From assembly GCF_001457595.1 (NCBI RefSeq), contig NZ_LN831039.1, forward strand, positions 4,950,001-4,982,000: a DNA stretch of 32,000 nucleotides, in the 5' to 3' direction. Both the position numbers and the translations under genes were made by a program. The notes beneath the pieces were generated by a model. The model saw only the letters and a program-made list of their open reading frames with translations. It made no database searches and was not told the DNA's origin. Source of the DNA: Mycolicibacterium smegmatis. Its GTDB lineage: Bacteria > Actinomycetota > Actinomycetes > Mycobacteriales > Mycobacteriaceae. This document shows positions 1 to 32,000 of this stretch, piece by piece; the first letter of the stretch is position 1, and every line of letters begins with the position of its first letter.

Positions 1-481
1 GACCGTGGTATTCGACGCCACCGATGCCCATGAGCGCCACCGGGTCGGAGAACAGCGCGTCGTCGGACGCCAGGATCAGATCACACGGCCAGCACAGCAG
101 CAGACCACCCGAGATGCAGCGCCCCTGGACGGCCGCGATCGACGGCTTGGGCACGTTGCGCCAGCGCAGCGTGTAGTCGAGATAGCGCCTGGCCTCGTGC
201 TGGATGATGAATTCCAGTGAGATCTTCTCGGGCACTTCACCACCGCCACGCAGATCGTGCCCGGCGGAGAAGTGCTTTCCGTTGGCCCGCAGAATGATGA
301 CCTTGACCTCGTTGTCCTCGGCGGCCCTGGTCCAGGCCGCGTCGAGTTCGTCGAGCAGTTCGGGGTTCTGCGCGTTGGCGGCCTCGGGGCGGTTGAGCGT
401 GATGGTCGCGATCGAGTCGGCGACGCCGTAGTCGATGTACACGTGGGTCCCTTCGGGGCGCCGGATGCAGGACGGGTGCAT
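1..481 (-). CDS. Enoyl-CoA hydratase/isomerase (crotonase) family protein, N-terminal part only; the gene runs off the window start
   Basis: Absent from the ORF track because it is open at the window edge. The reverse complement from ATG (comp. 479-481) reads MHPSCIRRPEGTHVYIDYGVADSIATITLNRPEAANAQNPELLDELDAAWTRAAEDNEVKVIILRANGKHFSAGHDL...GRCISGGLLLCWPCDLILASDDALFSDPV. This carries the crotonase signatures ITLNRPE..N and the F-S-A-G-x-D-L oxyanion loop. A GAAGAAGG SD-like motif lies about 7 nt upstream. Confidence 0.85.
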   Translation of the reverse strand, partial: MHPSCIRRPEGTHVYIDYGVADSIATITLNRPEAANAQNPELLDELDAAWTRAAEDNEVKVIILRANGKHFSAGHDLRGGGEVPEKISLEFIIQHEARRYLDYTLRWRNVPKPSIAAVQGRCISGGLLLCWPCDLILASDDALFSDPVALMGIGGVEYHG

Positions 482-521
482 GAGAGGGCCTTCTTCTCGA
501 AGACCTTCTAGGATTCCCGTG

Positions 522-540
522 CCGAGAATACTATTCTCGG
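522..540. promoter_or_regulatory. Perfect 19-bp palindrome CCGAGAAT-ACT-ATTCTCGG (core GAGAAT-N3-ATTCTC, 524-538); candidate operator in the divergent crotonase/tetR promoter region
   Basis: Read directly from the sequence. Arms CCGAGAAT (522-529) and ATTCTCGG (533-540) are exact reverse complements. The site lies 40 nt from the crotonase start at 481 and 54 nt from tetR ATG 595. The same core recurs at 22690, 26077 and 31880. Confidence 0.65.
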
Positions 541-551
541 TATACGAAAGT

Positions 552-557
552 TACAAT
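552..557 (+). promoter_or_regulatory. Candidate -10 hexamer TACAAT for the TetR gene
   Basis: TACAAT fits the mycobacterial TANNNT -10 pattern. It sits about 38 nt upstream of ATG 595. The palindrome at 522-540 would then cover the -35 region. Sequence pattern only. Confidence 0.3.
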
Positions 558-594
558 CTCCGACACGTTGGCCGCGAGGGGGTCTGGGACCACT

Positions 595-1323
595 ATGGCA
601 AGGCGTTCTCCGGTACAGTCGATCCATGCTCTCCCGACTCGACAAGCATCTGAGCCGTCCGTGACCAGCGCCGGCGAAGAACCCGCATGGAAGCAGCGGG
701 CGGTCGAGCGGTCGATCAAAACCGCGAAGTTGCGCGCCGCCCAGCGAGTACAGCGCTTCCTGGACGCCGCCCAGGCGATCATCATCGAAAAAGGCAGCAC
801 CGACTTCACGGTGCAGGAGGTCGTCGACCGCTCCCGGCAGTCACTGCGCAGCTTCTACCTGCAGTTCGACGGTAAGCACGAACTGCTGCTCGCACTCTTC
901 GAGGACGCGCTGAGCCGCTCTGCCGACCAGATCCGCGCCGCGACCGCGAGCCATTCGGACCCATTGGAACGTCTCAAAGTGGCCATCCAGCTGCTGTTCG
1001 AGTCGTCCCGGCCGGATCCGGCCGCCAAGCGGCCGCTGTTCACCGACTTCGCACCGCGCCTTCTGGTGTCCCATCCGTCCGAGGTCAAAGTCGCGCACGC
1101 GCCGCTGCTGGCCCTGCTCACCGAGTTGATGGAAGAGGCGGGCGAGGCCGGCCTCCTCCGCGAGGGCATCAACCCGAAGCGCATGGCCGCGATGACGATG
1201 CAGACCGTCATGTTCGTCGCGCAGTCGAGTGGCGGGGCCGACGAGTCCACGCCCAATCCCATCACGGCCGACGAGGTCTGGGACTTCGTCGCGCACGGCT
1301 TCTCAGCCGATCCGCCCGCCTGA
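595..1323 (+). CDS. TetR/AcrR family transcriptional regulator
   Basis: Track ORF 568-1323. The HTH region is FLDAAQAIIIEKGSTDFTVQEVVDRSRQSLRSFYLQFDGKHELLLALFE. ATG 595 is preferred over TTG 568 because of a GAGGGGG SD-like motif at 575-581 and the putative -10 at 552-557. Alternative start 568. Confidence 0.85.
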   Translation: MARRSPVQSIHALPTRQASEPSVTSAGEEPAWKQRAVERSIKTAKLRAAQRVQRFLDAAQAIIIEKGSTDFTVQEVVDRSRQSLRSFYLQFDGKHELLLALFEDALSRSADQIRAATASHSDPLERLKVAIQLLFESSRPDPAAKRPLFTDFAPRLLVSHPSEVKVAHAPLLALLTELMEEAGEAGLLREGINPKRMAAMTMQTVMFVAQSSGGADESTPNPITADEVWDFVAHGFSADPPA

Positions 1324-1336
1324 GAACCACGTTCTC
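1322..1336. promoter_or_regulatory. Perfect palindrome GAGAAC-CAC-GTTCTC overlapping the tetR stop codon; relaxed copy of the GAGAAT-N3-ATTCTC operator
   Basis: Read from the sequence. Arm length and 3-nt spacer match the core motif. There is a symmetrical T->C / A->G change at the inner arm position. Confidence 0.35.
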
Positions 1337-1463
1337 CGCGCGTCAGAAGCCATTACTCCTTGGGCGTGATGCCGGTCACGGGAATGGTTTCTCCGACCGA
1401 TCCCTTTCCGCCGCCCGCACAATTTCGACAACGCATGTTGCCATTCTTTTCTGTTGTGCAGTC

Positions 1464-1480
1464 GCTCAGCATTGCTGAGC
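1464..1480. repeat. Perfect 8-1-8 inverted repeat GCTCAGCA-T-TGCTGAGC in the low-GC leader; the 9-mer TGCTGAGCA recurs at 1608-1616
   Basis: Read from the sequence. It could be a protein-binding site or an RNA hairpin. No function can be assigned. Confidence 0.4.
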
Positions 1481-1525
1481 ATGTGTTGTGAAGCGTCCGT
1501 TTCGCTGCTCTGGACAGCGATGCAT

Positions 1526-1540
1526 GAGAACCTGATTCTT
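1526..1540. promoter_or_regulatory. GAGAAC-CTG-ATTCTT, a 10/12 match to the GAGAAT-N3-ATTCTC operator, about 135 nt upstream of the SDR start at 1674
   Basis: Read from the sequence. Imperfect copy. Confidence 0.3.
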
Positions 1541-1673
1541 GCTGTGAGAGAGCAATGATGCCGAAAACGAGTCTGTCGTTGACACCGTGGGTACGCCGGT
1601 GACAGAGTGCTGAGCAGGTGCACAGTTTCGTCGATCGGCACCGGCATACCGAGCTACAGAACAGAGGTAACCA

Positions 1674-2519
1674 ATGTCTGGACGGGTGGAAGGCAAGGTC
1701 GCATTCGTCACCGGCGCGGCCCGCGGCCAGGGCCGTAGTCACGCACTGCGGTTGGCGCAGGAAGGCGCCGACATCATCGCCATCGACATCTGCGGCCCCA
1801 TTCGCCCCGGCGCCGAAACCGCCATCCCGGCATCGACATCCGATGACCTTGCCGAGACCGCGAACCTGGTGAAGGGACTCGACCGCCGCGTCGTCACCGC
1901 GGAGGTGGACGTGCGCGACGCCGCGGCCATCAAGGCCGCTGTCGACAGCGGTGTCGAGCAGCTCGGCAGGCTCGACATCATCGTCGCCAACGCCGGCATC
2001 GGCAACGGCGGCGACACCCTCGACCAGACCTCCGAGGAGGACTGGGACGAGATGATCGACATCAATCTGTCCGGTGTCTGGAAGTCTGTGAAAGCCGGTG
2101 TCCCCCATATCGTCGCGGGCGGACGCGGCGGGTCGATCGTCCTGACCAGTTCGGTAGGCGGGCTGAAGGCCTATCCGCACTGCGGCAACTACGTGGCCGC
2201 CAAGCACGGCGTGGTGGGCCTCATGCGGGGCTTCGCAGTGGAACTCGGGCAGCACAACATCCGCGTCAACACCGTGCACCCGACGCACGTCGCCACCCCG
2301 ATGCTGCACAACGAGGGCACCTTCAAGATGTTCCGTCCCGACCTGGAGAACCCGGGCCCCGACGACATGGCCCCCATCTGCCAGATGTTCCACACGTTGC
2401 CCATCCCGTGGGTCGAGCCCATCGACATCAGCAACGCCGTGCTGTTCCTGGCCTCCGACGAGGCCCGTTACATCACGGGCGTGACGTTGCCGGTCGACGC
2501 GGGAAGCTGCCTCAAGTAG
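1674..2519 (+). CDS. Mycofactocin-coupled SDR family oxidoreductase (carveol dehydrogenase LimC-like)
   Basis: The N-terminus is GKVAFVTGAARGQGRSHALRLAQEGADIIAIDICGPI. The GAARGQGRSHA motif and the IAIDIC insertion are typical of the mycofactocin-associated SDR subfamily. YVAAK (YxxxK) is present. An AGAGG SD lies 8 nt upstream of the ATG. Confidence 0.85.
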   Translation: MSGRVEGKVAFVTGAARGQGRSHALRLAQEGADIIAIDICGPIRPGAETAIPASTSDDLAETANLVKGLDRRVVTAEVDVRDAAAIKAAVDSGVEQLGRLDIIVANAGIGNGGDTLDQTSEEDWDEMIDINLSGVWKSVKAGVPHIVAGGRGGSIVLTSSVGGLKAYPHCGNYVAAKHGVVGLMRGFAVELGQHNIRVNTVHPTHVATPMLHNEGTFKMFRPDLENPGPDDMAPICQMFHTLPIPWVEPIDISNAVLFLASDEARYITGVTLPVDAGSCLK

Positions 2520-2528
2520 GGCCGGTCC

Positions 2529-3329
2529 CTAGCCCGGCCCGAGCGTGGGGGCACCGGTCTGCGGGTGGTGATACCAGCCGCCCGCAGCCTGGGTGCCGCC
2601 ATCGACATGAAGGGTCTGGCCGGTGATGTAACTCGACATACCCGACGCCAGAAACACTGCCGCCCCGGCCATCTCATCGACATGGCCGGGGCGTTTCATG
2701 GGTATCGCATCCCCGCCGGGCTGTCGCCCACCGGACAGCGCCAGCAGACCGTCGGTGACGGTGAGATCGGGCGCGAGCGCGTTGACGCGGATGCCGTACG
2801 GCGCGAGCTCGAACGCCGCGGTGAGCGTGTAGTTGATCACGCCGGCCTTGGCCGCCGAGTACGCGGCGTAACGCGGCGCCGCGCGAACACCTTCGATCGA
2901 CGTGAGATTGATGATGCTGCCAGGCATCTCGGCCGCCACCATATCGCGGGCCACGCGCTGCGTGCACAGCAGCACATGGCGCAGATTCGCCTTGTACAGG
3001 GCATCCCAACCGTTCTCGGTCGTCTCCAACAGCGGTGACGCGAACACACCGCCTGCGTTGTTCACCAGGATGCTCACGGTCCCGAGTTCCGAGGTGGTCT
3101 GCGCCAGCGCGGCGTCCACCTGATCCGCATCCCGCACGTCGGTCACGATCCCCACACCCCCGACGGCCCGCGCTGCAGCCTCGCAGGTCTCAGGATCGCG
3201 CTCCCAGATCGCGACGCGGGCGCCGAAGGCCGCCAAACCCTCGGCGATGCCACGGCCGATCCCGGCCCCACCGCCGGTCACCACCGCCACACGACCGGTC
3301 AGCAGGATGTCAGATGGATTGATGGCCAT
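2529..3329 (-). CDS. SDR family oxidoreductase; last gene of the 9-gene operon
   Basis: Track ORF 2529-3347. Motifs: GRVAVVTGGGAGIGRGIA, NNAGG, YSAAK. ATG 3329 (MAINPSD...) gives a normal SDR N-terminus. GTG 3347 is an alternative start. Confidence 0.85.
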   Translation of the reverse strand: MAINPSDILLTGRVAVVTGGGAGIGRGIAEGLAAFGARVAIWERDPETCEAAARAVGGVGIVTDVRDADQVDAALAQTTSELGTVSILVNNAGGVFASPLLETTENGWDALYKANLRHVLLCTQRVARDMVAAEMPGSIINLTSIEGVRAAPRYAAYSAAKAGVINYTLTAAFELAPYGIRVNALAPDLTVTDGLLALSGGRQPGGDAIPMKRPGHVDEMAGAAVFLASGMSSYITGQTLHVDGGTQAAGGWYHHPQTGAPTLGPG

Positions 3330-3355
3330 GGCTTTCGAGCATCGCACGCCCTGAC

Positions 3356-5767
3356 TCAGCGCGTCACGCGTTTGGCGGCACCCGGTTCGGTCCCGATGAC
3401 CCCGTGCTCGGCCAGCGCCGTGATCTCGTCGTCACCGAGGCCGAGTTTGGCGAGCAACTCGTGGTTGTGCTCCCCCAGCAGCGGCGCGGGCCTGCGATGG
3501 AACTCCTTGGGTCCGTTGGCCAGTGAGACGGGCAGGGTGCTGTGCGCGGCGGCCGGGTTCACCGGGTGCCCGACGAACTCGAAGAACCGCCGGTGTCGCA
3601 ACTGCTCCAGCTCGAGCTGGCGGTGCGGCTGCATGACCTTGGCCACGGGTACACCGGCGGGCCACAGGGTCTCGACGATCTCGTCACCGCTACGTGGTGC
3701 GCACCAGGTGGCGAGCTCCTTGTCGATGCGGTCGTGGTGGGTTCGGCGACCCGTGTGGGTGGACAGCTCGGGATCCGACGCCCACTCCGGGTCGCCGATC
3801 ACACGACGCAGAGCCTCCCATTGCGCGTCGGTACCCACCGCGATCGCGACCCAGCTGTCGGGCCGGCCGAACTCGTCGATGTCGACCGTGCGGTACAACC
3901 CCTGCGGGGCCGCGGTGGGCCCGCGGTTGCCGTCGCGCTGCAACAACGCACCGTGAGCGGAGAACTCGATCACCTGCTCGGCGGCGATGTGCAGCGCCGC
4001 GTCGACCATGGCGGCCTCGATGAGCGTTCCCTGCCCGGTGCGCCGCCGGTGTTCGAGTGCGAGCAGCAGCGCGGTGAGCGCGTGGATGCCCGCGTTGGGG
4101 TCGCCCACCGAATAGGGCTCGAACGGTGTGCGGTCGCTGAACCCGGTGAGCCAGCTCAGGCCCGAGGCGTCTTCGATGATGTAGGCGAACGCGGGATTGT
4201 CGCGCCACGGCCCGTCGAGCCCGAAGCCCGGCATGCGCAGCATGATGATGTCGTCACGCAGGGCACGCACCGCGTCGTAGTCGAGCCCGATCTGGTCGAT
4301 GACGCGCGGCGTGAAGTTCTCCACCACCACATCCGACGTCGCGATCACGCGGCGCAACAGGTCCCGGCCCGGCTCGGTCTGGAAGTCGAGGGTGATGCCC
4401 AGCTTGTTGGTGTTGAGCGCGCTGAAGATCGGTGAGCGCTCCCACCACTGCTCCTCAGAGGCGGGGATGCCCGCGATCAGGCGGGTTCCGTCCGGGCGCA
4501 CCGTGGATTCGACGTGGATGACCTCGGCCCCGAGCATCCCGAGGATGTGCGTGCAGGACGGCCCGGCCCAGAACGTCGTCATGTCCAGCACGCGCAGACC
4601 CGAGAACGGCAGGCGGTCACGTGCGGGCGGACCGGCCGGGGCCGGGCGCGGCGCGCGTGTCGCGGCACGGACCGCGTCGGTGTGCGCGCCGAGTTTCGGT
4701 GCGGCCGTGGGCGGCCGCAGCGCCACGCCATCGAGCCGGTAGGGATGGTTGGGCGCGGTGAAACCGTCGGGGTGGTGCACGAAGCTGCCACGCTCGACGA
4801 AATGGTCCATGCGCGTGACGTTCTCGCCGTTGCCCACGGGTGAGTTCGGGATGCGGAACGCCGACGCGAGGTCACGCACGTCGTCGACGCGTTGTTCGCG
4901 CAGCCACGCGTAGAGTTCCTCGGCGTGCAGGTTGGCCTGCTCGGTGATGGTCAGTTCGGTGGTCTCGTCGATCCATTCGTCGTGGCCCGACATCGCGCAC
5001 AGGTCCCACCACTGCTGAGCGGTACCGCATCCCAGTGCCACCAGGCCGTCGGCCGCCTGCGCGACCCCGGGAACGGTGGGACGGCGCTCGGTGCGCCACG
5101 GCCTGCCGAGCATCTCGAAGTAGGTCACGGGATAGTACGTGAGGCCCAGGATCTGTGATTCGAGCTTCGACAGGTCGATCAGTTCCCCGTGGCCATCGCG
5201 GTGCCTGCGGGTGAGGAACGACAGCGTCATCGCCGCGGCGTAGGCACCTGTGAGCCATTCACCGACCTGCCCGCCGATCGTGACCGGCGCGCGGTCCTGC
5301 ACACCCCGGCCGATCCCGATGGCACCGCCGGACCAGGCCTGCAACGTGAACTCGGTGGCGGCCCGGTCGCACCACGGCCCGTCGAGACCGAACGGCGTGA
5401 TCGCGGTGACCACCAGATGCGGATACCGCTCGTACAGTTCGCGTGGCGAGACCTTCTGTGCCAACGCCGATTCCGGTGACCACACCACGGCGTCGGCCGA
5501 ACCCGCCAGCCGGTCCAGCAGGTCGAGACCGTCGTCGGGACCGATTACGACGCTGCGCTTGCCACCCGCCAGGAAGCTGAACAGCGCACCGTGGCGGCCG
5601 GGTTCGATCGCCGCGCCCGAGGCCGACCACCGCCGCAGCGGATCACCGTCGGGCGCCTCGACCTTCACGACGTCGGCGCCGCCGTCGGCGATGAGCTTGG
5701 TGGCATATCCCCCGGCGATGCCGCTCGTGAGGTCGAGGACGGTGTAGCCCTCAAGCGGTGCAGTCAT
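3356..5767 (-). CDS. Fused two-domain family III CoA-transferase (CaiB/BaiF family), 803 aa
   Basis: The track ORF 3356-6379 is over-extended. The ATG at 5767 (MTAPLEGYTVLDLTSGIAGGYATKLIADGGADVVKVE) lies 5 nt after the upstream stop. A second copy of the family signature, LSGLRVLDMTTFWAGPSCTHILGMLGAEVIHVE, begins about residue 415 after a Pro/Ala-rich linker (RAPRPAPAGPPARDR). Confidence 0.85.
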   Translation of the reverse strand: MTAPLEGYTVLDLTSGIAGGYATKLIADGGADVVKVEAPDGDPLRRWSASGAAIEPGRHGALFSFLAGGKRSVVIGPDDGLDLLDRLAGSADAVVWSPESALAQKVSPRELYERYPHLVVTAITPFGLDGPWCDRAATEFTLQAWSGGAIGIGRGVQDRAPVTIGGQVGEWLTGAYAAAMTLSFLTRRHRDGHGELIDLSKLESQILGLTYYPVTYFEMLGRPWRTERRPTVPGVAQAADGLVALGCGTAQQWWDLCAMSGHDEWIDETTELTITEQANLHAEELYAWLREQRVDDVRDLASAFRIPNSPVGNGENVTRMDHFVERGSFVHHPDGFTAPNHPYRLDGVALRPPTAAPKLGAHTDAVRAATRAPRPAPAGPPARDRLPFSGLRVLDMTTFWAGPSCTHILGMLGAEVIHVESTVRPDGTRLIAGIPASEEQWWERSPIFSALNTNKLGITLDFQTEPGRDLLRRVIATSDVVVENFTPRVIDQIGLDYDAVRALRDDIIMLRMPGFGLDGPWRDNPAFAYIIEDASGLSWLTGFSDRTPFEPYSVGDPNAGIHALTALLLALEHRRRTGQGTLIEAAMVDAALHIAAEQVIEFSAHGALLQRDGNRGPTAAPQGLYRTVDIDEFGRPDSWVAIAVGTDAQWEALRRVIGDPEWASDPELSTHTGRRTHHDRIDKELATWCAPRSGDEIVETLWPAGVPVAKVMQPHRQLELEQLRHRRFFEFVGHPVNPAAAHSTLPVSLANGPKEFHRRPAPLLGEHNHELLAKLGLGDDEITALAEHGVIGTEPGAAKRVTR

Positions 5768-5772
5768 GGGTG

Positions 5773-6729
5773 TCAGGGTTTCGCCCGGTTCTTCTTGGAG
5801 AGGCGGAACTCGGGTGGGAACCTGCTGTCGTTGTCGTTCACCGCGGCAGACAGTCCCGAGTCGATCGACTCGAACATGTCGAGGTCGTCGTCGCTGTCGT
5901 TGGCGACGCCGTTGCCCATGGACTCGAAGAACGCGCTCAGCAGGCTGCCCATGTACTCGCCCTGCTGTTGTTTGAAGATCTCGAAGAACATCTTCTGCTG
6001 GAACACGGTGTCCACGGGGCGGTTCCGCGCACACGCCGTGGCGTACTTGTCCACCTCGGCCTCGAGCCGGTCGCGCGGCACGACCTTGTTGAGGAAGTTG
6101 CAGTCGTACATCTCGGCGGCCGTGAACGGGCGGCCGGTGAAGACCATCTCCTGGAACTTGCGCAGCCCCATCATCTGCACCCACGTCCACATGCGCGGAC
6201 CCCAGCCGTGGTAGCGGAACGACGGATGCCCGAACAGCGCGTCGTCGCTGGAGATCACGAGATCGGCGTCGGCGCATTGGTAGAAGTGCCAGCCGTAGCA
6301 GTAGCCCTTGGCCTCGACGATGCTGATCTTCTTGAAGTCCTGCAGCGCGCGGTTGCCGGCCTGCGAGTTGGCGTACCACGCCGAGATCGTGGCGCCGTTG
6401 CGGAACGTGCCCCGGGGCGGATACGTGACCTCGCCTACGCCGTCGTCCTCCAGGCGCAGTTCGGCCAGGCGCACCGCGGGATTGTCATTGCCTTCCATGA
6501 ACTCCGGCAGATCGGCGCCGCTGCCCAGGTTGTCCCCCACCCCGCGGATGACGACGACCTTGACGTCGTTGTCGGCGTTGGCCGCGCGCAGCACGTCGGC
6601 GTACCGCAACCGGGCCATCGACGTGGGCGCGTTGAGGAACTCGGGCCGGTTGAACGTGATGGTCGCGATCTTGGTCTCGGGATCCTTGTCGTAGAGGATG
6701 ATCTCCTCCGGCGTCGGCCGCTCAGCCAT
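5773..6729 (-). CDS. Atypical crotonase-fold protein (enoyl-CoA hydratase/isomerase family), 318 aa
   Basis: Crotonase signatures IATITFNRPEFLNA and VVVIRGVGDNLGSGADL are present. The second motif reads GYCYGWHFYQCADADLVISSDDALFGHPSF instead of G-x-A-x-GGG-x-E-L...P-E. The start ATG overlaps the upstream stop by 8 nt (ATGGCTGA). Confidence 0.8.
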   Translation of the reverse strand: MAERPTPEEIILYDKDPETKIATITFNRPEFLNAPTSMARLRYADVLRAANADNDVKVVVIRGVGDNLGSGADLPEFMEGNDNPAVRLAELRLEDDGVGEVTYPPRGTFRNGATISAWYANSQAGNRALQDFKKISIVEAKGYCYGWHFYQCADADLVISSDDALFGHPSFRYHGWGPRMWTWVQMMGLRKFQEMVFTGRPFTAAEMYDCNFLNKVVPRDRLEAEVDKYATACARNRPVDTVFQQKMFFEIFKQQQGEYMGSLLSAFFESMGNGVANDSDDDLDMFESIDSGLSAAVNDNDSRFPPEFRLSKKNRAKP

Positions 6730-7855
6730 GGACAGCCTCTCCGTATACCGGGACGGTGGTCAGCACGTCGGGACCGTCGGCGCCGATGACGACGGCGTCG
6801 CGCGTGAACACCGCACCGATGCCGGCCTCCCACACGTAACTGGTGACGGCGAGCACCATGCCCTCCTCGAAACGTTCGCCGTCGGCCGTGGCCCGCAGGG
6901 CCGGTGACACCACGGGCGGGTCGAAACCCAACCCGAGGCCGTGCGCGACGGGCATCGCGGGCAGCGGTTCACCCGCCTGCTCGTAGGCGTCGAGCAGCGC
7001 GCTGGTGGGCCTGCCGGGGCGGCACGCGCCGGCGAGCCTGTCCCACAGGTCATCCCGTCGCCGGTACAGCGCCCGGACGGCGTCGTTCGGCTCACCCGCG
7101 TACAGCGTGCGCGCGACCTCGGCGACGTAGCCGTCGGCCAGCACACCGGCCGAGAGCGCCACCAGGTCCCCGTCACGCACCCGGCCGTCGCCCCCGGCGC
7201 GGCGCCACGGATGCTCCTTGGAGGTGACCCACGCCGCGTCCTGCGTCGCCGGTGTGCTGACGCCGCCTGCGGCCTCGGCTTCGAGGATCGCGCCGGAGAG
7301 CGCCTGCTCGCTGGTACCCGCGTGGACACCTGCGACACCGGCAGCCAGTCCCTTCTCGGCGATCGACAGCGCCCACCGCAGCGCCTCGATCTCCTCGGGC
7401 GTCTTGATGCGGCGGGCATCGCGCATGGCCTGCTCGCCGTCGACGAGTTCGGCCTGCGGGAACGCCATGGGCAGCAGCTTGGCGAATGTCGGTGTCAGGG
7501 CGTCGGTTCCGACGCGGCGCGCGGTCGCGGTGCCCTTGATGTTCTGCAGCACCCCGATGAGCGTCATGGGGTTCCAGGCCAGGCCGTAGAGGTTCTCGTG
7601 CGGGATCTCCTCGGGGATGCCCTCGTCCCATGTGCTGTTGAGGTGGATCTCACCCGTCTCGCGTACGTAGGTGCAGATGGGCCCGAACGGACGGGTTCCG
7701 ACAACCCACAGTTGCGGTGCGCCCGAGATGTAGCGGACGTTGGCCTGCCTGCCGAGCACCAGCACATCGAGGTCGTAGGCCTCCATCTGTGCCAGCGCGC
7801 GTTCGCGCCGGCTCACGCGCAGCGCCCGGTTGTCGGCCTCGATGTCAATTCCCAC
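6722..7855 (-). CDS. M24 (creatinase/prolidase fold) family protein with a degenerate metal-binding site
   Basis: The creatinase_N-like N-terminus is RRERALAQMEAYDLDVLVLG. The pita-bread domain reads GDLVALSAGVLADGYVAEVARTL, AHGLGLGF and GMVLAVTSYVWE. By-eye alignment puts S and E at the two Asp ligand positions, and T at one Glu ligand position. The GTG start at 7855 overlaps the upstream stop by 11 nt. Confidence 0.75.
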   Translation of the reverse strand: MGIDIEADNRALRVSRRERALAQMEAYDLDVLVLGRQANVRYISGAPQLWVVGTRPFGPICTYVRETGEIHLNSTWDEGIPEEIPHENLYGLAWNPMTLIGVLQNIKGTATARRVGTDALTPTFAKLLPMAFPQAELVDGEQAMRDARRIKTPEEIEALRWALSIAEKGLAAGVAGVHAGTSEQALSGAILEAEAAGGVSTPATQDAAWVTSKEHPWRRAGGDGRVRDGDLVALSAGVLADGYVAEVARTLYAGEPNDAVRALYRRRDDLWDRLAGACRPGRPTSALLDAYEQAGEPLPAMPVAHGLGLGFDPPVVSPALRATADGERFEEGMVLAVTSYVWEAGIGAVFTRDAVVIGADGPDVLTTVPVYGEAVHG

Positions 7856-9122
7856 TGGACACCTCGTAGGGGTCGTACGGATAAGCGGTCAACGGCATCC
7901 AGCCACCCTCGGTGACCACCACGATCTCCTCGCCGCGGTAACCACCCGTGCCGTCCTCCCACACCACGGGTTCGAACACCAGCAGCATGCCGTCGGGGAA
8001 CACGAAGTTGTCGTCCCACTCCTGGCCCAGATCGGTTCCGATCATGGGCATCTCGGCCGCGCTGGTGCCGATGCCGTGGCCCAGGTAGAAGTGCGGCAGC
8101 CACGGTTTCTGCCCACCGGCGGCCTTCGTGGCCGCACGCCCCAGGTCGCCGCACGTGGCACCGGCCTTCGTCACCGACAGCACGGCGTCGACGATCTCAC
8201 GCCACCTGTCGAACTGGCGCTGCTGCGCGGGCGTGGGATCCTGCCCCACTATCCAGGTGCGGCCGTGGTCGGAGCAGTAACCGTGGTAGGCGATCGACAC
8301 GTCGGTCCACAACACGTCGCCGTGGCGCAGTTCGCGTTCGGTGGTCAGCAGCGGCAGCGCGAGATCACCGTGCGTGGTCCACGTGCCGTCGGCGCGCGAG
8401 GCGGGCATGACCTGCCAGATCGAGTCGAACATGTTGGTGGTCGCGCCGAGTTCGAAGGAACGGCGGACGAATTCGGCCGACAGGTCGATCTGGCGCACGC
8501 CGGGTGCCACCGACTTCTGGATGTCGGCGACGGCCTGCTCGGTGATCTGGGTGGCCCGGCGCAGCGCCGAGATCTGGTCCACGGTCTTGACGATCTTGGC
8601 CGCGCCGATGGTCGCCGCCGCGTCGACGGGCGCCTGCGGGAACAGCGCGGTGCCCGCGCGGCGCATCGCGCCGGTGAGTTCGTCGACCGCGATGGTGGCC
8701 CCGGCACGCACCAGGCCGGCCAGGATCTTGCCGAACTGCTCGACGCCCTCGTCGAATTCGAGGTAGACGGGCCCGTGCAGGTGGTCGTCGGGCACCCCTG
8801 ACTCCATGGCCGCACCTTCGCGGAACGGCAGGTACAGGTGCGGGTGCTCGTCGTCGGCGAGGACGACGGCCACGGGTCGTTCGACGTGCGACAGTCCGGC
8901 GTCGGCGAGCGGCCAGCTAATCCCGGTCGCGTACATCACGTTGCTGTTGCCCAGCAGGACGAGCGCGTCGACACCCTGCTCGGACATCGCCGTGTGCAGC
9001 CGCGCCGACACGTCCCGCCGCAACCGCGCGAAGTCCGGTTCGGCCGGGATGTCGAGCCACCTCAGCCCGGTGCGGGCGATCTGGGTGACGCCGCTGTGGG
9101 TGAATGTCGTCGCTGGAGTCAC
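7845..9122 (-). CDS. M24 family metallohydrolase (Xaa-Pro peptidase/creatinase-like) with an intact metal-ligand set
   Basis: The track ORF 7845-9437 is over-extended. GTG 9122 forms a GTGA overlap with the amidohydrolase stop. Ligand motifs: GDVLWTDVSIAYHGYCSDHGRTW (D, D+11), YLGHGIG (H), LLVFEPVVW (E), GYRGEEIVVVT (E). Confidence 0.8.
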   Translation of the reverse strand: MTPATTFTHSGVTQIARTGLRWLDIPAEPDFARLRRDVSARLHTAMSEQGVDALVLLGNSNVMYATGISWPLADAGLSHVERPVAVVLADDEHPHLYLPFREGAAMESGVPDDHLHGPVYLEFDEGVEQFGKILAGLVRAGATIAVDELTGAMRRAGTALFPQAPVDAAATIGAAKIVKTVDQISALRRATQITEQAVADIQKSVAPGVRQIDLSAEFVRRSFELGATTNMFDSIWQVMPASRADGTWTTHGDLALPLLTTERELRHGDVLWTDVSIAYHGYCSDHGRTWIVGQDPTPAQQRQFDRWREIVDAVLSVTKAGATCGDLGRAATKAAGGQKPWLPHFYLGHGIGTSAAEMPMIGTDLGQEWDDNFVFPDGMLLVFEPVVWEDGTGGYRGEEIVVVTEGGWMPLTAYPYDPYEVSSGN

Positions 9123-10291
9123 TGCAGCCCCAGGAACTTCTGGATGTTGGTGCTCACGATCTTCACGGCGTTCTCCGGGCCGACCGCGTCGACCACGGTG
9201 GCCAGCGACTTCTCCGAGTATCCGAACGTGGACTCGTTGTGCGGGTAGTCGCTTGACCACATGACGTTGTCGACGCCGATGTCGTCGATGAGCCGCAGGC
9301 CCAGCGGGTCGACCATGAACGACGCACACATGTGCTTGTCCCAGTAGTGCCGGATGTCGTGCTGCAGTTCGTGGTTGAACATGTGCCGGTAGGAGGCCAA
9401 CATGTGCTCGGCGTCCTGCAGTGCCGTGGGCACCCACGCGATGCCGCCTTCGAACCAGCCGATCTTGAGCTCGGGATGGCGGTCGAGGATGCCGGAGAAC
9501 ACGTACTTGGCGAACTGCTCGCGGAACGAGTCGACGTTGACCATCATGCCCACCACGACGCTGTTGTTCTCACACGGCGTTTTGGGTGGGGTCTCCCCGA
9601 TGTGATGGCTGACCGGGATGCCCGACGCCTCGATCTCGTCCCACACGGCATCCATCGCGGTGCTGCCGTAGTCGTAGATGTTGCCCTCGTCGTCCTTACC
9701 GGGATTCAGCGGAAGCAAAAACGTCCGCAGGCCAAGGGATTTGAGCTGCTCGAGCGTGCTGCGCGTACCCGACGGATCCCACCAGTTGATCAGGCCGACG
9801 CCGTAGAAGTGGCCCTTGGACTCCTCCTGCAGGGCCGCGATGTGCTCGTTGTAGATGCGGAACACGCGCTCGCGGATGGCCTTGTCCGGGTAATGGAACA
9901 AGGCGAGTACAGCATTCGGGAACGCGAGTTCCTTGTCGATGCCGTCCTCTTTGAGTTCCCGCACGCGCGCGCTGATGTTGTTGGACGCGGCGCCGGCCAG
10001 ATCGTCGTACTGCATGAGCACGCGGCCGAAGTCACCTCCGGTCCACGCCTTGCCCTTCATGCCGACCATGTACGCGCCGTCCTCGTACCAGATGCGCGGC
10101 GCGGCGCCTTTGAGTTCCTCGGGGAACCGGTCGTAGAAGATGTCGTCGGCAACCGAGATGTGGTTGTCGGCCGAGAAGACCTCGGTGCCCTTGGGGAGGC
10201 TGGACAGTCCGTCCGGCGACGCGTGGCCTCTGCGGTGTTTGGGAGCGCCGAAACCTTCGGGCGGATAGAGGGTTTGAGTGGCGACGGACAT
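9119..10291 (-). CDS. Amidohydrolase_2 (ACMSD/LigW/LigI-type) family protein
   Basis: 390-aa ORF. The N-terminal FSADNHIS sits where the family's metal-binding motif lies. The C-terminal VMWSSDYPHNES is typical of the family. A GGAG SD lies 9 nt upstream of ATG 10291. Confidence 0.75.
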   Translation of the reverse strand: MSVATQTLYPPEGFGAPKHRRGHASPDGLSSLPKGTEVFSADNHISVADDIFYDRFPEELKGAAPRIWYEDGAYMVGMKGKAWTGGDFGRVLMQYDDLAGAASNNISARVRELKEDGIDKELAFPNAVLALFHYPDKAIRERVFRIYNEHIAALQEESKGHFYGVGLINWWDPSGTRSTLEQLKSLGLRTFLLPLNPGKDDEGNIYDYGSTAMDAVWDEIEASGIPVSHHIGETPPKTPCENNSVVVGMMVNVDSFREQFAKYVFSGILDRHPELKIGWFEGGIAWVPTALQDAEHMLASYRHMFNHELQHDIRHYWDKHMCASFMVDPLGLRLIDDIGVDNVMWSSDYPHNESTFGYSEKSLATVVDAVGPENAVKIVSTNIQKFLGLQ

Positions 10292-10330
10292 CAGGGTGAC
10301 TCCAATCTGACTGGTGGGAGGCGTCGCGGA

Positions 10331-11563
10331 TCACCAGGCGACGGGAAGTTCGTACACGCCGTAGGCGAGCCGGTCGTGCTTGAACGGCACTTCCTCGAGC
10401 GGGATCGCCAGGCGCAGCGTCGGGATGCGGCGCAGCAGGGTGTGGAACACGATCTGCAGTTCGGCGCGCGCGAGCTGCTGGCCCACGCACTGGTGCCTGC
10501 CGTAACCGAAGCCGAGCTGCTGCCCGGCGTCGCGGGTCAGGTCCAGCTTGTCGGGCTCGGGGAACGCCTTGGCATCCCAGTTGGCCGGCACCAGGTCGAT
10601 GATGATGCCCTCGCCGGCCTTGATGGTCTCGCCGCCGATCTCGATGTCCTCGACCGCCACGCGGCGCTGCCCGGTCTGGATGATCGACAGGTAGCGCATG
10701 AGTTCCTCGACCGCGTTGGCGATCACCTTCGGATCCTCGGCATTGCGCAGGAAGTCGGCCTGTTCGGGATTTTCCAGCAGCGCGAGGATGCCGATGCCGA
10801 TCATGTTGGCCGTGGTCTCGTGCCCGGCGATCAGCAGGCCCGTGCCCAGCTGGGCGGCCTCCTTGACGCTGAGTTCACCGGCCGTGACGCGCTCGGCCAG
10901 ATCGGATACGGCGTCCTCGGCGGGCTCGGCCTGCTTCTTCTCGATCAGGTCGATCAGATACTGGTGCAGGCTCATCGCGCCCTTCTGCATGGCATCCGCG
11001 GCGGCGTAGCGGGCCAGGCCTGCGTTGGCGTGCTCCTGGAAGAACTCGTGGTCCTCGTATGGGACGCCGAGCATCTCGCTGATCACGACCGTGGGCACCG
11101 GCAGCGCGAGCTTGTCGACGATGTCCGCCGGCTGCGGTCCGGCGAGGATCGCGTCGATGCACTCGTCGGTGATCTTCTGGATGGCCGGACGCAGTCCCTC
11201 GACGCGCCGGAACGTGAACGGCTTGGACAGCATCCGGCGAAACCGGGTGTGCTCCTCGGCATCCGAGGTGAACACCGACCGCGGCCGCTTGTGCACCGTG
11301 GCCAGCATGTGCTCGTTCCAGTGTGGGAAGCCCGGACGACGGTCGTCCACGCTCACCCGGGAGTCGGCGAACAACGCCCGGGCCTCCTCGTGGCCGGTGA
11401 TGAGCCACGGCGTGCTGCCGTCCCAGATCCGCACGCGGGACAGGCCTTTGGCCTTGTTCATGTCCAGCATCTGTGGCGGCGGCGCGAACGGGCACGCGGC
11501 CGCGCGCTCCATGGGGTATCCGGGGATGTCGGTAGCGCTGGGCTGCGTCAGGGTCTCGGACAT
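10331..11563 (-). CDS. Cytochrome P450 (class I, bacterial)
   Basis: The track ORF 10331-11872 is over-extended. ATG 11563 (MSETLTQPS...) has an AGAGGAA SD. Motifs: I-helix AGHETT, ExxR (VEELMRY), and heme-thiolate loop FGYGRHQCVGQQLA. Confidence 0.9.
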   Translation of the reverse strand: MSETLTQPSATDIPGYPMERAAACPFAPPPQMLDMNKAKGLSRVRIWDGSTPWLITGHEEARALFADSRVSVDDRRPGFPHWNEHMLATVHKRPRSVFTSDAEEHTRFRRMLSKPFTFRRVEGLRPAIQKITDECIDAILAGPQPADIVDKLALPVPTVVISEMLGVPYEDHEFFQEHANAGLARYAAADAMQKGAMSLHQYLIDLIEKKQAEPAEDAVSDLAERVTAGELSVKEAAQLGTGLLIAGHETTANMIGIGILALLENPEQADFLRNAEDPKVIANAVEELMRYLSIIQTGQRRVAVEDIEIGGETIKAGEGIIIDLVPANWDAKAFPEPDKLDLTRDAGQQLGFGYGRHQCVGQQLARAELQIVFHTLLRRIPTLRLAIPLEEVPFKHDRLAYGVYELPVAW

Positions 11564-11595
11564 GTGTCGGTGTGTTCCTCTGGGATCGGTCTGTG

Positions 11596-11790
11596 TCAGT
11601 CGTGGATCTCGATGGCCAGGGCCGGGCAGGCCGCCGCTGCGCGACGCGCGTTGTCCTCCTGGTCGGGGTCGGGGCTGTCGTCGAGCAGCTCCACGACGCC
11701 GTCGTCGTCGCGCTGGTCGAACACCTCGCCCGCGTTGAGCACGCACTGTCCCGACGAGACGCACCTGTCCTGGTCGACGGAAACCTTCAC
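11596..11790 (-). CDS. Small [3Fe-4S]-type ferredoxin; presumptive P450 redox partner
   Basis: 64 aa. Contains CVSSGQC...CP(ALAI), the CxxGxC...CP pattern of actinobacterial single-cluster ferredoxins. A GGAGGAG SD precedes the GTG start. The gene is 32 nt upstream of the P450. Confidence 0.85.
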   Translation of the reverse strand: MKVSVDQDRCVSSGQCVLNAGEVFDQRDDDGVVELLDDSPDPDQEDNARRAAAACPALAIEIHD

Positions 11791-11793
11791 TGC

Positions 11794-12486
11794 TTACTCG
11801 TCTCCTCCGGTGACCGGCGCCAACCACAGGCCCACGATCGCGTCGATCAGGCCCGACGCCGCGCCCTGCCATGACGAACGCGCAACGGGTGCACTCTGGG
11901 CGAGGGCGCGTTCGCGGTCGGCGCAGCTGTGCATCAACAGGTTGCGCGCCATGATGTTTCGTTCGGCCCGGATCTCGGCGGGCAGCTCCGGCAGGCAGCT
12001 GTTCATTCCCTCGACGACCTGCACCAGCGACGGCGAGCTGAGGGCGTCACGCACCACGATGTCGTGGTAGGCCGGGTCGGTCATCACCTGCGCCGCGAAC
12101 CGCGCGTACCAGGTCGGGTTGCCAAGTGCGGCAAGGTGATCGGTCAGCGGGCGTACGAGGCAGCCGACCCAGCCACGCAGGTCGGTCGAGCCCTGCACCG
12201 AGTCGATCATCTGCTCACGCAGGTATTCGATCGGGCCGCGGTGCTTGTGCTCGATCGCGCGCACCAGGTCGGTCTTGGTGCCGAAGTGGTATCCCACCGC
12301 GGCGTTGTTGCCCTGCCCGGCAGCCTCGCTGACCTGGCGGTTGGACACCGCGAACACGCCGTGTTCGGCATAGAGCCGTTCGGCGGCCTTGAGGATGGCC
12401 TCTTGTGTGCTGCTGGCCCGGTCGGCCCGAGCCGACCGACTCGCTGTCCGGCTGGCTGTGGTCACCAGTCCAGTGAACCGGGTCAC
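11794..12486 (-). CDS. TetR/AcrR family transcriptional regulator; first gene of the P450 operon
   Basis: The HTH region is QEAILKAAERLYAEHGVFAVSNRQVSEAAGQGNNAAVGYHFGTKTDLVRAI. GTG start at 12486. The stop is 3 nt before the ferredoxin start. Confidence 0.85.
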   Translation of the reverse strand: MTRFTGLVTTASRTASRSARADRASSTQEAILKAAERLYAEHGVFAVSNRQVSEAAGQGNNAAVGYHFGTKTDLVRAIEHKHRGPIEYLREQMIDSVQGSTDLRGWVGCLVRPLTDHLAALGNPTWYARFAAQVMTDPAYHDIVVRDALSSPSLVQVVEGMNSCLPELPAEIRAERNIMARNLLMHSCADRERALAQSAPVARSSWQGAASGLIDAIVGLWLAPVTGGDE

Positions 12487-12493
12487 ATGCTTT

Positions 12494-12511
12494 AAGTCAA
12501 GCGATTGAATT
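12494..12511. promoter_or_regulatory. Imperfect 18-bp palindrome AAGTCAAGCGATTGAATT (14/18 self-complementary); candidate operator of the adjacent TetR
   Basis: Read from the sequence. It begins 8 nt upstream of the tetR GTG in the 110-bp gap between two co-directional operons. The core is TCAA-N4-TTGA. Confidence 0.35.
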
Positions 12512-12596
12512 ATCTGAGCCCCCTTTCAAGCCCGCCGGCACTACGGTTGTTGGCGGCAAAACGGCGTTTGCGCGCCAAGATGCGTAGTCTCGGCGG

Positions 12597-13403
12597 TCAG
12601 TTCTTCTCTTTGCGGACGATCACCTTTCCCGCCACCGTCCCACCGTCGATGGGCAGGACCGTGCCGGTGACGTAGCGCGACCGGTCGGTGGCGAAGTACA
12701 GCGCGGCCTCGGCGACATCCTCGACCGTGCCTTCGCGTTTGAGCGGCCGGTCGGCCCGCATCTGGGCCCGGATGTTGGCCTCGAACTCCTCGATGCGTTG
12801 CCGGTCCTCCTCCGACGCGGATTTCGCCACGATCGCCGTGCGGATGTTGCCGGGTGCGATCGCGTTGACCCGGATCTCGTGATGCGCGAGCTCGATCGCG
12901 GCCGACTTGGTGAACTGGATGACCGCGGCCTTGGAGGCGCGGTAGGTCATCACGCCGCCGCCGGCCTGGATACCGCCGATCGAGGTGAGGTTGAGGATCG
13001 AACCGCCCCCGTTCTCGGCCATGTATCGGGCCGCCTCCCGCGTGCCCGCCATGACACCCAGCACGTTGACGCCCATGACCTTGTGGAAGTCGGCCAGGTC
13101 GTCGTCGAGGAAACGCCGGTGCATGGTGCCCGAGACGCCGGCGTTGTTGACCATGACGTGCAGTCCGCCGAAGCGTTCGACGCCGGCCGACACCAGCGCG
13201 GCGACCTGCTCCTGGTCTGCCACGTCGGTCGTGAGGAATTCGGTGTGCGCGCCGAGTTCCTCGGCGAGTGCGGTGCCGCGGTCCTTGTCGACGTCGCCGA
13301 TCATCACCTGCGCTCCCTCGGCGACGAACCGGCGGACCAGTCCCTCACCGAGCCCGGATGCGCCTCCGGTGACAACCGCCACCCGCCCGGCCAATTCGCT
13401 CAT
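12597..13403 (-). CDS. Classical SDR family oxidoreductase
   Basis: The track ORF 12597-13676 is over-extended. ATG 13403 (MSELAGRVAVVTGGASGLGEG) forms an ATGA overlap with the upstream stop. NNAG and YRASK are present. Confidence 0.85.
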   Translation of the reverse strand: MSELAGRVAVVTGGASGLGEGLVRRFVAEGAQVMIGDVDKDRGTALAEELGAHTEFLTTDVADQEQVAALVSAGVERFGGLHVMVNNAGVSGTMHRRFLDDDLADFHKVMGVNVLGVMAGTREAARYMAENGGGSILNLTSIGGIQAGGGVMTYRASKAAVIQFTKSAAIELAHHEIRVNAIAPGNIRTAIVAKSASEEDRQRIEEFEANIRAQMRADRPLKREGTVEDVAEAALYFATDRSRYVTGTVLPIDGGTVAGKVIVRKEKN

Positions 13404-14251
13404 GACACCTCTTTCAGGAAGTCCGACAGCAACCGGTTCACGGTGTCCGGTTGCTCGATCTGTGGGCAGTGCCCCGCGTCGGCGACGACGGTGCTTGTGG
13501 CTCCGCTGATCTGGGCCGCGATCTGTGCGGCCCACCCCGACGGCAGCAGCTTGTCCCGCTCCCCCTCGACGATCAGCACAGGTACGCCGATGCGCTCGTA
13601 GGCGCGGGCACTCGACGGCGCGGCGGGCGGTTCCAGACCCGGCCGACGGAACCTGGCCGCAGCCAGTGCCTCCCACGCTCCCGGCGCGATGCTCGACTCG
13701 TAGCGTCGGCGCACGTAGTCCTCGTCGGCCGGGTACGACGGATCGGCGAACAGCGCCGCCACGATGCGCCGCATGCCCTCCAAGGTCGCGTCGTAGTCGT
13801 ACAACGCAGCCATGTGCTCGTTGCGCTGGATCTCGCCGCCACCACAGATCGCCACGAGCGAGCGCACCGGCAGCAGTGGCGCATCCGAGGTGGTGTCGAC
13901 CAGCAGGTTGATCGCGCCCATCGAGTTGCCCACGAAATGCGCCGATTTCACGCCCATTTGGGCACAGAACCGCGCGATGTGCCGGATCCGCATGCCGCGG
14001 CCGTCGGTGAAGTCGACGACCTTGGCGCTGCCGCCGAACCCCAGCATGTCCGGGGCCAGCACGTGGTGGTCGGTAGCGAGCGCACCGATGGTGCGTTCCC
14101 AGCCGAGCTCGGCGCTGACCCCGAACTCGCCGCCGTGCAGCAGCACCACCGCATCACGTGCCGGGTCCCCGGCCTCCAGGTAGGCGGTGGTCAACCCGTC
14201 GACGACGATGGTCTTACGTTCGAAGTCCACAGCCACATCTGGCTCGTTCAC
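13400..14251 (-). CDS. Alpha/beta hydrolase, meta-cleavage-product (C-C bond) hydrolase-like (BphD/HsaD/MhpC type)
   Basis: The track ORF 13400-14866 is over-extended. GTG 14251 forms a GTGA overlap with the cyclase stop. Motifs: VVLLHGGEFG, nucleophile elbow GNSMGA, and C-terminal GHCPQIEQP. Confidence 0.8.
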   Translation of the reverse strand: MNEPDVAVDFERKTIVVDGLTTAYLEAGDPARDAVVLLHGGEFGVSAELGWERTIGALATDHHVLAPDMLGFGGSAKVVDFTDGRGMRIRHIARFCAQMGVKSAHFVGNSMGAINLLVDTTSDAPLLPVRSLVAICGGGEIQRNEHMAALYDYDATLEGMRRIVAALFADPSYPADEDYVRRRYESSIAPGAWEALAAARFRRPGLEPPAAPSSARAYERIGVPVLIVEGERDKLLPSGWAAQIAAQISGATSTVVADAGHCPQIEQPDTVNRLLSDFLKEVS

Positions 14252-15246
14252 TTGATCGCGATCGGGTTGACCGGTGACCCCACGGCCCCGGTGACCCGCA
14301 ACGGCGGTGCGATGAGCTGGAATTCGTACACACCGTCGGCGGCGCAGTCGGCCGACAGCGCGGTGAGATCCCAGTACTCGCCGAGCATCAGGCCCATGTC
14401 GCGCAGGCACAGCATGTGCATCGGCAAGAACGTGCCCTCCACACCCGATGCCGGGTCGGGATCCTCGACCATGAGGTTGTCGGCGGCCACGGCCGCGACC
14501 TCGTGATCGTGCAGCCATGAGGCACACCGCCAGTCCAGACCGGATCCGGGTTCGGCCCCGTCGCCGGCGGACAGGAACCGTGTCCACCATCCGGTGTGCA
14601 CGACGACGATGTCCCCGCGCCTGATTTGCACGCCCTGTGCCGCGGCCACGGCGTCGAGTTCCTGTGGCGTGACGGGGTTTCCGGGTTCGAGGAACACCTC
14701 GGCGCCGCGGTGGCGCACGACGTCGAGCAGAACACCGCGGCTCGTGATGCCCTTGACGTCGACCTTGTCGATGCTGCAGTGGAACGCGCCGAAACTCGTG
14801 ACCGAATCGGCCGGGAAGCCGTTGTACAACCGGTCCTCGTAGTAGACGTGCGACAGCGCATCCCACTGCGTGGCCGCCTGCAACGGCATCACGATCATGT
14901 CGTCGTTGAACCGGAACGGGTTGTCCACGAAGAACTCACTGACCTGGTGCGCCACCGAGTTCAGCAACCACTGCGGCCCGTATTTGGTCAGGGTCGCGGC
15001 GTCGCCGCCGTCGACGGTCATCACGTGGGTGGGGTTCTGCCGGAACTGGAACGCGCCCTGCGGGCCCGCCGAGCCGAAGTCGGCACCGAGGGCGAACACC
15101 TTGCCCTGTTTCACCAGGGACGCGGCCTCGGCGACCTTGTCGGCCGTGATGAAGTTCAGCGTCCCCAGTTCGTCGGCCTCGCCCCACCGTCCCCAGTTGC
15201 AGACGTCGTGGGCGACGCGGCGGAAGTCCGTCATACTCGCGGGCAT
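14248..15246 (-). CDS. Cyclase family protein (kynurenine formamidase-like fold)
   Basis: 332 aa. The N-terminal CNWGRWGEADELGTLNFIT and the core ATQWDALSHVYY align by eye with the family H-x-G-T-H-x-D-x-P-x-H region. The ATG directly abuts the upstream stop (TGAATG). Confidence 0.7.
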   Translation of the reverse strand: MPASMTDFRRVAHDVCNWGRWGEADELGTLNFITADKVAEAASLVKQGKVFALGADFGSAGPQGAFQFRQNPTHVMTVDGGDAATLTKYGPQWLLNSVAHQVSEFFVDNPFRFNDDMIVMPLQAATQWDALSHVYYEDRLYNGFPADSVTSFGAFHCSIDKVDVKGITSRGVLLDVVRHRGAEVFLEPGNPVTPQELDAVAAAQGVQIRRGDIVVVHTGWWTRFLSAGDGAEPGSGLDWRCASWLHDHEVAAVAADNLMVEDPDPASGVEGTFLPMHMLCLRDMGLMLGEYWDLTALSADCAADGVYEFQLIAPPLRVTGAVGSPVNPIAIK

Positions 15247-16083
15247 TCAGCTCTCCTGTGTGGCTCGGGTGGACTCGATCAGGGCGGTCTCGCGCTGGGC
15301 GATGATGCCGCCGTCGGCCCAGATCACCTGTCCGGTCACGTAACTGGCTGCCGCGCTGCCCAAAAACACCAGCAGCGCGGCCTGTTCGTCGGGCTCGGAG
15401 TTGCGGCCGAGCGGCGTGGTGAACGAGTCGAGGTACTGCTGGCCGTACGCCGAGCGCAGCTGATCGAGGATCGGCGTGTCCGTCACCCCCGGCCCGGTGC
15501 AGTTGACGCGGATCCCGCGGGCGCCGAGTTCTACGGCCTTCGACATGCCGTAGAGGATGATCGCCTCTTTCGACAGCCGGTAGCCGCCGTCGGCGAGCGC
15601 GTCGGGGTTCTCGGCGCACCACCGCAGTCCCTCGTCCACCGACCCGGTGCTGACCAGACCCGCTATCACCGCGCGGTTCTCGCGGTACGACGACGCGGCC
15701 AACGACGACACCGACGTGATCGACCCGCCGACGGCGATGCGGTCCACGAGTGCCTCGGTGAACTGGCGGGTGCCCAGGAAGTTGATCCGGACCACGAGCA
15801 GCGGGTTGCCGATGCCCGAGGACACCCCGGCCACGTTGAACAGCGCGTGCACCGGCCCGTCGATCGCGGCCGCGGCTGCGTCCACGGAGTCCGGGTCGGC
15901 GAGGTCCATTTCGCAGAACGCGTCCGGCCCGGCGCCGGAATCCGGCGCGCGCAGGTCCAGCCCGGTGACGCGCGCACCGAGGCAGCGGAGTTGATCGGTC
16001 ACCTTCGCGCCGATCCCCGAGGAACAGCCCGTGACGACGACGTGCCTACCGTCGTAGCGCACCAGCGCGTCGAGTGCGGCCAC
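15247..16083 (-). CDS. SDR, 3-alpha-hydroxysteroid dehydrogenase/carbonyl reductase (HsdA)-like
   Basis: HVVVTGCSSGIGAKV, NVAGVS, INFLGT, GYRLSKEAI, GIRVNCTGPGVTDTPIL and PLGRNSEPDEQAALLVFLGSAAASYVTGQVIWADGG parallel the Comamonas 3alpha-HSD/CR sequence as I recall it. GTG start, 3 nt after the LLM stop. Confidence 0.75.
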   Translation of the reverse strand: MAALDALVRYDGRHVVVTGCSSGIGAKVTDQLRCLGARVTGLDLRAPDSGAGPDAFCEMDLADPDSVDAAAAAIDGPVHALFNVAGVSSGIGNPLLVVRINFLGTRQFTEALVDRIAVGGSITSVSSLAASSYRENRAVIAGLVSTGSVDEGLRWCAENPDALADGGYRLSKEAIILYGMSKAVELGARGIRVNCTGPGVTDTPILDQLRSAYGQQYLDSFTTPLGRNSEPDEQAALLVFLGSAAASYVTGQVIWADGGIIAQRETALIESTRATQES

Positions 16084-16086
16084 CGC

Positions 16087-17397
16087 TCAGCCGGCAGCTT
16101 CGCGCGCGGCCTTCTCGGCCTGCGCGGCCTTGACGCGGCCCTCGTTGATCTCGGCCATGGCCTCGGGGATCTCACCCGCGGTGAACTTGCCACCCCGCCC
16201 GGTGGGCAGGCCGCCGAACGCGTAGGTCTCGTCGAACAGCGGTGCGTCCGAACCCTGCCTGCGCGACTCGACCTTCTCGACCACGGGCTCCAGGCGCTCG
16301 GCCTTGTCCTTGACCGCTTTTTCGTCGCGTTCGATGAACTCCGGCAGGATCTCCTTGCCCATGATCTCGATGGACTCCATGGTGCCCTCGTGGCTGCGCG
16401 GGTTCAGCAGCAGGATGATCTCGTCGACCCCACTGGCCTCGTAACCACGCAGGAACTCGCGCACCGTCTCGGGTGAACCGATCGCACCGCGGCCGGGTCC
16501 GTAGGCGAGCGTCGGATCGTCGGCGACCGCCTGCTCGTAACGCTCCCACACCTTGGTGCGGCCGGGCGTGTGCATACCGGTCAGGTAGTAGTGCATGATG
16601 CCGAACGAGAAGAAGCCTCCGCCGATGCCGAGCCGCTTGAGCGCTTCCTCGTCGGTGCGGGCCACCATCATCGACAGGTCGCCGCCGATCGCGAGGATGT
16701 TGGGGTTGATGGCAGGCGTGACGGGCGCGCCCTGCTCCTCGAATTCCTTGTAGTAGCCGTCCACACGTTCCTTGAGTGCCTCGGGGCCCGTGTAGGCGAA
16801 ACTCAGTGCGCCGATGGCTTTCTGGGCGGCCATCTGCACCGACGACGGACGCGTGCACGCCACCCACACCGGCGGGTGCGGCTTCTGCAACGGCTTGGGA
16901 ACCACGTTGCGCGCGGGCATCTCGACGTGCTCGCCCTTGAACCCGCTGAACGGCTCCTCGACCATGCACCGGATCGCGACCTCGAGCGATTCCTCCCACT
17001 GCGTGCGCTTGTCGGCCGGGTCGATGTTGAACCCGCCGAGCTCGGCGACCGACGATCCCTCACCCGTACCGAATTCGACACGGCCGTTGGACAGGTGGTC
17101 GAGCGTGGCGACACGTTCGGCGATGCGCGCGGGATGGTTGATCGGCGGCGGCAGGTGCATGACGCCGAAACCCAGCCGGATGTTCTCGGTGCGCTGGCTG
17201 GCCGCGGCCAGGAACATCTCGGGCGCCGTGGAATGGCAGTACTCCTCGAGGAAGTGGTGCTCGGTGAGCCACACCGTGGAGAACCCCGCCTTGTCCGCGA
17301 GTTCCACCTCGTCGAGGCCGTGCTGGAACAACTGGTGCTCGTCGTCCTCCGACCACGGCCGGGGCAGCGGGAACTCGTAGAACAGCGAAATCTTCAT
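16087..17397 (-). CDS. LLM-class (luciferase-like) flavin/F420-dependent oxidoreductase with a C-terminal tail of about 85 aa
   Basis: MKISLFYEFPLPRP...GFSTVWLTEHHF...GRVEFGTGEG are typical LLM TIM-barrel signatures. A strong AGGAGGAAG SD precedes ATG 17397. Confidence 0.85.
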   Translation of the reverse strand: MKISLFYEFPLPRPWSEDDEHQLFQHGLDEVELADKAGFSTVWLTEHHFLEEYCHSTAPEMFLAAASQRTENIRLGFGVMHLPPPINHPARIAERVATLDHLSNGRVEFGTGEGSSVAELGGFNIDPADKRTQWEESLEVAIRCMVEEPFSGFKGEHVEMPARNVVPKPLQKPHPPVWVACTRPSSVQMAAQKAIGALSFAYTGPEALKERVDGYYKEFEEQGAPVTPAINPNILAIGGDLSMMVARTDEEALKRLGIGGGFFSFGIMHYYLTGMHTPGRTKVWERYEQAVADDPTLAYGPGRGAIGSPETVREFLRGYEASGVDEIILLLNPRSHEGTMESIEIMGKEILPEFIERDEKAVKDKAERLEPVVEKVESRRQGSDAPLFDETYAFGGLPTGRGGKFTAGEIPEAMAEINEGRVKAAQAEKAAREAAG

Positions 17398-17411
17398 ACT
17401 CTTGCTTCCTC

Positions 17412-19199
17412 CTAGGAAATCCGGTGCTGAAGTGCGTTGTCGAGGTGGGGCTTTGCGGCTTCACCGGCGACTTCACCGGCGGACTCACCCGCCGCTGCGT
17501 GTCTGGCCGCGACGTAACCGAAGGTCATGGCCGGGCCGATCGTGGCTCCTGCCCCTGCGTAGCTGCGCCCCATGACCGCGGCGGAGGCGTTGCCGACCGC
17601 GTACAGACCACTCACCACGGTCTCGTCGGAGCGCAGGACCCGGGCGAACTCGTCGGTGCGCAGGCCTCCCGATGTGCCCAGATCTCCGAGGATGATCTGG
17701 AACGCGTAGTACGGCGGCTTGCCGAGTGGGCGGAGATTCGGGTTCGGCAGCGTCGGGTCGCCGTAGTAGTTGTCATAGGCGCTGTCGCCACGGTTGAAGT
17801 CGTCGTCGTGCCCGGCGCGCGCGAGTTGGTCGAACCGTTCGGCCGTGGCGCGCAGATTCTGCGGCGGCACACCGATTTTCGTCGCCAGTTCCTCCATGGT
17901 GCGGCCCTCCTGGACCACACCGGAATCCAGCCAGGCCTGCGGCACCTTGCGGCCGGTGGGCACGGGCGCGAACGGGATCTTGGGGATCGGCAGGTGCCCG
18001 GCCACGACGTAGCGGTGGAACGAGTCGATGTCGGTGATGAGCCAGCACGGGATGTGCGTGACGCCGGACTGTTGTCCCTCGATCATGGCGTGCGCGAAAT
18101 CCATGTACGGCGCGGCCTCGTTGATGAAGCGCTTCCCCTCGCCGTTGACCACGAACTGCGACGGCATCATGCGTTCGTTGAGCATGAACTGAAGCCGTCC
18201 GTCGGGCCAGCAGATCGCCGGGAACCACCAGGCCTCGTCCAGCAGCTCGGTGGCGCCGCCGACTTTTTCGCCGGCGCGGATCCCGTCGCCGGTGGCCGCC
18301 GGATTGCCGAAGCTCCAGTCCTTCTCCAGGATCGGCAGGTACTGCCTGCGCCAGGCCATGTCGTGGTCGAAGCCTCCGGAGGCCAGGATCACGCCGCGCC
18401 GCGCCCCGATCCGCATCGGCGTGCCGTCACGCTCGACGACCGCGCCGATCACCGCACCGTCGTCGGCGGTGATCAGTTCGGTCATCGGCGAGTTCAGCCA
18501 CAGCGGGATGCCCTGCTCCTTGAGCGCCAGGCGCAGGCGCGCGGCCAGTGACTGTCCGATGGCGGCCATCCGGTCGCCGAACACCCGGGCCCGGAACATC
18601 CGCCAGATCAGCTTGAGCAGGACGGCTTTGCCGCGCCAGTTCTGCCGGATCTGGTAGAAGAGCCGCAGATCTTTCGGTGCGAACCAGATGCCTTTGGGCG
18701 CCAGTGCCAGTGGGGTCAACAGGTTGCGTTCCTCGTCACCGAGCTTGCGCAGGTCGATCGCGGGCACGTTGATGGTGCTGCCCAGCGCCGAGCCGCCGGG
18801 GAGTTCGGGATAGTAGTCGGCGTAGCCCGGTTTCCACACGAACTCCATCCAGTTGCTCGTGCGCTCGAGGAAATCCATCATCTCCGGCGCGGACTCGACG
18901 TACTGACGTAACCGTGCGTCGCTGACGAGGCCGCCGGTGATCTGCTTGAGATACTCGAACACCCCGTCAGGTGAGGGCACGTGGCCCTCGCGGCGCTGCG
19001 CGGGTGCACCCGGCACCCAGATGCCGCCGCCGGACAGAGCCGTGGAACCGCCGAACTGTGGTGATTTCTCGACCACGAGGGTGTCGAGACCCGATGCGAC
19101 GCCGGCCAGCGCGGCCGTCATCCCGCCACCACCGGACCCGATGACGAGCAGGTCGACGGTGTGGTCGAAACCGTCGGTGGGTGAGTTGGTCGATGTCAT
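17412..19199 (-). CDS. FAD-dependent oxidoreductase, 3-ketosteroid-delta1-dehydrogenase (KstD)/fumarate-reductase flavoprotein-like
   Basis: The track ORF 17412-19319 is over-extended. ATG 19199 forms an ATGA overlap with the mhpB stop. Motifs: [16 protein letters not shown]...EK...[13 protein letters not shown]-terminal GLYAVGN and [12 protein letters not shown]. Confidence 0.8.
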
Positions 19200-20137
19200 G
19201 TGCTCGGTACCGCCGTCCTGATTGCGAAGCCTGCGATCAATTCCGGTGCCGCCCGGTAGAAGTGGTTGCCGGTCTGATACTCCCCATGGGCGGCCAGCGC
19301 CGCGAACGCCGCGACCCACGTGCGGATCTCGTGCGCGGAGTTGCCGCCCTCGCCCGCGATGAACGTGTTGGTCCAGCCGTCGAGATCACTCAGCCGGCCC
19401 TCGTCGAAGATCTCCAGCAGGCTCCTGTCCCAGTCGGGGTTGAGGGAGCGCAGCGGGCTCTGGCCGTGGGCGAAGTCGTGCGCGGCCTTGATCACCGCCT
19501 CCTGCCGGGCCATTCGCTGTTCGGGTGTCATGGGCGCGCCGTGCACGATGCGGTCGAGCGCCGCGGGCAGCGCGGTGGCCAGCGTCGGTACGGGCGGATC
19601 ATGTGACAGCCCACCGGATCCCACGATGAGGACGCGTTTGTCGAGCGTCGCGAGGAACGTGCCCACAGCCGCGCCGAGGGCGCGTGAACGCGACAGCGGT
19701 CCGAGCGGCGTGGCCACCGAGTTGATGAAGATGGGCACCACCGGGCGCGCGGTCGCGTCGCCGAACAGTTCCTGCAACGGTTGCACGGTGCCGTGGTCGA
19801 CGTCCATGGCCGTCGAGATCGCGATGTCGACGCCGGACTCCCACAGCGATTGGGCACACGCGTTGGCGATGTCGGCATCGACGGGCAGCGGCCCCTGGTA
19901 CGTGCCGTAGTCCCCGACGCCCGCGGCCGCGGTGCCGATGCAGAACGGCGGCATGAGCCGGTAGAAGAACCCGTTGTAGTGGTCGGGTGAGAAGGTCACG
20001 ACCAGTTCGGGATCGAACTGTTCGACGAACCTCCTGGCGTCGGCGACCGCGTCGGTGATCTGGTCAAGAAGTTCGGCCGACGGTCCCGGAAGATTCAGCA
20101 GTGGGCTGTGGGACATACAGCACAGGGCTACTGGCAC
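19196..20137 (-). CDS. mhpB: 2,3-dihydroxyphenylpropionate/2,3-dihydroxycinnamate 1,2-dioxygenase (LigB-type extradiol dioxygenase)
   Basis: Collinear with E. coli MhpB as I recall it: [84 protein letters not shown] 20137 has a GGGAGG SD 6-8 nt upstream and gives the same N-terminal length as E. coli. The track start 20146 is an alternative. Confidence 0.9.
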
Positions 20138-21755
20138 CGTTTTCACCTCCCTGTCTCAGATGCAGGATGCCGAACAGTGCGGTGCTCAATTCGGGTGCGC
20201 GCTGGGCGATGTCGGCGCCTGCGATGCAGCGGTCGGGGCGCAGCACCAGGACCGACTCGGTGTGCGCGTCGAAGAAGGCCTTGAGTGCGCCGGTACGGTC
20301 GCCGACGATCACGACGTCCGGATCGTCGTCTTTTGTCCAGTGCAGCTGCGTGGACGGCCGCGCGGCGATGAACGCCGCGCCCAACGCCTTCCAGCGGGTG
20401 AAGGCCGCCTCCCCCAGCAACGTGCGCGGGTTGTTGTTCCAGCACAACACCGCGAAACCGGTGCCGAGGACGTCGTCGAGCAGCACGTTGTCCTGTTCGC
20501 GGGTGTCGACGCGGGGCTGGATGAACAGCGTGCCCACCGGGGATGCGGGCGTGGGCGGTTTGGCGTGGTACACCGCGCCCTCGTGGTAGCGCGGCATGGG
20601 TTTGAAGCGCATCTCCAGCACGTAGCGCTTGAGCGTCGGGACGATGGAGGCACCGCGGATCAGCTTGTCGCGCAGGGCCGCAACCTTGCGGTTGGTCGGC
20701 GAGATGACGCGGCCCACCATGGTGGACAGGTCGATCATGGCGCGTGCGTGCTTGCGTCGCTCGGCGTCGTAGGTGTCCAGTAGCGCGTCGCCGGCCTGGC
20801 CCCTGACCACCGCGGCGAGCTTCCACCCGAGGTTGAACGCATCGCGGATGCCGCTGTTGTAGCCCTGGCCCTGCCACACCGGCATGAGGTGCGCGGCGTC
20901 GCCCGCCAGCAGCATGCGGCCCTTGCGGAAGGATCCCGCGATCCGGGAGTGGTGGGTGTAGACCCGCCTGCGGATGACGTCGACCCTGTCGGGATGCGGT
21001 ACGAACGGCCTGAGCAGTTCGGCGACGAACTCGGGATCCTCGGCCTGCTCGTCGGTCTCGTCGGCGTGGATCATGAACTCGAAACGCCGGATGCCGTGCG
21101 CGATCGAGATCGACGCGTACGGGCGTTGCGGATCGGCGCCGACCTCGCTGTTGGGATGCCCGAGCGGGTCGTTGGCCAGGTCGATCACCACCCATCGGGT
21201 GGACGACGTGGTGCCGTCGAACGAGACACCCATGAGGTGGCGCGTGGCGCTGCGACCACCGTCGCACCCGACGACGTACTGCGCGTGCACCGACGCCGGC
21301 CCGTCGGGTCCCGACACCTCGACGGTGACGCCGTCGGCGTCCTCGGCGATGGTCTGCATGCGCCGGCCCCACATCACCTCGACGTGGTCGAACCGGTCCA
21401 GTCCCGCGAGCAGCTCGGCGTCGACCATGGGCTGGACGAATCCGTTTCGCTTGGGCCAGCCGAACCGCGCGTCCGGCGGCGCCATCTCGGCAAGCAGCCT
21501 GCGGTTGGCGTCGTAGAAACGCAGGATCTGGTTGGGCACGGTGTGCGGCAGGATCGCGTCGACCAGCCCGATCGACTGGAACGTGCGCAGCGACTCGTCG
21601 TCGAGACCGACACCGCGCGGGTAGTCGATGAGGGTTTCGCGTTCCTCGATGATCAGCGTCCGCACGCCTTGTGCGCCGAGGATGTTCGCCAGGGTCAGGC
21701 CGACGGGCCCGGCCCCGACGATCACGACGTCGACTGCACCAGGGCTGGTTGTCAC
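20064..21755 (-). CDS. mhpA: 3-(3-hydroxyphenyl)propionate/3-hydroxycinnamate hydroxylase (group A flavoprotein monooxygenase)
   Basis: [80 protein letters not shown] and [11 protein letters not shown] match E. coli MhpA nearly motif for motif. GTG start, 4 nt after the mhpC stop. The 3' end overlaps mhpB by 74-83 nt. Confidence 0.9.
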
Positions 21756-21759
21756 GCCC

Positions 21760-22668
21760 TCACCGCCCGAGCAGGAAGTCGAGGTGCAATTGGTTGAACG
21801 TCGCCGGGTCCTCGTACTGTGGCCAGTGCCCGCACCCGGGCATCACCTCGAACCTGGCTCCGGGGATCATCGACGCGATGCGCCGCCCCTCGGCGACGTC
21901 GGCCGTCGGGTCGTCACTGGTCCACACGACCAGCGTCGGCGCGGTGATCGAACCGTATTCGGTCTGTCCCAGCAGGTTCCGCGCGCGGATCTGCGGATCC
22001 TGCAGCGCCATGATGTCACTCATCGCGGCGACGAAACCCGGCTGGCGGTACACGCGTTGGCGGCTCGCGACGATGTCGTCGTAATCCTTGCTCTTGTCGG
22101 CCATGAGCCACTTGATGCGTGCCTGCACGGTGTCCCACGTGGGGTTCTCGGCGGCCGCCATCGACAGCGTGATGATGCGCTTCATCACCTCGGGATCGGC
22201 CTGCGATCCGCCCGCGGTGTTGAGTACCAACTTCTCGACGCGGTCGGGATGGTCGACCGCGACGCGCGCCGCGACCCAACCGCCCAGCGACTCCCCCGAG
22301 ATGTGCGCGCGCTGCGCACCGATGGTGTCCAGGAAGGCGATGACGTGGTCGACGTAGTGGGCGACCTCCAGCGGGTGGCCGGGTTTGTCGGTGTAGCCGT
22401 GCCCGAGCATGTCGATGGACCACGTCGAGAAGTGCTCGGCGTGGGCCGCGAGGTTGCGGACGTAGGCCTCGGCGTGTCCGCCCGAGCCGTGCAGGAACAG
22501 CAGCGCGGGTGCCTGCGAATTTCCGGCGTGCAGGTACCGCGTGCGGATCTTCCTGTCGCCCACGGGGACATCGAGGTAGCCCTGCGAGAACGCGACTCCT
22601 TGCAGATCGCTCCAGATGCTTTCGAACTCGACGGCCGACGCGGTGCCTGCCGCGGCAGTGCTTGTCAT
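21760..22668 (-). CDS. mhpC: 2-hydroxy-6-ketonona-2,4-dienedioate hydrolase-like meta-cleavage-product hydrolase
   Basis: The track ORF 21760-22719 would run through the operator at 22690-22704. ATG 22668 has a strong AGGAGAGGGGA SD. Motifs: [19 protein letters not shown] nucleophile elbow, GCGHWPQYE. It is positioned with mhpA/mhpB. Confidence 0.8.
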
Positions 22669-22689
22669 GGTCCCCTCTCCTGACGACCG

Positions 22690-22704
22690 GAGAATCATAT
22701 TCTC
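22690..22704. promoter_or_regulatory. Perfect palindrome GAGAAT-CAT-ATTCTC, 21 nt upstream of the mhpC start; candidate operator
   Basis: Read from the sequence. It lies between the AT-rich promoter region and the mhpC SD. Confidence 0.65.
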
Positions 22705-22737
22705 TTTTTCTGTAAGCACTTTGCTCAGTTATCGCAC

Positions 22738-22769
22738 ATCAGAGTGCATTATTATCAGAGCATCACTCT
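22738..22769. promoter_or_regulatory. Repeat cluster in the AT-rich mhpC/iclR divergent promoter region: direct repeats ATCAGAGTGCAT / ATCAGAGCAT and inverted repeat AGAGTG...CACTCT; a TATTAT -10-like hexamer lies at 22750-22755
   Basis: Read from the sequence. This is a candidate IclR-regulator binding site and/or promoter elements. The assignment is inferential. Confidence 0.35.
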
Positions 22770-22798
22770 CGCGGTTCTATCTGTCAAGGAGGGACGCG

Positions 22799-23524
22799 AT
22801 GCCCGCCAACGCAGCACAGTCGGCAGCACGCACACGAGCCGAAGGCGCGCCCAGCGCCGCCCCCGGCTCACAGACCCTGGCGCGCGGCCTGAGCGCCCTG
22901 CAGGCCATCGCCGACGCGCCGGGCGGGCTCACCGTCCAGCAGGTCGCCGACCACCTCGGCGCGCACCGGACCATCGCCTACCGGTTGCTGGCCACCCTGA
23001 GCCAATTTCGTTACGTGGCAAAGGGAGAAGACGGCCGCTACCGGCCCGCGGCGGCGCTCGCGGTCCTCGGATCGTCGTTCGACAACAACGTGCGCCAACT
23101 GGCCATCCCGACCCTGCGGACGCTGGCCGACGAACTCGGCTCCACGGTGTCGCTCCTCGTTGCCGAGGGTGATCAGCAGGTCGCGATCGCGGTGATCGTG
23201 CCCTCGCAGGTGTACTACCAACTCTCGTTCCACGAGGGCAGTCGCCACCCCCTCGACCGAGGTGCGGCAGGCGTGGCGCTGCTGGCCAGCATGCCGCCGC
23301 GGCCCGGCGAACGCGACCTCGTGCGGCAGACCCGCGAACAGGGCTGGGTGATCACCCACGGCGAGATCGAACCGAACACCTACGGCCTGGCCGTACCGGT
23401 GCGGCGGCGCCCGCCGTCGCCACCCACCTGCATCAACCTCATCTCGCACCGCGAGGACGTCGTCCTCGGGGGCAAGGACGCGGTGGTGCGGGCCGCACGC
23501 GAACTCTCGGCAATCCTGCACTGA
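22799..23524 (+). CDS. IclR family transcriptional regulator, MhpR-like by position (divergent from the mhp genes)
   Basis: The track ORF 22616-23524 is over-extended. ATG 22799 has an AAGGAGGGA SD. The wHTH region is LARGLSALQAIADAPGGLTVQQVADHLGAHRTIAYRLLATL, followed by an IclR effector domain. Confidence 0.85.
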   Translation: MPANAAQSAARTRAEGAPSAAPGSQTLARGLSALQAIADAPGGLTVQQVADHLGAHRTIAYRLLATLSQFRYVAKGEDGRYRPAAALAVLGSSFDNNVRQLAIPTLRTLADELGSTVSLLVAEGDQQVAIAVIVPSQVYYQLSFHEGSRHPLDRGAAGVALLASMPPRPGERDLVRQTREQGWVITHGEIEPNTYGLAVPVRRRPPSPPTCINLISHREDVVLGGKDAVVRAARELSAILH

Positions 23525-23538
23525 AAGGTCTTGCACAC

Positions 23539-25179
23539 ATGACTGATTCGAACGGCCTCCACGACTCCTTCGACGACGAGGTCGACGTCGCGGTGCTCGG
23601 AACCGGCGGCGCCGGGCTCACCGCGGCGCTGACGGCCGCGGTCAACGGCGCCTCGGTCGCGGTGTACGAGAAGGCGGCCACCATCGGCGGGACCACAGCG
23701 GTGTCCGGTGGCATCGTGTGGATCCCGGCCCACGACCGGGCCGGCGAACCGCTGCCCGTCGAGGATGCGCTCGCGTACCTTGCGGCGCAGTCCCTCGGGT
23801 ACATGGACACCGCACTCGTCGAGACGTTCGTGCGGACCGGTCCGGTGATGCTCGACTTCGTCGAGGCCCACAGTGAACTGCGGTTCGCCGTCGCCGAGGG
23901 CTTCCCCGACTACAAACCCGAGCTGCCCGGCGGGCGGCCCGGCGGCGGGCGGTCGCTGAGCGCGGGCCCGATCGACCTGGCCCGCCTCGGCGAGTGGCGA
24001 GACCGGATCACCTCGTTCCCCGCCGATTTCAGCAATGTCGGCATCGATGCCGAGACCCGCGCGCGCATCCACGCGGCCTACGACGATCCGGACGCCGATC
24101 TGTGCGTCGCGGGCACCGCGCTGGTCGCGGGCCTGCTGCGCGGTCTGCTCGACCGGGGCGTCAAGCCCGTCACCTCGGCACGCGCGGTCGAACTGCTCGG
24201 ATCGGCCGATGGCATCACCGGCGTGCGAATCCGCCTCGACGGCACCGACATCCGGGTACGCGCACGCGGCGGCGTGGTGCTGGCCACGGGCGGGTTCGAG
24301 TGGGACACCACGCTCGTCGAGGCGTTCCTGCGCGGACCCATGCACGGCCCGGTGTCACCCCCGAACAACACGGGTGACGGACTGCGCATGGCGATGGCCC
24401 ACGGCGCCGATCTGGCGAACATGGGTGAGGCGTGGTGGGTTCCGGTGGTCCAGATCCCGGGCGACACGATCGACGGGCACCCCCGCAGCCGCAGCATCCG
24501 TCTCGAACGCACCCGGCCCCGCAGCGTCATCGTCAACCGCGCGGGCAACCGGTTCGTCAACGAGGCCGGCGAGTACAACTCGATGGCCGGCCCGTTCCAG
24601 TACCTCGATCCCAAGGCCGGTTACGCCAACGATCCGGCCTGGATCGTGTTCGACTCGGTCCATCTGCAGCGCTACGGATTCCTCGGCGTCGAGCCCGGCG
24701 GCCAGGCACCGGACTGGTTCTGCGAGTCGGCCGATCTGGACGAGTTGAGCGCCAGGACCGGCATCGACGCCGCGGGTCTGGCGGCCACGTTGCGGCGGTG
24801 GAACGACAACGTCGGCCGCGACACCGATCCCGTCGACCCCGATTTCGGCCGCGGCGCCAGCGCCTACGACGGCTACTGGGGCGACACGTCGGCCGACACC
24901 CCCGCGCGACAGACCCTCGGGCCGCTCGACACCGCCCCGTTCTACGCCGTGCCGGTGAAGGTCGGCGCGATGGGCACCAAGGGCGGCCCGCGCACCGACC
25001 GCGACGGACGCGTGCTGCACGTCAACGGCTCACCGATCCCCGGTCTGTACGCCGCGGGCAACGCCATGGCCGGCGTGACGGGCAAGGCCTATGGCGGCGC
25101 GGGCGGCACGCTCGGCCCGGCGCTGGTGTTCGGCTACCGCAGCGGATATGCCGCGGCCACGGGCAAATCAGTCGACTGA
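23539..25179 (+). CDS. FAD-dependent oxidoreductase, KstD/fumarate-reductase flavoprotein-like; paralogue of 17412-19199
   Basis: VDVAVLGTGGAGLTAAL...YEK...GGTTAVSGGIVW, VVLATGGFEWD, and C-terminal GLYAAGN and GGTLGPALVFGY. It starts 14 nt after the iclR stop. Confidence 0.8.
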   Translation: MTDSNGLHDSFDDEVDVAVLGTGGAGLTAALTAAVNGASVAVYEKAATIGGTTAVSGGIVWIPAHDRAGEPLPVEDALAYLAAQSLGYMDTALVETFVRTGPVMLDFVEAHSELRFAVAEGFPDYKPELPGGRPGGGRSLSAGPIDLARLGEWRDRITSFPADFSNVGIDAETRARIHAAYDDPDADLCVAGTALVAGLLRGLLDRGVKPVTSARAVELLGSADGITGVRIRLDGTDIRVRARGGVVLATGGFEWDTTLVEAFLRGPMHGPVSPPNNTGDGLRMAMAHGADLANMGEAWWVPVVQIPGDTIDGHPRSRSIRLERTRPRSVIVNRAGNRFVNEAGEYNSMAGPFQYLDPKAGYANDPAWIVFDSVHLQRYGFLGVEPGGQAPDWFCESADLDELSARTGIDAAGLAATLRRWNDNVGRDTDPVDPDFGRGASAYDGYWGDTSADTPARQTLGPLDTAPFYAVPVKVGAMGTKGGPRTDRDGRVLHVNGSPIPGLYAAGNAMAGVTGKAYGGAGGTLGPALVFGYRSGYAAATGKSVD

Positions 25180-26052
25180 TCCGGCGAACAGCCGCTCGGC
25201 CGCGGTGTAGGCGTCGCTGCTGCCGTCGGCCACGGCCGCCGACAACCGGTCGAGGTCGGCGTGGTTGCGCAGCAGGGTCTGCGCGAGCGACAGGATCTGG
25301 CTGCGCGCCCGCGCGCGGCGCCGTTCGGGGGTGTCGGCGCGCTGGTGCGCCTCGATGGCCTCGATGAGTTCGTGCAGGCCGTCCCCCTGCGCGGCGACGA
25401 GTTTGAGCACTGGGACGTCGGTTTCGGCGCGCAGATCGCGGACCGTCTGGTCGGCGCCGTCACGATCGGCCTTGTTGACCACCACCAGATCGGCCACCTC
25501 GAGCACACCGGCCTTGGCGGCCTGCACGGCATCGCCCGCGCCGGGGTTGAGGATCACCACCGTGGGGTCGGCGATCGCGGCGATCTCGATCTCGGACTGC
25601 CCCACCCCCACGGTCTCCAGCACGATCAGGTCGTACGACAGCGCGGCCAGCAGGCGGATCGCCGCCGGGACGGCCGCGGCCAGCCCGCCGAGGTGCCCGC
25701 GTGCGGCCATCGACCGGATCAGCACGTCGGGGTCGTTGATGTGGGCGGCCATGCGGATGCGGTCACCGAGCAGTGCCCCGCCGCTGTAGGGCGACGAGGG
25801 GTCGACCGCGAGGACCGCGACCCGCAGCCCGCGTTCGCGATAGGCCCCCACCATGGCGCCCACCGTGGTCGACTTGCCCGCTCCCGGCGGTCCGGTCACA
25901 CCGATGACGCGCGGCGTCGCGGGCCCGAGCGCCGCGAGCACCTCACCGCGACGGTCGCTTTCGACCAGCGTGAGCAGCCGACCCACCGCGCGCATCGATC
26001 CGCCCCTGGCCGCGGTGATGAGCTCGGGTACATCGACGACGCCGTGGGGCAT
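25168..26052 (-). CDS. MeaB/ArgK-family G3E P-loop GTPase (methylmalonyl-CoA mutase chaperone-like), 294 aa
   Basis: The track ORF 25168-26967 is over-extended. ATG 26052 has an AGGAGAAAGA SD. Motifs: GVTGPPGAGKST (P-loop), DPSSPYSGGALLGDRIRM, ETVGVGQSE, NKAD. Confidence 0.85.
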   Translation of the reverse strand: MPHGVVDVPELITAARGGSMRAVGRLLTLVESDRRGEVLAALGPATPRVIGVTGPPGAGKSTTVGAMVGAYRERGLRVAVLAVDPSSPYSGGALLGDRIRMAAHINDPDVLIRSMAARGHLGGLAAAVPAAIRLLAALSYDLIVLETVGVGQSEIEIAAIADPTVVILNPGAGDAVQAAKAGVLEVADLVVVNKADRDGADQTVRDLRAETDVPVLKLVAAQGDGLHELIEAIEAHQRADTPERRRARARSQILSLAQTLLRNHADLDRLSAAVADGSSDAYTAAERLFAGSVD

Positions 26053-26076
26053 TCTTTCTCCTGGTTCACCGGGTAC

Positions 26077-26091
26077 GAGAATGTTATTCTC
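26077..26091. promoter_or_regulatory. Perfect palindrome GAGAAT-GTT-ATTCTC in the divergent meaB-like/SDR promoter region; candidate operator
   Basis: Read from the sequence. It lies 24 nt from the meaB-like ATG 26052 and 36 nt from the SDR ATG 26128. Confidence 0.65.
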
Positions 26092-26127
26092 CCCTCCTGA
26101 GAGTGATAGTTGCAAGGAGGGCAATTC

Positions 26128-26892
26128 ATGCAGATCGCCGGTACCTCCGCACTCGTCGTGGGCGGCACGGGTGGCCTCGGTGAGGCGACCGTGCGCCGAT
26201 TGCACGGCGCGGGCGCCAAGGTCGTCGTCGCCGATGTGGCCGACGACAAGGGCGCGGCGCTCGAGAAAGAACTCGGTATCCGATACGTGCGCACCGACGC
26301 GACCTCGGAGGAATCCGTGCTCGCCGCGATCGCCGAGGCGGAATCGCTCGCGCCGCTGCGCATCTCGGTCGACACGCACGGCGGCCCGGCCAGCGGTGGC
26401 CGGCTGGTGGGCAAGGACGGTTCCCCGCTGGACCTCGACGGGTTCAAGAAGACCATCGAGTTCTACCTCACCGCGGTGTTCAACGTCATGCGCCTGACGG
26501 CGGCCGCGATCGCCAGGACCGAACCCCTCGAAGAGGGTGGCCGCGGCGTCATCGTCAACACGGCGTCGATCGCGGGCTACGAGGGCCAGATCGGCCAGTT
26601 GCCGTACTCGGCCGCCAAGGGCGGTGTGCTGGGCATGACGCTCGTCGCCGCACGCGACCTGTCGCCGCTCGGCATCCGCGTCGTCACCATCGCCCCCGGC
26701 ACCATCAACACACCCGCCTACGGGCAGGCCGCCGATCAGCTCGAGCAGTACTGGGGCCCGCAGGTGCCTTTCCCCAAGCGCATGGGCCGGTCCACCGAAT
26801 ACGCCCAACTCGCGCAGAGCATCGTCGAGAACGACTATCTCAACGGCGAGGTGATCCGCCTCGACGGCGCGCTCCGCTTCCCGCCCAAGTGA
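26128..26892 (+). CDS. SDR, 3-hydroxyacyl-CoA dehydrogenase type-2 (HSD17B10)-like
   Basis: The track start 26110 is TTG. ATG 26128 has an AAGGAGGG SD. GRGVIVNTASIAGYEGQIGQLPYSAAKGGVLGMTLVAARDLSPLGIRVVTIAPG and the C-terminal YLNGEVIRLDGALRFPP closely parallel HSD17B10 as I recall it. Confidence 0.85.
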   Translation: MQIAGTSALVVGGTGGLGEATVRRLHGAGAKVVVADVADDKGAALEKELGIRYVRTDATSEESVLAAIAEAESLAPLRISVDTHGGPASGGRLVGKDGSPLDLDGFKKTIEFYLTAVFNVMRLTAAAIARTEPLEEGGRGVIVNTASIAGYEGQIGQLPYSAAKGGVLGMTLVAARDLSPLGIRVVTIAPGTINTPAYGQAADQLEQYWGPQVPFPKRMGRSTEYAQLAQSIVENDYLNGEVIRLDGALRFPPK

Positions 26893-26976
26893 CCAAGTGA
26901 CCCTCTTGCACCGCGAGCGTGCGCGCCTGCCTGCCGAAACGCCGCCCGCAAGCAGCACTTCACGCACCTTCGGTGT

Positions 26977-27756
26977 ATGACGAACGTGCGTGAAACGCCT
27001 AAGCCGTCAACACCCGGCAGTCTGGCCGGGAAGGTCGCCTTCGTCGCAGGTGCCAGCCGCGGTATCGGGGCCACCATCGCGACCGCGCTCGCGGCCGAGG
27101 GTGCGGCCGTCTCGGTCGCGGCCCGGTCCGAGCGTCCCGGCAAGCTGCCCGGCACGATCGACTCGGTGGCGTCGGCCATCACCGACGCAGGCGGCCACGC
27201 CCTCCCGGTCGTATGCGACGTCACCGACGAGCAGTCCGTCGAACGCGCTGTCGCCCAGACGGTCTCCGAACTCGGCGGCATCGACATCCTGGTCGCCAAC
27301 GCCGGTGTGCTGTGGCTCGGACCGATCGAGAACACCCCACTCAAACGCTGGCAGCTGTGCCTCGACGTCAACCTCACCGGGGTGTTCCTGGTGACCAAAG
27401 CGGTGATCCCCCACGTGCGCGCCCGCGGCGGCGGATCGCTCATCGCGATCACCACCACGGGCGTCGACATGGTCGAGCACGGATCCAACGCCTACTGGGT
27501 GTCCAAGGCCGCCACCGAACGGCTCTACACGGGTCTCGCAGCCGATCTGCGTGACGACAACATCGCGGTCAACTGCCTGAGCCCGTCGCGCGTCGTGCTG
27601 ACCGAGGGCTGGCAGGCCGGCGGCGGCGGGCTCAAGATCCCGCCCGAGATGATCGAACCGCCCGAGGCGATGGCGCGCGCGGCCGTGCTGCTCGCGCAAC
27701 AGGACGGCACCGGCGTGACCGGCACCGTGCAGCGCTCCGAGGCGCTCACGCTCTGA
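26977..27756 (+). CDS. SDR family oxidoreductase, HSDL2-like
   Basis: GKVAFVAGASRGIGATIA...AARSERPGKLPGTIDSVASAITDAGGHALPVVCDVTDEQSV...GGIDILVANAG parallels the HSDL2 SDR domain. YWVSK is present. The start has no clear SD. Confidence 0.75.
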   Translation: MTNVRETPKPSTPGSLAGKVAFVAGASRGIGATIATALAAEGAAVSVAARSERPGKLPGTIDSVASAITDAGGHALPVVCDVTDEQSVERAVAQTVSELGGIDILVANAGVLWLGPIENTPLKRWQLCLDVNLTGVFLVTKAVIPHVRARGGGSLIAITTTGVDMVEHGSNAYWVSKAATERLYTGLAADLRDDNIAVNCLSPSRVVLTEGWQAGGGGLKIPPEMIEPPEAMARAAVLLAQQDGTGVTGTVQRSEALTL

Positions 27757-27763
27757 CGAACCG

Positions 27764-28531
27764 CTAGTTCTTACGCGCGTTGAGGCCCGCGACGATGGCC
27801 TTGAAGTCCTCGGTTCGGAACGACTGCTCCTCGGCGGTGTTGCCGAAGTCGAGCGTCGCCAGCACGGCCTGCTCCATGTGCAGGTTGAGCAGCCGTTTGG
27901 TGGCCTCCAGCGACTGCCGTGGCAGCTTGGCCATCTTCTGCGCGGCCTCGATGGCCTCGGCCACCGGATCGTCCGAAAGGTGGTTGGCCAGGCCCAGTTC
28001 CACGGCCCGCTGCGCCGGGATGCGCGCACCGGTCAGCGCGTACTCCTTGGCCAGCAGCAGGCTGATGTGCAGCGGCCACGTGATGGGACCGCCGTCGGCG
28101 GCGACCAGACCCACCTGCACGTGCGGGTCGGCGAGGTAGGCCTGCGGCGCGATGTAGACGATGTCGCTCAATGCCACGAGGCTGCAACCCAATCCGACCG
28201 CGGGCCCGTTGACCGCGGCGACCACGGGCACGCGGCAGCGCGTCATCCCCAGCACGATCTCACGCCCGTGCAGGATGGTCTTGGCCCGTAGTTTGGGATC
28301 CTCACCGAGCTCCTGCAGGTACGCGAAATCACCACCTGCCGAGAACGCGCGACCCGCACCCGTGATCACGGCCGCGCGTGCGTCGTAGTCCTCCGACAAA
28401 CGCGTCCACAGGTGCGCGAGGCCCTCGTGCAACGAGTCGTTGACGGCGTTGAGGGCCTCGGGCCGGTTGAGGGTGATGACGCGGATGTCCCCCTCGGCGC
28501 GCACCTCGATTTCGTCTGGCATTCCGTACAT
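27764..28531 (-). CDS. Enoyl-CoA hydratase/isomerase (crotonase) family protein
   Basis: The track ORF 27764-28633 is over-extended. ATG 28531 lies 4 nt after the ACAD stop. Motifs: IRVITLNRPEALNAV, VITGAGRAFSAGGDF, VAAVNGPAVGLGCSLVALSDI. Confidence 0.85.
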   Translation of the reverse strand: MYGMPDEIEVRAEGDIRVITLNRPEALNAVNDSLHEGLAHLWTRLSEDYDARAAVITGAGRAFSAGGDFAYLQELGEDPKLRAKTILHGREIVLGMTRCRVPVVAAVNGPAVGLGCSLVALSDIVYIAPQAYLADPHVQVGLVAADGGPITWPLHISLLLAKEYALTGARIPAQRAVELGLANHLSDDPVAEAIEAAQKMAKLPRQSLEATKRLLNLHMEQAVLATLDFGNTAEEQSFRTEDFKAIVAGLNARKN

Positions 28532-28535
28532 TCGG

Positions 28536-29624
28536 TCAAACTCCCAATCCGAGGATGCGTGAGGCGATGATGTTCTTCTGGATCTGCGAGGTGCCGCCCA
28601 TGACGCTCTGGGCGCGGCTGTACAGGTAGGCACTGAGCAGTTCGGGATCCGAGGTCCCGCTGACCGCGAGCGCGGCGTGCCCGACCGACTGTTCGACCCA
28701 CGTCATGAGCAGTTTGTCGAGCGACCCTTGCGGACCGTGCTTGAGCCCGTCGAGTTGTTCGGACAACCGGCGCCGCACGTGCAGGCGCAGCATCTCGGCC
28801 TGCACCGCGGCCCACGCCAGATCCTGGGGCGCACGTCCCTCGACGCGGGACGCCATCTCGCGCACCAGCTTTCCGTAGCGTGCGGAGTAGCCGAGCGTCG
28901 ACGGTTCGCGTTCGTGGCTGACGACGGTCATCGCCAGCGCCCAGCCCTCACCGGGCGCTCCCACCATGTGCGACGCGGGCACCACCGCGTTGTCGAATGT
29001 CACCTGACCGAACTCGGTGGTGACGCCGTTGATCATCTTGAGCGGACGCTGCTGGATGCCGTCCTGGTGCATCGAGATGATGAACGCCGAGATGCCCTTG
29101 TGGCGCGGCACATCCTTGTCGGTGCGCGCCAGCAGCAGGCACCAGTCGGCGACGTCGGAGTAGCTGGTCCAGATCTTGTGGCCGTTGATGATGTAGTTGT
29201 CGCCGTCGCGCGTGGCCGTGGTGATCAGCGACGCCAGGTCCGACCCGGCACCCGGCTCAGAGAAGCCCTGGCACCACCGCTCGGTGCCGTTGATCATGCC
29301 GGGCAGGAACCGCTGCTGCAGTTCCTTGCTGCCGTGGTGTCCCAGGCCGACGACGAGATAGCCGAGGCTGGGCCGCGGCGGCGCACCGGCGCGCGCGAGT
29401 TCCTCGTCGACGATCACGTCGTAGACGGGCGGCAAATCCTGCCCGCCGAACTCGTTGGGCCACGACGTGCCGAAAAACCCTGCGCCGTACAGGGCCTGGT
29501 GCCACTCCCCCTGACGGGCCCAGTAGTCGTCGCCGGAGGCCTTGAACGACGCGGCGTTGTCGGCCAGCCAGGACCGCAACCGGTCGCGGAAGGCCGCTTC
29601 CTCGGGTGAATCACGAAAATCCAA
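28536..29624 (-). CDS. Acyl-CoA dehydrogenase, full three-domain (alpha-type) subunit
   Basis: CQGFSEPGAGSDLASL, INGHKIWTSY, and C-terminal GGTSQIQKNIIASRILGL. The TTG start at 29624 has a GGAGG SD 9 nt upstream. It overlaps the upstream ACAD gene by 14 nt. Confidence 0.85.
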   Translation of the reverse strand: MDFRDSPEEAAFRDRLRSWLADNAASFKASGDDYWARQGEWHQALYGAGFFGTSWPNEFGGQDLPPVYDVIVDEELARAGAPPRPSLGYLVVGLGHHGSKELQQRFLPGMINGTERWCQGFSEPGAGSDLASLITTATRDGDNYIINGHKIWTSYSDVADWCLLLARTDKDVPRHKGISAFIISMHQDGIQQRPLKMINGVTTEFGQVTFDNAVVPASHMVGAPGEGWALAMTVVSHEREPSTLGYSARYGKLVREMASRVEGRAPQDLAWAAVQAEMLRLHVRRRLSEQLDGLKHGPQGSLDKLLMTWVEQSVGHAALAVSGTSDPELLSAYLYSRAQSVMGGTSQIQKNIIASRILGLGV

Positions 29625-30441
29625 GATCCGAAACCTCCAAGTCCTCCAGTCCGACGGGCCACAGTTCAGTCGAGGTCAGCGCGCGGCGCAGATACACGTG
29701 TGCCAGGCATTCCCACGTGTTGCCGATACCGCCGTGCACCTGAATGGCGGTCTCGCACACCGTGCGCGCCGCACGCGCGCAGTACACCTTCGCGATCCGG
29801 CCGGCCCGCACGGCCTCATCGGGTTCGAGTTCGTCGACACCCCACGCGGCGTGGCGCAGCACGCTGATCGAACCCTCGATGAGCGCGAGACCTTCGGCCA
29901 ACAGGTGCGCGACGGCCTGGTACGAGCCGATGGTCGAGCCGTACTGTTCCCGCACCTTCGCGTAGTCGACGGCAAGGGCGTGGGCGCCGCGCGCGGCACC
30001 GACCAGATCCGCGCTCGTCGCCGCGAGCGCCAGCGCATGCCAGCGGGCCGCGTCGCCGGCACGCAACTCCGAGAGCTCGGCAGGCGACTGGAGCACGCCC
30101 GCAGCGCTGTTGGTGAGGTCGACACCCGCGGTGCCCGCGGCAGCGTCGGGCACCGCGACCGCACGGCCGAGCCGCTGTGCGAGGTCGTCGGCGAGGATCG
30201 GCCCGAGGAACGGCACGTCGACGAGCCCGCGGGCGAATTCCTCCGCGACGATCGCCACCTCCACACCGGACGCGCCGTCGGATCGCAGCGTGCGCCACTC
30301 GGTGGCGGCCACCGTGTTCTCCAACCGCGCGATGCGGCCGCGGTCCTCCAGTTCGTGGACCGAGCCCGGTCCGAGGTCGTCGGCCAGTTTGGCAGCGGCC
30401 TCTCGCAGCTGCTGCTGTTCAGCCGTCAGACGGACGTCCAT
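29611..30441 (-). CDS. Truncated acyl-CoA dehydrogenase-like protein (beta-type subunit), 276 aa
   Basis: It has an N-terminal helical ACAD domain and a C-terminal domain (VDYAKVREQYGSTIGSYQAVAHLLAE, IQVHGGIGNTWE). Only about 35 residues occupy the place of the ~110-aa middle beta-domain. The ATG 30441 overlaps the synthetase 3' end by 23 nt. Confidence 0.8.
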   Translation of the reverse strand: MDVRLTAEQQQLREAAAKLADDLGPGSVHELEDRGRIARLENTVAATEWRTLRSDGASGVEVAIVAEEFARGLVDVPFLGPILADDLAQRLGRAVAVPDAAAGTAGVDLTNSAAGVLQSPAELSELRAGDAARWHALALAATSADLVGAARGAHALAVDYAKVREQYGSTIGSYQAVAHLLAEGLALIEGSISVLRHAAWGVDELEPDEAVRAGRIAKVYCARAARTVCETAIQVHGGIGNTWECLAHVYLRRALTSTELWPVGLEDLEVSDLGFS

Positions 30442-31789
30442 GCCGCTCCTTCAGCACTCGTCGCAATACCTTTCCGGAAGGCAAGCGGGGTATCTCGGTT
30501 ACGAATTCGACGCGGCGGGGCCGCTTGTACGACGCGAGCCGCGACCCGACGAGGTCGATGAGTTCCTCGGCGGACACCTCGGCACACGTGGCCACGGCCG
30601 CGACCACGGCCTCTCCGTCGGTGTCGTGCGGTTCGCCGAACACCGCGCAGTCGGCGACGGCGGGATGCCCGTGCAGCACGGCCTCCACCTCGGCCGGGGC
30701 GACCTGGAATCCGCGCACCTTGACCATCTCCTTGGCACGGTCGGTGACGTGCAGATACCCGTCGTCGTCGAGGAATCCGATGTCGCCTGTGCGGTACCAG
30801 CCGTCGTCGAAGGCGCCCCCGGTGGCGGACTCGGGTAGGTAGCCGCACATGGCCGATGGTGAACACACCTGGATCTCGCCGGTATCCGCGATGCGCACCC
30901 GTACGCCGCGCACCGGTTTGCCGACGGTCTCGATCCTGGTGTCGTCCAGCGGGTTACACGCGATCACGGGCAGTTCGGTGGTGCCGTATGCGGTGAGCCA
31001 CCGGATCCCGGCACGCGCGGTGATGTCCTCGGCGACGCTGCGCGTGACCGGCGTCGCACACCACATCACGAACCGCAGCGACGACAGGTCGAACCGCTCC
31101 AGGCCGGGATGTGCGGCCAGCGCCAGAGCGATGGGCGCGACGGCCATCTCGATCGTGATGCCGTCGGATTCGATGTGACGCAACATGGTTTCGACGTCGA
31201 ACCGGGGGTGCAGTCGCATCCAGGCGCCGGTGTCGAGCACCATCGCGATGTTGAGCAGGCCCAGGATGTGCGACGGCGGGGTCATGATCTGCATGCGGTC
31301 GGCCGCGGTGAGGCCGAGCGCGTCGCGCCAGTGCTCGATGGCCGCGGCGAACCCGGCGTGGCTGTGGCGCACGGCTTTAGGCATGCCCGTGGTGCCGGAG
31401 CTGAACACGAACAGCGCGTCGGCATCGGGAGCCACTGCGGGGCCGGGGCGTTCGCCGGGTGTGATCGGCTCGTCGAGGTGCACCATCGGCAGGTGTTCGG
31501 CGAGCAGCGGTTGGTCGCCGACCGCGTGGTTTGCACGTGTGAGTTCCAGTGCATGGGCGATCTCGGTGGTTTTCCACGCCGGGCTGATGAGGACCGCGGC
31601 GGCACCGAGGCGCCAGATCGCGCGTAGGGCGATGACGAATTCGGGCCGGTTCGACGACATCATCGCGACCCGGTCTCCCGGTCCGACGCCACGCTGCGCC
31701 AACGTCGCGGCCATGCCGCCGGCGAGCGCGTCGAGTTCGGTGAGGGTGTACTCGCGGTCGCCGAACGCCAGCACGGCGGACTCACCCAT
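30419..31789 (-). CDS. Acyl-CoA synthetase / AMP-dependent ligase (FadD-like, short form)
   Basis: AMP-binding motifs FSSGTTGMPKAV, YGTTE, WYRTGD and KVRGFQV, plus the C-terminal PRLPSGKVLRR. ATG 31789 has a GGTGAGG SD-like motif. GTG 31798 (track) is an alternative. Confidence 0.85.
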   Translation of the reverse strand: MGESAVLAFGDREYTLTELDALAGGMAATLAQRGVGPGDRVAMMSSNRPEFVIALRAIWRLGAAAVLISPAWKTTEIAHALELTRANHAVGDQPLLAEHLPMVHLDEPITPGERPGPAVAPDADALFVFSSGTTGMPKAVRHSHAGFAAAIEHWRDALGLTAADRMQIMTPPSHILGLLNIAMVLDTGAWMRLHPRFDVETMLRHIESDGITIEMAVAPIALALAAHPGLERFDLSSLRFVMWCATPVTRSVAEDITARAGIRWLTAYGTTELPVIACNPLDDTRIETVGKPVRGVRVRIADTGEIQVCSPSAMCGYLPESATGGAFDDGWYRTGDIGFLDDDGYLHVTDRAKEMVKVRGFQVAPAEVEAVLHGHPAVADCAVFGEPHDTDGEAVVAAVATCAEVSAEELIDLVGSRLASYKRPRRVEFVTEIPRLPSGKVLRRVLKERHGRPSDG

Positions 31790-31879
31790 GAGCCTCACCT
31801 GCCGTTTCCACCAGCGCTGACCTCTCGTGACGCGTACCCGCCGCAGCGATGCGACGGCGAGAAGATACTATCATTTCCG

Positions 31880-31894
31880 GAGAATGCTATTCTC
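31880..31894. promoter_or_regulatory. Perfect palindrome GAGAAT-GCT-ATTCTC in the divergent promoter region between the acyl-CoA synthetase operon and the next plus-strand gene
   Basis: Read from the sequence. It lies 34 nt upstream of ATG 31929 and 90 nt upstream of ATG 31789. It is flanked by a degenerate copy GAAGATACTATCATTTC (31861-31877). The half-site AGAATGCTA is repeated at 31903-31911. Confidence 0.65.
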
Positions 31895-31928
31895 GTTACA
31901 TCAGAATGCTAGTGCGCAGGGGAGCTCG

Positions 31929-32000
31929 ATGACGGCAGAACCAGTACCCACCGCGGAGCCCGGCGGGAAGGTGACCATCCTGTTCGAGCGTGAGCGGGTG
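31929..32000 (+). CDS. 5' end of an unidentified protein-coding gene (24 codons visible; possibly crotonase-like)
   Basis: The ATG is preceded by an AGGGGAG SD. The visible sequence is MTAEPVPTAEPGGKVTILFERERV with GC3-rich codons. This is too short for a family call. Confidence 0.45.
   Translation, partial: MTAEPVPTAEPGGKVTILFERERV

Follow-up and report, generated by a model that had tools for sequence, protein, structure and literature searches.

KstR and KstR2, the repressors of cholesterol catabolism, are highly conserved TetR-family proteins that regulate their own genes; each has a short palindrome that recurs at the divergent promoters of a large catabolic island, and their effectors are CoA thioesters. 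The TetR-type FadR of Bacillus and Thermus is likewise acyl-CoA-responsive, and acts on beta-oxidation-type genes through short palindromes of its own. FadR operators are not known to resemble the palindrome described in this report, GAGAAT-N3-ATTCTC. FdmR of M. marinum (Dong et al. 2021, PNAS) is, as papers citing it describe it, a TetR repressor of fadE- and echA-type genes that responds to long-chain acyl-CoA and controls fadE5 and general fatty-acid flux; what those papers say of it includes neither a locus tag nor a motif. MftR, the acyl-CoA-responsive TetR repressor of the mycofactocin operon, has the operator T-N2-GGCA-N5-TGCC-N2-A within a 27-bp footprint (PMC8728441).

The window analyzed here, a stretch of 32,000 nucleotides, is a Mycolicibacterium catabolic island that appears to be syntenic with the MSMEG_4864-4870 region of M. 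smegmatis. It encodes a TetR-family regulator, designated TetR1, and carries six copies of the palindrome, designated O1 to O6. The arrangement is like that of KstR and KstR2 in its highly conserved, apparently autoregulated TetR gene and in the recurrence of a short palindrome at divergent promoters across a large island. The box itself is different, being 15 bp long, its GAGAAT half-sites set apart by an odd-numbered spacer (N3), while that of KstR, TnnAACnnGTTnnA, is 14 bp long with an even spacer (PMC1995591); the original prediction was thus right that the spacing differs. With the NCBIfam KstR model, TetR1 reaches only 19.8 bits where the cutoff is 280, and a variant KstR or KstR2 box was rejected because both spacing and regulator differ. 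The KstD-like genes MSMEG_4864 and MSMEG_4870, apparent M. smegmatis counterparts of the KstD-like genes of the island, are reported to have neither a KstR operator nor induction by cholesterol (PMC5270728).

FadR is the best match to TetR1 among sequences in the PDB (E about 6e-8, about 20% identity) and is among the best fold matches, at a TM score of about 0.5 for a model of pLDDT 70. TetR1 differs from it in an extra basic N-terminal segment of about 45 residues, invariant in an alignment of 18 species, and in a presumed regulon that is a specialized island rather than general fatty-acid degradation. Like FdmR as its citing papers present it, TetR1 is a mycobacterial TetR associated with fadE- and echA-type genes, and M. 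marinum has both a TetR1 orthologue and the operator. In contrast to a regulator described, in those papers, as controlling fadE5 and general flux, TetR1 has no M. tuberculosis orthologue among its best 120 matches, which include the orthologues of M. marinum and M. kansasii at 91% identity. The likeness to MftR extends to a presumed target, a mycofactocin-coupled short-chain dehydrogenase/reductase (SDR), but the operators are unrelated, and the MftR motif is absent from all six sites. Literature searches, with the primary FdmR paper outside their range, found no published description of this operator; text searches for the motif gave primer matches only, and those on the estimated locus tags MSMEG_4844-4849 gave nothing relevant. 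It appears to be a gene switch of the ordinary TetR kind, with this particular one undescribed. The sites and genes are as follows; operators are listed without strand.

2..481, minus strand: enoyl-CoA hydratase gene (Pfam ECH_1), cut by the window edge, divergent from tetR1; presumed O1 target
522..540: operator O1, core GAGAAT-ACT-ATTCTC at 524-538, between the enoyl-CoA hydratase gene (minus) and tetR1 (plus)
552..557, plus strand: TACAAT, the likely -10 hexamer of tetR1 (putative promoter role), inside conserved block GAAAGTTACAATCTCCGACACG
595..1323, plus strand: tetR1, TetR-family regulator of 242 aa (Pfam TetR_N), proposed palindrome-binding repressor
1322..1336: relaxed operator O2, GAGAAC-CAC-GTTCTC, overlapping the tetR1 stop codon
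1526..1540: relaxed operator O3, GAGAAC-CTG-ATTCTT, 134 nt upstream of the mycofactocin-type SDR gene
1674..2519, plus strand: mycofactocin-coupled SDR gene (NCBIfam TIGR03971, 393 bits); presumed O2 and O3 target
12597..22668, minus strand: block headed by an mhpC-like gene, presumed O4 target; by domain and family assignment it encodes an MhpC/HsaD-like hydrolase, MhpA, MhpB, a KstD-like dehydrogenase, a luciferase-like monooxygenase, an SDR, a cyclase, an alpha/beta-hydrolase and an SDR
22690..22704: operator O4, GAGAAT-CAT-ATTCTC, 21 nt before the mhpC-like start (minus) and 94 nt before iclR (plus)
22799..25179, plus strand: iclR, then a KstD/ChcC1-like dehydrogenase gene; possible second O4 target
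25168..26052, minus strand: MeaB-like GTPase gene (Pfam MeaB, E 3e-72); presumed O5 target
26077..26091: operator O5, GAGAAT-GTT-ATTCTC, 24 nt before the meaB-like start (minus) and 36 nt before an SDR start (plus)
26128..27756, plus strand: two SDR genes; presumed O5 targets
27764..31789, minus strand: operon of an acyl-CoA synthetase, two acyl-CoA dehydrogenase subunits and an enoyl-CoA hydratase; presumed O6 target
31880..31894: operator O6, GAGAAT-GCT-ATTCTC, 90 nt before the acyl-CoA synthetase start (minus) and 34 nt before the ferredoxin ORF start (plus)
31929..32000, plus strand: start of a 2Fe-2S ferredoxin gene, cut by the window edge, with orthologous calls carrying Pfam Fer2 in the related loci L082 and L083; presumed O6 target

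An exact search returned the four perfect copies that had been predicted (524-538, 22690-22704, 26077-26091 and 31880-31894) and none besides. The base composition of the window (68% GC) gives an expectation of about 2e-4 perfect copies, and none of 100 dinucleotide-preserving shuffles contained any. The first copy extends to a 19-mer at 522-540 that is, as had been claimed, a perfect 8-3-8 palindrome, CCGAGAATACTATTCTCGG. Allowing up to two mismatches adds only the two relaxed copies already proposed, at 1322-1336 (GAGAACCACGTTCTC) and 1526-1540 (GAGAACCTGATTCTT), where 0.28 window hits in total are expected. Permitting Y/R at the inner half-site position produces four extra two-mismatch hits, at 14365, 22222, 23453 and 26827, all within genes and in chance-like number (1.9 expected). 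A gene map built from codon-position GC and from Pfam and NCBIfam models places all six sites in non-coding DNA, and agrees with the original prediction on the start codons: enoyl-CoA hydratase 481 and tetR1 595, mhpC-like 22668, meaB-like 26052 and SDR 26128, and acyl-CoA synthetase 31789 and ORF 31929, this last being the ferredoxin according to orthologous gene calls. The paralogous copies have the 12-nt core in common and not their flanks. Transcription of the minus-strand block headed by mhpC possibly extends on to 2529; no operator lies ahead of either internal block, at 10291 or 12486, of this 20-kb stretch. A search of a plasmid collection with 25 kb of the window gave short, low-coverage matches only, and no annotated twin.

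Conservation was assessed at 81 orthologous tetR1 loci, which were chosen through TetR1 itself, so that co-occurrence of motif and tetR1 is partly built into the counts, and which come from related species, so that the counts are not independent events. A site upstream of tetR1 (class A) is present with at most one mismatch at 80 of these loci, and the remaining locus has a two-mismatch copy in the same place. Class B sites, at or just past the tetR1 stop codon and ahead of the next P450 or SDR gene, occur at 47 of 81 loci, and class C sites, between an amidohydrolase_2 gene and a CMD/Rieske oxygenase operon, at 73 of 81. The mycofactocin-coupled SDR orthologue has a site upstream at 14 loci, and several other species have second sites in the same SDR leader as O3. 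At 79-80 of the 81 loci the operator lies 55-57 nt ahead of the tetR1 start, while the divergent neighbor varies (FadE or ECH) and lies anywhere from 24 to more than 100 nt from the operator; the operator therefore travels with tetR1. Phylogenetic footprinting shows identity of at least 90% in the operator columns, against 30-60% in the flank upstream. Block GAAAGTTACAATCTCCGACACG is at least 90% conserved in an 82-sequence alignment, and M. marinum also has it.

The remaining window sites are conserved as well. L082, L083 and L084 all retain O4 at its orthologous position, the spacers being CTT, TGA and CGG, and all three have the same gene order in the mhpC-headed block; O5 and O6 are each kept in L082 and L083. 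Counterparts of O4-O6 in M. goodii-like and M. duvalii contigs occupy orthologous intergenic positions and retain perfect half-sites around varying spacers. Across 1.59 Mb of related DNA, in which a frame-and-GC3 mask marked 65% of positions as confidently coding, perfect copies number 0 in coding and 141 in non-coding DNA, and one-mismatch copies 3 and 75. The claim of one operator common to five or six transcription units is thus strongly supported by orthologous intergenic sites in more than 80 species, kept out of coding DNA.

TetR1 matches Pfam TetR_N (PF00440) at 31 bits, against a cutoff of 24. Orthologues with 84-94% identity to it are found in at least 80 mycobacterial species, including the slow growers M. 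marinum, M. gordonae and M. heckeshornense, each of which also has the operator. Residues 29-110, the DNA-binding domain, are invariant in an alignment of 18 species, which matches the invariance of the half-sites. An AlphaFold2 model, built from a low-diversity alignment of 18 sequences (pLDDT 70), is all-helical, and all of its Foldseek hits (TM about 0.5) are TetR proteins. By sequence and by the fold of that model, the nearest solved relatives are FadR (B. halodurans, T. thermophilus, B. subtilis), AibR and KstR2, all acyl-CoA-binding TetRs. In agreement with known operators of the family, a 6-3-6 palindrome lies in the regulator's own promoter region, between divergent genes. The original prediction ranked the TetR at 595-1323 first among candidate regulators, a ranking favored by the fixed operator offset and by the scarcity of the other two candidates near tetR1, and we provisionally assign the palindrome to this protein on comparative grounds.

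On position alone, the IclR-family regulator at 22799-23524 could be the protein that binds O4-O6, with TetR1 just one of its targets, since its gene adjoins O4, 94 nt away, and is linked to tetR1 on one contig in several fast growers. IclR proteins bind palindromes of about 15 bp, and IclR orthologues 80-95% identical retain the site upstream in three other genomes. Yet IclR orthologues are absent within 10 kb at all 81 tetR1 loci, although each of these has two or three conserved sites, and M. marinum, M. gordonae and M. heckeshornense, with both TetR1 and operator, do not appear among the named top IclR matches listed. O4, moreover, is close to mhpC and not to iclR, it alone adjoins iclR, so that the motif does not travel with that gene, and the mhpC-iclR spacer holds a second, independently conserved block, TGTAAGCACTTTGCTCAnTTATCGCACAT, that is a better candidate for IclR's own site; we consider control by IclR quite unlikely. 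A global or distant regulator encoded outside the island, with the tetR1 promoter as merely another target, is unlikely for a different reason: a 55-57 nt offset held through about 80 species while the divergent neighbor changes is a signature of autoregulation, and every site found in the loci and contigs scanned clusters inside the island. The second TetR (TetR2, 11794-12486) does lie inside the island, but its own upstream region has no GAGAAT site, it is within 10 kb of tetR1 at only 4 of the 81 motif-bearing loci, and its gene comes first in a tetR-ferredoxin-CYP105Q4-like unit, as is typical for local P450 regulators, all of which makes it a very improbable cognate regulator.

Each copy could, as RNA, pair into a 6-bp stem with a 3-nt loop, the O1 fold reaches -13 kcal/mol and a T-run follows O4, features that would suit a terminator hairpin, a leader structure or a dispersed repeat. 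The other stems, however, are weak and AT-rich (-4.6 to -5.2 kcal/mol, equaled by 8-12 of 200 shuffles), the sites lie between divergent starts and not at 3' ends, and it is the arm sequence itself that is conserved and not just its pairing, with single-sided T/C changes tolerated. An Rfam scan matched no RNA family, and terminator scans of the four intergenic regions found nothing at the sites. A purely structural role is accordingly very hard to credit; the unrelated flanks of the copies led us to reject a dispersed or mobile repeat. The LexA/SOS box is GAAC-N4-GTTC, a different motif, and was rejected as well.

We estimate a probability of roughly 0.8 that GAGAAT-N3-ATTCTC is the operator of an autoregulated TetR1 repressor serving five or six transcription units. 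One TetR1 dimer would bind each 15-bp palindrome, with one helix-turn-helix on each GAGAAT half-site; we infer both this physical contact and repression as its sign. Every divergent intergenic region of the island holds a site, with 21-94 nt between it and a downstream start codon, so binding would stop RNA polymerase at the core promoter or just past the transcription start, and bound TetR1 would repress both flanking units. Autorepression would follow from the placement of O1 over the -35 zone of the conserved TACAAT, at its fixed distance from the tetR1 start. This promoter geometry is our own reading, with TANNNT hexamers picked by eye; such a hexamer occurs within each of the four perfect copies in the window, but when all species are considered only about half of the sites contain one, and the notion that the operator always contains a -10 hexamer is only partly supported. 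A consensus scan of the four intergenic regions found no sigma-70-type promoters, which is expected for mycobacteria and hence uninformative. An effector would free TetR1 and turn on the whole island; our guess is a CoA thioester of substrate origin, formed by the acyl-CoA synthetase or the CoA-transferases that the island itself encodes, an idea thinly based because the TetR1 model is weak.

The presumed targets had been taken to be functionally unrelated. Instead, they make up a single catabolic island whose synteny is conserved among mycobacteria, and one pathway-specific regulon is therefore the natural reading. Most likely, judging from comparative sequence evidence, the palindrome is where a locally encoded TetR-type repressor switches off a large degradation island common to many mycobacteria. 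With considerable doubt, we suggest further that the operator may mark a complete and undiscovered mycobacterial catabolic pathway, encoded in about 45-60 kb, whose substrate, to judge by the genes present, would be an alicyclic or steroid-like acid and in which TetR1 would sense a pathway CoA thioester. The acid would be converted to its CoA ester and its side chain shortened by heteromeric FadE, ECH and SDR enzymes; the orphan CYP105Q4 and its ferredoxin would hydroxylate, and two KstD/ChcC-like flavoproteins would desaturate the ring to an aromatic one; and a 3-hydroxyphenylpropionate-type intermediate would be meta-cleaved by MhpA, MhpB and MhpC.

Mechanistically, the switch would be a conventional one of the TetR type. 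The operator links genes of obscure role, and removing a single repressor, by deletion or titration, should turn on the entire island. These genes include the orphan P450 CYP105Q4, whose spin state is shifted by no tested compound (PMC6237146), and two KstD paralogues that are a nuisance in mycobacterial steroid biotechnology and lie outside KstR control (PMC5270728), together with MhpABC-like ring-cleavage enzymes, a Rieske oxygenase and several CoA-transferases. If the proposed pathway is real, it would explain what CYP105Q4 and the "silent" KstD paralogues MSMEG_4864 and MSMEG_4870 do physiologically. Environmental and opportunistic mycobacteria, among them M. marinum and M. kansasii, have the regulon. 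It is apparently absent from M. tuberculosis, as judged from the best 120 TetR1 matches, and may therefore mark a metabolic capacity lost in host adaptation.

An exact search of the window finds four perfect copies of the 15-bp palindrome GAGAAT-N3-ATTCTC, starting at 524, 22690, 26077 and 31880, while 100 dinucleotide-preserving shuffles of the window contain none. The window is 68% GC, and about 2e-4 copies of this AT-rich 12-mer are calculated from composition. Allowing up to two mismatches adds only the copies at 1322 (GAGAACCACGTTCTC) and 1526 (GAGAACCTGATTCTT), against 0.28 matches expected; permitting Y/R at the inner half-site position adds four more two-mismatch matches, all within genes, which is the chance rate (1.9 expected). 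We designate the six copies O1 to O6 in coordinate order, O2 and O3 being the relaxed ones. O1 extends to a perfect 8-3-8 palindrome (522-540). The copy positions, the extension and the relaxed copies listed in the original prediction proved right in every detail, and the repeated palindrome is real. It is not a dispersed repeat, because the 12-nt core is all that the six copies have in common. Hairpins at the sites, which lie between divergent starts, are weak except at O1, and an Rfam scan returned no match for the sites.

Every divergent intergenic region of the window holds one perfect site and no more, 21-94 nt from the flanking start codons. The gene map, based on codon-position GC, Pfam and NCBIfam, is as follows.

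Genes of the window
2-481, minus strand, enoyl-CoA hydratase (ECH)
595-1323, plus strand, TetR-family regulator TetR1
1674-2519, plus strand, mycofactocin-coupled SDR
2529-22668, minus strand, long gene block, comprising by coordinate:
part 1, SDR, double CoA-transferase III, ECH
part 2, two M24/creatinase-like proteins, amidohydrolase_2
part 3, P450, small ferredoxin, second TetR-family regulator TetR2
part 4, SDR, alpha/beta-hydrolase, cyclase, SDR
part 5, luciferase-like monooxygenase, KstD-like dehydrogenase
part 6, MhpB, MhpA, MhpC/HsaD-like hydrolase
22799-23524, plus strand, IclR
23539-25179, plus strand, KstD/ChcC1-like dehydrogenase
25168-26052, minus strand, MeaB-like GTPase
26128-27756, plus strand, two SDRs
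27764-31789, minus strand, ECH, two FadE subunits, FadD
from 31929, plus strand, 2Fe-2S ferredoxin (identity from orthologous gene calls)

Orthologues of TetR1, 84-94% identical, occur in representatives of at least 80 Mycobacterium and Mycolicibacterium species, and the protein is also found in M. heckeshornense and M. marinum. We compared 81 loci, chosen via TetR1 itself and taken with 10-kb flanks, and sorted their motif copies into class A (upstream of tetR1), class B (at or just beyond the tetR1 stop codon, before the next P450 or SDR gene) and class C (6-9 kb off, in the gap that separates an amidohydrolase_2 gene from a CMD/Rieske oxygenase operon). A class A copy with at most one mismatch is present in 80 of the 81 loci, and the remaining locus has a two-mismatch copy in the same place; 47 loci have a class B copy and 73 a class C copy. 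In 79 loci the operator lies 55-57 nt from the start codon of tetR1, whereas the divergent neighbour varies (FadE or ECH) and its distance from the operator ranges from 24 to more than 100 nt. Aligning 82 sequences gives at least 90% identity in the operator columns, as against 30-60% in the upstream flanks. Over the 1.59 Mb made up by the 81 loci and the window, with a conservative coding mask covering 65% of positions, coding and non-coding DNA hold 0 and 141 perfect copies, 3 and 75 one-mismatch copies, and 16 and 71 two-mismatch copies, respectively; within this sequence the motif is thus far from equally dense in coding and non-coding DNA, and it is a comparable density in coding DNA genome-wide that would have counted against a shared operator.

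Since O4, O5 and O6 lie outside the 10-kb flanks of the tetR1 loci, their contexts were fetched via IclR orthologues. Contigs from a M. goodii-like genome and from M. duvalii share the gene order of the window from 13 to 32 kb, and in both of them each of the three orthologous intergenic positions is occupied by a perfect site; the mhpC/iclR site is also retained on a third contig that is more distant. Across these genomes the half-sites are invariant, while the flanks have diverged and the spacers differ (CAT, CTT, TGA and CGG at O4), a pattern that fits a protein-recognition element. Beside O6 (31856-31878 and 31899-31913) there are conserved sequences resembling degenerate half-sites, GCGAGAAGATACTATCATTTCC upstream and ATCAGAATGCTAGTG downstream. 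The M. goodii-like DNA keeps them and M. duvalii keeps them in part; they may act as auxiliary sites or as promoter elements.

We favor TetR1 as the predicted regulator of the motif, because of the fixed autoregulatory offset and the invariance of its DNA-binding domain: in an alignment of 18 species, residues 29-110 are fully invariant, paralleling the invariant half-sites. The other regulators in the window are weaker candidates. IclR shares a contig with TetR1 in several fast growers, but an IclR orthologue lies within 10 kb of none of the 81 tetR1 loci, and the mhpC-iclR spacer carries a second, separately conserved block that we regard as the likelier IclR site or promoter. This block (22705-22745; TGTAAGCACTTTGCTCAnTTATCGCACAT / TTTTTCTGTAAGCACTTTGCTCAGTTATCGCACAT) is independent of the GAGAAT palindrome, is mostly invariant in four genomes, one of them distant, and may be an IclR operator or promoter elements. 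TetR2 (11794-12486, minus strand) lies within 10 kb of only 4 of the 81 loci, and its own unit has no GAGAAT site upstream. With conserved sites, restriction to non-coding DNA and a fixed offset from tetR1, the shared-operator interpretation appears essentially right.

SimR has a DNA-contacting N-terminal arm. In TetR1 the N terminus is extended by about 45 residues (residues 1-50, window 595-744): residues 1-28 vary between species and are predicted to be disordered, and the stretch 29-50 (EPAWKQRAVERSIKTAKLRAAQ) is basic and invariant; the latter might form a SimR-like arm contacting the AT-rich operator center.

TetR-family regulators by default repress by occlusion, which ligand relieves, and TetR1 would do the same, the 15-bp 6-3-6 palindrome fitting one TetR dimer per site. 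The 82-sequence alignment shows a conserved GTTACAAT 13 nt downstream of O1, also present in M. marinum. If TACAAT (552-557) is the -10 element of tetR1, O1 would cover its -35 zone. Across the 82 sequences, conservation of the tetR1 leader (540-594, GAAAGTTACAATCTCCGACACGTTGG...GAGGGGG) is at least 90%, more than a -10 hexamer and a ribosome-binding site would need by themselves; translation might alternatively start at an upstream TTG (568). A distance of 21-24 nt separates the ends of O4 and O5 from the start codons of mhpC and meaB, so these two operators would overlap either the early leader or the region of the -10 element or transcription start. The last spacer base is T in all four perfect sites, which produces a plus-strand TATTCT (TANNNT) 34-36 nt upstream of the SDR and ferredoxin start codons; on the minus strand, the hexamers facing mhpC, meaB and fadD are TATGAT, TAACAT and TAGCAT, respectively. 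As promoter elements these hexamers are suggestive only, because no more than about half of the sites across all species carry them. A consensus promoter scan of the four intergenic regions found no sigma-70-type promoter, as expected with weak -35 elements. The leader of the mycofactocin-type SDR (1337-1673) is unusually long, about 350 nt, with a terminator-like hairpin (GCTCAGCATTGCTGAGC, 1464-1480) between O2 and O3; it has no Rfam match.

By sequence and by fold, the latter from a weak model (pLDDT 70), the nearest solved relatives of TetR1 are acyl-CoA-binding TetRs: FadR of Bacillus and Thermus, AibR and KstR2. Because of these relatives, and because the surrounding island, a conserved mycobacterial catabolic gene region, encodes an acyl-CoA synthetase and CoA-transferases, our best guess for the effector is a CoA thioester. 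The KstR box, TnnAACnnGTTnnA, differs in its half-site and has a spacer of even length (PMC1995591), in contrast to the N3 found here, which bears out the earlier remark that the spacing is unlike KstR; TetR1 also scores far under the KstR model cutoff. The MftR operator is unrelated to the motif (PMC8728441). Leaving aside the primary account of FdmR, a literature search found no published description of TetR1 or the motif. That TetR1 is FdmR seems unlikely, because citing papers describe FdmR as the regulator of fadE5 and general fatty-acid flux. A query with the M. gordonae TetR1 returned M. marinum and M. kansasii orthologues at 91% identity; none from M. tuberculosis was among the matches listed.

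Two KstD/ChcC-like flavoprotein dehydrogenases, whose best NCBIfam matches fall below cutoffs, bracket mhpB, mhpA and the mhpC-like hydrolase gene (17412-25179). On the model of ChcC1/ChcC2 aromatisation of 4-oxocyclohexanecarboxylate, the pair might aromatise an oxocyclohexyl acid, yielding for MhpABC a substrate of the 3-hydroxyphenylpropionate type. In length and arrangement the two genes match MSMEG_4864 and MSMEG_4870 of M. smegmatis, which are reported to have neither a KstR operator nor cholesterol induction (PMC5270728). The M. smegmatis tetR1 orthologue is estimated to sit around MSMEG_4845-4848, upstream of MSMEG_4864; among the cholesterol-induced clusters of one RNA-seq study are MSMEG_4835-4843 and MSMEG_4864-4873 (PMC4881515), the former mapped to this island by extrapolation. 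The MeaB-like GTPase gene (25168-26052, minus strand) has its own operator, and neither the window nor the M. goodii-like and M. duvalii contigs contain a methylmalonyl-CoA-mutase-type gene.

The TetR2 unit (11563-12486, minus strand) runs from TetR2 (12486 to 11794) through a ferredoxin of about 64 aa with cluster motif CxxSxxC (11790 to 11596) to a P450 starting at 11563, a longer P450 ORF call (to 11872) being over-extended. The P450 matches M. marinum CYP105Q4 (PDB 8swl; E 2e-208), and the gene order mirrors the M. marinum Fdx9/CYP105Q4 pair. The spin state of CYP105Q4 was shifted by none of the compounds tested, and the enzyme is without an M. tuberculosis counterpart (PMC6237146).

Judged from sequence, the system would be an ordinary TetR repressor/operator switch and no new kind of system. 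What it controls is apparently a genus-wide, undescribed regulon over a large orphan catabolic island, to which the motif and TetR1 offer an easy experimental handle.

Follow-up and report, generated by a model that had tools for sequence, protein, structure and literature searches.

A conserved nine-gene operon of Mycolicibacterium smegmatis that may degrade a bulky carboxylic acid as its CoA thioester

The window, a stretch of 32,000 nucleotides from Mycolicibacterium smegmatis, contains nine open reading frames between positions 2529 and 12486, all on the minus strand (Table 1). An earlier note on this DNA had described these co-directional genes, and recomputation gave the same coordinates and the same junctions (+3, +32, +39, -4, -11, -8, +5 and +26 nt from the TetR gene to the terminal SDR gene), while Pfam agreed with the domain families of all nine. 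Three junctions are overlaps and the other five are gaps of no more than 39 nt, and public assemblies call the identical nine genes. Scanning inside the block revealed neither a consensus promoter nor an intrinsic terminator, which is weak evidence for mycobacteria. The spacing and the synteny described below support the proposal of that note that the genes form one tightly packed unit with its own TetR at the head, which would be transcribed as a single unit.

Table 1. Features of the operon and its surroundings (window coordinates).
Feature	Position	Strand	Basis or remark
Convergent mycofactocin-coupled SDR	1674..2519	+	TIGR03971, 392.8 bits (cut-off 300)
Classical SDR, last and least conserved gene	2529..3329	-	adh_short
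Fused double family-III CoA-transferase, 803 aa	3356..5767	-	two CoA_transf_3 stretches, E = 2e-161
Crotonase-fold protein without hydratase glutamates	5773..6729	-	ECH_1
M24B, degenerate M24 paralogue, presumed non-catalytic partner of M24A	6722..7855	-	overlaps M24A by 11 nt
M24A, pita-bread metalloenzyme, predicted catalytic subunit	7845..9122	-	Creatinase_N + Peptidase_M24
ARO (amidohydrolase-related dinuclear oxygenase), predicted diiron	9119..10291	-	PF04909; 'amidohydrolase' in databases
Cytochrome P450, CYP105Q orthologue	10331..11563	-	match to M. marinum CYP105Q4
Ferredoxin, 64 aa, single-cluster, CxxSxxC...CP type	11596..11790	-	Fer4_15/Fer4_13
TetR-family regulator, first gene of unit	11794..12486	-	TetR_N + TetR_C_30; 3 nt from ferredoxin gene
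Candidate TetR operator/promoter element	12492..12513	-	imperfect 22-bp palindrome ATAATTCAATCGCTTGACTTAA
Long conserved hairpin, between upstream SDR gene and TetR gene	12532..12596	-	32-nt inverted arms
Upstream six-gene block	12597..19199	-	gene calls, Pfam, NCBIfam

Inducible catabolic or efflux systems typically have a TetR gene at the head of the operon. The end of the palindrome lies 5 nt 5' of the TetR GTG start codon, and an alignment of 41 orthologous upstream regions showed that the TTAAATCA...GCTTGACTTA block is at least 80% conserved and its flanks are not. We infer that this palindrome is a candidate operator of TetR. In NCBIfam-level profile comparison, the regulator was not recognisable as KstR or KstR2. 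The hairpin, which sits between the upstream block and the operon, has an MFE of -37 kcal/mol (z = -3.65), which none of 200 shuffles equalled, and its arm sequences recur at many orthologous loci. It has no U-tract and may represent a terminator or boundary element.

The PF04909 protein had been listed in the earlier note as one of two kinds of hydrolase, with an odd D-N-H where H-x-H is usual. The residues were read correctly (D42-N43-H44), but they are a hallmark rather than an oddity, as D-x-H is one of two ARO signature motifs, of which the other is also present (D348-Y-P-H-N-E353). These motifs were defined previously, with a hydrophilic middle residue of D-x-H marking the diiron-dependent members (PMC13154177). 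All seven metal ligands (D42, H44, H230, E281, D348, H351 and E353) stay the same throughout 110-111 sequences, and among PDB structures the diterpenoid hydroxylases PtmU3 (1e-25) and DitZ (2e-22) match best. Based on both motifs, the full ligand set and these nearest structures, we rejected a hydrolase and assign the protein, from its sequence, to AROs of the PtmU3/DitZ kind, which would mean that the operon encodes two oxygenases rather than one. PtmU3 is a beta-hydroxylase of diterpenoid biosynthesis that takes CoA-ligated substrates (PMC7782822). Because identity to PtmU3 and DitZ is only ~25-27%, CoA-ester specificity and beta-regiochemistry are not confidently transferable from them.

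The P450 matches M. marinum CYP105Q4 (PDB 8swl) over its full length with 697 bits and ~79% identity, and its heme (FGYGRHQCVG), I-helix (AGHET) and ExxR motifs are intact. Residues C10, S13, C16 and C55 of the ferredoxin are invariant in 41 sequences, and Fdx9(Ser) is the partner of CYP105Q4 in M. marinum (PMC6237146). By sequence comparison, the two proteins are orthologues of CYP105Q4 and Fdx9. CYP105Q4 is an explicit orphan that showed no spin shift with an extensive panel of conventional P450 substrates (PMC6237146), which fits an unusual substrate, such as one that is CoA-bound. The ferredoxin is the presumed electron donor of the P450 and may supply the ARO as well, but diiron-type AROs are reported without a dedicated ferredoxin in most neighbourhoods, and the operon ferredoxin may therefore serve the P450 alone. 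No ferredoxin reductase was identified among the annotated genes of the 32-kb window, as previously remarked.

The start of the M24A gene overlaps the ARO stop codon (GTGA). All 161 M24A sequences compared (44-100% identity) have the five metal ligands D274, D285, H349, E384 and E398. The five corresponding positions of M24B are S235, E246, H305, T338 and R352, and the canonical set occurs in 0 of 142 sequences. Judged by these residues, the pair is asymmetric, with one active and one inactive partner, and M24B is a degenerate partner of M24A rather than a second hydrolase. A predicted model of M24A (pLDDT 87) gave its best TM-scores with DddP (0.76), DoeA/EutD (0.73) and creatinase (0.72), slightly above prolidases, and in NCBIfam M24A falls below every equivalog cut-off (DddP, 48 bits vs 600; DoeA, 40 vs 613). 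The substrates of non-peptidase M24 members are small N- or S-containing zwitterions, and no M24 enzyme is known to take CoA esters as substrates or to take part in the catabolism of terpenoids or steroids.

The remaining genes encode CoA-thioester chemistry, and the domain calls agree with the earlier note that one unit combines it with P450/ferredoxin hydroxylation. In the crotonase, Y150 (90/90) and S170 (82/90) occupy what we take, by mapping the motif by hand, to be the two catalytic-Glu positions of canonical enoyl-CoA hydratase, and G146-W147-H148, H168 and GSGxDL are invariant. The protein reaches no cut-off in NCBIfam and is a candidate for C-C bond cleavage or decarboxylation of a CoA ester. 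The two halves of the CoA-transferase share 26% identity; the catalytic Asp556 of the C-half is invariant, and Glu170 of the N-half is Glu in 51 orthologues and Asp in 29. The nearest match of the C-half is the benzylsuccinate CoA-transferase subunit 9fn0_B. The mycofactocin-coupled SDR co-travels with the operon at 42 of 68 assessable loci and lies head-to-tail with a paralogous crotonase and double CoA-transferase in M. mantenii; it probably belongs to the system.

Synteny was evaluated at 80 loci from 80 different Mycobacteriaceae species, with orthologues defined by at least 55% identity and assessable loci as denominators. An M24B orthologue adjoins M24A at 73 of 73 loci, and orthologues were found for the ARO (71/74), P450 (70/74), TetR (70/73), ferredoxin (63/74), crotonase (65/71) and CoA-transferase (59/69), whereas the terminal SDR is present at only about half (31/68). 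Nearly all are on the same strand and in the same order, and the order from TetR through ferredoxin, P450, ARO, M24A, M24B and crotonase to the double CoA-transferase is kept in about 59-73 of ~70 assessable species. The neighbourhood comparison that had been suggested for this family revealed a conserved arrangement, with the first eight genes in order in about 60-70 of the 80 species. Dozens of saprophytic species carry the block as one conserved copy, and in M. tuberculosis no orthologue was recognised. In MAC-like slow growers, the ferredoxin is missing and so is an orthologous CoA-transferase, and M. mantenii has a rearranged block that retains P450, SDR, ARO, M24A, M24B, crotonase, double CoA-transferase and SDR. 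In Acidimicrobiia, the M24A-M24B pair is again found beside a P450 or an ARO-like gene, or beside both, within clusters for bulky acyl-CoA substrates, and the M24A-M24B-P450 genes overlap by 4 nt. Their company there includes an ARO-like protein, acyl-CoA ligases, alpha/beta and fused acyl-CoA dehydrogenases, a MaoC-like hydratase and SDRs, together with a GMC oxidoreductase and a sulfatase.

The upstream block encodes a KstD-like flavoprotein, a luciferase-like oxidoreductase, an SDR, a PF04199 cyclase, an alpha/beta hydrolase and another SDR. These genes are present at 36-59 of 67-71 loci and syntenic in most fast-growing species, and the block is probably transcribed separately from the operon as part of the same pathway. 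The flavoprotein scores 614 bits to 3-oxosteroid 1-dehydrogenase, under the cut-off, and its subfamily, PRK12835, is a separate one with further resemblance to cyclohexanecarboxylate desaturases. Besides this KstD-like desaturase, the window flanks contain a carveol-dehydrogenase-type SDR, alpha/beta acyl-CoA dehydrogenase pairs and a CoA ligase, and flank genes are of beta-oxidation, meta-cleavage and dehydrogenase kinds.

Full-text literature searches that yielded relevant papers returned neither a characterised route nor an assigned substrate for the operon, in line with the view of the earlier note that the combination matches no characterised route, and the orphan status of CYP105Q4 agrees with this (PMC6237146). 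We tentatively favour the reading that the operon is a TetR-controlled catabolic system by which a bulky, branched or alicyclic (terpenoid-like or steroid-like) carboxylic acid is degraded as a CoA thioester. Family assignments and active-site states carry this proposal, and from them we infer each step of the pathway. The steroid or terpenoid flavour of the substrate is suggested through guilt by association: the KstD-like desaturase, the alpha/beta acyl-CoA dehydrogenase pairs, the carveol-dehydrogenase-type SDR and the CYP105 point to a bulky alicyclic, terpenoid-like or steroid-like acyl-CoA rather than the N-containing or carboxylated cyclic compound suggested earlier. An N-containing or conjugated substrate is kept in play as a possibility by the M24 pair.

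The latter idea can be extended to the whole operon, although we consider it unlikely that it catabolises a small N-containing zwitterion or amide conjugate, such as a betaine, an imino acid or cyclic amidine, a prolyl or N-acyl amide, or a lipid or steroid acid conjugated to an amino acid. In that case, M24A/B would cleave a C-N bond (cf. creatinase, ectoine hydrolase) or beta-eliminate (cf. DddP), the P450 and ARO would be N-/O-dealkylating oxygenases, and the CoA-transferase and crotonase would act like CaiB/CaiD on carnitine. We count in its favour that the family-III CoA-transferase and crotonase presumably echo CaiB/CaiD and the tandem double-CaiB architecture echoes DddD. The M24A model, which superposes best on zwitterion enzymes, is also consistent with this reading, as is the finding that CYP105Q4 bound none of the usual hydrophobic substrates, and some AROs take small polar substrates (AibH2, 2-aminoisobutyrate; SfbO, N-dealkylation; PMC10811679; PMC7782822). 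However, M24A misses the DddP and DoeA cut-offs, the ARO is nearest to diterpenoid enzymes rather than AibH2 or SfbO, and terpenoids, macrolides and steroids are the substrates of CYP105 relatives. Furthermore, the mycobacterial and Acidimicrobiia neighbourhoods are rich in bulky acyl-CoA genes, and no osmolyte-type transporter or deaminase was seen among the neighbouring genes examined. Somewhat less likely still is a narrower version of the favoured reading, in which the operon is an accessory to sterol catabolism for C24-alkyl-branched phytosterol or ergosterol side chains or other blocked carbon beyond the standard cholesterol pathway. Environmental species carry the operon, as do M. marinum and M. 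ulcerans. Among the M24 genes of M. tuberculosis, none is known that is recognisable as an orthologue of either member of the M24 pair. A published list likewise gives no counterpart of Fdx9 from that species (PMC6237146). The flanking KstD-like flavoprotein and acyl-CoA dehydrogenase pairs also fit, as do the GMC oxidoreductase, MaoC-like hydratase, fused acyl-CoA dehydrogenase and sulfatase of the Acidimicrobiia clusters, and a ketone left after cleavage could go to the upstream luciferase-like oxidoreductase and hydrolase. This whole case draws on neighbours, however; KshA, HsaA, HsaC, Ltp2 and Mce4 were not identified at the loci examined, neither KstR nor KstR2 could be recognised in the regulator, and the subfamily of the FAD protein also resembles cyclohexanecarboxylate desaturases.

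It is improbable that the genes instead form a cassette that tailors or makes a secondary metabolite or a lipid of the cell envelope, a role for which PtmU3 (platensimycin) and CYP105-type enzymes, e.g., GfsF (macrolide), offer precedents. PtmU3 and PDB 5y1i (467 bits), the nearest characterised relatives of the ARO and the P450, respectively, do serve biosynthesis, and GfsF has been named as structurally similar to CYP105Q4. In addition, predicted biosynthetic clusters contain ~1,600 of the approximately 17,000 AROs (PMC13154177). However, PKS, NRPS, terpene synthase and glycosyltransferase genes were not identified among annotated genes of the 32-kb window and related loci examined, and the flanks carry the gene kinds listed above. 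The TetR gene at the operon head and the conserved single copy kept by each of dozens of saprophytic species also argue against a biosynthetic role. Chance adjacency, or several independent units of unrelated function, is highly improbable: the ferredoxin and terminal SDR are dispensable in many species, but the overlapping or short junctions and the conserved gene order contradict it, as do the survival of the functional set through rearrangement in M. mantenii and the recurrence of the M24A-M24B core, accompanied by a P450 or an ARO-like gene or by both, in another class of the Actinomycetota.

In the favoured pathway for a bulky carboxylic acid, an inducer would free TetR from the conserved palindrome before its own gene, and the fused CoA-transferase would load the acid onto CoA from a donor thioester. 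CYP105Q and the diiron ARO would hydroxylate unactivated C-H bonds, with the ARO, by analogy to PtmU3 and CoA-ligated diterpenoid acids, adding oxygen where branching blocks ordinary beta-oxidation. The 3Fe-4S ferredoxin, fed by a reductase encoded elsewhere, would pass electrons to the P450 and possibly the ARO, and the SDRs would oxidise the resulting alcohols. The crotonase-fold protein, in which the hydratase glutamates are gone and the oxyanion hole and invariant Tyr/Trp/His set are kept, would cleave a C-C bond of the CoA ester or decarboxylate it in a retro-aldol or retro-Claisen type of reaction. M24A and M24B would assemble into a heteromer that has one dinuclear metal site and carries out a hydrolysis or lyase reaction in close coupling with the oxygenases.

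The nine open reading frames that the earlier note had placed at 2529-12486 were all recovered on the minus strand, and the same nine genes appear in the public gene calls of several assemblies. Cluster members of at least 90% identity derive from M. smegmatis and M. goodii, which makes M. smegmatis the most likely source of the window. Using the starts implied by that note, we recomputed the junctions, from the TetR gene to the terminal SDR gene, as +3, +32, +39, -4, -11, -8, +5 and +26 nt, as had been claimed, and we infer that the genes form a single operon. Every protein belongs to a known superfamily, and 0 of the 9 reaches the curated NCBIfam cut-off of a named enzyme. Two of the assignments below carry the defining features of a family, namely the PF04909 protein as an amidohydrolase-related dinuclear oxygenase (ARO) and the P450 with its ferredoxin as CYP105Q/Fdx9; M24B lacks the site of a metallopeptidase and the crotonase that of a hydratase.

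Features of the operon, its surroundings and related loci. Orthologues are counted over assessable loci among the best 80 of about 600 scan matches; positions with an L-number refer to a locus record with its own coordinates.
Feature	Position	Strand	Domains or content	Loci with orthologue
SDR, convergent, downstream of operon	1674-2519	+	TIGR03971 (mycofactocin-coupled), above cut-off	42/68
Terminal SDR	2529-3329	-	adh_short	31/68
Double CoA-transferase	3356-5767	-	two CoA_transf_3	59/69
Crotonase	5773-6729	-	ECH_1	65/71
M24B (degenerate paralogue)	6722-7855	-	Creatinase_N + Peptidase_M24	73/73
M24A (ligand-complete copy)	7845-9122	-	Creatinase_N + Peptidase_M24	
ARO (PF04909 protein)	9119-10291	-	Amidohydro_2	71/74
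P450	10331-11563	-	P450	70/74
Ferredoxin	11596-11790	-	single-cluster ferredoxin	63/74
TetR	11794-12486	-	TetR_N/TetR_C_30	70/73
Candidate TetR operator	12492-12513		22-bp imperfect palindrome	
Hairpin	12532-12596		imperfect, 32-nt arms	
Upstream block	12.6-19.2 kb		PRK12835 flavoprotein, luciferase-like oxidoreductase, PRK12428-type SDR, PF04199 cyclase, HsaD/PcaD-like hydrolase, another SDR	36-59 of 67-71
mhpR-mhpC-mhpA-mhpB-like module	19196-24345	- (IclR regulator +)	IclR regulator, alpha/beta hydrolase, FAD_binding_3 hydroxylase (563 aa), LigB-type extradiol dioxygenase (306 aa)	
MeaB-type G-protein chaperone	~25168-26050 (L009 3148-4032)		PF03308	
Acyl-CoA dehydrogenases, full-length and truncated	27764-31798	-		
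Acyl-CoA dehydrogenases, full-length and truncated, past the low-coordinate end of the window	L001 19495-21278			
Insertion in M. mantenii	L086 12391-14927		DUF222 (13E12-repeat/HNH-type) and sigma-70/SnoaL fusion genes	
P450-EthD-SDR-ARO unit, Sphingomonas sp. JE1, mobilizable plasmid pJE1	L090 9413-13149			
Sulfatase, Aquihabitans sp.	L175 13701-16001		766 aa	

To assess conservation, each species was represented by one genome and scanned with an alignment of M24A and its distant relatives. The best 80 of about 600 matches, all 80 of them in Mycobacteriaceae, were taken as the loci for study, and orthologues of the window proteins were called by tblastn at an identity of at least 55%. Across these best 80 loci, nearly all orthologues keep the same position and strand. 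The earlier note had proposed neighbourhood conservation across Mycobacteriaceae as a check, and the gene order does recur: the locus counts, together with a rearranged block in M. mantenii, define a co-travelling core of ARO, M24A and M24B with the P450 and TetR genes. The double CoA-transferase and crotonase are nearly as constant as this core, and the terminal SDR can be missing. In M. mantenii and other species resembling the M. avium complex, the block is rearranged with its functional set kept; the M. mantenii order is TetR-P450-SDR-ARO-M24A-M24B, a DUF222 gene and a sigma-factor gene, followed on the opposite strand by SDR-crotonase-double CoA-transferase. The DUF222 and sigma-70 genes, which lie directly after M24B, split the cluster in these species, where the ferredoxin gene is also absent. 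Megablast of the whole block against plasmids returned merely two short, weak matches.

The PF04909 protein was recognized by Pfam as a TIM-barrel of this family (E = 1.1e-18; 68.5 bits against a cut-off of 26.4), and its best matches among solved structures are PtmU3 (1.3e-25) and DitZ (2.3e-22), with the LigW/ACMSD decarboxylases at 1e-6 or weaker. PtmU3 acts in platensimycin/platencin biosynthesis and DitZ in abietane diterpenoid catabolism. Both are founding members of the AROs, whose defining motifs, D-x-H near the N-terminus and D-x-P-H-x-D/E near the C-terminus, the latter preceded by at least about 200 residues, are absent from all characterised hydrolases and decarboxylases of PF04909 (PMC13154177). 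Across 110-111 aligned orthologues (37-93% identity), the first motif corresponds to D42-N43-H44 of the window protein, which aligns with D-S-H in PtmU3 and D-D-H in DitZ and retains D42 and H44 in 110 of 111 sequences; within the second, D348-Y-P-H-N-E353, the D, P, H and E are kept in 111 of 111. H230 and E281, the mid-barrel His and bridging carboxylate, align with 'sihig' and 'aeag' of PtmU3 and are invariant. The earlier note had correctly reported D-N-H in place of the usual H-x-H, which is explained by the D-x-H hallmark of the ARO family. Its view of the protein as a hydrolase has to be given up, as the motifs, ligands and matches to PtmU3 and DitZ point to an oxygenase, and we predict that the window protein is one. 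A LigW/ACMSD-type decarboxylase or LigI/LigJ hydrolase was rejected because of the ARO motifs and the weakness of the decarboxylase matches, and equivalence to the M. avium protein of PDB 4dzi, which the ARO authors studied, was rejected at E = 2.6e-4.

AROs of the diiron ('high-potential') subclass have a hydrophilic residue at gamma1, a hydrophobic one at gamma2 and a non-aromatic one at gamma4 (PMC13154177). Of these three positions, gamma1 was mapped: in the window ARO this middle residue of D-x-H is a hydrophilic Asn (104 of 111 sequences), where PtmU3 has Ser and DitZ has Asp, and a hydrophilic residue there would fit the diiron class. The window ARO also resembles PtmU3 and DitZ in its TIM-barrel, in both motifs, the second of which ends in Glu in PtmU3 too, and in its setting within a pathway that would make CoA thioesters. 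In contrast, its identity to them is only ~25-27%, it is an orthologue of neither, and its partner genes are the M24 pair and the double CoA-transferase. It shares an operon with a 3Fe-4S ferredoxin, whereas diiron-class neighbourhoods in the published survey are largely without Rieske ferredoxins. A further parallel is AibH1H2, the Rhodococcus 2-aminoisobutyrate hydroxylase, in which a catalytic subunit and a degenerate paralogue are likewise encoded in an ARO-containing catabolic operon; however, the ARO is duplicated in AibH1H2, whereas the operon described here has one ARO, and duplication with degeneration affects its M24 protein. ARO homologues of 36-37% identity, with no M24 genes beside them, occur on Sphingomonas plasmid pJE1 and on a Tardibacter plasmid. 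The Tardibacter copy is an isolated gene flanked by IS elements. The 36%-identical copy of the tabulated pJE1 unit is neighboured by thiolase, CoA-ligase, CaiB-type transferase, FAD-oxidoreductase and TonB-receptor genes, and pJE1 repeats the P450-SDR-ARO grouping with CoA-ligase, CoA-transferase and thiolase genes.

The P450 (410 aa) is ~79% identical over its full length to CYP105Q4 of M. marinum (PDB 8swl), with intact heme-thiolate, I-helix and ExxR motifs. Identity above 55% to a named P450 denotes the same subfamily, and by its sequence the P450 is a member of CYP105Q with an Fdx9-type ferredoxin. This ferredoxin has 64 aa and the pattern CVSSGQC...CP, in which the Ser is invariant in 41 of 41 sequences. 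As described in the CYP105Q4 report, Fdx9 is a ferredoxin of ~63 aa with the motif CxxSxxC(x)nCP, encoded beside CYP105Q4 (PMC6237146). The window ferredoxin has the same length and CxxSxxC and lies directly upstream of the P450 gene, with no substantive difference from the Mmar_4763 region, so that the two proteins are evidently, as judged from these features, orthologous to CYP105Q4/Fdx9. The same study saw no spin-state shift of CYP105Q4 with any of an extensive range of substrates, presents CYP105Q4/Fdx9 in isolation and, in the passages considered here, leaves the downstream ARO, M24, crotonase and CoA-transferase genes undiscussed (PMC6237146), and a later paper still calls the function of CYP105Q4 unresolved.

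Both M24 proteins contain Creatinase_N and a pita-bread fold, and their active sites differ. The five ligands of M24A (D274, D285, H349, E384 and E398), which we mapped on an E. coli MetAP sequence, with an agreeing alignment to P. furiosus prolidase, are invariant in 161 of 161 sequences of 44-100% identity. M24B instead has S235, E246, H305, T338 and R352; these columns hold mostly S/A, E, H/R, T and R, and the canonical set is present in 0 of 142 sequences. The earlier note had listed the M24 fold among its hydrolases, a role that such ligand positions do not bear out for this copy, and on this pattern M24B should not be filed as a metallopeptidase. The M24A and M24B genes overlap by 11 nt and M24A also overlaps the ARO stop codon; we propose that the two proteins assemble into a heteromer that has a single active site. 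The M24A model (pLDDT 87) reaches TM values of up to 0.76-0.83 against M24 structures, including DddP (0.76), the ectoine hydrolase DoeA (0.73), creatinase (0.72) and prolidases (0.65-0.71); such superpositions of a model are non-discriminating between functions. M24A falls below every named-enzyme cut-off of NCBIfam, with MetAP-I the best (72 bits against 171), followed by PepQ (50 against 630), DddP (48 against 600) and DoeA (40 against 613), and assignment as DddP or DoeA was rejected on these bit scores.

M24A shares with the clan MG enzymes prolidase/aminopeptidase P, creatinase, DoeA and DddP the two-domain architecture and the full Asp-Asp-His-Glu-Glu dinuclear site, and its D-x-G-R-T resembles the D-I-T-R-T of prolidase; where prolidase has a substrate-binding His after the metal His, M24A has, by eye, Ala. 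Known M24 enzymes such as prolidase, creatinase, DoeA and DddP are homo-oligomers. M24A, unlike them, is encoded in an obligatory pair with a ligand-less paralogue, and it always lies beside oxygenase and acyl-CoA genes, not beside peptide or osmolyte genes. The family is narrow, with 157 representatives (50% identity) at E <= 1e-30, many of which are fragments. Literature searches returned no description of a live/dead M24 pair fixed beside oxygenases, and the arrangement thus appears undescribed.

The crotonase scores 71 bits against ECH_1 (Pfam) and has an invariant oxyanion-hole GSGADL. At the positions that we take to be Glu144 and Glu164 of the rat enzyme, as mapped by hand on the rat motif, it has Y150 (90 of 90 sequences) and S170 (Ser in 82 of 90, the position being Ser or Ala), and the presence of Tyr and Ser/Ala in place of the two glutamates indicates that it is not a hydratase. 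Departure from the two-glutamate site is common to the window crotonase and to the ring- and chain-cleaving crotonases, here BadI, EchA20, MenB, hydroxycinnamoyl-CoA hydratase-lyase (HCHL) and methylmalonyl-CoA decarboxylase, with which it shares the fold and oxyanion-hole motif and, for HCHL, BadI and MenB, weak profile matches. However, it has its own invariant set (Y150, W147, H148 and H168, a G-W-H and a further His) and a length of 318 aa that includes a C-terminal extension; all equivalog scores lie far under their cut-offs, and the nearest solved structures are uncharacterised structural-genomics entries. The CoA-transferase (803 aa) consists of two CoA_transf_3 stretches (E = 2e-161) whose halves are 26% identical. 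The catalytic Asp of family III is Asp169 of Frc and YfdW. D556 of the C-half (VGDPNAG) aligns with LGDSNTG of YfdW and is invariant in 81 of 81 sequences, and the N-half has E170 at the catalytic position (Glu in 51 sequences, Asp in 29). The C-half is closest to BbsF, a subunit of benzylsuccinate CoA-transferase (197 bits), and, as in BbsEF, two differing paralogous halves form each interlocked unit and the catalytic Asp is kept. In contrast to BbsEF, Frc and CaiB, the halves are fused in one chain, with Glu or Asp at the N-half position; such tandem fusion resembles the architecture of DddD. The protein falls under every equivalog cut-off of NCBIfam.

Directly before the TetR start lies an imperfect palindrome of 22 bp, which is the sole strongly conserved stretch of the upstream spacer across 41 species and is, on its sequence and placement, a candidate TetR operator. 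It resembles the KstR2 consensus, but the resemblance was set aside as coincidence, given two mismatches to that consensus and a regulator that is not KstR2-like. Assemblies call the TetR start variously, giving 230, 234, 251 or 255 aa. The palindrome is just upstream of the shortest version and inside the longer ones, which favours the 230-aa call and a transcript with little or no leader. The stretch that separates the upstream SDR gene from the palindrome contains an imperfect hairpin (MFE -37 kcal/mol, z = -3.65), whose arm sequences are kept in many Mycolicibacterium species. As it has no U-tract, it cannot be called a classical intrinsic terminator. Its presence suggests a separate transcript for the six-gene upstream block. 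A scan of the operon for consensus promoters and terminators returned no hits.

Several neighbouring genes accompany the operon. The PRK12835 flavoprotein of the upstream block is related to 3-ketosteroid-1-dehydrogenases and cyclohexanone-carboxylate desaturases. The convergent downstream SDR co-travels with the operon, and its counterpart in M. mantenii heads the SDR-crotonase-double CoA-transferase unit; the TIGR03971 subfamily, which includes carveol dehydrogenase, implies that this SDR depends on mycofactocin encoded elsewhere. Directly upstream of the KstD-like gene is an arrangement that looks like the mhp module for meta-cleavage of 3-hydroxyphenylpropionate, which we set aside as, in appearance, a separate and known module. 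Both flanks contain a full-length and a truncated acyl-CoA dehydrogenase, the latter with the C-terminal domain only, which makes these alpha/beta-type pairs; a crotonase accompanies the pair on either side, and an AMP-forming CoA ligase on one. In actinobacteria, such alpha/beta pairing of acyl-CoA dehydrogenases typically goes with bulky substrates of the steroid type. A MeaB-type chaperone gene is also present, with no B12-dependent mutase gene seen near it within the annotated 20 kb.

The M24 pair also recurs outside Mycobacteriaceae. A metagenome scan yielded 32 loci of a distant clade with 44-57% identity to M24A, nearly all of which show M24B-like similarity next, and 9 of the 13 distant loci with at least 6 kb of flank have an ORF with an ARO or P450 motif within 7 kb, to which BLAST adds more. 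Short contigs with M24A relatives of 45-48% identity show the order P450 or ARO-like ORF, M24A, M24B. Because GC3-based gene calling was too noisy on metagenome contigs of 70-76% GC, tblastn, motif scans and precomputed calls were used. Those members of the clade that carry a name belong to the Acidimicrobiia (Aquihabitans, Dermatobacter and Acidimicrobiales MAGs), and two complete Acidimicrobiia genomes contain M24A-M24B-P450 with 4-nt overlaps. Their surroundings include an ARO-like PF04909 protein, a second PF04909 protein, up to three acyl-CoA ligases, alpha/beta and fused acyl-CoA dehydrogenases, a MaoC-like protein, SDRs and a GMC oxidoreductase. Right after M24A-M24B-P450 in Aquihabitans, but not in Dermatobacter, is a sulfatase gene, which hints at a sulfated substrate in that lineage. 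Taken together, the mycobacterial and Acidimicrobiia neighbourhoods tie the M24 pair to oxygenases and acyl-CoA metabolism in two classes of Actinomycetota.

The sequence data establish to which family each protein belongs, which active sites are intact and which degenerate, and how far the operon is conserved. We read the operon as most likely serving the inducible catabolism of a bulky, hindered carboxylic acid that is processed as its CoA thioester. The CoA-transferase would load the acid onto CoA; the CYP105Q protein, supplied with electrons by the ferredoxin, and the ARO, predicted to be diiron, would hydroxylate C-H bonds; the SDRs would oxidise the resulting alcohols; the glutamate-less crotonase would catalyse C-C cleavage or decarboxylation; and M24A/M24B would contribute a hydrolytic or lyase step. 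C-H hydroxylation by the ARO is proposed on the precedent of PtmU3, a beta-hydroxylase of diterpenoid biosynthesis that accepts CoA-ligated substrates (PMC7782822). The main rival is that the substrate is a small N-containing or conjugated compound, as the reactions of known non-peptidase M24 enzymes and a CaiB/CaiD-like pairing of CoA-transferase with crotonase would suggest; however, the nearest relatives of the ARO and P450, and the mycobacterial and Acidimicrobiia neighbours, argue against this. That the operon is instead a biosynthetic cassette, or that its nine genes are adjacent by chance, are weak explanations beside that of a catabolic unit for a bulky acid. A bolder proposal, which we consider unlikely, is that the ARO, the M24A/M24B heteromer and usually the P450 form an unrecognised enzyme module extending from Mycobacteriaceae to Acidimicrobiia, in which M24 has left peptide and osmolyte chemistry to act on a bulky acyl-CoA hydroxylated by the diiron or the heme enzyme. 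In terpenoid acids or C24-branched sterol side chains, for instance, it could cleave at the quaternary or tertiary carbon where beta-oxidation is blocked. If such a module were real, its reaction would be of a class new to M24, and the problem of the blocked carbon would have a further, novel solution.

The failure of the earlier note to match the genes to any characterised route stands: the set is absent from platensimycin A-ring cleavage and from the dit abietane, steroid side-chain/ring, bbs and cai pathways, with which the resemblance is one of superfamilies, and the signature enzymes DitA dioxygenase, KshA, HsaC, Ltp2, BbsG and CaiA/C were not identified in the operon or its conserved flanks. 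Literature searches on the ARO relatives, CYP105Q and the domain combination returned no paper that assigns the operon or links its genes. What appears new here is an ARO with a live/dead M24 module in a CoA-dependent oxidative catabolic operon, a gene cluster of familiar parts, in which the M24 pair may represent new chemistry for the pita-bread fold. CYP105Q4 has been purified, crystallised and screened, and the study cited above found no substrate. The conserved context of a CoA-transferase and a predicted diiron oxygenase suggests that those screens were aimed at the wrong class of compound, being run with free hydrophobic molecules and not with CoA-bound or conjugated ones. An orphan, structurally solved P450 and a member of a newly recognised oxygenase superfamily are thereby placed together, in a model mycobacterium, in a setting open to experiment. 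Of about 17,000 AROs (PMC13154177), which carry hydrolase annotations, only a handful have a substrate assigned, and the window ARO, being widespread in mycobacteria and present in a tractable model organism, apparently M. smegmatis, would be a convenient entry to ARO physiology. If the substrate is of plant terpenoid, resin acid or phytosterol type, the operon would help to account for the use by environmental mycobacteria of carbon sources left untouched by M. tuberculosis, in which no orthologue of the operon is recognisable.
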